The position numbers and the translations under genes are program-made. This document shows positions 1 to 60,000 of a DNA stretch of 60,000 nt, one piece after another. Location of the stretch: the NCBI GenBank assembly GCA_051294905.1, contig CM119371.1:40612001-40672000 (forward strand), given 5' to 3'. The notes beneath the pieces were generated by a model. That model was not told the DNA's origin and did no database searches. It saw only the letters and a program-made list of their open reading frames with translations. Every line of letters begins with the position of its first letter. Positions within the stretch are counted from its first letter, which is position 1. The stretch comes from Botryllus schlosseri (Eukaryota).

Positions 1-1698
1 ACCAACAACAACAAAACAAAGCTGGCTACTCTCACCGCGTCGCTCACGAAATGAGTGCACGTGCGCTCCAAAGCAGTCCAAGTGGCGAGTGAGCCATAAA
101 GCAAATAATATCCACCGTGACACTAGGGTTGTCCATAATTTGAAAAATCTTACAAATCCTCGGTTGTAATGTCTTATTCGATAGATTATTGATAAAAAAC
201 GACACTGAGCCTGAAAGAAGCTCACAGAAAGGCCGTTAAGATTTCGTGCAAAGCGTTTGAAAGTAGCTGCCGAAGAATGGGCGTGTCACCGACCATAGAA
301 CGGCGAGAAGACTAGTAATCAAGAAACCACGGCTCTTGATTGGATAATCGGCTATGCTTCAATGACCACGTCAGCAGCAGCTTGCTGATTAGGTGAACAA
401 GGAGTCTGCTACTGGCGGCTATTCTGAAAGCGCATTGTAAGTAGGTTGACAGATAATGATTTAGGATTGATTCAAGGTATCTTGAGGTACGAAATACATG
501 ATGTACAAACAACAGCTGCTTCACAAAAGCATCTAAAGCATGACCGCTTCATCGTGAAGGAAACCGCTGTAGCCTATATATGCCTTGTTTTCAACGAGGG
601 TAAGCATAGGCGCTTATGCAAGTGGCAATTGATTCCTAGATTCAGAAATAATATATCATTATTGAATTCAAAGACAAAGCTTAACAATGACACTATAAGT
701 TAGGTGATCTTATTGGGCTCAGGTTGCCTTACATAGTTGAAGTTTTGAATGCTCTAGCGATCGGCTGAATCAGACGGTTAGGCTTAGCACTCACCAGATG
801 TTTGCAGCAAATTGAATTCACTTGTAAATGTTTTCAAAGTCCCTAATGATGTCGCAGAAACGAGGTTTAAATGCAAGCACAGGCCCTGCTTGATATGATA
901 TGCAAACTATGTTGGATACTATGCACTATGCAGCATTGTCTGTGTTTACCTTTACACCCCTTTTCTGCGCGATTATTAAGGAATTTGGCATATCATATCC
1001 AGCATATTATGTGCTTACTTTTACGCCTCTTTTCTGCGTCATCATCAAGGACTCTGACAACACTTGCAAGTAAATACATGTTGATGCAAGCATCTGACAA
1101 GTGCCAAGCATAACCCGCTGATTCAGCCGACCCTTAGAGCTTTCAAAACTTCAACTATGTACTACAACCTGAGCGCAATGAGATCACACAAACTATAGTG
1201 TCATTGTTAAGCTTTATCTTTGTATTCAATAATGATATATTATTTCTGAAACTAGGAACCCGTCGCCACTTGCATAAGCGCCTATTCTTTCCCTCGTTGA
1301 AAACAAGGCATATAGGCTACGGCGGTTTCTTTCACAATAAAGCAGTCATGCTTTAGAAGTTTTTGTGAAGCAGCTGTTGTTTGTTCATCATGTATTTCGT
1401 ACCTCAACATACCCCTAATCAATCCTAAATCATTATCTGTCAACCTACATACAATGCGCTTTCAGAATCGCCGCCAGTAGCAGACTCCTTGTTCACCTAA
1501 TCAGCAAGCTTCTGCTGACGTGGTCATTGAAGCATAGCCGATTATCCAATCAAGAGCCGTGGTTTCTTGATTACTAGTCTTCTCGCCGTTCTATGGTCGG
1601 TGGCACGCCTATTCTTCGGCAGCAACTTTCAAACGCTTTGTACGAAATCTTAACGGCCTTTCTGTGAGCTTCTTTCAGGCTCAGTGTCGTTTTTTTAT

Positions 1699-2102
1699 TG
1701 TAGCGACCCTGATACGGCGCTGTCGACCTAACAGGGACGTCGTTGTTCTTCGGTTCAGAAACCCTCTCGTCGGCGACCCGCTACCACCAGCATGCCATCA
1801 AGTACACCCAGGAGTATTTACAAATTACGAATTTAATGCCAAGCCACTTAATACAACCAAATACTCCAATCAGTACCTCACAGAGATATACAGGCACTAC
1901 ACTACATTGCAAGTACAAATACACAGTTCACTAGCATTCCTCAGCTTCCTACTACACGACCGCGCGCTCAATAACACGTGCAGCCAGAATCGCAAAGAAC
2001 ATTCTACCAGCTTCCACGAAGAAAGCTCACACTAGCCAATCAACTGTGACAAAACAATGCGATCACTGACCCATTACAATATTCAATTCCCAGGATGTTA
2101 CA
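1699..2102 (-). repeat. 3' LTR
   Basis: TGTAGCG...GTTACA, direct repeat of 3523-3926; preceded on the minus strand by GAAAGGGGAGGGTAG. Confidence 0.92.
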
Positions 2103-2326
2103 CTACCCTCCCCTTTCTTGATTGGATTTTCCCCAAAAATCTCAATCACACAAACAAGACCTACAAAGCAACCAACCATGCTCTAGTACCAGCTAACATA
2201 AATAGCTCAACAACACACAAGAAAGGACCTATTACACTTCGTTCCGCTAAATCAAATGCAATATCGTTGACCATAACGTCCATTCCGAAGTCGTCATCAC
2301 AGTGCATCTCGACTTCCACAATCCGG

Positions 2327-3520
2327 TCACGTCACCCCACCAATTACAGTCAGCCTCCGACCCTCCATCAGGAAGCATCCGTCGGTTCCAGGCCGACACC
2401 AATGAGCATCAGAGCGCTCATACACCATCAGTTCGACACCTTTCTCACACGCAGTCACGCTTACGCCAACGTGACAATCACATTCCTGCTGCTTGATCCC
2501 AGGCAAACACGATACATTGCCTTCCACGACCAACACCGAACTTACAGTCGAAACCGTCCTAACAGCCGCAGTGTCAGCTTTTCCACTTTCCACATCGCCA
2601 CGTTCGACTCCTCCCTGCTGCTCAGTCACAGGCAAACTCGGTCCATTGCCTTCCACGACAAGCACCGACCGTACCGTCGATACAGGCTCAGCAGCATCAA
2701 TACCAGCTTCCCCGCTTTCCATATCAGCACTGCCGACTCTTCCCCCCTGCTCAGTCACAGGCAAACTCCGCTCATTGCCTTCCACGACCAGCACAGACAG
2801 TACCGTCGAAACACCTTCAACAGCAGCAGTACCGGCTTTCCCTCTGCCATCGTCCCCGCGACAGACTTCTCCGTGCTGCTCAGCCCCAGGCAAACACGAC
2901 CCGTTGCCTTCCACGATCAGCCCTGATCGTACCGTCGAGACAGCCTTAACAGCAGCAGCATCAGCATCAGCTTTCCATCTGTCATCGTCACCGCGACAGA
3001 TCTCTCCATGCTGCTCAGCCTCAGGCAAACACGAGCCGTTGCCTTTCACGACTTCATCAGCAGCACATTCCTGTTTGCGTTTACAAACACCGGCTTCCCC
3101 GAATCTGTCTTTTCCGCGAACGACACCTCGCTTTCCGCCACCCGGCTTCCGTGGCAACCCGACAGATTTGGTAACACCAGGCACTGCAGCAATTTCTTCA
3201 CGCGAGCTCTTCAGAGAACCTGAGCCATCACTTCCAGTCTTCCGTCTCCGAAGACTCGTTCTCACCGACAGCAGCCCACCAAGGATAGCATCTAATCCAG
3301 GGAGAACAGTTAACCCCAACTGTCGCTCCCTCTTCCTGCTATTTTCAAACTCTTGCTGCATCCTGTCCATCCGTTCATTGTGTTCCTTGATGCCTACTCG
3401 TAGCTTTTCCGAAAGATAATGGTTATCATCCCCACAGCATAATTGCTTCAATCCGGATGCTTTCCAAACCATATCTTTCCAACCGTCACCGTCAAAGAGA
3501 GGTCCTGGCGTGCTCGCCAA
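2327..3520 (-). CDS. 397-aa repeat-containing ORF in the gag position of the non-autonomous LTR element
   Basis: Only long ORF in element orientation; starts at TTG in the PBS (MASTPG); short coiled-coil-like segment then ~43-aa repeats; no CCHC or pol motifs. Confidence 0.45.
   Translation of the reverse strand: MASTPGPLFDGDGWKDMVWKASGLKQLCCGDDNHYLSEKLRVGIKEHNERMDRMQQEFENSRKRERQLGLTVLPGLDAILGGLLSVRTSLRRRKTGSDGSGSLKSSREEIAAVPGVTKSVGLPRKPGGGKRGVVRGKDRFGEAGVCKRKQECAADEVVKGNGSCLPEAEQHGEICRGDDDRWKADADAAAVKAVSTVRSGLIVEGNGSCLPGAEQHGEVCRGDDGRGKAGTAAVEGVSTVLSVLVVEGNERSLPVTEQGGRVGSADMESGEAGIDAAEPVSTVRSVLVVEGNGPSLPVTEQQGGVERGDVESGKADTAAVRTVSTVSSVLVVEGNVSCLPGIKQQECDCHVGVSVTACEKGVELMVYERSDAHWCRPGTDGCFLMEGRRLTVIGGVT
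2490..3060. repeat. ~129-bp tandem repeat, ~4.3 diverged copies
   Basis: AGGCAAAC anchors at 2501, 2630, 2759, 2888 and 3023. Confidence 0.85.
3503..3519 (-). promoter_or_regulatory. Primer-binding site, tRNA-Arg-like
   Basis: TGGCGAGCACGCCAGGA 3 nt inside the 5' LTR boundary; resembles the complement of tRNA-Arg(ACG) 3' ends; identical to 55585-55601. Confidence 0.8.
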
Positions 3521-3522
3521 AT

Positions 3523-3926
3523 TGTAGCGACCCTGATACGGCGCTGTCGACCTAACAGGGACGTCGTTGTTCTTCGGTTCAGAAACCCTCTCGTCGGCGA
3601 CCCGCTACCACCAGCATGCCATCAAGTACACCCAGGAGTATTTACAAATTACGAATTTAATGCCAAGCCACTTAATACAACCAAATACTCCAATCAGTAC
3701 CTCACAGAGATATACAGGCACTACACTACATTGCAAGTACAAATACACAGTTCACTAGCATTCCTCAGCTTCCTACTACACGACCGCGCGCTCAATAACA
3801 CGTGCAGCCAGAATCGCAAAGAACATTCTACCAGCTTCCACGAAGAAAGCTCACACTAGCCAATCAACTGTGACAAAACAATGCGATCACTGACCCATTA
3901 CAATATTCAATTCCCAGGATGTTACA
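3523..3926 (-). repeat. 5' LTR
   Basis: Direct repeat of 1699-2102, adjacent to the PBS. Confidence 0.92.
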
Positions 3927-4653
3927 CTATCAATAATCCATCGAATAAGACATTACAACCGAGGATTTGTAAGATTTTCCAAATTATGGACAACCCTAAT
4001 ATGTACGCATTGCCCGATTTTATTGACCACTTCAATCAACAATTTCAACGAGGATTTGGCTAGGCCGGACATGCGTGTTCTTAGGAGTGAAAAGCCGCTT
4101 TCTATATTTGCGCCAGATTTTATGTCAAAGACAAATTACACAGTTGCGAACACCCCATCTATCAGGCATACGGAATCTATTACTGTACTGCAAGCTAACG
4201 ATAACATAAGCTGTAAGCCCTGATCATTTCGTTTCCGACAAATGTATCTTAACCATTATTGTTACCTCGTCCGTTTCATGTGGTTTGTTTGTGAGGCGAA
4301 TCAGCAATTTCAAACATTATATTCATAAAGAATCATAACTGAAACTTTCACCGCTGCCTTCGACTCGCTCCCGCCACATTAAAACCGTATTTCAATAAGT
4401 GGCATTTAATACAAAATCCCAATTCGCACACTCATAGGCGCCGAGTCACGGCCACCCCATACAATAAGATTATGCGCCCTCCGTCTGCGATTTCAAATCA
4501 TCAGCGCTGTCAATTATAGCGAGTCTGTGATAGCGCGTAAATGCCAACTATTTACCATTAACCGATACGCGCGAGAATAATCGAATACGCAGCTTCGTTG
4601 GCGACGACGAACTAGTGCATAACACGCCCCAATAAATTGTAATCCGTGATTAG

Positions 4654-5050
4654 TAAGGCAAGTTTTTGTTGCAGTTAAATCCGTGGAAAGTAGCATTTAT
4701 TTTTAAAAAAAGTTGCAGAAGTTGCATTTTGACCACATTTTGCTTGCTTGACTAAAAAAAGGTCAATTTCCCGGCTCAGCTCCCGAAATACCCGTAAAAG
4801 CCTTACTTCGGTGCTGATTAACGGTGTTCCAGTCGTATTTCACCAGAATCGACAATACTTTCATAAAAAATCGAGAAAGTTGCAAAATGTTGCAAAAAGT
4901 TGCATGGAAAAAAGGACAAAAGTTGCAATAAGTTTCACTATAAGATTCCTTCAAACAGCTTGAAACAGCATTCTACATATCTTATGAGTATTTAGGAAGC
5001 TGCCGGAAGCTGTAAAAAAGAAGTTGCAAAAGTTGCAAAAACTTGCCCTA
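4654..5050. mobile_element. Probable MITE
   Basis: Imperfect TIR TAAGGCAAGTTTTTG / CAAAAACTTGCCCTA; many internal AAGTTGCA motifs; TSD unclear. Confidence 0.5.
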
Positions 5051-6379
5051 GACTGATCGTGATTAGCAATCAGACAATCGAAGCAATGTCGATTTCGACA
5101 CGCTTGCGCTCGAAACACCATCTCTCTCGACCAGACGAACGAATTCGCGTTCTCCTTCTAATTAAATTCTATTTGCGCTTATATTCGTTTACAAAACAAT
5201 TCTTGAGTTAGTTCCGTGATAGTCTCCTTAACTGGAGGCTTGGAGCGCGAAATAGGACAGTGTCCTTGTGCATGTGCAATGAACAAATTTCATGCCTGCG
5301 AATCGAAAGTCATTCCTGCGCAAAGTGCGCAGATTTATTACTCTGACAAGGCTTTGCCAACTTTTGTCAGGAACTGCAACAATGCAGCTCAAAGAATTGT
5401 CGCTATGTCAGACTTGGAAGGAACCCCATTGTGCAGTAGGCAAGTTGAGGAATTACTGATTACACGCGCGCTTTCTCGTTTGCTTTCATCTGTAGGCTAC
5501 TAACTCTTGTCTGCTTTATACACTCGTATTCCCTCGATGTCACTTGTCACTGTTTGATTTGTTATTAATACGGCGCAAATACAGTCCATCCTCAAGATTA
5601 CCGGACCACGACTGACCTATCGATCTCGCTTTCGATGACATGCCGCCCTATTTCTTGTCGCTTCCTTTTCTATACTATCTTTCTTACTTTCATTCAGTGT
5701 GCATGCCTCCTCTTTACATCGCCTATAGGCCAAGGTGGGTGTCTGATTCCATAGACAACTCATAGTCGCTTCGACATCTTCCTTTCCTTTCATTGTATCA
5801 CATTTTTGTGGTGTATTGAATTGATAAAATTGCTAATAAACCAATGATGATGGTGATTGTGCGGTGCACGGCGTTGAATTGCGATGTAAATGATTGATGC
5901 AACACGAGATTCTCGCTGGCGCAAATTCTAAATTTATTCGATTAGTTTGAACGGGCACCTGTGTTCCAATAAACTTCATGACTGGACGGACTCTATCGAG
6001 CGCAACCATGTCGTGGATCGAATTTCAAAGCTTTGGGATTTCTATTCATAAGGTCACGGAGCGCGTCCATATTTCTCTTATTGCAAGAACACATGGGTAA
6101 TTAAAAGCACACTTTCTTACGATCAATAGCTGGTTCGTGGTACAGAACTTGAATATAGCTTTCAATACAACATCCATTGTAGCAGTATATTTATTAAACT
6201 CGAAGACTTTTCGGGTGCCTCTTTTCAAGAGTTATCGGCACACTAAAGGGATTTAAACAGATTTAAAAGCAAAACCAAAAAGGCAAAGTATGACGCAACA
6301 ATCAAAATCACAGACCATGCAATTCGCATCGTATCAATGGCAACAATAACAAACTACGAAGTATACGGACAGGTTGCCA

Positions 6380-6659
6380 GTAAACTCGCCCCAAAGTAAA
6401 TTCGGCCCGTCGAATTCGGCCCTCGGTCACTTTGGACGTCGGTGAATTCGGCCGTCGGTAAATTCGGCCCTCGGTAAATTCGGCCAGGGCCAGCCAGAGT
6501 AACAATAACAGTTACAATACCATTACCTGACCTGAACCCTAATCCTAACCTAACTCTAATCCTAACCTAACCCTAATCCTAACCTAACCCTACTCTTAAC
6601 CTAACCCTAATCCTAACCCTAATCCTAACCTAACCCTAATCCTAACCTAACCTAACCCC
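6380..6659. repeat. AATTCGGCC motif array followed by interstitial telomere-like CCTAA/CCCTAA/TCCTAA repeats
   Basis: Five AATTCGGCC copies at 6399-6485; ~17-bp CCTAACCCTAATCCTAA units at ~6528-6659. Confidence 0.75.
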
Positions 6660-7174
6660 ATCGAACAAGATTATCCCAGTACTACCGCAAATACAATATT
6701 CTGAAATTTGACGATATTTTTACATTTGAAGTAGCTAAATTTATGCATCAATATTTTTCAAATGAATTGCCTCCTGTGTTCAATGATTTCTTCGTCCTTG
6801 CTCAAACTGTTCACTCACACAATACCAGATTTTCTTCCCAGGGCAACATCTATTTTCATCGACCCACCAGTAGCCTCACAAAGAAATCGATCGACTATGC
6901 CGGTCCTGTCATATGGAATGCTATACCCTCCTCAATACGGGACCTCCCATACCACTCCTTCAAAAAGGAATTATTCAGTCACCTCATCTCCCATTACCAA
7001 TGATCCGCTTGTCTCCCACCAAATTTGTAGTTTCTTTAGTATTTTATTTTTATGCTGAGCTGAATTGATTGATCCCAACCAATGCATCCAAATTTATAAC
7101 ACAATATCTGTATTTGTTTATGCAGGGTGTGATCAGACTAGTTGACCCTACCCAGAGTCATATCGGTCACACCC
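6660..7174 (+). mobile_element. 5'-truncated CR1/L2-group LINE: ORF2 C-terminus and 3' UTR
   Basis: ORF 6743-7003 has HSHNTR...YAGPVIWNAIPSSIR, typical of CR1/L2 ORF2 ends; 3' UTR hairpin CAGGGTGTGA...TCACACCCTG at 7123-7176. Confidence 0.75.
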
Positions 7175-8146
7175 TGTGACCTCCTAATATAGTCGATGTA
7201 AAGAGATTCACAATAGTTTTCAGACAGCTTTATTTCCGCGACCTCACGGCAGCCAGTTCAGACAAGCAGGGCATGCATTGTCATGGGTCCACCAAGTGTC
7301 CATTTCACGTAGTCGGTGCTAGACACTTGGCGGCCCTAGAAATAACAGTACGATCACAATATTAACATAGCCTTTACAAACTAGCCTGGAAGCGGCAGAC
7401 CGATTCAGTGCTTTTGTTGTTCCGTGCAGCGACACCGCGTGTAAGACTGCGACTTTCAATTTCTGCAGCCATTTGATACTTGGAGATGTGTGTATTCTGC
7501 ATATCTACCCGATCGATCTGACTGAGGAAGAACTCAAAGAAATGTTTAAAGACGTAAGTAATAGCTATAAAACATCAAGGACAAAAATAAACTACGTCCT
7601 TTCTTGTGGTAACTGATGATAGACAAATTATTTCAATAGAGCAGTGAAATCAAACGGAATCAGGGAGTAGGCCTACTCTCCCCGTTGCTGTTCTGTTGAT
7701 CCAAGCTTGTTGAAAAGATGGATGACGTGTTGCTCATATTATGTTTCAGAATGAAGAGGACGTAGTTGTAACGTCAAATGAAGAGGGATGTTTTGAGATT
7801 CAAACTGGAGATATTGATATCGGATGTTAACTGCCGTCACTTTCATCTTCACAACAAATATCTGTAAAGTACTGCTGGTGCCGGGGGTATAGATCCTCTC
7901 TACTGGGATCATAACTATTATTGGTGTGACATTGGATATGACTCTGCAACTCAACGGAATACTCAACAATGTGAGTAATAATTATTTACCGCGTTTTTTT
8001 CGGACGATTTATGCTTCTAAACTTGTCCCTGGAAACAGCAGAACCATACTATAAAATGACTGAAAAATTGCAAACTAACAGCATATCATTGCAAAGAACA
8101 GTATATTTAAAAAATATCGATCATACTGTAGCTATGTCCTACATAG

Positions 8147-11100
8147 TCATAACTTAACGTTGGAACTTGTTGGTGCTTCAATTGGTTGCTTCAACACAGC
8201 CAAGTTCAACATGTTGGTAGCAAACTGACATATTGTTGGATTATTTGTCCTTGCCCCACGTTCTCTTTGCATACCGAAGTATGCCTCCAAAGTGTCCTGA
8301 TTTACTTTTCTTGTCATCACAAAGTCTGCTCCACTGCCCAGGGTATTTTTCACAATTTCGACCATTGATTTGGTGGCAATGCGCAAACCATTTCTGGTTG
8401 CATCACTCAAAATCATTTTTGATCGGTCAACCTCTCCTACCAATCTCAAATTTTGGGCATTAGTTTCCCAGCTGTCTAAGTATCCCAAAAATTCCGTCGA
8501 CAGCCAGTTTAACCGTGGGTCGGTTACAGATTTGAATGGTTCTCTCGACTCCTTGAACTTTTTGCCTTGATAACCAGTATTCATATAATCAAACCATTTA
8601 TCAATTGTCATCAAGAATTTTCCCAAAGCCTCACATCCTCTGCTTTGAACTACAGAGCCTATGAAAATGAGAAGGTGCTGGTTAGCAAATATCTGATTCG
8701 AGGTGCAAGCTTCATTAATTATAATGCTCACCCATAGTTGCAGACAGAGTTTGAGCGGCGATACGGACATTCATTTTTTGCCAGGCATTTGGTGATGCAT
8801 GGGCCTCAGTCAGCTGGGGATAGATGCGAAGATCGCCTCTCGATATGTCTTCCTATTTTTCAAATATGGATATTGGATATATATGAAGTGTCAGTAATAA
8901 AAAATGGCTAGTCAATTATACCCGTATAATCTCAGTGATTGGCTTTTTGTAAATAGGACCCATGTTCCACAGACTCTTTTTACCGTTGAAGAGATTATTT
9001 CTGCAGGTTTTCAACAGATGTGGTGGATCGGGTATAAAATATATGTACCTGTGTTAGAAATACGGTAAGATTAGTCAATAGAATGTTGCCTGAAGTAGAA
9101 GATCATGTGCCTTTTTGTGTCAATGGGGTTTTTCATGCGATATGGAACTTGATCATCATTATAATCTCCAAGCAAAGCCATCACAGTTCGGTTCGCTGGA
9201 AGTCCATCAACTAAACAAAACTCACGTAGTCATCTTTATTAAAGAAGTGTACCATATTTCAAGAATTAACTATGATAATATACTTCTGATACCAAAGAGC
9301 AAATGAGGTAAGCCAATTAAGCATTGGCACATGATGTAATAGGACTTACAAACAATTCCTTCAATGATACAACTTGTCTGAAGTTGAACTTCGACCAGAA
9401 GATCCAGTAACAGAAAAAAGAGATCCGACGAATCTATCCCAGCTGTCGGGTAACATGCAATGACTCCATCTAGGTCTTTATTGGTTATTCCTGGATTTTA
9501 GTTCACGAGGCACCAGTTTTAAACTATGTCCTTTTATTTACAGAATTCACTGACCTCGCATGTATGCAGCAAGGATGTGACTGGCCATTTTATCGGAAGA
9601 TTTTGACAATCCTGTGTATACTTCATTTTCGTAGTCAACCAGTCCAATGATAGCATTTGTTGAAGATTGATAAATAAGTTCCTCTGAAAGTTGACGGTAA
9701 GCAATGCGTAACAATGATGACATACCGTACTGTCAATAAGCCAAACCTTTTATTGTCATCTCATCCAAAGCAAGAACAACATATCTGTCACATTCTTTTG
9801 AAGCTTTTGCAACAGCATCTCTTGTGATCTCTGCGGCCTTGGTTTGAAAGCCATACCCACATATTCCAAAGTCTTTGTTTCTGGTGGTATTTAATGTCCG
9901 GGGTGAAGGCAAAATCAATATTTTCCGAATTAACTTGTATGCTGCTGGTGATTTGGCGTACAAATGAAGAATATTTATATCTTAGGTCCCAAACACAAAG
10001 ACTGTTTTCAATTTACCTTACTACCGATGGCGGAAATCTTCTTTGAAATTTGGACTTTTCAGCCTGCAAAGCTAACTGCGTCTCCCACCATTCCTTCAGG
10101 AAATTGTCAGTGCTAGCAATTTCCTCCACAAAATTAGCCATTCCTTCACCTAATGTTACACCCTTAGCTTCCAGCAGTGACTCAAGATCAGAAATTCTGG
10201 ATAAAATTTATAGGTGAATTCTCGATTTAGTTCGAGCCAATCTGTTACCACTTACCAATATATTATCCTATATTGTTTATATCGCCCCATAACTAACTCT
10301 CTTACAATATGTAAAACGCATTCAATGTTTCAACTGACCGTGTCTGACACAAAGACCATGATTGTTCTAGTCTTTCTCGACTGGCCCTTTCTGCTTGCTT
10401 TATAGGTACCTCCTGCAATTTGGACAGCCTGCGATATTTACTCCTTTGCTTTTCATCAAATTTAACATGTGACTTCATGCATTCTGCACATACAGATCCA
10501 TCTTTGGAGATGACAACCTCGCATGTTTTGGTATAATGTCTGCAAAAGTAACATCCTCGAAATTGTTAGTATAATTGCGTCACAGTTTTAAAATAAGGAC
10601 AATAATATTTATAATATAAGAATATATGATTAAGTATCTGCTTTGCTTGGAAACTTGCAAACTACCTCATTGCAATGTACTTGGTCGTAATTCTGAAGTT
10701 TTTTTTATATTCTTTGCCAACTTTTGTAAGTCTATTCAACTTTGTAATTTTAATTTTCTCAGATCCAATACACGAAAAACTTAACTGACCTCGATTTTTC
10801 GACCAACTTTCCTCCCTCTTTTGTTGCAGTGCAACGTACTCTCCAGAGGTTATCCTCCACGCTAAAATCTGCATACCCGTCACAGACATCCAACTTTTTC
10901 AAATCCCGAAGCAGCTTTTGAAGCGAAAATTCCAAAGTAAGAGTATGTGAGTATGCTGATGCATACACTCCTTGAATGGCTAAAGACAGTTCAAAGGAAG
11001 AAGATTGATGCCGAATCAAGAGACTCATGTATGGACACGCGTGAATGTCGGGGTCTTTGTAATATGTCAAGTGCAGCCTGTTTTCATCGATTTTGTGGGC

Positions 11101-11985
11101 TCTCCAGTTTACAATAGGATGCAAAACAAAATCAGTGTAAACATCATCAATAGAACCATAATCTTTCTTATTCGGGTAAGAAATTGTAAGTGAATATTTG
11201 ACAATTGTTCTTCTAGCAGAATTTGGAGTGCACTCGTGTGATTTTTTTGGGAGATTTTCCGTAGGCAGAGCTCCCCATTTGATCCGGGATCGTTTGCTGT
11301 TGGCCACTATGTCTCCTGAAGCAAAATGCTTCTCGCAAATGTACACTTCCTTCGTCTTCAGACGATTACGAAATTGAGAATCATCCCTGTATTTCAATAA
11401 ACGCTGAAATGAAAGGATACTTGATGTTCATGGATTGCATTGTGGTTTTTGGGGTCAATGAATAGATGGATTGGTAACAACAGTAGGTACCGGACGAGCA
11501 GGTATTCACTAGAGGTGGCAATAGAGTAGGGTTACCATACGTAGGATTTGTCCTCCTTTTTCAGGTTTTTGAAAATGTCCTCTGAGGACGCCTAAATATC
11601 CTCCTTTTTGGTGATTCGTCCTTTACAGCTAAGATAATGGAAATTCGTGGTTCGATCAAAAGCGACGACCTTTTTTTAGTCAACCCTTCAGCAAAAATAG
11701 CGAAATCGACTGATTTCAGTTTTGACCAACTAACTTATCTGAATTGGTAAAAGTGTCCTCCTTTCCCCCTTCCAAAATATGGCAACCCTACAATAAAGTG
11801 ATCAGAGTTTAGAACGAGTTGTTAACCTGATGAAAATTGGATGCCCATTCTTGATCTGCAGAATGGGAGCTACCATCTTTCTCATTTGGAACTTTATACA
11901 GGCGAATCCCACTTCTCTGAGAACTTGTACACCCCGGCAAACAGCAGTATTTACCGGATCCCTTTCCACACCAGGCCTTTTTCAT
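8147..11985 (-). CDS. Multi-exon THAP-domain P-element-type (THAP9-like) transposase
   Basis: Exon 1 (11827-11985, KYCCLPGC...W) splices GT-AG in frame to 11403 (ICEKHF...GALPT), giving a C2CH THAP domain. Later exons carry LYAKSPAAYKLIR..LPSPRTL, LALDEM, DGLPANR, DPPHLLKTCRNNL, KMNVRIAAQTL and NQDTLEAYFG..R..G.RTNNPT. Internal exon boundaries not all resolved. Confidence 0.88.
11527..11790. mobile_element. hAT-type MITE in transposase intron 1
   Basis: TAGGGTTACCATA ... TATGGCAACCCTA TIRs; 8-bp TSD CAATAGAG/CAATAAAG. Confidence 0.85.
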
Positions 11986-12492
11986 GTCTCTCTGTAGGCA
12001 AAACTATCTAATTCTTTCTCAATTAAAGAATAGAACTCGGTCACTACTTCACAATTCCAGCAACTTGACAGCAAATTTTGTCATTGTAATGCAAAAGTAA
12101 CAAAGTTTAACACTCAATCATTGGGCTATTCATGCATACCAAAACTTTGCATTTTTTTTCGTTCCAATGTAGTAATTGACAAATAATTGCAAAGAATGAA
12201 CGAAGTGACGAGCAGCCAGTAATCTATTGATATTTTTTTTCCAATAAAAAACTCTAAAAACACCACAAGATTGTCATAATGAAAAGTTACAAGGGAGACT
12301 TGGAGTAATTGTTTTTTAATTTTCTAATATGACACCCAACTTGGCCTCAGAGAACATTTAAATGCATGCAAAGTGTACACTGAAAGAAAATAATAGAAAG
12401 CAATATAAAATGGAAACGGAAATATGCAAAGGAAATGAAGTAGCATGTGTCGGAAATATGAAGAACCAGTTTCGATAATGTTGAGACCATAT

Positions 12493-13502
12493 TCAGCTTC
12501 GGATACGATCTCGCAGTGCTTTGGAAGCTCTAGATTTATATTTCTTTTGTTCATGATAATTTCTCGTCGCAGCCAGGCAGTATGTATGAGTTCTTGTTCT
12601 CACATATTTAGAAATGAGGAGTTTCACAAGGGTCTGGTCACAATGTGGAAAATGTAATGGAATATTGACATTCCCGAGAATGCTTCTCATGTCAATAAAC
12701 CGTGAGTTTTTTTGCTTTTGAAAATAAATTTCGACTTCTTTCATTAGGTAAAAAAATCTTTCATTTGGGCATATCAGTCCTCCTCTGTTTTTAGGTTCGA
12801 ATTCCATTGGTAGAGGGTTCTTAGATACTTGGTTTTTACACCAATCTCTCCATTCACCAGGAAACTTTTTGACAGCCCACTTCAATATAGCACCACATAT
12901 ATATTTAATTACTTTCAGGTCATCATCAGTTATCAATACACTCTTATACTTTGAAACTCCCCAGTCCGTAGCTTTTTTAATTGCTCCAGGAATCATCGTC
13001 TTCAGCAATTGCTTGACACGACTTTCAGGTATATCTAAGCAGCAAATGTAGGTCTTTTGCATGAGGGCAGAGTATGATAGCATCATTTCCTTTTTACTTT
13101 CGAATGATACAGTTTTCTTTATATCTTGCAATAGTTCTTTGTATAGGTCTGTTTCCTTTCTTATCGTTATTTCCAATCCTAAAGTACATATTCCGGTGTC
13201 CAATAGTTCCTCACAGTTAACATCCGATATCAATATCTCCACAGTTTGACTCTCCGAACATCCCTCCCTATCTGACGTTCCAACTATGTCCTCTTCATTC
13301 TGAAACATATGAGCAAAAACGTCATTTAACTTCAAGAGGCCCTTTTCAACACAACAGCAAGGGCCAAGGGGGGGTACTCCCTAGTTCCGTTTGACTTTCA
13401 CTCCTTTATTAAGAACATGAAATAATTAGTATATCATCAGTTACTATAGCTATTACTTACGTCATTAAATATTTCTTCGAGTTCTTCCTCAGTAAGATCC
13501 AT
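12493..13502 (-). CDS. Second P-element gene (2 exons, ~309 aa) with YICGA...RGGLxxP motif
   Basis: Exon 1 (13461-13502, MDLTEEELEEIFND|GTAAGT) joins in frame via an AG acceptor at 13380 to ORF 12493-13335. Confidence 0.7.
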
Positions 13503-13785
13503 CGGCTAGATACAAAATACGCACAGGTCTAAGTAGCAAATGGCCGCAGAAAATGAAAGTCGCAGTCTTACACGCGGTGTCGCTGCACGGAACAACAAAA
13601 GCACTGAATCGGTCTGCCGCTTCCAGGCTAGTTTGTAAAGGCTATGATATTAACAAACAATCATAACATACACCCATAACGGGTGGGCTGTCACACTGCT
13701 CCCCCCAAAAGTAGAGGGAATTACATAATAAAAAATTCACTCTCACATCTAACCAAAAACTAACAATTATCAAAATAAACAATAA

Positions 13786-15082
13786 TCATGACTCATAATC
13801 CAACAAATACCTAGGACGCCTGACAAGTCGCTTCGACCTTGTAGTATATACAGTTTCAGGCACGTCCTGGTCATTCACAATATCAAAAATCTCATCACCA
13901 TGATCAGAAACATCTGCTATTACCGGTTCAAAAACATCACTACTTTCCCCATCGTCACGATTATAAGGCATCAGGTAATCAACATGAGACTTGCGAAAAT
14001 TCTGAGTTCCAACTTTCTGTATGCGGTAAACACACTCTGAAATTTGCTCAACAATTACATAGGGTCCTGACCATCCAGAGGACAATTTTCTCTTTTTAGG
14101 AGGATAGAAATACCAACAATAGTCACCCACCGCAAAAGCCAGCGGTCTCACCGCACTATCAAAATCACGTTTCTGCCTTACTGCAGACTTAGATAGATGT
14201 TCTCGAGCAAAAGTAAAAGCATCTGAACATGCATCACGAAACCAATTCACATAGTCCACATAGCATTTCGCTATCTCATTATTGGAGGGGTGTCCATACA
14301 TGATATCTGTAGGAAGAGATATCTCACGACCCATAAACAGGCGATTCGGGGTATAACCAGTGGAATGATGAACTGTTGAGCGATAAGCCATCAAAATATA
14401 CGGCAAATGGTCAGCCCAATCAGACCTAGAATCATCAACAAAACTAGTAAGCATTTGCTGCAGCGTTCTGTTCATACGCTCACAGAGTCCATCCGAACGG
14501 GGATGATAGGGAGTGGTACGTGTCTTCCTAATATCAAAGAGCAAACACATGTGCTGAAAAAGTTCCCCCTCGAATTGTCCCCCTTGGTCAGTATGAATTA
14601 TCCGTGGGCACCCATATTTGGTGAAAAATTGGGACACCAGAATTTCTGCAGTATTCTGAGCAGATTTAACACGCATCGGATACACTTCAACCCATTTCGA
14701 AAAGTAATCAGTAAGCACCAACATGTGCATTGTGCAAATACCCCTCGTCAGTCTCAGGCAATGGCCCAACAAAATCAAGCGACACTCTATCTAAAGGTTC
14801 AGCACAAAGCATCTTGCACAAAGCAGCTTGGTGAATACCATGAGGTGACTTGGTAGCCGTACAAGTCTTGCAAAATTTCACCCAGTGCTCCACCATGCGT
14901 TTCATACCAGGCCAGTAGTAGCGTTCTCTCATCTTCCAGTAAGTCTTGTCACGTCCAAGGTGACCTGCAGTCCGAAGACTATGAAGATGATTGAAGAGTT
15001 CCCTGCGCCATGATCTTGGCACTACCAGTTGATACATTATGGGACATCCAGGCTTTGTCTTCGAATACTTCCTATACAGCAC
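13786..15082 (-). pseudogene. Gypsy integrase, frameshifted
   Basis: HHCC zinc finger (H..RTAGH...CKTC) in 14708-15082; DDE core (TDQG, GLCERMNR) and GPY motif in 13786-14778; frames separated by a 7-bp duplication (TGCACAA TGCACAT on the minus strand) near 14725-14738. Confidence 0.9.
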
Positions 15083-17574
15083 TCCATTACACCATCAAAA
15101 TCGACCTATACCAGCAAAGGTCGACTCAACGCATATCACGGTAACCGTGTTCAGATATAGATACGATTGTTACCAGAACTTTGGAGCCGAAGCCGGAGCC
15201 CGGAGCCTGAGCCCCGGAGCCGTGCATTTTCGCCGGAGCTGGAGCCGGAGCCGGAGCTCTACATAAAATTTAGCCGGAGCCGGAGCCGGAGCTGGAGCCC
15301 GTTATTTGAGGAGTAGCTCCGGCTCCGACCTATTTCATAAGATGCTATTATATATGCAACAACCACATCTGCTGATTTATCATAATTGAACTGAATTTTA
15401 ATGCTGTGCACAGCAATGGCATGGAGTAAATTGCGTTCTAGTGCAACTATGATGTTGTCGACAATTGACAAGTATTCAATATGAAGTCACAAGCCGGCAC
15501 GGCGGCACCTAAGTAGTTAGTACGATCGCTCGCACATTGGCGTGGGGTTCTTATGGGCGGGGTGGCATGGTGCCGAGAAACCGGGGGTGGCATGGTGACC
15601 CTTATGTCTTATGGCGGGGGTGGCATGGTGCCATTGTGTCTTATGGCGGGGGTGGCATGGTTACCTTTTCGGGTATAGGCTGCGGCGGCATGGTGCCGTG
15701 AAACTCGTGTTGGCATATCGCGCTTTTAGACCCCCCCTTCCGCTCGCACATCGCCATTGGTTCTTATGGGCCCGCTCGCATGTCGCACTTTCGGGTATAG
15801 GCATCTCTCGCACATCGCATGGAAAACTCGTGGTGGCACATCGCCCTTTCGGGTATAGGCATCTCTCGCATGTCGTACTTTCGCGTATAGGTTGTGGTGG
15901 TGATTCGCCATGTGTTCTTATGGGTGCGGTCGTATGCGGCTATTGCGTCTTATGGCCCCTCTCGCACGGTAACTCTTTTCAGTATAGGGATCGCTCGCAC
16001 GCGGCTGGGAAACTCGTGGTGACATGCTAATGTTTTTTGGTATACGTGCGGCGACATGCTAACGACGATAAATGTGTCTGTCATGTATTCTTACGGGATC
16101 TGTGGTGACTCGCCATGTGTTCTTATGGGTGCGGTCGTGATTCGTACTTTCAGGCATCTCTCGCGCGGTGTTGAATATGTACGAGTCACCAACAATAACC
16201 GCACAAACGGAAACGTGGCTTGCAAGAGGATTTACGCAGTGCGTGCGACCTATATTCCGAACGACCTGCGCGCTGAATTATTTCTCGTCCAGCCGTGTGC
16301 TACTATCGATTATTACACTAGGTCAGTCAGTGCGAAATAGTTTGCTAAATCTAGGAATCACTTCCAAGGTAATATTTTGGTAATTAGTTTACCGCAGAGC
16401 CGGCGTAGCCGGCGATTCGAATATCAACAATAACCGCGCTCGCAAACTAACACTTCAAAAAGATGTGAAATATTTGTAAAATCCTACGATCGCTCACAAG
16501 ATACCACTTCCGGCATATCGATCTATCACTCAATACACAACCGAAGTTGAATTATAATTGAATGCGTAAATTTATCACCTCGGCATCAAAATTCGAAAAC
16601 AACAACTTGATGCTTTATGTTCTCACTATAATTTCGTGATAAGTGTAATAAGTGCCGAATAACAGATACACCCCCGGCGAGACTTGAATACCAACAAATT
16701 GTCACTTATTTCTATTCTAGCCGTAATCCTTTGTGAAGTTAACGCTTATTCAAAAAGGTGTGAAATATTTGCAAAACCCCGCGATCACTGACAAGATAAT
16801 GTCTCGGACATAACCATCTTTCACGACTTGGTGTCATAGCCAAACCGATCGCTCACGCGGTGAAATTTTAGTAAGCAGTTTGTCACAGAACTTGATTTCG
16901 CTGGTAAGATTTAACTAGTAACGAATAACAGACCGCCAGTGTCGGTAACTTGAATAGCGACAAATTGTCACTTATTTCCGCTCTAACCCTAATCCTTTGT
17001 GAAGTGAACGCTTATTCAAAAGGATGTGATATAATTTTAAAATCCAACGACCACTCACCGGATAATACTTCAGACATAGCAATTCCTCATACCCGCCCAC
17101 AAGGTAATATTTCGGTAATTAGTTTGTCACAGAACCGTCGCAGGCGGTGATTGGAAAACCGACAATTTGTCACTCGCCCGCGATCGCTATATGTTTCACG
17201 CCTCCAGAATAGTGGCTGACTTTAGTTGTGTGATAAGATCCATGAAAATATTCAATCAATGTGTTAGCTTATCAACTTGAAATGAAACTCACTACACAAA
17301 TCAAGTCGATTCGTATCTGAATGTTTTAAATCGACACAACTCAAATCCTTTGACAAATCCCTTAACGCGTTTTTGTTGAATCGAACGTAACCCGAATATT
17401 ACTGACGCCGACTTTCAGCCGCATCGAATTATTCGCACATTCCGCGTCGCTGTTTTCGCACTTATAGAATCAATACCAACTATAACTCTACAAGAATCAA
17501 GAATCACAAGTATGTGCATTACACAGTTATTGTCTTTATTAACTTGAAATCAAACACTTAACAAAAACACGCAA

Positions 17575-17940
17575 CTAATCATTTGGCAACTCTAGCATTA
17601 CCAAAAAATTCCAGTATTGTTGATTGAAAATCCTTGAGTCATTATTATCAAAAATGTTATAGTACCGCATCGGGATCCATTCGCGGGATGTACTAAAGGT
17701 AAATCCAAATAATCCACATTCGCGGGATGTACTAAAGGTAAATCCAAATAATCCACGTTCGCGGGATGTACTAAAGGTAAATCCAAATAATCCAGAATGA
17801 AATATTTGGACTTTGACATAGTGTGAATTGAAATAGGATTGACAAACACGACTACCAACTTTGATCCAGCCACATTTCAAGATCATACTTTGAAACAAGT
17901 AATGTAACATTACAACTCTATTCACGATCCCGCTTTCCAT
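17575..17940 (-). CDS. Hypothetical 121-aa arm protein (left-arm copy) with in-frame 39-bp repeat
   Basis: ATG start; AATAAA ~35 nt after the stop; present in all four arms. Confidence 0.35.
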   Translation of the reverse strand: MESGIVNRVVMLHYLFQSMILKCGWIKVGSRVCQSYFNSHYVKVQIFHSGLFGFTFSTSRERGLFGFTFSTSRECGLFGFTFSTSREWIPMRYYNIFDNNDSRIFNQQYWNFLVMLELPND

Positions 17941-20721
17941 TTGTCAAAGAGATATTTTAACATCTTACCATACTCAAAAGAATTATTCACAACATTAACA
18001 ATTGTTCAAAATCTAGTTTTCACTTACTTGATTATATCACTGCAACTCATAAATTTGAATTAATTCATCCTGGTTGTATTCGTATGCTCGGTCTTTTTTA
18101 TTCAATTGTAAAGGTTGTTACTATTCTGAAGACAAAGTATTTACAAATCGGTGCATATACGATTTGACTTGGACATACTATATTTCGAGTATACGAGATT
18201 TGAATGTCTGAACAATAACTGAGAAATAATTTATCACAATTAAATCCGTAATATTACAGCGTAAAAGATATTGGAATGTCAGCAACTCTGTAAGGTCATA
18301 GTTACTACCACTAATTTACCCGACCAACTCGTCATGATCATTCCTGAAATCAACACAAACGTGACCACTGACTTGAGTTAACCACAAAACAGCATCAAGT
18401 TTTAAATCCACTTGTAGCTTACGGCTTATTTGAATGCGGGTTATGTTTTGTTGTAATTGAGTGTACGGAAATAGTATTACGTCTCGACATATCACCATGT
18501 CGGAATTTGTGACAGAGAATTGAAACATATGCACTTTACAGAGTGTGAAAATATCACTTTGAGTATCGAGTACCGTTCGAAGCTAGCGATCAATTCTTAA
18601 TCATTTCAGTAACTCCCCATTGTGTGTGCTAAATGTAAAATATCGCGAGGTTATACACTCTAAGACTTTGATCATTACAAAAGTAAATTGTGATATGTTT
18701 GTTAGATGCATCCAATTCAACTAGAAGTGTCTAGTGCCCAACACTCGTAATATCAAAAAAGTACTTGCTACACTGTTATTTGCTACGTGTTATGCATTGT
18801 TGTTTATTTGTAGTATTGAATGAAATTGTTCTTGAACCCTCAAATAATAATCCCCGACATGAAACCAAGCCGCTGAAAGTCGTTACCATCACGAAGATAC
18901 AATGTGTACGATGTTTGTCAAATGTGTCCTACCTGACCAACAGAAAACAATTTTCACTAGCTTGGTAATGAAACCGAAGTCTCCATTCGATATTTTGTTT
19001 GTGTCAAATACTTTGCAATGAACACATTTGGGTGGTTGAGCTTTACATCATCAGACTGTCATCTGTACATCAAGAATACATCCGACTTGTAACCGGATCG
19101 TTTACCTAACCGAGTTGTATGCACAGTTTGATATTTTTGTCATTTAGTGATTGCTGAACATACCACTTCGAAATACTGCGTTGATCTTAATTTCCATCAT
19201 CGTGATAAGTGAAGTACATTTGTTTTGAATTCATAACAATAGGCTTTTCTACGACATGGTAAATTATTGACAAGTTCTGCTTAGAAGATTGGTTGCATAT
19301 CACGAAAAATAATATACCACACATATTATTACTGTTACTCCATTCATCGGCATTTTTTCCGTTGTCGATTTTCAAACGAGTAAAATTTATTACTTGAGTT
19401 GCTCTGCTTACTATATTTAAATGTAAACTCGCCCGTCTTTCAACAACAAACAATGTTAAAAAAGTATGCAATCAAACACAACAAGTTTTACGATACTAAT
19501 TATTATCCCACATAACCCATTTCTTACCGAAGACATATGAAATATATTCATGTTACACGAAAATATTCGCTCATGCTACAAACCTGTACAATGATTGGGG
19601 GTGCTTTCAAACTGTTTCGATACCTCAAGAACTTTATCGTCTGAACGGTTGTTCATGTATCGTAATAATCAAGTAGTTCAACATAGAACTAGTATTAACA
19701 GAAACATCAGAGTTGTTTACACAAAAGTTTGTATGCGTGCAGTATGCGAATACCATGTGTAAGTCCAGCACAATTGTGGTATCCATCCGGGTTTAGTTAA
19801 CACAATTTACGACACCGAGGTCACCTCATCTTTCGTAAGACAACAAACCAACCAAGGTTTCAGGATATGTCCGTGTCATAGCAATAAATCAGCTACTACA
19901 ACAACAGAGTACATATGTTTTCTAGTTACGGCGCTTACGTCTTACACACAAATCAATCCACTTTACTAACAAAAAGTGCTGGGTCATCAAGTGATTACCC
20001 TAACAACAAAACAGCTAAACGTACTATCATACAAAATGGCCGTTATAGTCACCAACGGTACATCGTACAAGTAACAAGTCTCGAGAATCCAGTTATTGAA
20101 AAAACATGAAAGTGTTTCTACACCAAGTCGTTATGTTGACGAAAGCGTATATTGTAATATCATGATCGATTTGCATTCGTTGGTCACAAAATGTCACTAC
20201 TCTAAATAATTATTTTTCAATCAAACACAAACGCATACTTGTCGCCAATCGTTTTCATCAAGCACGAGTTCAAGAAACCTGCTACGACATGAATTGTTAT
20301 TTTTTTATGTTGTGTAAATAGGTAATAATTAATTTTAGTAACACTATATCAACATCATCTAGTTGCGCGAATAGATTTACACGTGGTCTTGTGGTTTTAA
20401 TCGAAGTAAACAGCGCGGTCTAACGCGGAGTCATCTCTATTGTACAGCAACTCGGAAATCGAAATGCATGCATTAACATTTAAACAGCGATCGCGTTTCG
20501 TGACGCGAAAAATATGTTCACCACCGCGATACTCTGCACAGGCGTGCAAATCCTTTTCACACTCGTAATAGTATACCAACGGCTACCGGCGACAACGTTT
20601 AACAATACCAACGACACTAAACATACGATACCTACCCAAGTAAAATTTCCATTTTCACCTGGAGGTCAGCCGTTACCTGACTAAAAATACCATTGTCCTT
20701 TGGAGATTTATCGTTTACGCA

Positions 20722-21200
20722 GTGTAACAATCCCCTTTTCACTTGGAAATATATTTTTGACCTGGATAACAAACCCCTTTTCACTTGGAAATCTATTTTT
20801 GCCCTGGATAACAAACCCCTTTTCACTTGGAAATCTATTTTTGCCCTGGATAACAAACCTTTTTCACTTGGAAATATATTTTTTCTCTTGGTAACAAACC
20901 TTTTTCACTTGGAAATATATTTTTTCTCTGGTTAACAAACCTTTTTCACTTGGAAATATATTTTTTCTCTGGTTAACAAACCTTTTTCCACTTGGAAATA
21001 TATTTTTTCTCTGGTTAACAAACCTTTTTCACTTGGAAATATATTTTTTCTCTGGGTAACAAACCTTTTTCACTTGGAAATATATTTTTTTCTCTGGTTA
21101 ACAAACCTTTTTCACTTGGAAATATATTTTTTCTCTGGGCAACAAACCTTTTCCCCCGGGTAACAAACCTTTTTCCCTGAGCAACAAGCCATTTTCACTT
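20722..21200. repeat. 39-40-bp minisatellite in arm (AACAAACCTTTTTCACTTGGAAATATATTTTTTCTCTGGT)
   Basis: Roughly 11 units; mirrored at ~24120-24598; shorter arrays in copy 2. Confidence 0.9.
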
Positions 21201-22818
21201 GGTGGGTCGTCGTTTACCTGAGTAAAAATATCATTTTCCTTTGGAGATCTGGCGTTTACCCAGTGTAACAATACATTTTCTCTTGGTCATCTAGCTTTTC
21301 CTAGAGTAACTAATCATTTCTCCCGGGTAACAAACCCTTTTCGTCTGGAAAACTATCATTTACCCGAGTACCAATACCGTTTTCACTTGGAAATCTATCT
21401 TTTCCCTGGGTAACAATATCATTTTCGTTTTGAAAACTGACAACCACACCGGCCAATTTGATATTTTTGGATATTGCTACAACGGGTAGTGACAAAATAT
21501 ACACCAACAACGACTCCGATACATTTGTCTAATCAAATATTCACTTGCTCTGATGCATCCCATCAAAATCATTGGTTACTCACATACAATAACAATGTGC
21601 TGTTGTACATCGACATGTATGTTTTCGGAATTGGCGAATAAAGGGGTTTCCGATATGTCTGTGATGTCCGGGTTCGTGCTTTGGATTTTCCAGAGTCAAA
21701 ATGTCTGAATAAAACACCCCCCCCTTGACTTTGGTAACTGGTTGATACACGGATAATGGTGTTCGGAAAACGGATGAATTTATGTTCCCCATCGCGCTAA
21801 TAACTCCGGGTTACTTGTGAGTTTCCTCAGGTCTGTTTACTATATTGTGTCTTTACTGGTCAATACATGTCGCTCCAGTCAGCTGCAACCGGATCACTAA
21901 TATGAGAAAGTGTGTGGGCCTGATCCGGATATTCACTCATGAACCAACGACCAATATTCAAGTAAACATGTTACAGACCGTGTTTTGTCTCCATGAAAAA
22001 TACCAATGCATACACCATCACATACAAGTAACGTCACGATTGTTCACAAGTATTCGCGTAAACGAGGTGTACATACAATGTGTCGGTGTACAAACATCAT
22101 GGAAAACAAATTCATGTTCTCAAGTATCATCATGCGACGACTCTGTACATTCAATGTGGGCATAGATGACTTGGGGACAGACAAGCAGCCATATTTGGAC
22201 GTAACACGATCTTAGTATGAGCCGCCTCAACCCAACTTGTGAAAAATGAATCTCACACGAGTACAACCCTTTCACGGGTTCACACCTTGATTTTGCAAGA
22301 TTTTTCGGATTCTCATGTAGACTTGCATCGTGATCCAGACCTCGACTTAATCGGGTTGCGTAACTCGCTCAACCCCTGCGTATCGTTGGTCATAACCTGC
22401 TAACTTTTTCGCTGAGACCGCAGTGTTTCACCTGGTTTTATGTATTTGGTGATTACCATCGTTATCAATCTTTCACGCGATGAATATGTCGGATGTCGCT
22501 ACTCCCACATAACGACTCCAGCTAAACATCGTGAGCAGTGACTCCGGATTGAAATCGTAAACAGGGACTCTGTGTGTGTGTGTGAATCTCGAGTTCGATT
22601 ACGATTAGATAATGTAATCCAGGGTGTGTCTCTGCGAGCTGAAGGCGGATTTCGTGTTAATCACACCGCAAGAGGGTGCTATCTCGTAACTCGACAGGTC
22701 AACATAAATCGCGGTTGGAAACTTTTGGTCTAGTTGATCCAGCTACGTATTGAAACGTTGTACCCACACAGCCCATTGAGAAAATGTTGTCGTTACCTGA
22801 CCATATCCACGAGTAAAT

Positions 22819-23094
22819 ATGGGACTACGCGTAACTGTCCATAGATTCCTCTGGCCCCACACCGTGGTTTTACGACACAGACAAGATGCAGCGGTGGAAA
22901 TATTGAAAATGAAAAACGATACCTTGGTGACATTTGATTTGGATTTTACACCTGATGAACCATACACTCGATTGGTACATTGGGATGACAACTCTATCGT
23001 TGAGGTCAAGGGAAAAGAAATGTACAGATTTGTTGGTGTTGTGGATATTCAGCGAAAATCAGGGTATATGGTTGTGTATGGTTCGCATATTTGA
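22819..23094 (+). CDS. Conserved 91-aa hypothetical protein in the palindrome loop
   Basis: ATG to TGA; ungapped homolog of the same length at 45197-45472. Confidence 0.8.
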   Translation: MGLRVTVHRFLWPHTVVLRHRQDAAVEILKMKNDTLVTFDLDFTPDEPYTRLVHWDDNSIVEVKGKEMYRFVGVVDIQRKSGYMVVYGSHI

Positions 23095-23145
23095 CTGAGA
23101 ATATATCGGTATGCATAATGCACTGTCCATTGTATCATGTCGTGT

Positions 23146-26100
23146 GTCATCTATGCCCACATTGAATGTACAGAGTCGTCGCATGATGATACTTGAGAAC
23201 ATGAATTTGTTTTCCATGATGTTTGTACACCGACACATTGTATGTACACCTCGTTTACGCGAATACTTGTGAACAATCGTGACGTTACTTGTATGTGATG
23301 GTGTATGCATTGGTATTTTTCATGGAGACAAAACACGGTCTGTAACATGTTTACTTGAATATTGGTCGTTGGTTCATGAGTGAATATCCGGATCAGGCCC
23401 ACACACTTTCTCATATTAGTGATCCGGTTGCAGCTGACTGGAGCGACATGTATTGACCAGTAAAGACACAATATAGTAAACAGACCTGAGGAAACTCACA
23501 AGTAACCCGGAGTTATTAGCGCGATGGGGAACATAAATTCATCCGTTTTCCGAACACCATTATCCGTGTATCAACCAGTTACCAAAGTCAAGGGGGGGGG
23601 GGGTGTTTTATTCAGACATTTTGACTCTGGAAAATCCAAAGCACGAACCCGGACATCACAGACATATCGGAAACCCCTTTATTCGCCAATTCCGAAAACA
23701 TACATGTCGATGTACAACAGCACATTGTTATTGTATGTGAGTAACCAATGATTTTGATGGGATGCATCAGAGCAAGTGAATATTTGATTAGACAAATGTA
23801 TCGGAGTCGTTGTTGGTGTATATTTTGTCACTACCCGTTGTAGCAATATCCAAAAATATCAAATTGGCCGGTGTGGTTGTCAGTTTTCAAAACGAAAATG
23901 ATATTGTTACCCAGGGAAAAGATAGATTTCCAAGTGAAAACGGTATTGGTACTCGGGTAAATGATAGTTTTCCAGACGAAAAGGGTTTGTTACCCGGGAG
24001 AAATGATTAGTTACTCTAGGAAAAGCTAGATGACCAAGAGAAAATGTATTGTTACACTGGGTAAACGCCAGATCTCCAAAGGAAAATGATATTTTTACTC
24101 AGGTAAACGACGACCCACCAAGTGAAAATGGCTTGTTGCTCAGGGAAAAAGGTTTGTTACCCGGGGGAAAAGGTTTGTTGCCCAGAGAAAAAATATATTT
24201 CCAAGTGAAAAAGGTTTGTTAACCAGAGAAAAAAATATATTTCCAAGTGAAAAAGGTTTGTTACCCAGAGAAAAAATATATTTCCAAGTGAAAAAGGTTT
24301 GTTAACCAGAGAAAAAATATATTTCCAAGTGAAAAAAGGTTTGTTAACCAGAGAAAAAATATATTTCCAAGTGAAAAAGGTTTGTTAACCAGAGAAAAAA
24401 TATATTTCCAAGTGAAAAAGGTTTGTTACCAAGAGAAAAAATATATTTCCAAGTGAAAAAGGTTTGTTATCCAGGGCAAAAATAGATTTCCAAGTGAAAA
24501 GGGGTTTGTTATCCAGGGCAAAAATAGATTTCCAAGTGAAAAGGGGTTTGTTATCCAGGTCAAAAATATATTTCCAAGTGAAAAGGGGATTGTTACACTG
24601 CGTAAACGATAAATCTCCAAAGGACAATGGTATTTTTAGTCAGGTAACGGCTGACCTCCAGGTGAAAATGGAAATTTTACTTGGGTAGGTATCGTATGTT
24701 TAGTGTCGTTGGTATTGTTAAACGTTGTCGCCGGTAGCCGTTGGTATACTATTACGAGTGTGAAAAGGATTTGCACGCCTGTGCAGAGTATCGCGGTGGT
24801 GAACATATTTTTCGCGTCACGAAACGCGATCGCTGTTTAAATGTTAATGCATGCATTTCGATTTCCGAGTTGCTGTACAATAGAGATGACTCCGCGTTAG
24901 ACCGCGCTGTTTACTTCGATTAAAACCACAAGACCACGTGTAAATCTATTCGCGCAACTAGATGATGTTGATATAGTGTTACTAAAATTAATTATTACCT
25001 ATTTACACAACATAAAAAAATAACAATTCATGTCGTAGCAGGTTTCTTGAACTCGTGCTTGATGAAAACGATTGGCGACAAGTATGCGTTTGTGTTTGAT
25101 TGAAAAATAATTATTTAGAGTAGTGACATTTTGTGACCAACGAATGCAAATCGATCATGATATTACAATATACGCTTTCGTCAACATAACGACTTGGTGT
25201 AGAAACACTTTCATGTTTTTTCAATAACTGGATTCTCGAGACTTGTTACTTGTACGATGTACCGTTGGTGACTATAACGGCCATTTTGTATGATAGTACG
25301 TTTAGCTGTTTTGTTGTTAGGGTAATCACTTGATGACCCAGCACTTTTTGTTAGTAAAGTGGATTGATTTGTGTGTAAGACGTAAGCGCCGTAACTAGAA
25401 AACATATGTACTCTGTTGTTGTAGTAGCTGATTTATTGCTATGACACGGACATATCCTGAAACCTTGGTTGGTTTGTTGTCCTACGAAAGATGAGGTGAC
25501 CTCGGTGTCGTAAATTGTGTTAACTAAACCCGGATGGATACCACAATTGTGCTGGACTTACACATGGTATTCGCATACTGCACGCATACAAACTTTTGTG
25601 TAAACAACTCTGATGTTTCTGTTAATACTAGTTCTATGTTGAACTACTTGATTATTACGATACATGAACAACCGTTCAGACGATAAAGTTCTTGAGGTAT
25701 CGAAACAGTTTGAAAGCACCCCCAATCATTGTACAGGTTTGTAGCATGAGCGAATATTTTCGTGTAACATGAATATATTTCATATGTCTTCGGTAAGAAA
25801 TGGGTTATGTGGGATAATAATTAGTATCGTAAAACTTGTTGTGTTTGATTGCATACTTTTTTAACATTGTTTGTTGTTGAAAGACGGGCGAGTTTACATT
25901 TAAATATAGTAAGCAGAGCAACTCAAGTAATAAATTTTACTCGTTTGAAAATCGACAACGGAAAAAATGCCGATGAATGGAGTAACAGTAATAATATGTG
26001 TGGTATATTATTTTTCGTGATATGCAACCAATCTTCTAAGCAGAACTTGTCAATAATTTACCATGTCGTAGAAAAGCCTATTGTTATGAATTCAAAACAA

Positions 26101-29100
26101 ATGTACTTCACTTATCACGATGATGGAAATTAAGATCAACGCAGTATTTCGAAGTGGTATGTTCAGCAATCACTAAATGACAAAAATATCAAACTGTGCA
26201 TACAACTCGGTTAGGTAAACGATCCGGTTACAAGTCGGATGTATTCTTGATGAACAGATGACAGTCTGATGATGTAAAGCTCAACCACCCAAATGTGTTC
26301 ATTGCAAAGTATTTGACACAAACAAAATATCGAATGGAGACTTCGGTTTCATTACCAAGCTAGTGAAAATTGTTTTCTGTTGGTCAGGTAGGACACATTT
26401 GACAAACATCGTACACATTGTATCTTCGTGATGGTAACGACTTTCAGCGGCTTGGTTTCATGTCGGGGATTATTATTTGAGGGTTCAAGAACAATTTCAT
26501 TCAATACTACAAATAAACAACAATGCATAACACGTAGCAAATAACAGTGTAGCAAGTACTTTTTTGATATTACGAGTGTTGGGCACTAGACACTTCTAGT
26601 TGAATTGGATGCATCTAACAAACATATCACAATTTACTTTTGTAATGATCAAAGTCTTAGAGTGTATAACCTCGCGATATTTTACATTTAGCACACACAA
26701 TGGGGAGTTACTGAAATGATTAAGAATTGATCGCTAGCTTCGAACGGTACTCGATACTCAAAGTGATATTTTCACACTCTGTAAAGTGCATATGTTTCAA
26801 TTCTCTGTCACAAATTCCGACATGGTGATATGTCGAGACGTAATACTATTTCCGTACACTCAATTACAACAAAACATAACCCGCATTCAAATAAGCCGTA
26901 AGCTACAAGTGGATTTAAAACTTGATGCTGTTTTGTGGTTAACTCAAGTCAGTGGTCACGTTTGTGTTGATTTCAGGAATGATCATGACGAGTTGGTCGG
27001 GTAAATTAGTGGTAGTAACTATGACCTTACAGAGTTGCTGACATTCCAATATCTTTTACGCTGTAATATTACGGATTTAATTGTGATAAATTATTTCTCA
27101 GTTATTGTTCAGACATTCAAATCTCGTATACTCGAAATATAGTATGTCCAAGTCAAATCGTATATGCACCGATTTGTAAATACTTTGTCTTCAGAATAGT
27201 AACAACCTTTACAATTGAATAAAAAAGACCGAGCATACGAATACAACCAGGATGAATTAATTCAAATTTATGAGTTGCAGTGATATAATCAAGTAAGTGA
27301 AAACTAGATTTTGAACAATTGTTAATGTTGTGAATAATTCTTTTGAGTATGGTAAGATGTTAAAATATCTCTTTGACAAATGGAAAGCGGGATCGTGAAT
27401 AGAGTTGTAATGTTACATTACTTGTTTCAAAGTATGATCTTGAAATGTGGCTGGATCAAAGTTGGTAGTCGTGTTTGTCAATCCTATTTCAATTCACACT
27501 ATGTCAAAGTCCAAATATTTCATTCTGGATTATTTGGATTTACCTTTAGTACATCCCGCGAACGTGGATTATTTGGATTTACCTTTAGTACATCCCGCGA
27601 ATGTGGATTATTTGGATTTACCTTTAGTACATCCCGCGAATGGATCCCGATGCGGTACTATAACATTTTTGATAATAATGACTCAAGGATTTTCAATCAA
27701 CAATACTGGAATTTTTTGGTAATGCTAGAGTTGCCAAATGATTAGTTGCGTGTTTTTGTTAAGTGTTTGATTTCAAGTTAATAAAGACAATAACTGTGTA
27801 ATGCACATACTTGTGATTCTTGATTCTTGTAGAGTTATAGTTGGTATTGATTCTATAAGTGCGAAAACAGCGACGCGGAATGTGCGAATAATTCGATGCG
27901 GCTGAAAGTCGGCGTCAGTAATATTCGGGTTACGTTCGATTCAACAAAAACGCGTTAAGGGATTTGTCAAAGGATTTGAGTTGTGTCGATTTAAAACATT
28001 CAGATACGAATCGACTTGATTTGTGTAGTGAGTTTCATTTCAAGTTGATAAGCTAACACATTGATTGAATATTTTCATGGATCTTATCACACAACTAAAG
28101 TCAGCCACTATTCTGGAGGCGTGAAACATATAGCGATCGCGGGCGAGTGACAAATTGTCGGTTTTCCAATCACCGCCTGCGACGGTTCTGTGACAAACTA
28201 ATTACCGAAATATTACCTTGTGGGCGGGTATGAGGAATTGCTATGTCTGAAGTATTATCCGGTGAGTGGTCGTTGGATTTTAAAATTATATCACATCCTT
28301 TTGAATAAGCGTTCACTTCACAAAGGATTAGGGTTAGAGCGGAAATAAGTGACAATTTGTCGCTATTCAAGTTACCGACACTGGCGGTCTGTTATTCGTT
28401 ACTTGTTAAATCTTACCAGCGATATCAAGTTCTGTGACAAACTGATTACTAAAATTTCACCGCGTGAGCGATCAATATGCCTGTAACACCAAGTCGTGAA
28501 AGATGGTTATGTCCGAGACATTATCTTGTCAGTGATCGCGGGGTTTTGCAAATATTTCACACCTTTTTGAATAAGCGTTAACTTCACAAAGGATTACGGC
28601 TAGAATAGAAATAAGTGACAATTTGTTGGTATTCAAGTCTCGCCGGGGGTGTATCTGTTATTCGGCACTTATTACACTTATCACGAAATTATAGTGAGAA
28701 CATAAAGCATCAAGTTGTTGTTTTCGAATTTTGATGCCGAGGTGATAAATTTACGCATTCAATTATAATTCAACTTCGGTTGTGTATTGAGTGATAGATC
28801 GATATGCCGGAAGTGGTATCTTGTGAGCGATCGTAGGATTTTACAAATATTTCACATCTTTTTGAAGTGTTAGTTTGCGAGCGCGGTTATTGTTGATATT
28901 CGAATCGCCGGCTACGCCGGCTCTGCGGTAAACTAATTACCAAAATATTACCTTGGAAGTGATTCCTAGATTTAGCAAACTATTTCGCACTGACTGACCT
29001 AGTGTAATAATCGATAGTAGCACACGGCTGGACGAGAAATAATTCAGCGCGCAGGTCGTTCGGAATATAGGTCGCACGCACTGCGTAAATCCTCTTGCAA

Positions 29101-29808
29101 GCCACGTTTCCGTTTGTGCGGTTATTGTTGGTGACTCGTACATATTCAACACCGCGCGAGAGATGCCTGAAAGTACGAATCACGACCGCACCCATAAGAA
29201 CACATGGCGAGTCACCACAGATCCCGTAAGAATACATGACAGACACATTTATCGTCGTTAGCATGTCGCCGCACGTATACCAAAAAACATTAGCATGTCA
29301 CCACGAGTTTCCCAGCCGCGTGCGAGCGATCCCTATACTGAAAAGAGTTACCGTGCGAGAGGGGCCATAAGACGCAATAGCCGCATACGACCGCACCCAT
29401 AAGAACACATGGCGAATCACCACCACAACCTATACGCGAAAGTACGACATGCGAGAGATGCCTATACCCGAAAGGGCGATGTGCCACCACGAGTTTTCCA
29501 TGCGATGTGCGAGAGATGCCTATACCCGAAAGTGCGACATGCGAGCGGGCCCATAAGAACCAATGGCGATGTGCGAGCGGAAGGGGGGGTCTAAAAGCGC
29601 GATATGCCAACACGAGTTTCACGGCACCATGCCGCCGCAGCCTATACCCGAAAAGGTAACCATGCCACCCCCGCCATAAGACACAATGGCACCATGCCAC
29701 CCCCGCCATAAGACATAAGGGTCACCATGCCACCCCCGGTTTCTCGGCACCATGCCACCCCGCCCATAAGAACCCCACGCCAATGTGCGAGCGATCGTAC
29801 TAACTACT
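23146..29808 (-). repeat. Right inverted arm of copy 1
   Basis: Reverse complement of 15512-22170. Confidence 0.95.
27380..27745 (+). CDS. Hypothetical 121-aa arm protein (right-arm copy)
   Basis: Mirror of 17575-17940; AATAAA at 27780. Confidence 0.35.
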   Translation: MESGIVNRVVMLHYLFQSMILKCGWIKVGSRVCQSYFNSHYVKVQIFHSGLFGFTFSTSRERGLFGFTFSTSRECGLFGFTFSTSREWIPMRYYNIFDNNDSRIFNQQYWNFLVMLELPND

Positions 29809-29911
29809 CACCTATATGTCTTTGTTGCTACATCGGATATTACTGACGGCTGACGGACTCTAGATTACTATAGATAACTAACCTATTAGTAGATTAGTAA
29901 TCCATAGAGAC

Positions 29912-30550
29912 CAGGAATGGCCAACCTTTTCGGCTAAAGGGGCACATGCAATTGACGAACGAGTGCGCAGTCCACTAGCCACGCCAAGCGGGTAAAGTTT
30001 TCTCAGTTTATAAATAAACTAGGTGAGTATTGCGGGTCTATTGTATACCACCCGCTAGGCTCAGTTTGCAAGGACACGACGACTATTCAGCGTCTGGACA
30101 CATCGATATCGAAGGTCTCCGATAATATGCGACAATCATTTTGTGCCTACATTTCACCGTCGACGATTTTTATGCGAGCGCAAACGCGAAAAGACTTTCT
30201 TCCGTAACTGCGATTACAGTTAGACTCAATCGGGTAAATTATAGGCGTTTTTTTTTTTCATTTTCAGTAGGGGGTAGGCTATCAAGCAAGAAATCGTGTG
30301 ACAATTAAACACTCGAAGCGTGTCTAATGTACGACGATTCACTGAAAATGTGACTGGAACCTGGATCTGCCAATGCATCGGAACTGATATTTATAGTCAT
30401 CAACATCCCAAGTGTCGCAGCCAGAATTGTAATTTTTGGTTGGCATTGCAAGTTCACAATCTGAGCAATTCATTTTCGATAATATAATAGGACATTACCT
30501 CGCGGGCCGCGCAAAACCCGCTCGCGGGCCACAATTGGGGGCCACCCCTG
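29912..30550. mobile_element. hAT-Charlie-like MITE
   Basis: CAGGAATGGCCAA ... GGCCACCCCTG termini; GCGGGCC subterminal motifs; 8-bp TSD ATAGAGAC/ATATAGAC. Confidence 0.75.
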
Positions 30551-33404
30551 ATATAGACAGGACCATTCGATAATTTCAGAGCCGGAGCCGGAACTGGAGC
30601 CGGAGCAGTGGTTATAATGCGGCTCCGGAGCTGGAGCCGGAGCTAATGTATGATAGAAGAGAGCTCCGGAGCCGGAGCTGGAGCAGTTTAAATTTACGGC
30701 TGCTCCAAAGCCCTGATTGTTACATCACACCTTAGGGGCGACAGGCATATATGTCCCGGTTGCTCGGCCATTTTACGAATAGGAGAGAGTATATCACCGT
30801 TTCTTAATTGTGCGCGGCTTTGAGAGAATAGATAGTGAATGCTTGTTATGAGCGCTACCGGGGCAAGCCCCGGCTAGGCATTCACAAAGCGAAAACACAG
30901 AAGAGAATTCGATTTTCGCAGAGACTTCGCTATGTATGGGCATTTGCAAGCGAAAGCACAAGAAGAACGCGGGTTTCGCTGTGATCTCGGTATATATTGA
31001 TTGCTGTGCGTCTATAAATGGTTAAATTGTTATTGAACAGAATTTTAGGTGGGGCAATGCCCCAGTTGCCCTATAGGACGAGCCGCCACTGGCGTGTATA
31101 ATGGTTTGATAGAACCGCCGCTGTGTGGTTCATAGCAATGAAGGGATAAAATCCACATTTAATAGTAGTAACAATCTACGATGCTTGGAGCAGGCCTAAA
31201 TCGATATATCTACGAAGGGTCTTATCCGCGCCGGCAGACCGGCAAGGCTCCAATATCACGCGGCTGGAAAGGTCCTCCCACCGATCCGCGGCTTGATTCA
31301 CGACACAGTGCGACAGTACGTTTTAATATTCTTGCAAATGCTAAGTAACGTTTATATTATTTTATTAAGTCATGAACAGCATTCCCCTAATTCATCATTC
31401 TCCATACGCTCCGACCCATCACCGTGATTTTATAGGATATTTTGCCATCCTCCCATAGTATAGTTTCACCGGACCATTGACGGGACCATACGGCTTTTCG
31501 CGTGTAACACAGCGACGTAGCATCAACCATGTTGTGCGGTATGAAGCCATTTCGGTGCTGTTATTTCAAAGTTGCTGGAAGTTACGTTTACCGCGGTTCG
31601 ACGATTATGCATTTTTATCATACTTTCATCGATTCAGTACACCACACGATTGTAATAAAATGAAATTATAGGATCCTTCAAAGGAGTCCATACGTATTGG
31701 AGTGGTGAGCTGCCGAAGGTGACAAAAACTACGAGCTGCGCCCGCAAGGGCGCAGTATAGAGAAAGCGCGATGGATCCACCAAAGTTCTTATTGGAGTTT
31801 TAATTGTAGATATGTCGTTAAAATATAGTGATAAACAATGCATTTGGTGTTTTAGCCAAAGGATCTTCCTCCGTAAGCTGTCATAGGCAGGCTTAACCCT
31901 ACCGACAAAAATCCAAAGATTGGTATTATGGGTAGATATAATGTAACATAAAATCTGGAAAAGTAGTGGATAAAAGGTAAGATGTAATTAAGTGAAGGAG
32001 TTGTAGTATAGATGTATGAAATAGTAGATATTAAACAAAAAGATATATTTATATGTATAAATATGAAACAAAACATATATAAATTCATGAAAACTTAGTA
32101 TAAGCAGAGGGAATGAATATAGTAAAATGGATATTGGCTCATTCCAAAGCAACTCTACCCTAGCACCTTACTTCGTCAGGGGTATAAAGGCGTGGGTAGG
32201 GTCTTAGCCTCTCCTTTTCTGTCGCAATTAACCGGTAATGCTTACACCCAATTGGTCGCCAACCCTAGGCCGAGAACAGTGGTTCCCAAAGGGCGCAATA
32301 TCGCCCCTGGGACGAATTTGAGAGACAGTGGTCGAAAATGTTAGAGCGTTGCAGTTGCTCGGCAACTTAAGGGTTTAAGTTAACAAACAAACAACCAATA
32401 ATTAGCATGGAGAACTTATTATAATTAAATCACGTACTACACATTAAGCATGCTATAGTGAATATTGTAACAGATCCCTGTTGTCGATCAACCTTGAAAT
32501 GTGTATATCTCGTAACCGAGAGACATCCTGTTGGAGTATATGGTAACTGACAACCTCCAATACCTACTAACCGCAAGCAGATCTGATGCGATCTGGCTTT
32601 CATTCGATCAGAGGAAACCGCGGCCAAGCTGTGGCAGAGTGTTGCAAATTATACAGCTGTGATACAGATATGATGCACCTGCTTGCGGGACTATATGATA
32701 ATATCCAATATTGTGTATTTCACGCCATATTAGGAGACGAATAAGACTTCCGATTGCAGTGATCACGAGTCGGTACTGATGAACATACCACCGTGATTAT
32801 CCGTTCATGGTGTTCATAATTGGATTACCTATACCTACCACAATTACCTTATAATTGCCGTTATTCTTAGCAAGTTACAATCCGATATAATCTCATAACA
32901 AGAATAGGCATGAATGCCTGGGGCGGGTTCAAATCCATTGGGCATACAGTAAAAATAGCGTCTCTCAAATCTTTCTGAAAAGCCGACCTAATCTTCCATT
33001 ATCGCCTTGGGGCAAGACACGCAGCTTTGTTCTATTTTGATCTCCTTGTCGACGTGATTACATTTAACCTCGAGAGGCAAGATTATCTAAGTTTCATTTC
33101 TGAAGCACCACGAATAACTGAATAAAATTAGGCGTAAAAAAGCAGTGCTACAGTCTAAAAGAGAGATCCCCCGCCGTTATTGCTTCATACCACCTTAGAG
33201 TGGTGGCTCAATGATATCACATTGTGGTCACCCTTCAATCGCAACCCATAAATTTGAAACAATACATCCTTATCCGCGAGAACGTAATTGGTAAACAAAA
33301 AATATATATATATAGACGGTTTCCGCCGGAATCGCAAGGCATTTGTATTTGCACATAAAATTTTTTTGTTTTTGTTTTTGAAAGTTATTTTTCTTGTCCT
33401 TCTT

Positions 33405-33645
33405 TTATCCAGTATTTATCCCTTGTAGGCCTATCAAGTTTTCAGTTTCCTGACTTGCTAACTCGTCTGCTTGCATAATGGAACTACTATTCAACGTCTG
33501 CATCCGGATCTCATGTCGTCTATTTCTCGCGACAATCCTACGTCGATCACCCAACCCATAATGATTTTTGCTATGATAATATTTCTTAACGAAATATATT
33601 AGGAAACCAACAACTACCACTACAACGATAATTATGGCCAGCCTC
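33405..33645 (-). other. Isolated transmembrane helix plus cytoplasmic tail coding fragment
   Basis: LAIIIVVVVVVGFLIYFV followed by KKYYHSK and a ~55-aa polar tail to a stop; origin unknown. Confidence 0.35.
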
Positions 33646-36600
33646 CCGTCTCTCGGACGTTTTGCCGGTCTTTAAAAATGGCGCACATGAATGTCCGTCC
33701 CCACTTTAAAAGAATAGTTCCTTTCCTTTTTGAAGGTTATGCAATTCCTCCGTTATATTGATTTTTCCTAATTTAATTACGGTATTGGTTAATTCATATC
33801 CTCACGGCCAGGATAGCGACGTAATATAATCATTGACCAGGCTCGTTCTGTTCCTTTCGTACGATAGAGACCTGGTCAATCCTTGTTCTAAACTATCTTT
33901 CGAGTTTACAGCAGTCGTTATAGAGTGAGAGGGCTCGGTAGAATTTACGGTTACACCTTCGCTATATAGGTTAGTAATTCGAGTAGGCTACTCACGGGCT
34001 GGGTAGAGTAGCTACCCAGAGTCTCGTTCCGAATTTCTTCAATCCGTTCTCCTACAATCACTTCGTTACGCAGGGCGATCCAGGTTCTTCCTGATTCCAT
34101 CGTGGTTTTTGTTGCTCGCAAAGACGGCGTGGTCATTCAGGGCGTAGCTTCCGTTCTAGAAGTCTGTATCTTCGGTGTGTTCATCTTCTCTGGAAACTCC
34201 AACGCCGGCCGCGTATCTTGAGATATGTTTCGTTGATCCATTGCCGCTGCCGTTATCCTCTTCGTCACCGCAGGAACTGTTAGAAAGGAAACTTCTGTCG
34301 ATTTGACAGACGCATTAAAAAGAGGTTGAAAATTCTATACAACGCCTCACACCCTTTTCCGACCACCCTCCTGTCCTTACCGTTCATGGGATGTCACGAT
34401 GGTGGTCAGTTTCTACTGCGTAAACCCCTGTTCGATGGCGACCAAGTTCCGGAAATTCTCAATTAACTCCTGTTAGCCCTTAGCCTGCTCTTCTTCCTTT
34501 TGATTATAAAAAAAGGTTTCAAGTTCGATGTTACATTGGTATTTTATGGCCTGCGAGGCCATTGAGATGACCTCGTCGATCTATATCATACGCTGCATGA
34601 AGTTGACATACTTTATTTTTACATTCTTCTGTACCTCCCATGGTGTAATTTTATTATCCAGACTGGTGAGGTCTGGTGGCTCATAAATAGATTTAACCCG
34701 TTCAACTGCCTGGCTACCAGTCCTTCTAATTCCAATTTAAACACTACATCGGTCCCATTACACAGTTAATACGTAGTTATCGGACCGCGAATCAGCCTGA
34801 TTAGGCCTTGACCTATTTCTGATTTCAATGGGGAGGGGGCGAGGTTCCTTTTAGCCAGTGGGGCTTCCTCACTCGACTGTTTTTTTTCCTCTGAGGTATA
34901 TAGCTGCGTGCCCGCATCTACCCTCACGCCGACGACTTCCTCATCCTTTGTCGTCGGGGCCCTTTTTCTGGAAGGTTTGCATACTACCTTCAGACTCCTC
35001 GTCACACACACGTTTTCGTTTCACAGTGTGTGTGTCGCTAGCTGCATCTAAAATGTCTTTCTCGGTAAACGGCACGACTGCTGCGACCTTGGGGCCGTCG
35101 GATAACCGATTCCCACATTATCATTGTGGCGAACGCATCGGCCGTCATTGTCAGGATTCTTCCATACACCTTTGTCCTGATTAATGCTCGCGGAATTACC
35201 TCGCTTAGCATGAAGGGATTCGAGGGTTGGCCATATTCCCCCGATTTAGACTAGCGTTAACATCTATACTACCTTGGACGCCAAGTCTCTTCGAGAAAGA
35301 GGGATCCGTTCGATCCACGGTAACGTCAGTGGGGCTTCCGCACTCGGCGTTACGTAATTTCGCAGCTGCCATCGTCCCGCAATTGGCAGCAGTGTTGCAA
35401 GTACTAACTCCCAGTTTCGTTTTTTTTGCGGTCAATTAACGCGGCAAACGTCAATTTAATATTAACTGAGGACGGGTCTTAAACTCCGTCACAGCTCCTT
35501 TGTGTTAACTTTCTTGCGGGTTGCAAAGGGAACTCGTGGCTTAAAAATAAACGATTGTTCTAGGACTTCACGTGGGATTAACCCCCCATTCTATACGCTG
35601 TACAGTATCAATAATTACTAACGTTGTCACCTAATTATAGTCCGTAAGGCTTTACCTTGGCGGAATGCAGGCGTTATCGGAACATTTCCTCCTTCTGGAG
35701 GCTCTCAATTTGTTTTGTTTTTTCAAGATTATACTATCGGCATTTTGGCTCCAGTAAAGTAAACAGCAGAAATGGCGTGAGTATGCTCCTTTTGCAATAC
35801 GGACGGCAGCAATGACGATTATTTCAGAATCACGCTACTATACGACTACACCGAAATCGTGAAGCAGTCGACTATGATCGATTACAATTACATGGAATAG
35901 TAATCACGATTACTCGCCCTTACATTGACTTTACCTAATATCATTATTGTTGCTGGCGACATCAATATAAATCCATTGCCCAATTTTATAGCTGACGATT
36001 CTTGCCCCGACGATTTTTTTTATTCTAGCCACCAATCCACGCTAAAATGGTGCATAAGCGGGTAGCTGAGGCGGGATATTAAGTAAATAATCATGGCAAT
36101 CGATTGTTTTAAGTAGGGCCACGTGAGAATATGATAAAATGAACATAAAATTATGCCATAAGGAGTAGTTTTTCTCGTATTCGAAGATGTAAGCCTATTA
36201 CCTACAATCGATTTTATATACAGATATTACCGGCTGCCGTTCTGGTTATGATTTATACCAGAAGACTTTGGTTCTATACATGTTCATGATCACTACATCA
36301 GTACATACCCACAGTAAGGAGTGATACGTCAATGACGTGAAACCTTCAATGATTTAATTATTGGTATTTTCCATCGATGTTTATTGTTCAATGTTCATGA
36401 ATGACTAGATTTTAAACATTTTTATTAGCAAAATCAAGCAATTTGCATATTTATTTCCAATCAAGACGTGGAAAGCTTTGGCGTTGTTTGCAATTTGAAT
36501 ATTTAATTATGAATGTCCCTTCCACGACTGCATATGGCGTCACCATATCTGTTGTTCTTTTTGATCAATCAAGGAATCGTGCAATCCAAGATTTCGAAGC

Positions 36601-36703
36601 GGTGCATCGAATTCGCGAGCGATATCGGTCGCTGGCGCGACAGTAACTTAAATTTCAGGATTTTTTTAAGGGGGCGTCGGAGTCCCTATCCCTGAATACG
36701 TTA

Positions 36704-36951
36704 TGTGGCCGTTCTGTCTTTGTTCCTATTATAATCTATATACCTCACAGAAGATGATGCCACTGTCTTTCAGGTTCGAGACTGAAATGAGAGGTTCCAC
36801 CGAATGCGAACTCACAGTATGTATTTCACAAAAGCAGCAGTCTAGTACCAAAGCCAGCGCAGCAGAATACGAATAATACTAGTTCCTCATTTTCCCGCCG
36901 GCGTGATCTCCTAACCGGAGATCACCCAGCCTCCGGATCCGAGCGGTTACA
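36704..36951 (-). repeat. 3' LTR
   Basis: TGTGGCC...GGTTACA, identical to 55603-55850. Confidence 0.95.
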
Positions 36952-37074
36952 CCTCTCCCCTCCCTAATTGAGTGAGCTAGGAGGAAAAAGATCACTCACA
37001 AGCGGCAAGGCCGTGCAAAAATAAATACAAATGACAATACGTACAAAAAAAAGCAATCACATGAAGTAACAAGA

Positions 37075-38592
37075 TCAATTGAAGTCAGTTACATAGTCGT
37101 TTAAATATGCAGGTCGAATACGATTACGTCTGGGCATGACATTCATTTCACAGTTTGAAGGTATGACAACAGTTTCAGAATTCAAGGACTCTGCGGGTGA
37201 CTGACTGGGTAAGTCCTCTTCACCCTCAACAATATAAGGATGGAGATTATCAACATGGGTTATGCGAAATTTGCTTGTGTCAACATTTTGAATACGATAC
37301 ACAAAATTTTCCAATTTCTCGACAACTCGCCAGGGACCATTCCAGCCAGAGGACAATTTCCTATGCTTAGGCGGGTAATAAAACCAAACGTAAGAGCCAA
37401 CTTCAAATTCGTGCGATTCAACATAACGATTGAAATATGTTTTCTGTTTCACAGCAGATCTACGCAATTTCTCACGTGCAAATTTAAACGCATCAACACT
37501 GGCCGCAGAAAACCATTCAACATAGTCAGTGTAACATTTGCGCGGCGTGCATTTCGGAGGTCTACCATAAACAATATCACTCGGCAAGGAAACTTCACGA
37601 CCAAGAAATAACTTATTAGGAGTGTACCCAGTGGAATCATGAACACTTGAACGATAAGCTTGCAGTAAATATGGCAAATGAACATCCCAATCAGATCTAC
37701 TCTCATTGACATAACTGGTCAACATCTGCAAAATGGACCTATTATTTCTCTCAGTTAACCCATCAGATTGGGGTCGAAAAGTTGTAGTTCTAGTCTTGAA
37801 AATTTCATACAATTCACACATCTCTTGAAATAACCTGGATTCAAATTGCACTCCTTGATCAGTGTGTATAATATTCGGTGCGCCAAACTTACAAAAAAAT
37901 TCTGTCACAAGAATATCGGCTGCTGATGCAGCCAGAAGGTCCTTCATTGGGTACGCTTCAACCCACTTAGTAAAATAATCAGTAACCACCATCAGGTATT
38001 TATTGCCCAGTTCAGTAGATGGCATAGGACCCACAAAATCAAGAGAAATCCTATCTAAGGGTTCAGAGCAAAGCATCTTTACCAATTTGGCACGCTTTTT
38101 TCCATGTCCAGTTTTACTTGATGTGCAAGGTTTGCAAAATTTTACCCAGTTACTGACATCTTGCTTCATGCCGGGCCAATAAAAGCGATCTCTCAATTTA
38201 GCATAAGTTTTGTCCCGCCCCAAATGGCCACCTGTTCGCAAGGTATGATATTCGGTAAATAGTTTCCTACGCAACGACATGGGCATAACAATTTGAAAAG
38301 TTGAATCACAGCCGGGATTAACTTGCAAATATTCACGATACAAAACACCATTACGCAAAGATAAAAACTTCCAATGAGAACACAAGACTCTGACCATGTG
38401 AGAATGCAGTAGCAACTCTTCGGAAGAAGGTTTACCACTGGCAGATTCCTTCAATGATATTACCGTCCCAATGTCCGAGTCGACCATCTGCAAATCGCGC
38501 AACTCTTCATTGGACAAAGTATGCAACCAGTTAGGCGCAGGCGAAGGTCGATCAACAGAGTTTGTAACGGAGTCGGTGCCCGCACTAACGGG
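37075..38592 (-). CDS. pol: pol C-terminal part: integrase
   Basis: HHCC, DDE (SLDF, TDQG, GLTERNNR) and GPW motifs; in frame with the N-terminal part once 38593-51691 is removed. Confidence 0.93.
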   Translation of the reverse strand, partial: PVSAGTDSVTNSVDRPSPAPNWLHTLSNEELRDLQMVDSDIGTVISLKESASGKPSSEELLLHSHMVRVLCSHWKFLSLRNGVLYREYLQVNPGCDSTFQIVMPMSLRRKLFTEYHTLRTGGHLGRDKTYAKLRDRFYWPGMKQDVSNWVKFCKPCTSSKTGHGKKRAKLVKMLCSEPLDRISLDFVGPMPSTELGNKYLMVVTDYFTKWVEAYPMKDLLAASAADILVTEFFCKFGAPNIIHTDQGVQFESRLFQEMCELYEIFKTRTTTFRPQSDGLTERNNRSILQMLTSYVNESRSDWDVHLPYLLQAYRSSVHDSTGYTPNKLFLGREVSLPSDIVYGRPPKCTPRKCYTDYVEWFSAASVDAFKFAREKLRRSAVKQKTYFNRYVESHEFEVGSYVWFYYPPKHRKLSSGWNGPWRVVEKLENFVYRIQNVDTSKFRITHVDNLHPYIVEGEEDLPSQSPAESLNSETVVIPSNCEMNVMPRRNRIRPAYLNDYVTDFN

Positions 38593-41500
38593 AGTAGTAT
38601 AGTCGATCGGTCGCAGATCGTAATGGGTTTCTTATGGGTGCACCCGACCGGTGCCGCGAAACTCGTCCTGAACCGGTGACCCTTTCAGACCCCCCTTCCA
38701 CCCGACCGGTGCCTGGGTTTGTATAGACATCTCTCGACCGGTAACCCTTTTCGGTATAGGGATCACTCAACCGGTGCCTCGAAACTCGTCTTGAACCGGT
38801 GACCATTTTCGGTATAGGGATCACTCAACCGGTGCCTCGAAAACTCGTGTTGGTGAGTCGTACTTTCGGGTAACGACATCTCTCGCACGTCGTACTTTCG
38901 CATGTCGTGCTTTGGCGTATAGGCTGTGTTGGTGACTCGCCATGTGTTCTTATGGGTGTGGTCGTGATTCGTACTTTCAGGCATCTCTCGCGCGGTGTTG
39001 AATAGTCACCAACAATAACCGCACAAACGGAAACGTGGCTTGCAAGAGGATTAAGCAGTGCGACCTATATTCCGAATGACCTGCGCGCTGAATTGTTTCA
39101 AGGCCAACCGCGTGCTACTATCGAATATTACACTAGACCAGTCAGTGTGAAATAGTTTGCTAAATCTAGGAGTCACTTCCAAGGTAATATTTTGGTAATT
39201 AGTTTACCACAGAGCCGGCGTAGACGGCGATTCGAATATCAACAATAACCGCATTCACAAACTAACACTTAAAAAATGTGTGAAATAGTTTGCAAAACCC
39301 CGCGATCTCTGACAAGATAATGTCTCGGACATAACCATCTTTCGCGACTTGGTGTTACAGGCATATCGATCACTCACGCGGTGAAATATTCGTGAGCATC
39401 ACTCGCAGAATTATATTTTGGTAATTATTTTGTCACAGAGCCGGCGTAGACGACGATTCCAACACCAACAATAACCGTGCACACAAACTAACACTTCAAA
39501 AATGTGTGAAATAGTTTGCAAAACCCCAGCGATCGCTGACAAGATAATGGCTCGGGTGACATGATAACGTTACAGGTATAGGCTGTGGTGGTGATTCGCC
39601 GTGTGTTCTTATGGGTGCGCTCGCACGTCGTACTTTCAAGTATAGGTATCTCTCGCATGCCGTATTGGAAACTCGTGTTGGCTCGCTCACGCGGTGAAAT
39701 TTTAGTAAGCAGTTTGTCACAGAACTTGATTTCGCTGGTAAGATTTAACAAATAACGAATAACAGACCGCCAGTGTCGGTAACTTGAATAGCGACAAATT
39801 GTCAATTATTTCCGCTCTAACCCTAATCCTCTGTGAAGTGAACGCTTATTCAAAAGGGCGTGATATAATTTTAAAATCCGACGACCACTCACCGGCTAAT
39901 GCTTCAGACATAGCAATCCCTCATGTCCGCTCACAAGGTAATATTTCGGTAATTAGTTTGTCCCAGAACCATCGCAGACGGTGATTCGAAAACCAACAAT
40001 TTGTCACTCGCCCGCGATCGCTATATGTTTCACGCCTCCAGAATAGTGGCTGACTTTAGTTGTGTGATAAGATCCATGAAAATATGCAATCAATGTGTTA
40101 GCTTATCAACTTGAAATGAAACTCACTACACAAATCAAGTCGATTCGTATCTGAATGTTTTAAATCGACACAACTCAAATCCTTTGACAAATCCCTTAAC
40201 GCGTTTTTGTTGAATCGAACGTAACCCGAATATTACTGACGCCGACTTTCAGCCGCATCGAATTATTCGCACATTACGCGTCGCTGTTTTCACACTTATA
40301 GAATCAATACCAACTATAACTCTACAAGAATCAAGAATCACAAGTATGTGCATTACACAGTTATTGTCTTTATTAACTTGAAATCAAACACTTAACAAAA
40401 ACACGCAACTAATCATTTGGCAACTCTAGCATTACCAAAAAATTCCAGTATTGTTGATTGAAAATCCTTGAGTCATTATTATCAAAAATGTTATAGTACC
40501 GCATCGGGATCCATTCGCGGGATGTACTAAAGGTAAATCCAAATAATCCACATTCGCGGGATGTACTAAAGGTAAATCCAAATAATCCAGAATGAAATAT
40601 TTGGACTTTGACATAGTGTGAATTGAAATAGGATTGACAAACACGACTACCAACTTTGATCCAGCCACATTTCAAGATCATACTTTGAAACAAGTAATGT
40701 AACATTACAACTCTATTCACGATCCCGCTTTCCATTTGTCAAAGAGATATTTTAACATCTTACCATACTCAAAAGAATTATTCACAACATTAACAATTGT
40801 TCAAAATCTAGTTTTCACTTACTTGATTATATCACTGCAACTCATAAATTTGAATTAATTCATCCTGGTTGTATTCGTATGCTCGGTCTTTTTTATTCAA
40901 TTGTAAAGGTTGTTACTATTCTGAAGACAAAGTATTTACAAATCGGTGCATATACGATTTGACTTGGACATACTATATTTCGAGTATACGAGATTTGAAT
41001 GTCTGAACAATAACTGAGAAATAATTTATCACAATTAAATCCGTAATATTACAGCGTAAAAGATATTGGAATGTCAGCAACTCTGTAAGGTCATAGTTAC
41101 TACCACTAATTTACCCGACCAACTCGTCATGATCATTCCTGAAATCAACACAAACGTGACCACTGACTTGAGTTAACCACAAAACAGCATCAAGTTTTAA
41201 ATCCACTTGTAGCTTACGGCTTATTTGAATGCGGGTTATGTTTTGTTGTAATTGAGTGTACGGAAATAGTATTACGTCTCGACATATCACCATGTCGGAA
41301 TTTGTGACAGAGAATTGAAACATATGCACTTTACAGAGTGTGAAAATATCACTTTGAGTATCGAGTACCGTTCGAAGCTAGCGATCAATTCTTAATCATT
41401 TCAGTAACTCCCCCATTGTGTGTGCTAAATGTAAAATATCGCGAGGTTATACACTCTAAGACTTTGATCATTACAAAAGTAAATTGTGATATGTTTGTTA

Positions 41501-44500
41501 GATGCATCCAATTCAACTAGAAGTGTCTAGTGCCCAACACTCGTAATATCAAAAAAGTACTTGCTACACTGTTATTTGCTACGTGTTATGCATTGTTGTT
41601 TATTTGTAGTATTGAATGAAATTGTTCTTGAACCCTCAAATAATAATCCCCGACATGAAACCAAGCCGCTGAAAGTCGTTACCATCACGAAGATAGAATG
41701 TGTACGATGTTTGTCAAATGTATCCTACCTGACCAACAGAAAACAATTTTCACTAGCTTGGTAATGAAACCGAAGTCTCCATTCGATATTTTGTTTGTGT
41801 CAAATACTTTGCAATGAACACATTTGGGTGGTTGAGCTTTACATCATCAGACTGTCATCTGTACATCAAGAATACATCCGACTTGTAACCGGATCGTTTA
41901 CCTAACCGAGTTGTATGCACAGTTTGATATTTTTGTCATTTAGTGATTGCTGAACATACCACTTCGAAATACTGCGTTGATCTTAATTTCCATCATCGTG
42001 ATAAGTGAAGTACATTTGTTTTGAATTCATAACAATAGGCTTTTCTACGACATGGTAAATTATTGACAAGTTCTGCTTAGAAGATTGGTTGCATATCACG
42101 AAAAATAATATACCACACATATTATTACTGTTACTCCATTCATCGGCATTTTTTCCGTTGTCGATTTTCAAACGAGTAAAATTTATTACTTGAGTTGCTC
42201 TGCTTACTATATTTAAATGTAAACTCGCCCGTCTTTCAACAACAAACAATGTTAAAAAAGTATGCAATCAAACACAACAAGTTTTACGATACTAATTATT
42301 ATCCCACATAACCCATTTCTTACCGAAGACATATGAAATATATTCATGTTACACGAAAATATTCGCTCATGCTACAAACCTGTACAATGATTGGGGGTGC
42401 TTTCAAACTGTTTCGATACCTCAAGAACTTTATTGTCTGAACGGTTGTTCATGTATCGTAATAATCAAGTAGTTCAACATAGAACTAGTATTAACAGAAA
42501 CATCAGACTTGTTTACACAAAAGTTTGTATGCGTGCAGTATGCGAATACCATGTGTAAGTCCAGCACAATTGTGGTATCCATCCGGGTTTAGTTAACACA
42601 ATTTACGACACCGAGGTCACCTCATCTTTCGTAAGACAACAAACCAACCAAGGTTTCAGGATATGTCCGTGTCATAGCAATAAATCAGCTACTACAACAA
42701 CAGAGTACATATGTTTTCTAGTTACGGCGCTTACGTCTTACACACAAATCAATCCACTTTGCTAACAAAAAGTGCTGGGTCATCAAGTGATTACCCTAAC
42801 AACAAAACAGCTAAACGTACTATCATACAAAATGGCCGTTATAGTCACCAACGGTACATCGTACAAGTAACAAGTCTCGAGAATCCAGTTATTGAAAAAA
42901 CATGAAAGTGTTTCTACACCAAGTCGTTATGTTGACGAAAGCGTATATTGTAATATCATGATCGATTTGCATTCGTGGTCACAAAATGTCACTACTCTAA
43001 ATAATTATTTTTCACTCAAACACAAACGCATACTTGTCGCCAATCGTTTTCATCAAGCACGAGTTCAAGAAACCTGCTACGACATGAATTGTTATTTTTT
43101 TATGTTGTGTAAATAGGTAATAATTAATTTTAGTAACACTATATCAACATCATCTAGTTGCGCGAATAGATTTACACGTGGTCTTGTGGTTTTAATCGAA
43201 GTACACAGCGCGGTCTAACGCGGAGTCATCTCTATTGTACAGCAACTCGGAAATCGAAATGCATGCATTAACATTTAAACAGCGATCGCGTTTCGTGACG
43301 CGAAAAATATGTTCACCACCGCGATACTCTGCACAGGGCGTGCAAATCCTTTTCACACTCGTAATAGTATACCAACGGCTACCGGCGACAACGTTTAACA
43401 ATACCAACGACACTAAACATACGATACCTACCCAAGTAAAATTTCCATTTTCACCTGGAGGTCAGCCGTTACCTGACTAAAAATACCATTGTCCTTTGGA
43501 GATTTATCGTTTACCCAGTGTAACAATCCCCTTTTCACTTGGAAATATATTTTTGACCTGGATAACAAACCCCTTTTCACTTGGAAATCTATTTTTGCCC
43601 TGGATAACAAACCCCTTTTCACTTGGAAATATATTTTTTCTCTGGTTAACAAACCTTTTTCACTTGGAAATATATTTTTTCTCTTGGTAACAAACCCCTT
43701 TTCTCTGGGTAACAAACCTTTTTCACTTGGAAATTTATTTTTTCCCCAGGTAACAAACCTTTTTCGCTTGGAAATATATTTCTCCCTGGGTTACAAACCT
43801 TTTTCACTTGGTGGTCCGTCGTTTACCTGAGTAAAAATATCATTTTCCTTTGGGGGATCTGGCGTTTACCCAGTGTAACAATACATTTTCTTTTGGTCAT
43901 CTAGCTTTTCCTAGAGTAACAAAACCATTTTCATTTTGAAATCTGACAAACACACCTGACAATTTGATATTTTTGTATATTGTTACAACGGATAGCGACA
44001 AAATATACACCAACAACAACTCCAATACATTTGTGTAATCGCATATTCACTTGTGCTGATGCAACCCATCAATATCATCGGTTACCCGCATGCAATATCC
44101 TCTTGTACACCGAAATGCATGTTTTGGAAAATTGGACAATAGGCTTCGATAGTTCTGTGATGTCCGGGTTCGTGCTTTGGATTTTCCAGAGTCAAAATGT
44201 CTGAATAAAACACCTCCTCGACGATGGTTGGTATGTGGATAACGGGGTTCGGAAGACGGTTGGATTTATGTCACCCATCGCGATAACAATTCCAGGTCGA
44301 GTTTTCCCCCCGCATGTTTACTATATTGTGTCTTTATTGGTCAATGTATGTCTCGACATTCAGTTTGAAATCGGAATTGATAAAGTATGTAACCGGATCC
44401 GGATATCAACTCTGAATCGATAAACCAATGAACAATATTCAAAGTAAACATGTTACATTCCACGAAAAAATACCATCCAGACATACGTCGCGCTTGTTTG

Positions 44501-44660
44501 CCCACAACAGTATACGCGTAAATGGAGGTGTGTGACATTGCATGCAATGTGTTGGTATACAAACATCGATCCACAGACATTATCATAGCCGGTAATTTTG
44601 ATGCAGATCGAATGTCACCCGATAACAATACCAATAAGCCACATTGCAATGACTCTGAGT
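38593..44660 (+). repeat. Left inverted arm of copy 2 (~6.07 kb)
   Basis: Reverse complement of 45580-51685. Confidence 0.95.
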
Positions 44661-45196
44661 ACGCGCTATGACATCGATATTTCGACACCGTTCACTGATT
44701 TATTCGATGGTGTTATCGTGTTGTAACATTACAAGATAGTCATGACCCTATCTGCAGACGGACCACCCAGACTAATTGGATACATCGGTCAATATCCATC
44801 GTGTTGTCGACACCGAAGTCTTCTGCTGCAGCGTTTGACCAATGTGAAATATCGAAGTACGGGTGCTCGAAATGATTGCGATCAGTCTTTCAGTCACGAT
44901 CAATGGATGTCGCTACTCCCACATAACGACTCCGGATAAATATCGTGCAAATGTCGGACTGATATTGTGATCCAATAAGGTATGTTTCTGTGGAATGAAG
45001 ACTGCAATCGTACACCACAATAGAACACTACCTCGTGATTTCACACGCAATCATAAAACACACTTTCGTAAGGGTCTAGCTCGTCCGGTGACATTTCGAA
45101 ACGGTCGTCACCACAAGAGATCGGATTTGGTCTCGTCATATCGGAGCATTTTGAAACGACATCGTCACAAGTCTATTGACGTCGATTCAGTTGGTC

Positions 45197-45472
45197 ATGT
45201 CAATCCGTTTCACAATCCACCGTTTTTCAACTCCCCGCACCATAGTGTTACGACACAGACAAGAAGCGTCGGTGGAAATAATAAAACACGGAAAGCACAC
45301 TTTGGTGTTCTTTGACATGGATTTTACACCCGACGAACCTCACATTCGAGCGATGCATTGGAATGACGCTTGTATTATTGATGTAGAAGGAACAGAAATG
45401 TATCGATTTATTGGTTTCGTACGTATCCAACAAAAATCTGGGTATATGATTGTGCATGGTTCGCATATTTGA
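45197..45472 (+). CDS. Conserved 91-aa hypothetical protein in the palindrome loop
   Basis: ATG at 45197 inside track ORF 45176-45472; aligns without gaps to 22819-23094. Confidence 0.8.
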   Translation: MSIRFTIHRFSTPRTIVLRHRQEASVEIIKHGKHTLVFFDMDFTPDEPHIRAMHWNDACIIDVEGTEMYRFIGFVRIQQKSGYMIVHGSHI

Positions 45473-45579
45473 CTGTGATCACAATATTGGTATGTACTGT
45501 ATAGTTCACTTTCACCGTCGTGCGAATAACCCATGTTACGGTTCGGTGTTTGTGTGTCCGTATGTCACGCTTCAGATTG

Positions 45580-48500
45580 ACTCAGAGTCATTGCAATGTG
45601 GCTTATTGGTATTGTTATCGGGTGACATTCGATCTGCATCAAAATTACCGGCCATGATAATGTCTGTGGATCGATGTTTGTATACCAACACATTGCATGC
45701 AATGTCACACACCTCCATTTACGCGTATACTGTTGTGGGCAAACAAGCGCGACGTATGTCTGGATGGTATTTTTTCGTGGAATGTAACATGTTTACTTTG
45801 AATATTGTTCATTGGTTTATCGATTCAGAGTTGATATCCGGATCCGGTTACATACTTTATCAATTCCGATTTCAAACTGAATGTCGAGACATACATTGAC
45901 CAATAAAGACACAATATAGTAAACATGCGGGGGGAAAACTCGACCTGGAATTGTTATCGCGATGGGTGACATAAATCCAACCGTCTTCCGAACCCCGTTA
46001 TCCACATACCAACCATCGTCGAGGAGGTGTTTTATTCAGACATTTTGACTCTGGAAAATCCAAAGCACGAACCCGGACATCACAGAACTATCGAAGCCTA
46101 TTGTCCAATTTTCCAAAACATGCATTTCGGTGTACAAGAGGATATTGCATGCGGGTAACCGATGATATTGATGGGTTGCATCAGCACAAGTGAATATGCG
46201 ATTACACAAATGTATTGGAGTTGTTGTTGGTGTATATTTTGTCGCTATCCGTTGTAACAATATACAAAAATATCAAATTGTCAGGTGTGTTTGTCAGATT
46301 TCAAAATGAAAATGGTTTTGTTACTCTAGGAAAAGCTAGATGACCAAAAGAAAATGTATTGTTACACTGGGTAAACGCCAGATCCCCCAAAGGAAAATGA
46401 TATTTTTACTCAGGTAAACGACGGACCACCAAGTGAAAAAGGTTTGTAACCCAGGGAGAAATATATTTCCAAGCGAAAAAGGTTTGTTACCTGGGGAAAA
46501 AATATATTTCCAAGTGAAAAAGGTTTGTTACCCAGAGAAAAGGGGTTTGTTACCAAGAGAAAAAATATATTTCCAAGTGAAAAAGGTTTGTTAACCAGAG
46601 AAAAAATATATTTCCAAGTGAAAAGGGGTTTGTTATCCAGGGCAAAAATAGATTTCCAAGTGAAAAGGGGTTTGTTATCCAGGTCAAAAATATATTTCCA
46701 AGTGAAAAGGGGATTGTTACACTGGGTAAACGATAAATCTCCAAAGGACAATGGTATTTTTAGTCAGGTAACGGCTGACCTCCAGGTGAAAATGGAAATT
46801 TTACTTGGGTAGGTATCGTATGTTTAGTGTCGTTGGTATTGTTAAACGTTGTCGCCGGTAGCCGTTGGTATACTATTACGAGTGTGAAAAGGATTTGCAC
46901 GCCCTGTGCAGAGTATCGCGGTGGTGAACATATTTTTCGCGTCACGAAACGCGATCGCTGTTTAAATGTTAATGCATGCATTTCGATTTCCGAGTTGCTG
47001 TACAATAGAGATGACTCCGCGTTAGACCGCGCTGTGTACTTCGATTAAAACCACAAGACCACGTGTAAATCTATTCGCGCAACTAGATGATGTTGATATA
47101 GTGTTACTAAAATTAATTATTACCTATTTACACAACATAAAAAAATAACAATTCATGTCGTAGCAGGTTTCTTGAACTCGTGCTTGATGAAAACGATTGG
47201 CGACAAGTATGCGTTTGTGTTTGAGTGAAAAATAATTATTTAGAGTAGTGACATTTTGTGACCACGAATGCAAATCGATCATGATATTACAATATACGCT
47301 TTCGTCAACATAACGACTTGGTGTAGAAACACTTTCATGTTTTTTCAATAACTGGATTCTCGAGACTTGTTACTTGTACGATGTACCGTTGGTGACTATA
47401 ACGGCCATTTTGTATGATAGTACGTTTAGCTGTTTTGTTGTTAGGGTAATCACTTGATGACCCAGCACTTTTTGTTAGCAAAGTGGATTGATTTGTGTGT
47501 AAGACGTAAGCGCCGTAACTAGAAAACATATGTACTCTGTTGTTGTAGTAGCTGATTTATTGCTATGACACGGACATATCCTGAAACCTTGGTTGGTTTG
47601 TTGTCTTACGAAAGATGAGGTGACCTCGGTGTCGTAAATTGTGTTAACTAAACCCGGATGGATACCACAATTGTGCTGGACTTACACATGGTATTCGCAT
47701 ACTGCACGCATACAAACTTTTGTGTAAACAAGTCTGATGTTTCTGTTAATACTAGTTCTATGTTGAACTACTTGATTATTACGATACATGAACAACCGTT
47801 CAGACAATAAAGTTCTTGAGGTATCGAAACAGTTTGAAAGCACCCCCAATCATTGTACAGGTTTGTAGCATGAGCGAATATTTTCGTGTAACATGAATAT
47901 ATTTCATATGTCTTCGGTAAGAAATGGGTTATGTGGGATAATAATTAGTATCGTAAAACTTGTTGTGTTTGATTGCATACTTTTTTAACATTGTTTGTTG
48001 TTGAAAGACGGGCGAGTTTACATTTAAATATAGTAAGCAGAGCAACTCAAGTAATAAATTTTACTCGTTTGAAAATCGACAACGGAAAAAATGCCGATGA
48101 ATGGAGTAACAGTAATAATATGTGTGGTATATTATTTTTCGTGATATGCAACCAATCTTCTAAGCAGAACTTGTCAATAATTTACCATGTCGTAGAAAAG
48201 CCTATTGTTATGAATTCAAAACAAATGTACTTCACTTATCACGATGATGGAAATTAAGATCAACGCAGTATTTCGAAGTGGTATGTTCAGCAATCACTAA
48301 ATGACAAAAATATCAAACTGTGCATACAACTCGGTTAGGTAAACGATCCGGTTACAAGTCGGATGTATTCTTGATGTACAGATGACAGTCTGATGATGTA
48401 AAGCTCAACCACCCAAATGTGTTCATTGCAAAGTATTTGACACAAACAAAATATCGAATGGAGACTTCGGTTTCATTACCAAGCTAGTGAAAATTGTTTT

Positions 48501-51500
48501 CTGTTGGTCAGGTAGGATACATTTGACAAACATCGTACACATTCTATCTTCGTGATGGTAACGACTTTCAGCGGCTTGGTTTCATGTCGGGGATTATTAT
48601 TTGAGGGTTCAAGAACAATTTCATCCAATACTACAAATAAACAACAATGCATAACACGTAGCAAATAACAGTGTAGCAAGTACTTTTTTGATATTACGAG
48701 TGTTGGGCACTAGACACTTCTAGTTGAATTGGATGCATCTAACAAACATATCACAATTTACTTTTGTAATGATCAAAGTCTTAGAGTGTATAACCTCGCG
48801 ATATTTTACATTTAGCACACACAATGGGGGAGTTACTGAAATGATTAAGAATTGATCGCTAGCTTCGAACGGTACTCGATACTCAAAGTGATATTTTCAC
48901 ACTCTGTAAAGTGCATATGTTTCAATTCTCTGTCACAAATTCCGACATGGTGATATGTCGAGACGTAATACTATTTCCGTACACTCAATTACAACAAAAC
49001 ATAACCCGCATTCAAATAAGCCGTAAGCTACAAGTGGATTTAAAACTTGATGCTGTTTTGTGGTTAACTCAAGTCAGTGGTCACGTTTGTGTTGATTTCA
49101 GGAATGATCATGACGAGTTGGTCGGGTAAATTAGTGGTAGTAACTATGACCTTACAGAGTTGCTGACATTCCAATATCTTTTACGCTGTAATATTACGGA
49201 TTTAATTGTGATAAATTATTTCTCAGTTATTGTTCAGACATTCAAATCTCGTATACTCGAAATATAGTATGTCCAAGTCAAATCGTATATGCACCGATTT
49301 GTAAATACTTTGTCTTCAGAATAGTAACAACCTTTACAATTGAATAAAAAAGACCGAGCATACGAATACAACCAGGATGAATTAATTCAAATTTATGAGT
49401 TGCAGTGATATAATCAAGTAAGTGAAAACTAGATTTTGAACAATTGTTAATGTTGTGAATAATTCTTTTGAGTATGGTAAGATGTTAAAATATCTCTTTG
49501 ACAAATGGAAAGCGGGATCGTGAATAGAGTTGTAATGTTACATTACTTGTTTCAAAGTATGATCTTGAAATGTGGCTGGATCAAAGTTGGTAGTCGTGTT
49601 TGTCAATCCTATTTCAATTCACACTATGTCAAAGTCCAAATATTTCATTCTGGATTATTTGGATTTACCTTTAGTACATCCCGCGAATGTGGATTATTTG
49701 GATTTACCTTTAGTACATCCCGCGAATGTGGATTATTTGGATTTACCTTAGTACATCCCGCGAATGGATCCCGATGCGGTACTATAACATTTTTGATAAT
49801 AATGACTCAAGGATTTTCAATCAACAATACTGGAATTTTTTGGTAATGCTAGAGTTGCCAAATGATTAGTTGCGTGTTTTTGTTAAGTGTTTGATTTCAA
49901 GTTAATAAAGACAATAACTGTGTAATGCACATACTTGTGATTCTTGATTCTTGTAGAGTTATAGTTGGTATTGATTCTATAAGTGTGAAAACAGCGACGC
50001 GTAATGTGCGAATAATTCGATGCGGCTGAAAGTCGGCGTCAGTAATATTCGGGTTACGTTCGATTCAACAAAAACGCGTTAAGGGATTTGTCAAAGGATT
50101 TGAGTTGTGTCGATTTAAAACATTCAGATACGAATCGACTTGATTTGTGTAGTGAGTTTCATTTCAAGTTGATAAGCTAACACATTGATTGCATATTTTC
50201 ATGGATCTTATCACACAACTAAAGTCAGCCACTATTCTGGAGGCGTGAAACATATAGCGATCGCGGGCGAGTGACAAATTGTTGGTTTTCGAATCACCGT
50301 ATGCGATGGTTCTGGGACAAACTAATTACCGAAATATTACCTTGTGAGCGGACATGAGGGATTGCTATGTCTGAAGCATTAGCCGGTGAGTGGTCGTCGG
50401 ATTTTAAAATTATATCACGCCCTTTTGAATAAGCGTTCACTTCACAGAGGATTAGGGTTAGAGCGGAAATAATTGACAATTTGTCGCTATTCAAGTTACC
50501 GACACTGGCGGTCTGTTATTCGTTATTTGTTAAATCTTACCAGCGAAATCAAGTTCTGTGACAAACTGCTTACTAAAATTTCACCGCGTGAGCGAGCCAA
50601 CACGAGTTTCCAATACGGCATGCGAGAGATACCTATACTTGAAAGTACGACGTGCGAGCGCACCCATAAGAACACACGGCGAATCACCACCACAGCCTAT
50701 ACCTGTAACGTTATCATGTCACCCGAGCCATTATCTTGTCAGCGATCGCTGGGGTTTTGCAAACTATTTCACACATTTTTGAAGTGTTAGTTTGTGTGCA
50801 CGGTTATTGTTGGTGTTGGAATCGTCGTCTACGCCGGCTCTGTGACAAAATAATTACCAAAATATAATTCTGCGAGTGATGCTCACGAATATTTCACCGC
50901 GTGAGTGATCGATATGCCTGTAACACCAAGTCGCGAAAGATGGTTATGTCCGAGACATTATCTTGTCAGAGATCGCGGGGTTTTGCAAACTATTTCACAC
51001 ATTTTTTAAGTGTTAGTTTGTGAATGCGGTTATTGTTGATATTCGAATCGCCGTCTACGCCGGCTCTGTGGTAAACTAATTACCAAAATATTACCTTGGA
51101 AGTGACTCCTAGATTTAGCAAACTATTTCACACTGACTGGTCTAGTGTAATATTCGATAGTAGCACGCGGTTGGCCTTGAAACAATTCAGCGCGCAGGTC
51201 ATTCGGAATATAGGTCGCACTGCTTAATCCTCTTGCAAGCCACGTTTCCGTTTGTGCGGTTATTGTTGGTGACTATTCAACACCGCGCGAGAGATGCCTG
51301 AAAGTACGAATCACGACCACACCCATAAGAACACATGGCGAGTCACCAACACAGCCTATACGCCAAAGCACGACATGCGAAAGTACGACGTGCGAGAGAT
51401 GTCGTTACCCGAAAGTACGACTCACCAACACGAGTTTTCGAGGCACCGGTTGAGTGATCCCTATACCGAAAATGGTCACCGGTTCAAGACGAGTTTCGAG

Positions 51501-51685
51501 GCACCGGTTGAGTGATCCCTATACCGAAAAGGGTTACCGGTCGAGAGATGCCTATACAAACCCAGGCACCGGTCGGGTGGAAGGGGGGTCTGAAAGGGTC
51601 ACCGGTTCAGGACGAGTTTCGCGGCACCGGTCGGGTGCACCCATAAGAAACCCATTACGATCTGCGACCGATCGACTATACTACT
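45580..51685 (-). repeat. Right inverted arm of copy 2
   Basis: Reverse complement of 38593-44660 with one extra 38-bp repeat unit near 49690-49765. Confidence 0.95.
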
Positions 51686-54067
51686 AACGGGAGCAACAAT
51701 TGCATGACAAACAGAATCATGTTCATTACAGTTCAGACATTCTGCACGGCTACACTTCCTTCTGTAACGCCGAGACAACCCATCAGCATTTCCATGCTTT
51801 TTTCCTTCTCGATGCTCAACGTCATATTCAAAGCTACTCAGGTACGTTATCCATCGAGCAACAACCCCGCTCGGGTCTTTGAAATTTAGAAGCCAACGCA
51901 ACGAGGAATGGTCAGTACGTAACACAAATTTCCTCCCATATAGATAGTGGCGAAAATGCTCCATCGCCCACCGAACAGCGAATAGCTCTCTGTATGTCGC
52001 GCAATAGTTCTTCTGCTCCTTGCTTAACGCTTTACTGGCATATCCAATCACTTTCTCTTCACCATCTTGCAATTGAGACAACACGGCTCCGGCAGCAAAC
52101 CCGCTGCAATCAGTGTCCAAAATAAACGTACCACCATCCCGTTGAGGATATGATAAAATCGGAGTCGAGGTAAGGACTTTTTTCAACTCATCAAAAGCAG
52201 CCTGACATTTGTCCGTCCAAGTGAACTTCACACCTTTTCTCATCAGGTCCGTCAATGGACTGGCAATAGAAGCGAATGAAGGAACAAATTTACGATAATA
52301 TGTTGCGGTCCCAAGGAAGCTTTGCAACTCCTTCAGTTTTGTAGGGACTGGCCAGTCTCGTACCACAGCAGTCTTATTTTCGTCACACTTTACACCATCA
52401 GCTGATATAACATGACCCAAGTATTCGACTTGGCGACGAAACAGTTTACATTTCTTCGGCTTGAACTTCATCCCAGCACGACGTATCCGTGAAAAGACGC
52501 CACGGAGATTTTCCAATTCACAATCAAAATCATTACTATAAACCATTACATCGTCCACAAAAACAAGTGTAGTTTTCCACAAAACGTCTCGAAGAATATT
52601 CTCCATCAAGCGTTCGAAAAGGGCCGGAGAATTTGACATACCCATAGGCAGAACTTTGAATTGATAGTGATTTCGACCAGGCAAGGAAAACGCGGTTTTA
52701 TAGCGATCTGCTTCCTCTATTTCCACTTGAAAAAATCCACTATCCAAGTCTAAACAACTGAACCAAGATGCTCCACCCAATGAATCCAGTATATCGTCAA
52801 TCCTGGGAAGGCTGTACGCATCCTTCACAGTAACAGAGTTCAGTTGGCGATAGTCCAAAACGAGGCGATGTGAAACACCATCCTTCTTGGGTATCAAAAT
52901 CAATGGGGCATTATAAGGAGAATTCGATTCTTCAATCACATCTTGCTCAAGCAATTTGTCAATTTCTTTGTTTGCAGCGTCCCACTTCGCCCAGCCAAGC
53001 CTACGAGGAGGTATTTTCACAGGTTCCAATTTAGTAGTCTGGATGCGGTGCTTAATGGCATCAGTTCGACCAAGCTTTCCACCTGGTACCGTAAATACAT
53101 CTTGAAACCCACGTAACAGTTTTTCAACTTTTACCCTCTGATCGACAGTTATATCCTCAATATCATCAAGCATGGCCTGCAATGACCCAGGTAACGGTGT
53201 AAGTACGCCACCAGAACTCTCCTCGAAAACCTCTGTAGGTATGGATTCTTCATTCACGTTTTTCATCATTTTCTCATCGCCAGTAATTGAAGAGACCATT
53301 TGCACGGAACCACTATCATCTGGACGCATCAAGGCAATCAAGCAGGAGTCCGGAATAACAAGATCCTCTTCCGATAAATTCGCCAATAACAATGGCACTT
53401 TTGCGCAATCTGGGTTCACAATACCAGAAGAAAGAAACACACCTCGAGCACCAAATTCAGAAACAAAAGAGCCAACTGGGTCAACCACAGCTGTCACATT
53501 ACAGTCATTTTCAGTCCAAGGACAAGAAATACTGCCCCAAATCAATTTCTCACTCCTTTTCGGTATCACGTATGATTGTTGGGTACTAATACGACAACAT
53601 ACAATCTTTCGATTGGGCTTAACAATGGGCACCATTTTGCCAGCAACACTTATACACTCGTCTCTCGCGTACAATACTACATCAAAATCACGAAGAGCAT
53701 CAAGGCCCAAAATACCAACAGGAGTGCCGAGTTTAGCAACGTTAACAGCCATTTCTTTACACACATCATTAATACAAAGCTTCAAGCACAATCTACCAAC
53801 AACGTCTAGCTTGTAGCCATTTGCCACAGTAAAGTCCCTCGTAATGGGCTCCAACATATTCCAAGAATAACCCAAAATATCAAAAAGTTCGACGCTAATA
53901 AACGTTTCGGGACTACCACTATCAATCAAAAACTGGAAAAAATAACCATCAACACCGATACTCGCATACCAGTTTACCTTTAAATCAAGCGCACAAATCA
54001 ACTTCTCCAAGTCAGGGGCATACCAGTCAGGTGCCAATTGTTGGTCACCTATCGTCTCTCTAAAAAA
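51686..54067 (-). CDS. pol: pol N-terminal part: protease, reverse transcriptase, RNase H
   Basis: FLIDSGS protease; LDYRQLN, LPMGMSNSP, FVDD RT motifs; ILDTDCS, ELFAV, TDHSSL, NADGLSR RNase H motifs. Confidence 0.95.
54029..54067 (-). promoter_or_regulatory. Predicted -1 ribosomal frameshift signal
   Basis: T TTT TTA heptamer (54067-54061) in the gag frame, then hairpin AGGTG-A-CCAA-CAA-TTGG-CACCT; pol is in the -1 frame. Confidence 0.75.
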
Positions 54068-55662
54068 TCCTTCGGAGCAGTAGGTTGTTCGGTAGAGGTG
54101 TTCCTTTGACCAATCCCGTCATTCATATTATCGTTTGGAAGTAGTTCCCTGCATTCATCCTCCCAGTGTCCATTTTTCCTACATCGAGCACATACAGGCA
54201 CACGGCAGAACTTTGCGGAGTGACCATACATTCCACAATGGTTACAATTCCCTTGAAACCGTCTTCTGTGACCGTAGCTGTCTTGCCTACGCGCTGTAGA
54301 AAATTTCAATTCCTCCATCTCCTTTGAAAACATATTCTTCAGTTGCCTCATTTCATTTTCCAAGTCGGCTACCATCTTTGTAAACTCGGGTTTTCCACCA
54401 GAAGTACAACCGTCACTGCATGTCTTGCCTGTCGCAATCGGGGCAATCATGGGTTTACGTAGTACTGAGGACTTTGAAGTTTTAAGAACATCCAATACAT
54501 CTGTTGCTCGGTCGACCAGGTCCCATAGCGATGCTTCTTTGTTTTCAATCGACAAGGCCAAGGCAACGCTTGCATCTCCATACCCCGTAGCAAATTGTCT
54601 TTTAGTCAAACTCTCGACTTCCATTTGGTCACGCCCAGGAAACGCCTTCCTCGCCAACTTCTGTAGTGCGATAGCGAAATCAGCAGGAGACTCCTGAAGG
54701 TTTTTCTCACGAGCATAAAACTCACGAACATAGTCCTTCTCATGGGTTGATTTACCCAATCGTTTCTTCAGATGCGACACCAACTTGTCATAATCGCGAC
54801 GATCTTCTTCTTGTAGTTCTAAAGCCAATTTCTGAGCATGGCCTTCGAGGCATACCTCTAATTGCAATGCAGCGATGCCTCTATCCCAATCATGTAGTAA
54901 TACCATGGCCTTGAAATGTTGCAAGTAATCTTCAAAAGGTTCTTTACCATCACCACTGAAGTGTCTCGGTGAGGTCACACCGATCGAGTGGACAGCCAAA
55001 CCATTACACTGACGAGGTGTGCTTGCCCAAGCAGACTTCCCAAAATTGCTAAACTCGGGTACCGGTACCATACCAGATGCTGAATATACTTGCTGTTTTG
55101 AAGATCTCTTTTGTTCCACTCTCACATCATTCTCTGGTCTCGGAGCACACAAGGAAGATGAATCGACCGACTCATGTTCAGTATTTATCATTTCCTTCTT
55201 TGCAATGACAATATGAGCATTCAACAAGTCCAAAATTTGCTGGCTTTGTCCATGCAGAGCGTTCATTTCATCACGGAATTCCTCTTGATTTCCACGCATA
55301 ATACGCAATTCCTGGCGCAGTTCATTGTTCTCCTCACGCAGAACATGCAATTCATGGCTCATGCGCTGGTTTTGACTGCACATCTGATTCTGATTTTCAA
55401 GCAAAGTGTTCATTTCCTGGCGCAGAATCTTCACCTCTTTCCCCGATTCAACTGCTACGATTCTTGAACTCTCTGCATCATTTTGGACTTTTGCAAAAGT
55501 TCTCAATAACATAGTACCAGTATCAATTTCTTCGTTCTCGCCGCCTACTGCAAACGGTTCATCTCTCTCATATTCAGAGTCAAGTCCTGGCGTGCTCGCC
55601 ATTGTGGCCGTTCTGTCTTTGTTCCTATTATAATCTATATACCTCACAGAAGATGATGCCAC
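54049..55662 (-). CDS. gag: Gag polyprotein
   Basis: 537 aa; coiled coil, capsid-like region, two CCHC knuckles (CNHCGMYGHSAKFC, CARCRKNGHWEDEC); alternative ATG at 55602. Confidence 0.93.
   Translation of the reverse strand: MASSSVRYIDYNRNKDRTATMASTPGLDSEYERDEPFAVGGENEEIDTGTMLLRTFAKVQNDAESSRIVAVESGKEVKILRQEMNTLLENQNQMCSQNQRMSHELHVLREENNELRQELRIMRGNQEEFRDEMNALHGQSQQILDLLNAHIVIAKKEMINTEHESVDSSSLCAPRPENDVRVEQKRSSKQQVYSASGMVPVPEFSNFGKSAWASTPRQCNGLAVHSIGVTSPRHFSGDGKEPFEDYLQHFKAMVLLHDWDRGIAALQLEVCLEGHAQKLALELQEEDRRDYDKLVSHLKKRLGKSTHEKDYVREFYAREKNLQESPADFAIALQKLARKAFPGRDQMEVESLTKRQFATGYGDASVALALSIENKEASLWDLVDRATDVLDVLKTSKSSVLRKPMIAPIATGKTCSDGCTSGGKPEFTKMVADLENEMRQLKNMFSKEMEELKFSTARRQDSYGHRRRFQGNCNHCGMYGHSAKFCRVPVCARCRKNGHWEDECRELLPNDNMNDGIGQRNTSTEQPTAPKDFLERR
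55585..55601 (-). promoter_or_regulatory. Primer-binding site, tRNA-Arg-like
   Basis: TGGCGAGCACGCCAGGA one base from the 5' LTR. Confidence 0.82.
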
Positions 55663-55850
55663 TGTCTTTCAGGTTCGAGACTGAAATGAGAGGTTCCACC
55701 GAATGCGAACTCACAGTATGTATTTCACAAAAGCAGCAGTCTAGTACCAAAGCCAGCGCAGCAGAATACGAATAATACTAGTTCCTCATTTTCCCGCCGG
55801 CGTGATCTCCTAACCGGAGATCACCCAGCCTCCGGATCCGAGCGGTTACA
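55603..55850 (-). repeat. 5' LTR
   Basis: Identical to 36704-36951; followed by TSD GTTA. Confidence 0.95.
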
Positions 55851-58524
55851 GTTAGTCGTGACCTTCCGAAGACAAGTTTGTACTGCCACGAGAATGATTA
55901 TTTGGCCGTGATGACAATTTACTAACAGAAGTCACTGCAATATTGTTAAATGGAGTACAACAATCAGAATTAGCAAATAGCTATATCGTATACCCAAAAG
56001 AGCCATATGGCTCGCCAGCTATAGAATCCCGAACGTTGCGCTATACGATAATAGAAAAACATTGCTCTATTTGGAGAAGTGTTGGATAAAATCTCTACTA
56101 GAGTCACAAGTCATGTTGAGTCATTGTACATTTTGACGCAATTAAAGTAAAGTCACTCGATTTCCAAAGGTGATTCGAGTCGAGCCTAGTGAAATCGAGT
56201 CACAAAATGATATCAAATATGAAGTGAGAGGCAAGACGGTAGTCATTGCATTTTGCACGATGGTTGCGGTAAAAGGTCGTTATTACTTTTGCATCGAGTA
56301 ACAGATATCGAGGTAATTATACCTTCAGTGTGGCATGGTATGGCTCACATATACACAGAATTGCTCAACTATGCCGGTAACTCACAATCAATTATATGAT
56401 AGAATATGAAACCTCGGAAAGTTTAAAACAAACTGCAATGATGCGCTATATAATTTACCTGAACCCCATACGATTCGATTCAAAACTACCCCAATTGTTG
56501 TTGAGTAATTTATCTATATAAACTACATGTTGTAATCTGGCTATTGCGTTGCCGTAAGTAACTGTAGCTTTTTTAAAGTAAGGGTAACCAATGTGACTAG
56601 CAACATAGAACACAGTCGACAGTAGAGCAGAACAGGAATGACAATACAGTGCTATATAGATTGCTACTACTCTAACATGGTCTAATTTCTAACCACTTCG
56701 TTTATGGTCAATTGTTTTGTGACATAGGCCTACCGACAACGGCTCAGTAAGATCAGGCTGTTCAATCATTGAATGATTGGGTAAACACGCAGGTTATATC
56801 AGCGTGCCGAGAGCAATTACTCAAATATATAGTGACTCCTAGTCAACACCGGTTACTTGATGACTTGTAAATCGGTTTGAAAAGTTTTCTTGGGGTCACG
56901 AGTCCATCGAACTTTTGTAACCGCCGAGCTATGTCAAGTCAAATCATTTTTGCAAAGTGACTTTTTGCAAAGGCCGATTGCAATTGTACTACCCTCAGAT
57001 TTGGTATTGCTGCGAAGAGTCATTTTGCAATTCCGAAAATAGCATCCTACGATGCCTTGCTAAAAGTATGCGGCACTGTAAATGAACCATTTGAATACTT
57101 TTCATTCGATTCATTTAAAATTCTACTCGGAGTAGTTTTGCAATATCTTTGAAATTTCTTCTTCTACTTCTACAACTACTTAAGTAGCAATCTTGGCCAT
57201 TTTGACCACGTCTGGTGGCGGGTCATTGCGAATGATCAATATATGCACATTAGAATAGAAAAAGAGTTAATACTACAGTAACCAAGAAATAATACTTCTT
57301 ACTATGGCTTTCTGCTACTTGACGTGTCTCATGATTGCCGGACAGAGTTAGGCTATGCTTTCATCGCGCTAGGTTGGTTTGCTTTGCTCCTGAACACTTT
57401 CGTCCTCTCAGCGACATTTCGGATGAGTTCTCTTTGATGCTCCATGACATATTCGTGGCATCCTTGCGTTTGCTCACTAGATTCGTCTCCAGACTCTCCC
57501 CCACCAGATGGAATTGCAGTCGTGTTCGGAGTTGTAGTCGAAATCGATTGGAAGTACATTGAAGTCGATGTAATCAGTAACGAGATTACAGACGTGAATA
57601 ATGAGACGACGAGTGTGGTGTCTTTGGGTGCATTGGTCGGTCAAACCCACTCAATTGGCTAGTGGGAGTGTAGCAAATGTTCGTGATGTTATACCGGATG
57701 TGCCATTCTACACCGGAAGCTTTCCAGAGTGCTGCCTCCATTTTTTATAGTGTAGCTTCAAGGCTATTGCCATGCAAGTTTTCCTACACTTGGTTCGATT
57801 TGCTTCACAGTGTTGAACTTGAACTTCTCTTTTCCACACTCTTCCACATGCACACCCAGGGCTTGACGACGTTGATTGAAGCAGTGGTTGCAGCTTGATT
57901 GAAATAAGCAGCGACCTTTACAGGTCCAGCATAATTAAATAATTGAATAATTAATTAATTAACTTAATACAACCAAATACTCCAATTAAATTATCGATCA
58001 ATTATGAACACAAAAATAGGGCGCTTCTATAAACATCGTATCGTACAGATCTATCAGAATACGAGTAAGAGGCAAGCCTATAAATATGTCATGCATGATT
58101 GATAACTTTTCAATACTCCAAGGTTGGTTTACACATATAAATGTGAAGGCCTTTCCTGCCTCGACACACAAGCATATGCAATATACAAGAAACATGCCAA
58201 TAGATGCCACAAAAAAGAACACTCAGAGTTCAAGGTGACCAATTTGCAGACCATCGTATATTATAAGAGTTCCCCAGCTTTCCAGCTGTAGCTATCGAAC
58301 CGAAATCAGTCCAGAAACCGACCCCTTGTTTGAGTACTTTACACCATCAAGTACTTTCGTGTCGATTCGGGGATCGGGCATTCCAATAGAACGCGGGGTT
58401 GGTTGAGGGTTCGTCGTAGGTAGAGATTCCGAATGCAATATCTCTATGTCCTTGGCTCTTTTCATCTTTAGTTCATCGACTTCATGGAGCTATTCCAGTA
58501 CATTTCGTTGGGCCTCTCCATTTC

Positions 58525-58676
58525 TGTATACTTTGCAACTTCGGCTAGCAGTCGATCCTATTTTATCGCACTGCTTCATTTCCGTATACTTTGCAACTGT
58601 GGCAAGCAGTCGATCCTATTTTATCGGACTGCTTCAATTCTATAAACTTTGCAACTGTGGCAAGCAGCCGATCCAA
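58525..58676. repeat. ~58-bp tandem repeat, ~2.6 copies
   Basis: ACTTTGCAACT...AGCAGTCGATCCTATTTTATCG recurs at ~58530 and 58588, with a partial copy at ~58646. Confidence 0.75.
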
Positions 58677-60000
58677 CCATTATAAGGCTAAGAGCTTCCA
58701 GAGGGACATGCGAACGTCACCATTCAACGCCAAAAGACTTTAGAACCTCCCGCAATAAATCGTCAATGTCCTGTTTTGTGGATATAGTCTGAGACTGGAT
58801 GCTTCGTTTTGGGCTGTTTCGGGAGTGCTGGCTGCTGGTGGCTTTACATTGATAGAGCCACAAATTAGCCAAAACTAGAGGACACATTCATGCTGTCTAC
58901 ATTGGTAGCCATTGGATATTACAATCGAATGTACAATTCATGTGGGCATCATACATGGCATGGATATGCAATATGCATACACACATATATTATATATACT
59001 TCAGCTCACTGCAAAATTTCGCATACATGAAAAAATGGTGGCGCCATTTTAGGTAAAGCAACCTGATGGTATAGCTAACTACTAACATGCATACGAAAAT
59101 TCCAGATAAACACAAAGTGCTATCAACAAACGGCTAAATCTACAAAGCATATTCGACTTTTCGTTCATTAACCAATGCGCAAATTCAAAATACTAATTTT
59201 TTGTTCACGCGCAACACGATGGTGATTATCGGCAATTATAGAGTTCGAACACGTTCTGTTAATTTAGCGTTGGCGCAATCGATCTCATGGAACGAAAGCG
59301 TGAACCCTGGGACTCAATTTTCGACACATCAATTTCGCAAAAAATGATGTGTGTACTTTTCCATTGTATATAAGAATTTTGTTTTAATTTTATTCAGAGT
59401 TTTAGGGCGGTGATTATATCTGTTGCTTACGCAACGGCAATTCATCTTACCAATGCCTCATATGGGTAGGCTATTTTTTCAGGTACTATAGTTTTGTTTA
59501 TAAACTAACACTATATACCTTACCTTAACAATTTGGAGGGGCAAGGTAGGCATTCTCTGAAATATAAGATTTGCAGTGCCTAGATGAGAGTTTAAATTTA
59601 CGATCTTTTACTCTGTATTGATACAATCCATGAAGTGCGGATTTGAGCATTTGAAACTCAGTGACAATGCAGCTCGTTTTGGAAAGGTACGAACTTACAC
59701 TGGCGTTTCTACGCTAAGACGTAGAATCCATAACAATGAATACACGAACACAATATGGTAGCACAAATTGGACACATTTGCGTGACAGAATATCCACAAA
59801 TTATATTATATATCCAGTGATTTCGACTCGTAAGCGTATTGCATTTATCCTCAGCGTATTAACGTACTAACATTAGCATTATGATACATTCGTGCCACGC
59901 TGACTAGTTCGTCTAAAGAGCACCCCGTTAATCAGCCATATTTTTAGTTTTTGTTGGCGTAATAGAATGAGTAATGAGTATAGCTGTTACCAGTGCTATC

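What the first reader, a model, noticed from the sequence alone, without database searches (positions are those of the whole stretch)
15512..51685. Family of 13-14 kb near-fully palindromic elements with Polinton-type ends and no Polinton genes
Seen: two independent insertions (15512-29808, 38593-51685), each with AGTAGT...ACTACT termini, its own perfect 6-bp TSD, arms making up ~93% of the length, and a loop under 1 kb. The ORF track shows nothing over ~150 aa inside either, so there is no pPolB, RVE integrase, ATPase, protease or capsid. Known: short AG/AGT terminal repeats plus 6-bp TSDs are Polinton/Maverick hallmarks (protein-primed replication, retroviral-like integrase), and Polinton TIRs are usually hundreds of bp to about 1.5 kb. 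Inference: these are satellite or copy-back (snap-back) derivatives mobilised in trans by a helper Polinton. A length near that of a Polinton genome might reflect a packaging constraint.
Basis: partly seen in the sequence, partly recalled or inferred. Interest (0 to 1): 0.92.

Follow-up and report, generated by a model that had tools for sequence, protein, structure and literature searches.

The report
Palindromic gene-less Polinton satellite elements
Two 13-14 kb stretches that read almost the same forwards and backwards are gene-less hitch-hikers of a virus-like jumping element (Polinton/Maverick), and their shape and size hint at how such elements copy and perhaps package their DNA.

Summary
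W1 (15512-29808) and W2 (38593-51685) are real insertions: AGTAGT...ACTACT ends and perfect 6-bp duplications. Uninterrupted copies of their target repeats elsewhere have flanks overlapping by exactly 6 bp (18 sites for W1, 9 for W2). Arms are 99.82% and 99.92% identical, not 100%, around unique 975 and 919 nt centres. No ORF exceeds 149 aa, and no Pfam or Rfam family reached its curated cut-off.

Copies of 15.5-16.5 kb carry protein-primed PolB, an rve/chromo integrase and an ATPase-like ORF. They share the same end motif and about 0.85 kb of terminal sequence.

Whole-genome counts:
- End motif: 945 forward, 946 reverse (controls 12 and 15).
- Palindrome-arm marker: 640 and 630.
- Gene-bearing marker: 98.

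The centre and its boundaries are conserved among copies, so the family spreads as a palindrome. Between elements, 368-1242 differences per pair sit on both arms and none follows the left/right pattern, so the arms evolve in concert. Most lengths are 12.2-15.0 kb.

Best reading: a trans-mobilised, helper-dependent inverted-dimer-like Polinton satellite. The hairpin intermediate and the packaging limit are inferred. I found no published description. It is a new variant of a known kind.

The parts
15512..29808 (.). W1: whole palindromic non-autonomous element, 14,297 bp
   Evidence: Boundaries are confirmed by 18 uninterrupted paralogous sites whose flanks overlap by 6 bp.
15506..15511 (.). W1 left target-site duplication, CACCTA
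   Evidence: The same hexamer is at 29809-29814.
29809..29814 (.). W1 right target-site duplication, CACCTA
15512..22170 (+). W1 left arm (6,659 nt)
   Evidence: It has 12 mismatches to the right arm.
15512..16344 (+). The terminal part of W1 that matches the gene-bearing Polinton copies' terminal inverted repeats. It holds about 32-nt subterminal repeats of the GGGGTGGCATGG type. It is mirrored at 28976-29808.
20724..21152 (+). 41-nt tandem repeat, about 10 copies, mirrored at 24168-24596. Its words are among the best-conserved palindrome-specific words (present in 9 of 9 copies).
22171..23145 (.). W1 unique centre (loop), 975 nt
   Evidence: It is 91.5% identical to the centre of the copy at C1:10441924-10455629. 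It matches only partly (75-94%) the centres of the W2-type copies.
23146..29808 (-). W1 right arm (6,663 nt)
38593..51685 (.). W2: whole palindromic non-autonomous element, 13,093 bp
   Evidence: There are 9 uninterrupted paralogous sites with 6-bp flank overlap.
38587..38592 (.). W2 left target-site duplication, AACGGG
51686..51691 (.). W2 right target-site duplication, AACGGG
38593..44660 (+). W2 left arm (6,068 nt). Its subterminal repeats are of the ACCGGTG type.
44661..45579 (.). W2 unique centre, 919 nt
   Evidence: It is 84-91% identical over its full length to the centres of four other copies, with the same boundaries.
45580..51685 (-). W2 right arm (6,106 nt). It carries one more 39-nt repeat unit than the left arm.
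37075..38631 (-). Integrase part of the Ty3/Gypsy-type pol frame that W2 interrupts (target, not part of the element)
51599..54118 (-). RT/RNase H part of the same interrupted pol frame (target)

Best explanation
W1 and W2 are young insertions of a large family of non-coding, non-autonomous Polinton/Maverick derivatives. Each is built as an inverted dimer: two arms of about 6.1-6.7 kb around a unique centre of about 0.9 kb. They keep only the cis-acting ends of the parent, namely the AGTAGT terminus and about 0.85 kb of terminal repeat with subterminal repeat motifs. They are copied and inserted by proteins from the roughly 100 gene-bearing copies in the same genome: a protein-primed PolB for replication from the ends and an rve integrase that makes the 6-bp duplication. 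Shown here: they are real insertions; they share ends with gene-bearing copies; they lack genes; they are numerous; they moved recently; the palindrome has a single origin; and the two arms evolve in concert. Inferred: (a) the arms stay alike because the element passes through a single-stranded fold-back (hairpin) stage in which arm mismatches are corrected, or because it is re-made by copy-back; (b) the inverted-dimer form and the narrow 13-15 kb length reflect a length requirement of the helper, most simply filling of its capsid, as when gene-less adenovirus genomes of half size are packaged as inverted dimers. The confidence given is for the core claim (trans-mobilised palindromic non-autonomous Polinton derivative); the two inferred steps are each about even odds.
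For: Insertion and ends.

Helper: 3 of 10 further fetched copies have only 784-916 nt terminal repeats and long ORFs. One of them scores PF03175 at 34.2 bits (cut-off 25.8), rve at 59.4 bits and Chromo at 37.5 bits, and has a P-loop ATPase-like ORF. The pPolB search gave 386 first-look candidates; 36 were scored, all at 92-100% identity, and 23 of the 36 have no stop. A gene-bearing marker occurs 98 times against a control of 0.

Shared cis parts only: the palindromes match gene-bearing copies over 4-20% of their length, essentially the termini, and no Polinton protein remnants were found in 9 of 10. One gene-bearing copy has the same first 21 nt as two palindromic copies. The subterminal motif types are shared between particular gene-bearing and palindromic copies.

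Abundance: the end pattern occurs 945/946 times against controls of 12/15. The arm marker occurs 640/630 times against 0/0.

Spread as a palindrome: the centre and its boundaries are homologous in 8 of 10 copies.

Concerted arms: arm substitutions are 0-0.63% in 10 of 10 copies, whereas different copies are 82-93% identical. In 9 element pairs, 368-1242 sites differ between elements on both arms, 0 sites follow a left/right pattern, and 6-42 sites differ on one arm only.

Recent activity: a 1566-nt arm segment is 99-100% identical on four other contigs. W2 sits in a retrotransposon copy that is 98-100% identical to others.

Length: 25 of 39 end pairs are 12.2-15.0 kb and only 2 of 39 are under 7 kb. 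The gene-bearing copies are 15.5-16.5 kb.

Analogy in print: helper-dependent adenovirus genomes below about 75% of wild-type length rearrange, and a 15-kb one is packaged as direct and inverted dimers (passages of PMC4189039). Maverick length is constrained to about 10% around 17 kb, and terminal repeats fit a jumping-back start of replication (passages of PMC8097293).

The ORF of 432 aa in gene-bearing copies lies next to DJR-like (PF21738) clusters in the protein atlas, at score 0.98. This is a lead only.
Against: No free, linear, protein-linked or encapsidated form was seen or could be looked for.

Short non-palindromic relatives with perfect duplications exist (6.6 kb and 3.3 kb). So neither the palindrome nor a 13-kb length is strictly needed for insertion.

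Two sequenced palindromic copies are 16.4 and 18.1 kb, at or above helper length.

The similar lengths could be inherited from one ancestor.

One copy has arms with 0 differences in 5603 nt, yet its duplication matches at only 5 of 6 positions. That fits correction of the arms in place as well as youth.

Capsid and protease genes of the helper were not confirmed: Pfam and PDB sequence searches found nothing.

The origin of the roughly 5 kb of arm sequence that is not from the Polinton is unknown.
Confidence: 0.85

Rival explanations
1. The elements are Polinton-mobilised, but the arms are kept alike by arm-to-arm gene conversion in the chromosome, as in large sex-chromosome palindromes (recalled knowledge). 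On this reading the common length is inherited, not imposed by a capsid or by the mode of replication.
For: Concerted change is what conversion in place would give. One copy has identical arms but an imperfect duplication. A patch of 9 mismatches in 82 nt in W1 looks like a recombination or conversion tract. Short non-palindromic relatives also insert.
Against: Copies that differ by 7-18% all have arms within 0.63% of each other. Conversion would therefore have to be fast in every master lineage. The same near-identity is seen in the short terminal repeats of gene-bearing copies (96.6-99.6%), which fits youth at insertion. Lengths stay narrow although copies share only 27-88% of their sequence.
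Confidence: 0.3
2. The palindromes are assembly artefacts, such as fold-back chimeras of long reads, not real DNA.
For: Near-perfect 6-kb inverted repeats are a known type of long-read artefact (recalled knowledge).
Against: The ends are exact, the duplications are 6 bp, and uninterrupted paralogous sites overlap by 6 bp. There are hundreds of copies with a conserved centre, and nested insertions occur. Contigs of three other studies join the arm to the far side of the centre on the opposite strand, as the right arm-centre junction requires. This support is weak, because the shorter sides are only 19-33 nt.
Confidence: 0.01
3. They belong to another transposon superfamily, a Foldback-like element moved by a DDE transposase, and merely resemble Polinton ends.
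For: They have long inverted arms with internal tandem repeats, as Foldback and Galileo elements do (listing of PMC3573991; the rest is recalled).
Against: About 0.85 kb of terminal sequence is homologous to copies that carry pPolB and an rve integrase. The first 21 nt are identical to those of a gene-bearing copy. The duplication is 6 bp, not the 9 bp recalled for Foldback. No transposase ORF was found.
Confidence: 0.03
4. They persist because the host uses them. Transcription through a palindrome gives a long hairpin RNA that feeds small-RNA silencing of Polintons through the shared terminal sequence.
For: The structure alone. Any read-through transcript would fold into a 6-kb duplex, and the arms include 0.85 kb shared with the helper.
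Against: Copy number, recent spread and target duplications are those of a selfish element. There is no sign of selection on any one locus. No small-RNA data were available.
Confidence: 0.05

Closest known systems
Polinton/Maverick elements (polintoviruses)
   Same: (AGT)2 end motif, 6-bp target duplication and terminal inverted repeats (passages of PMC8097293). Gene-bearing members of the same family in this genome encode pPolB and an rve integrase.
   Different: W1 and W2 encode nothing recognisable, and 93% of each is two inverted arms. Only about 0.85 kb per end is homologous to the gene-bearing copies. By the definition quoted in the abstract of PMC5499653 (listing), a Polinton encodes pPolB and an integrase, so these are derivatives, not Polintons proper.
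Helper-dependent ('gutless') adenovirus genomes packaged as inverted dimers, and incomplete adenovirus particles
   Same: A gene-less genome that keeps only the ends, depends on a helper with protein-primed replication, has an inverted-dimer form, and has a final length of about 80-93% of the helper's. This compares with the 75-105% window quoted for adenovirus (passages of PMC4189039; lengths).
   Different: The adenovirus forms arise in the laboratory or in single infections and do not integrate. Here the form is heritable, has a conserved 0.9-kb unique centre, integrates, and has diversified into subfamilies. Packaging is not shown here.
Lepidopteran Polintons with about 2-kb gene-carrying terminal repeats
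   Same: Polintons whose inverted ends have grown to include internal sequence (passages of bioRxiv 10.1101/2025.02.07.637071). One palindromic copy here (L037+L038) carries a 214-aa Polinton ORF in both arms.
   Different: Those elements keep the full gene set between the repeats. Here the repeats take up nearly the whole element and no core gene remains.
Foldback and Galileo elements of Drosophila
   Same: Long inverted arms with internal tandem repeats and a short centre.
   Different: They belong to a different superfamily: Galileo is P-like by its abstract (PMC3573991, listing). Their ends differ and their duplication length differs (9 bp for Foldback, recalled). Their arms are far shorter than 6 kb.
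Large genomic palindromes kept alike by arm-to-arm gene conversion (recalled knowledge, not read here)
   Same: Arms that stay more than 99% identical while the sequence as a whole diverges.
   Different: Those are single, immobile loci. These are mobile, with hundreds of copies and target duplications.

Membership tests
Polinton/Maverick, autonomous | [quoted passage not shown] | tested here: not met
   W1 and W2 have none: no Pfam family in 40 ORFs of W1 and no tblastn match to the polymerase ORF of a gene-bearing copy. The feature is met in gene-bearing relatives (PF03175; 36 of 36 scored genomic matches at 92-100% identity).
Polinton/Maverick, autonomous | Encodes a retrovirus-like (rve) integrase | tested here: not met
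   Absent from W1 and W2. Present in a gene-bearing relative, with a chromodomain.
Polinton/Maverick, ends and insertion signature | Terminal inverted repeats that begin with (AGT)2 or (AG)3, and a 6-bp target-site duplication | tested here: met
   Of 14 copies examined, 12 have perfect 6-bp duplications and 2 match at 5 of 6 positions. The motif is as reported in passages of PMC8097293.
Polinton/Maverick, virion module of the helper | Double jelly-roll capsid protein, packaging ATPase and adenain-like protease | tested here: inconclusive
   The ATPase-like ORF gives only weak Pfam matches: RNA_helicase at 22.2 bits (cut-off 21.5) and Pox_A32 below its cut-off. The 432-aa ORF has no Pfam or PDB match, and its nearest atlas clusters carry PF21738 DJR-like in 14-30% of members (a lead only). 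The putative protease has no match.
Non-autonomous derivative mobilised in trans | Shares cis-acting ends with a coding element in the same genome, lacks its genes, and has many copies with their own target duplications | tested here: met
   The act of mobilisation itself was not observed.
Helper-dependent inverted-dimer or snap-back defective viral genome | Two copies of one genome end joined in inverted order, with a length close to the helper's | tested here: met
   The arms are 93% of each element. In the sample, 25 of 39 elements are 12.2-15.0 kb, against 15.5-16.5 kb for gene-bearing copies.
Helper-dependent inverted-dimer or snap-back defective viral genome | Replicated and encapsidated by the helper as free linear DNA | not testable with these tools
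   No particle or extrachromosomal data were available.
Foldback elements | 9-bp target duplication and Foldback-type ends (recalled) | tested here: not met
   The duplications are 6 bp and the ends are AGTAGT.
MITEs | Short length (hundreds of bp) | tested here: not met
   The elements are 13-14 kb. Only 2 of 39 sampled end pairs are under 7 kb.

The most novel reading that the evidence does not exclude
These are natural satellite genomes of an endogenous Polinton virus. On this reading they are gene-less inverted dimers that replicate from protein-primed ends through a full-length hairpin intermediate, which keeps the two arms alike. They are also packaged into the helper's capsid under a length rule, which would explain why a 13-15 kb palindrome, rather than a short deletion derivative, became the dominant parasite and outnumbers its helper about six-fold or more. 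If so, their sequence record is indirect genomic evidence that Polintons of animals form virions and pass through a single-stranded fold-back stage.
Probability: 0.4. Interest if true: 0.9.

Novelty: new variant of a known kind. Interest (0 to 1): 0.8.

Why it matters
Two questions about Polintons/Mavericks remain open: whether they form particles, and how they replicate. This abundant, non-coding parasite of a Polinton bears on both.
- It narrows the cis requirements to at most about 0.85 kb at each end, the only homology that all palindromic copies share with the helper.
- Its architecture and length distribution read like the outcome of a packaging or replication constraint.
- Its arm-to-arm concerted evolution can be measured over hundreds of copies.

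Together these make the questions testable by plain sequencing of protected or extrachromosomal DNA.

There is also a practical point. If each end pair marks one roughly 14-kb element, this single family makes up about 2-3% of the genome (inference). Gene-based Polinton searches would miss it.

Tried and rejected
Literature. Six full-text searches found no description of palindromic or non-coding Polinton derivatives. The terms were Polinton or Maverick with non-autonomous, palindromic, snap-back, foldback, hairpin, defective, and several set phrases. The only 'non-autonomous polintons' phrase refers to Tlr1 (passage of PMC5499653). The Anolis paper reports no non-autonomous Polintons there (passages). 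Kapitonov and Jurka 2006 is not held, and Repbase reports are not in the library, so a prior entry cannot be excluded.

RNA. No listed holder is on record as RNA. In the one raw RNA run that was laid, 53 reads of 12.9 million records matched, and 47 of those only partly. This is no basis for any statement on expression.

Empty sites in other individuals. The contigs were too short and the flanks too repetitive to show an empty or filled site.

Census by sequence. It was replaced by marker counts and two smaller fetches.

Rfam. Nothing in the window.

Pfam. The only listed match in the arms is DUF3660 at 19.2 bits, below its cut-off of 25.

PDB sequence search of two helper ORFs. Nothing.

Earlier notes of this scan. 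None on this genome or on this sequence. Eight Polinton notes from other genomes do not bear on this finding.

The 9-mismatch patch in W1. Neither arm's version is clearly closer to another copy.

The idea that W1 and W2 are alike because of local conversion between neighbours. Rejected, because equally similar copies lie on four other contigs.

Full report
THE OBSERVATION

The window holds two large inverted-repeat structures at the stated coordinates. W1 runs from 15512 to 29808 and W2 from 38593 to 51685. Each begins AGTAGT, ends ACTACT, and is flanked by a perfect 6-bp direct repeat: CACCTA for W1 and AACGGG for W2. A 21-nt pattern written from the ends occurs four times in the window, only at these four ends, against 0.02 expected.

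The '100% complementary' is rounded. Direct counting gives 12 mismatches in 6667 nt for W1, nine of them in one 82-nt patch, and 5 in 6087 nt for W2. The unique centres are 975 and 919 nt, so the arms make up 93% of each element.

Nothing recognisable is encoded:
- The longest stop-to-stop ORFs inside are 143 and 149 aa.
- None of 40 ORFs of 60 aa or more from W1's left arm and centre reaches a Pfam cut-off.
- Rfam finds nothing in the window.

PROOF OF INSERTION

Both elements lie in other repeats, which gives paralogous empty sites. W2 splits the pol frame of a Ty3/Gypsy-type retrotransposon. I searched the 500 nt left and the 500 nt right of each element separately against the genome.
- For W2, at 9 places the two matches lie side by side and overlap by exactly 6 bp.
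- For W1, the same holds at 18 places.

This fixes the boundaries and the 6-bp duplication, and it rules out an assembly artefact. There is weaker support from contigs of three other studies. They join the arm at 22170 to 23145 on the opposite strand, as the second arm-centre junction requires, but the shorter sides are only 19-33 nt.

THE FAMILY AND ITS HELPER

The window lies in a 495-Mb, 219-contig genome. W1's first 589 nt match paired places 11-18 kb apart on many contigs. I fetched ten further copies.
- Seven are near-palindromes with arms of 4.6-5.6 kb by their longest inverted match.
- Three have terminal repeats of only 784-916 nt and long ORFs.

In one of the three, Pfam finds a protein-primed PolB (PF03175) in a 1300-aa ORF, an rve integrase with a chromodomain, and a P-loop ATPase-like ORF.

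Two whole-genome searches describe the gene-bearing copies:
- The polymerase has 386 first-look candidates. All 36 that were scored are 92-100% identical over most of their length, and 23 of the 36 have no stop.
- A 24-nt word from the best-conserved ORF occurs 98 times with up to two mismatches, against a control of 0.

Outside this genome the closest polymerase is only 42% identical. So a diverse, recently active Polinton/Maverick family is present.

(AGT)2 ends with 6-bp duplications are a reported Maverick end type (passages of PMC8097293). Of 14 copies whose ends I read, 12 have perfect 6-bp duplications and 2 match at 5 of 6 positions. One further copy, C12a, was not bounded.

WHAT THE PALINDROMES SHARE WITH THE HELPER

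They share only the ends.
- W1 and W2 match gene-bearing copies over about 0.85 kb of terminal repeat at 80-93% identity, plus one 165-nt piece at 71% next to the repeat on the putative protease side.
- Coverage of palindromic copies by gene-bearing copies is 4-20%.
- Translated searches with all ORFs of a gene-bearing copy find only spurious ORFs inside the terminal repeat in 9 of 10 palindromes. The tenth keeps one small ORF in both arms.
- One gene-bearing copy has the same first 21 nt as two palindromic copies.
- Subterminal repeat motifs fall into at least four types, two of which are shared between gene-bearing and palindromic copies.

NUMBERS

- The end pattern occurs 945 times forward and 946 times reverse, against 12 and 15 for the control.
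- A 21-nt word found in both arms of 9 of 9 marker-tested palindromic copies, and in none of the three gene-bearing ones, occurs 640 and 630 times, against 0 and 0.
- This marker undercounts. One copy without it proved to be a palindrome when fetched, and another shows arm matches in both orientations.

From the first 100 listed ends I formed 39 pairs:
- 25 are 12.2-15.0 kb long.
- 18 carry their own plus/minus marker pair.
- 1 carries the gene marker.
- 2 are short (3.3 and 6.6 kb).
- 22 ends stayed unpaired.

The palindromes therefore outnumber gene-bearing copies roughly six-fold or more.

A PALINDROME THAT SPREADS AS SUCH

Six of ten palindromic copies have a centre of 907-978 nt. The centre sequence and its boundaries with the arms are homologous in 8 of 10 copies. 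They form two subgroups that are 84-95% alike within a subgroup and match only partly (75-94%) between subgroups. The structure therefore arose once and has been propagated and diversified as a whole. It was not re-formed at each insertion.

Palindromic copies share 27-88% of their length at 82-93% identity.

W1 and W2 are mosaics. Their end modules differ (62-90% identity), their inner arms are 98-100% identical between 17153 and 20900, and their centres are 54-69% identical. Equally similar inner-arm copies lie on four other contigs. This is therefore recombination among lineages of a recent burst, not local conversion between neighbours.

CONCERTED EVOLUTION OF THE ARMS

Arm-to-arm substitutions are 0-0.63% in all ten copies, and at most 0.18% in eight of them. 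In nine pairs of elements I aligned the four arms and counted site patterns:
- 368-1242 sites per pair differ between the elements but are the same on both arms of each element.
- No site follows the left/right pattern.
- Only 6-42 sites differ on a single arm.

Almost every substitution that separates lineages has therefore been copied to the other arm.

MECHANISM

Shown:
- The elements have the helper's ends and no genes.
- They carry the helper's insertion signature.
- They moved recently.
- They propagate as a palindrome.
- Their arms evolve in concert.

Inferred, first point: replication starts at the AGT-repeat ends by the helper's protein-primed polymerase. Some copies carry three AGT units at both ends, which would fit a slide-back start.

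Inferred, second point: a displaced or excised single strand of such an element must fold into a hairpin of about 6.6 kb. Repair of mismatches in that stem, or re-making of one arm from the other, would give the concerted pattern. Arm-to-arm conversion in the chromosome would give it too, and I cannot separate the two explanations with the data at hand.

Inferred, third point: the inverted-dimer form and the narrow length just under helper length mirror helper-dependent adenovirus genomes. Those rearrange when they fall below about 75% of wild-type length, and at half length they are packaged as direct and inverted dimers (passages of PMC4189039). Maverick lengths are themselves reported as constrained to about 10% (passages of PMC8097293).

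Against a strict rule:
- Short non-palindromic relatives insert too.
- Two palindromic copies reach 16.4 and 18.1 kb.
- The helper's capsid gene rests only on an atlas lead, with no Pfam or PDB match.

COMPARISON AND NOVELTY

The elements fail the definition of a Polinton, because they have no polymerase and no integrase. They meet the end and insertion signature, and they meet the criteria of a non-autonomous derivative.

The closest functional analogue is the inverted-dimer helper-dependent adenovirus genome. The closest structural look-alikes, Foldback and Galileo, differ in superfamily and in duplication length.

Six literature searches found no description of such elements. Repbase reports and the founding 2006 paper could not be read.

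I rate this a new variant of a known kind and of high interest. It turns the questions of Polinton replication and encapsidation into something that plain sequencing of free or protected DNA could answer.

Noticed in passing
window 194-1695: A small fold-back structure: arms 194-579/1310-1695 (386 nt, 95%) continued by 577-906/985-1314 (330 nt, 84%), with a 78-nt centre. It is unrelated in size to the Polinton family.
   Followed up: no
window 6526-6658: An interstitial run of CCTAA/CCCTAA units, about 8 copies of a 17-nt compound unit. TTAGG-type telomere repeats are typical of arthropods (recalled), which fits the atlas hits.
   Followed up: no
window 2036-3604: A GC-rich stretch (0.50) with strongly negative GC skew. 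It holds a 129-nt tandem repeat of 4.4 copies and overlapping long ORFs on both strands (296, 314 and 425 aa), none with a Pfam family.
   Followed up: partly
window 37075-38631 and 51599-55668: W2 interrupts the pol frame of a Ty3/Gypsy-type retrotransposon (RT, RNase H, integrase). Eight other copies of the flanking 500 nt are 98-100% identical, so that retrotransposon is itself young.
   Followed up: partly
window 15012-15511 and 29809-30308: W1 sits in a very abundant repeat, with 3,836 and 1,859 first-look candidates for the two flanks and copies 92-98% identical. An rve integrase fragment lies just upstream at 13786-14790 on the minus strand.
   Followed up: partly
window 8147-8770 (-): A 207-aa ORF with a TNP-like RNase H C-terminal domain (PF21789, 29.5 bits), probably a remnant of another DNA transposon.
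   Followed up: no
window 16835-16916 versus 28404-28485: Nine of the 12 arm-to-arm mismatches of W1 lie in one 82-nt patch, which looks like a small recombination or conversion tract. Neither version is clearly closer to another copy.
   Followed up: partly
L037+L038 (C8:10881200-10900000): An 18.1-kb palindromic copy whose arms are identical over 5603 nt. Each arm keeps an open 214-aa ORF that is 93% identical to a 218-aa ORF next to the terminal repeat of a gene-bearing copy. Its centre holds a piece of the putative protease gene. It may be a form intermediate between helper and satellite.
   Followed up: partly
G000 C1:16768420-16810257: Three family members nested one inside another. Each has its own pair of arm markers, and the net lengths are about 13.1, 14.0 and 14.7 kb.
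   Followed up: partly
L053 (C1:21592362-21599184) and L054 (C1:19317105-19320606): Short non-palindromic relatives of 6.6 and 3.3 kb. They have terminal repeats of 878 and 369 nt, perfect 6-bp duplications, and internal sequence collinear with a single arm.
   Followed up: yes
genome-wide list: Some copies begin with AGT three times instead of twice, at both ends of the same element. This variation in the number of terminal units is what a slide-back start of protein-primed replication would produce.
   Followed up: no
first 1 kb of 12 copies: At least four different subterminal repeat motifs occur: the GGGGTGGCATGG, CTCGCACATCG, ACCGGTG and GGGGTGGTGAGG types. Two of them are shared between gene-bearing and palindromic copies. 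W1 and W2 have different end modules, yet their inner arms are 98-100% identical between 17153 and 20900, so the ends appear to be exchanged by recombination.
   Followed up: partly

Follow-up and report, generated by a model that had tools for sequence, protein, structure and literature searches.

A small gene under purifying selection in the centres of long-armed foldback-type transposons of Botryllus schlosseri

Does the short open reading frame that lies in the centre of each of two very large palindromes in a 60,000-nt stretch of Botryllus schlosseri DNA (the whole stretch analysed, called the window below) encode a protein, and, if so, what kind of element carries it and what might the protein do there? 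The two frames, both on the forward strand, lie at 22819–23094 in the first palindrome (element E1; protein P0001, subfamily A) and at 45197–45472 in the second (element E2; protein P0002, subfamily B), stop codons included. Each is 276 nt long and encodes 91 amino acids before the stop; BLASTP finds the two proteins identical at 57 of 91 positions and positive at 74 of 91, with 0 gaps (E 4e-46), so that translation and alignment reproduce the lengths, identities and absence of indels given in a preliminary description of this DNA. The nucleotide identity of the two frames (A versus B) is 72.5–77%.

E1 consists of a left arm (terminal inverted repeat) at 15512–22170 that begins AGTAGTTAGTACGATCG, a non-palindromic middle or “loop” of 975 nt at 22171–23145 with the gene at its right end, and a right arm at 23146–29808 that matches the left arm in blocks of 6213 nt and 454 nt without a substitution and with an offset of a few bases; the target-site duplication CACCTA flanks the whole at 15506–15511 and 29809–29814. 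E2 is built of a left arm at 38593–44660 (beginning AGTAGTATAGTCGATCG), a middle of 919 nt at 44661–45579, again with the gene at its right end, and a right arm at 45580–51685 whose complementarity to the left arm is 100% in two blocks (4149 nt and 1938 nt) separated by a length offset, and its target-site duplication AACGGG lies at 38587–38592 and 51686–51691. Arms thus account for 2 × ~6.66 kb of the 14.3 kb of E1 and for 2 × ~6.1 kb of the 13.1 kb of E2, and the frame stops 51 nt (E1) or 107 nt (E2) short of the right arm. The left arm of E1 contains a 41-nt tandem array of ~10 copies at 20724–21152, continued by degenerate 42-nt units to 21438, with a mirror 41-nt array in the right arm at 24168–24596, ~1.07 kb 3′ of the gene stop (the full region of 41–42-nt units is 20724–21438, its mirror 23885–24596). 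A locus of another subfamily, the D-type L072, also has a 42-nt tandem array (2859–3045) ~1.1 kb downstream of its gene stop; its period equals that of the array at 24168–24596 and its distance from the gene is similar, a TTTCCA core alone is shared, and the arms of the two cannot be aligned. The period that both have kept, about four helical turns, may mark a binding array. The left arm and middle of E1 have no frame longer than 143 codons, and the frames that are present look repeat-derived.

Element termini read AGTAGT…ACTACT. Ten further elements picked by end similarity alone all begin AGTAGT, and a perfect 6-bp target duplication flanks 11 of the 12 elements (both of those in the window and nine of the ten others). 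In the genome (495.5 Mb in 219 contigs) a degenerate terminal 22-mer has 230 forward and 240 reverse matches and its reversed control has 0; its plus/minus pairs stand 9–32 kb apart, mostly 12.5–16 kb, and the members of a pair have the same sequence variant. Starting from the gene instead, inverted flanks around a middle of 882–1042 nt that contains the frame were found at 58 of 60 loci from the P0001 and P0002 searches. Both palindromes are transposons with a foldback-type layout, and they probably belong to a family of roughly a thousand foldback-type DNA transposons, 12–16 kb long, with arms of ~6–7 kb that contain 41–42-nt arrays; a thousand copies of ~14 kb each would make up roughly 3% of the genome.

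The surroundings of the two elements are repeat-rich, with few long frames and no tRNA gene in the window, and the domains recognised there are Ty3/gypsy reverse transcriptase and integrase, THAP and a P-type transposase. A Ty3/gypsy element at 36704–55850 has long terminal repeats at 36704–36951 and 55603–55850, reverse transcriptase/RNase H at 51599–54037 and integrase at 37075–38526 (both on the reverse strand), and the 13.1-kb palindrome E2 interrupts its pol gene. E1 lies ~430–490 nt from an integrase zinc-finger frame (14708–15082 and 13786–14778, reverse strand), and no reverse transcriptase is seen to its right. Further left, a P-superfamily-like element at 7360–13652 has inverted ends of ~290–470 nt in several blocks (7360–7833, 13214–13652) and reverse-strand frames with a THAP domain (10759–11397) and a TNP-like RNase H C-terminal domain (8147–8770); as an autonomous partner of the palindromes it was rejected because its ends differ from theirs. 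At the window’s left edge two inverted repeats (194–1695 and 1697–3820, with 386-nt arms 95% identical and 330-nt arms 84% identical), 300-nt direct repeats that are 100% identical and a 129-nt tandem array at 2489–2968 are unrelated to the gene.

Whether the central frame is coding can be judged from the way in which its copies differ. Between the two window copies the differences at codon positions 1, 2 and 3 number 28, 14 and 35, and NG86 dN/dS is 0.32 in the frame and 0.62 and 1.40 in the shifted frames. There are at least five subfamilies (A–E), which encode proteins of 91–93 aa with start methionine and stop at identical alignment positions and with a purine at −3 in 5/5 subfamily starts; TATA boxes and poly-A signals form no consistent pattern around the gene. 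The block might be kept not for a protein at all but as a cis-element in DNA or RNA (a binding site, an origin or a structured RNA), its open frame being incidental, and antisense open frames of 50–121 aa in some subfamilies would fit such a view. These antisense frames, however, break at different places in each subfamily, so that the sense frame is the sole frame open over the conserved block in all five; changes concentrate at third positions, with synonymous sites saturated and residues kept, start and stop positions are conserved, and Rfam has no match in the window, all of which makes a cis-element very improbable. Still less credible is the idea that the frame is open merely because its copies are recent and near-identical: many copies are indeed 92–100% identical in protein, but the subfamilies are 23–40% apart in nucleotides, with dS up to saturation and no stops or frameshifts between them, and the codon model described next contradicts it as well.

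Genome searches with P0001, P0002 and a third protein, P0006, returned 1203, 1193 and 1206 first-look candidates, and among the best 150 scored for each query 149, 148 and 142, respectively, have no internal stop; these scored rows were ranked by protein score and overlap between queries, and so are not an unbiased census. Among the best 150 of its 1206 candidates P0006 has no genomic match better than 80%, and its source may be an unscored copy or a different organism. Pairwise NG86 dN/dS among subfamily representatives is 0.10–0.40, with dS ranging from 0.19 to saturation at 3.9. A GY+F3X4 codon model fitted to 55 unique intact copies gave an omega of 0.30, and fixing omega at 1 on the same tree lowered lnL from −2140.07 to −2191.56 (51.5 units worse). 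This omega is biased downward, because 60 of its source loci were chosen by protein similarity and broken copies were removed (duplicates were left out, as were L066, which has no start methionine, L083, whose start is lost, and L085, which has a stop). For a related reason, that loci L001–L060 were ranked by protein score, their within-subfamily dN/dS was set aside; shallow within-subfamily pairs give values of 0.2–0.8.

A frame-blind sample was also assembled from the centres of 15 elements defined by their paired ends alone. The frame was located in nine of the 15: seven at the fetched centres (five of them intact) and two just outside, which are intact according to the genome searches, so that seven are intact in all and the other two are L083, with its lost start, and L085, with its single stop. 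None of the nine has a frameshift, whereas the 350-nt flanks of these copies show 0–9 gap events per pair. One terminus-picked element, L088, has lost its whole middle segment, and five of the 15 were not judged, since the centre calculated for them lay within an arm or within an unrelated insertion. Copies with two stops, the same in both arms, occur at two separate places in the genome (on contigs C1 and C14). The purifying selection proposed in the preliminary description is thus borne out both between subfamilies and by maximum likelihood, and the frequent frameshifts that it had weighed against its own proposal are absent from the terminus-picked copies. The gene is coding, is under purifying selection across element lineages and travels with the elements.

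Four copies that are otherwise open (L083, L095, L066 and L075) have a cysteine in place of the otherwise invariant tyrosine of the KSGY motif; L083 and L095 also share an altered C-terminal stretch, and the flanks of L083 are almost identical to those of E1. Such cysteine-variant copies and copies with a changed C-terminus look like the result of a converted or exchanged gene segment. The E1–L083 comparison can be put in numbers: the frames are 94.5% identical, the 350 nt upstream 99.4% and the 350 nt downstream 100%. Copies of one subfamily often differ more in the frame than in its flanks, which, in the case of E1 and L083, points to exchange of the gene segment between element backbones.

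How the frame compares with the DNA around it depends on the depth of the comparison. E1 and E2 are mosaics of each other: the arms agree at ~98% along a long middle stretch, the ends are rearranged, with patches of 80–90% identity, and the inner arms are 78% identical (21359–21975 versus 43865–44457), about the same as the frame. At this A-versus-B depth the nucleotides of the frame are conserved no better than those of the inner arm. Over the 5′ part of the two middles blastn aligns nothing and MAFFT gives a gappy alignment with one conserved island (22491–22533 in E1, matching 44905–44947 in E2, both on the forward strand), a possible promoter or cis site, which was not found in subfamilies C, D and E. 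The earlier statement that most of the loop DNA does not align holds for the 5′ part of the middle; the inner arms beside it, outside the loop, do align. Between subfamily A and subfamilies C, D and E (7.6 kb of E1 against 3.2-kb loci) blastn aligns nothing but the frame, and a search for shared k-mers returned no convincing non-coding motif common to A/B and C/D/E. Flanks as well conserved as the frame, which the preliminary description had counted against selection on the protein, are thus what is seen at shallow depth, as between E1 and L083; only between the deep subfamilies are they not.

The position of the gene in its element also varies. In the window (subfamilies A and B) it is, as had been described, a clear single-copy cargo of the loop, but in subfamilies C, D and E it forms an inverted pair inside the arms, the left copy on the reverse and the right copy on the forward strand, both pointing outward. 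Two C-type loci, L069 and L076, have a 42-nt loop at the closing point of the palindrome and 2.2 kb between their two genes; in a third, L067, part of one arm has given way to an asymmetric middle of 834 nt. The B-like L097, which also has two diverging copies in its arms, is a perfect palindrome with a 75-nt loop, and in each half of it an E2-type centre is complete, with the gene, the “loop” and the innermost 200 nt of the left arm. The derivation of the asymmetric middle from a symmetric ancestor by direct-repeat deletion is not preferred, since L097 makes the reverse at least as likely, namely that L097 is a secondary fold-back duplication of an E2-type centre. In either direction, the centre of the element has been re-made repeatedly. 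Gene pairs 12–43 kb apart were considered as candidate autonomous elements and rejected: in L064 another element is nested between the inverted gene pair and supplies an intervening end (an A-like end lies 1.2 kb from the E-type gene), and L081 consists of nested palindromes with 36-nt loops and without long frames. The loops of L076 (2711–2752, 42 nt) and L081 (2427–2462, 36 nt) are not adapter-like; that of L076 contains several CCTAA/CTAAC-like units resembling telomere-repeat motifs, which may be chance. On the window’s own contig (C1:16772825–16801530) one pair of element ends is nested 1.7 kb inside another, and further insertions may often land in palindromes.

Over ~700 nt of inner arm in gapped alignments, the median identity between the two arms of an element is 99.86%, and 27 of 30 A-type and 26 of 30 B-type loci reach 99.5% or more, whereas right arms of different elements have a median identity of 95.7% (A) or 96.5% (B) and so are ~4% apart. 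Since arms are near-identical within elements and differ between them, they evolve in concert within each element. This is best explained as arm-to-arm copying, by gene conversion or fold-back re-synthesis, and is a property of the elements separate from their gene; homogenisation during assembly polishing is a possible alternative source of the identity. A bolder reading, which we regard as unlikely, is that these are a new type of eukaryotic element that rebuilds itself as a palindrome, for which one half suffices and the rest is made by fold-back copying, with the 91-aa protein, in a fold family by itself, as its sole dedicated factor. One half (end, arm and gene) would then be the unit that persists, the other half being re-synthesised at or between transpositions, and hairpin or cruciform DNA might be what the protein recognises, or it might hold the two identical ends together for an integrase acting in trans. 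Fold-back re-synthesis would account for the contrast between arm identity within and between elements, for centres that shift between 36–75-nt loops and asymmetric segments of ~0.9 kb, and for nested palindromes and the same variant at both ends of an element.

The sequence of the protein gives little indication of its ancestry. Fourteen family members have no match in Pfam even at E values up to 10, apart from unrelated noise, a profile search of the PDB gave E values above 0.6 throughout, and the ESM Atlas has no neighbour. A search of 5.8 billion proteins found four unnamed clusters of 90–91 aa encoded on contigs of ~1 kb, and a profile search of 1.84 billion representatives found one true cluster; three other profile hits are repeat proteins with RTX and cadherin domains and were judged spurious. 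No longer or fused relative was found in the protein search, and none of any kind in viral and metagenome contigs. The remark in the preliminary description that the family is not recognisable thus applies to Pfam, to PDB sequences and to named relatives alike, and the protein is not a transposase of any catalogued family.

AlphaFold2, given a 14-sequence alignment, predicts an all-beta protein of eight strands (mean pLDDT 78.9, pTM 0.67), in keeping with the beta-rich fold that had been suggested from the sequence; three of the five models have pLDDT 76–79 and two have 31–37. Fold searches were led in all three libraries by HSP20/alpha-crystallin and CS/p23 sandwiches with weak scores: the best Foldseek E values are 0.023 (PDB) and 0.029 (BFVD viral models), and the best of 48,161 chains in VIA-align, 5zs3_A, has a Z of 5.2 (rmsd 3.7 over 68 residues), below the caution line of Z 8. 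The modelled protein weakly resembles HSP20/CS domains in being an eight-strand sandwich of ~90 residues with a long middle loop, but there is no sequence-profile match to them and the scores are in a range that unrelated sandwiches also reach. The most conserved polar residues include F39, D40, P45, E47, H54 and W55; they fall in the long middle loop, the part modelled with least confidence, and may form an interaction surface. We think, on balance, that the frame is a complete intron-less protein-coding gene, and that its product, with a mass of ~10.5 kDa, is a small all-beta protein whose family has no known relatives.

Transcription was looked for in two RNA runs that match the DNA in species label and were mapped on 22100–23220. 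A bulk run (X23) gave eight reads, all of them partial fits that are 95–99% alike, and a single-cell run (X21) gave six; all 14 lie within 22822–23220, that is, in the gene and its 3′ flank, and neither run has a read in 22100–22821. Since the X23 reads fit only partly, they come from diverged copies. The reads weakly suggest transcription of the gene together with its 3′ flank in some members of the family, and show neither transcript ends nor splice joints.

What, then, might selection be acting on? We think it quite possible, though short of probable, that the protein acts for the element’s own propagation and does so with a preference for the copy from which it was made. In a family of a thousand copies, a product that acts purely in trans is not easily kept under purifying selection, and we infer the cis-preference because an omega near 0.3 could otherwise hardly be held. 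Such a protein may be an adaptor that binds element DNA (the repeat arrays, subterminal repeats, or hairpin or cruciform DNA); alternatively, it may recruit a transposase or a host factor that is provided in trans. Neither a transposase partner for the gene-bearing elements nor an autonomous copy was found. Against a role in propagation stand L088, which is without its middle segment, and the broken copies on C1 and C14, which have moved; the presence of the two-stop copies at two places means that broken copies could still move and that any cis preference is not absolute.

The same broken and gene-less copies would be expected if the gene were a passenger, a small host or foreign gene captured once and since maintained through selection that has nothing to do with transposition, or only through hitch-hiking on active lineages, and so would the swapping of the middle segment as a cassette between backbones; the available portion of PMC4079207 likewise describes foldback elements as generally gene-less, with variable middle domains. 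A mere passenger would not, however, be expected to survive in five subfamilies whose DNA is otherwise unalignable, no copy outside elements was seen among the best 150 candidates scored, and no longer or fused relative was found, and we judge this explanation improbable. Alternatively, the gene could serve in counter-defence, shielding the element from its host without being part of transposition; it might blunt small-RNA silencing set off by hairpin transcripts, or shield the palindrome from hairpin-cutting repair nucleases. The element is an extreme inverted repeat, and read-through transcription across the 14 kb of such a palindrome would yield RNA that folds into long double strands, a trigger of RNA interference; the gene always points outward from the centre, the one layout that avoids self-complementary RNA. 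Its product is small, lineage-restricted and fast-evolving, and the exchange of deep allelic lineages between near-identical backbones fits a gene that interacts with the host. The searches made, on the other hand, showed no similarity to known silencing suppressors or nuclease inhibitors, and the overall omega of 0.30 indicates constraint, with no diversifying selection demonstrated, so that counter-defence too seems an unlikely main function. Of the roles considered, propagation of the element is the preferred one.

Foldback elements are usually described as gene-less hitch-hikers whose transposase lies elsewhere or is unknown. The present family is of foldback type and has retained one tiny uncatalogued gene under selection, while the other DNA of its elements has diverged beyond alignment. 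This offers a handle on what long-armed palindromic transposons need in order to spread, and on how cells tolerate and copy perfect palindromes of many kilobases. The gene is missing from the protein collections searched apart from the four unnamed clusters, and automated annotation evidently skips it.

Of the known systems with which these elements can be compared, Polintons (Mavericks) reportedly make 6-bp target duplications and have 5′-AG ends, and the elements share both features, but the arm and middle of E1 are without polymerase B, integrase, capsid and protease genes. The Polinton/adintovirus framing of the preliminary description finds no support: a search for PF03175, the Polinton polymerase B family, gave no match in this genome and none in the control genomes either, the arms have no long frames, and the protein has no relative on viral contigs. 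Large sex-chromosome palindromes, which are kept identical by arm-to-arm gene conversion, are similar in their near-identical arms, unique spacer and genes in arms or spacer; they are a few fixed structures, in contrast to the roughly one thousand dispersed insertions with target duplications here.

The closest resemblance is to foldback elements such as Drosophila FB, Tetris and Galileo, although we found no description of elements like these in the literature on foldback and palindromic transposons. The terminal inverted repeats make up most of the element, tandem repeats lie inside them, and target duplications flank the whole. In Galileo the end repeats hold transposase-binding sites (PMC3688188, also cited in PMC4079207); shared ends with a THAP-type transposase element, which would tie the present family to Galileo and the P superfamily, were not seen in the neighbouring P-like element. 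The accessible text of PMC4079207 divides foldback terminal inverted repeats into flanking, tandem-repeat and inner domains around a variable middle domain, and the same order is found here as ends, 41–42-nt arrays, inner arm and middle. The target duplication is 8–10 bp in Tetris and in the Mutator-type elements to which, in that text, most foldbacks are assigned, and is 6 bp in 11 of the 12 elements here, so that the Mutator/Foldback duplication length is not shared. Tetris, as far as that text describes it, has arms of up to 1.7 kb and no conserved frames, whereas the arms of the present elements are about four times longer (~6–7 kb), are near-identical within an element and ~4% apart between elements, and enclose a middle domain in which a small gene has been kept.
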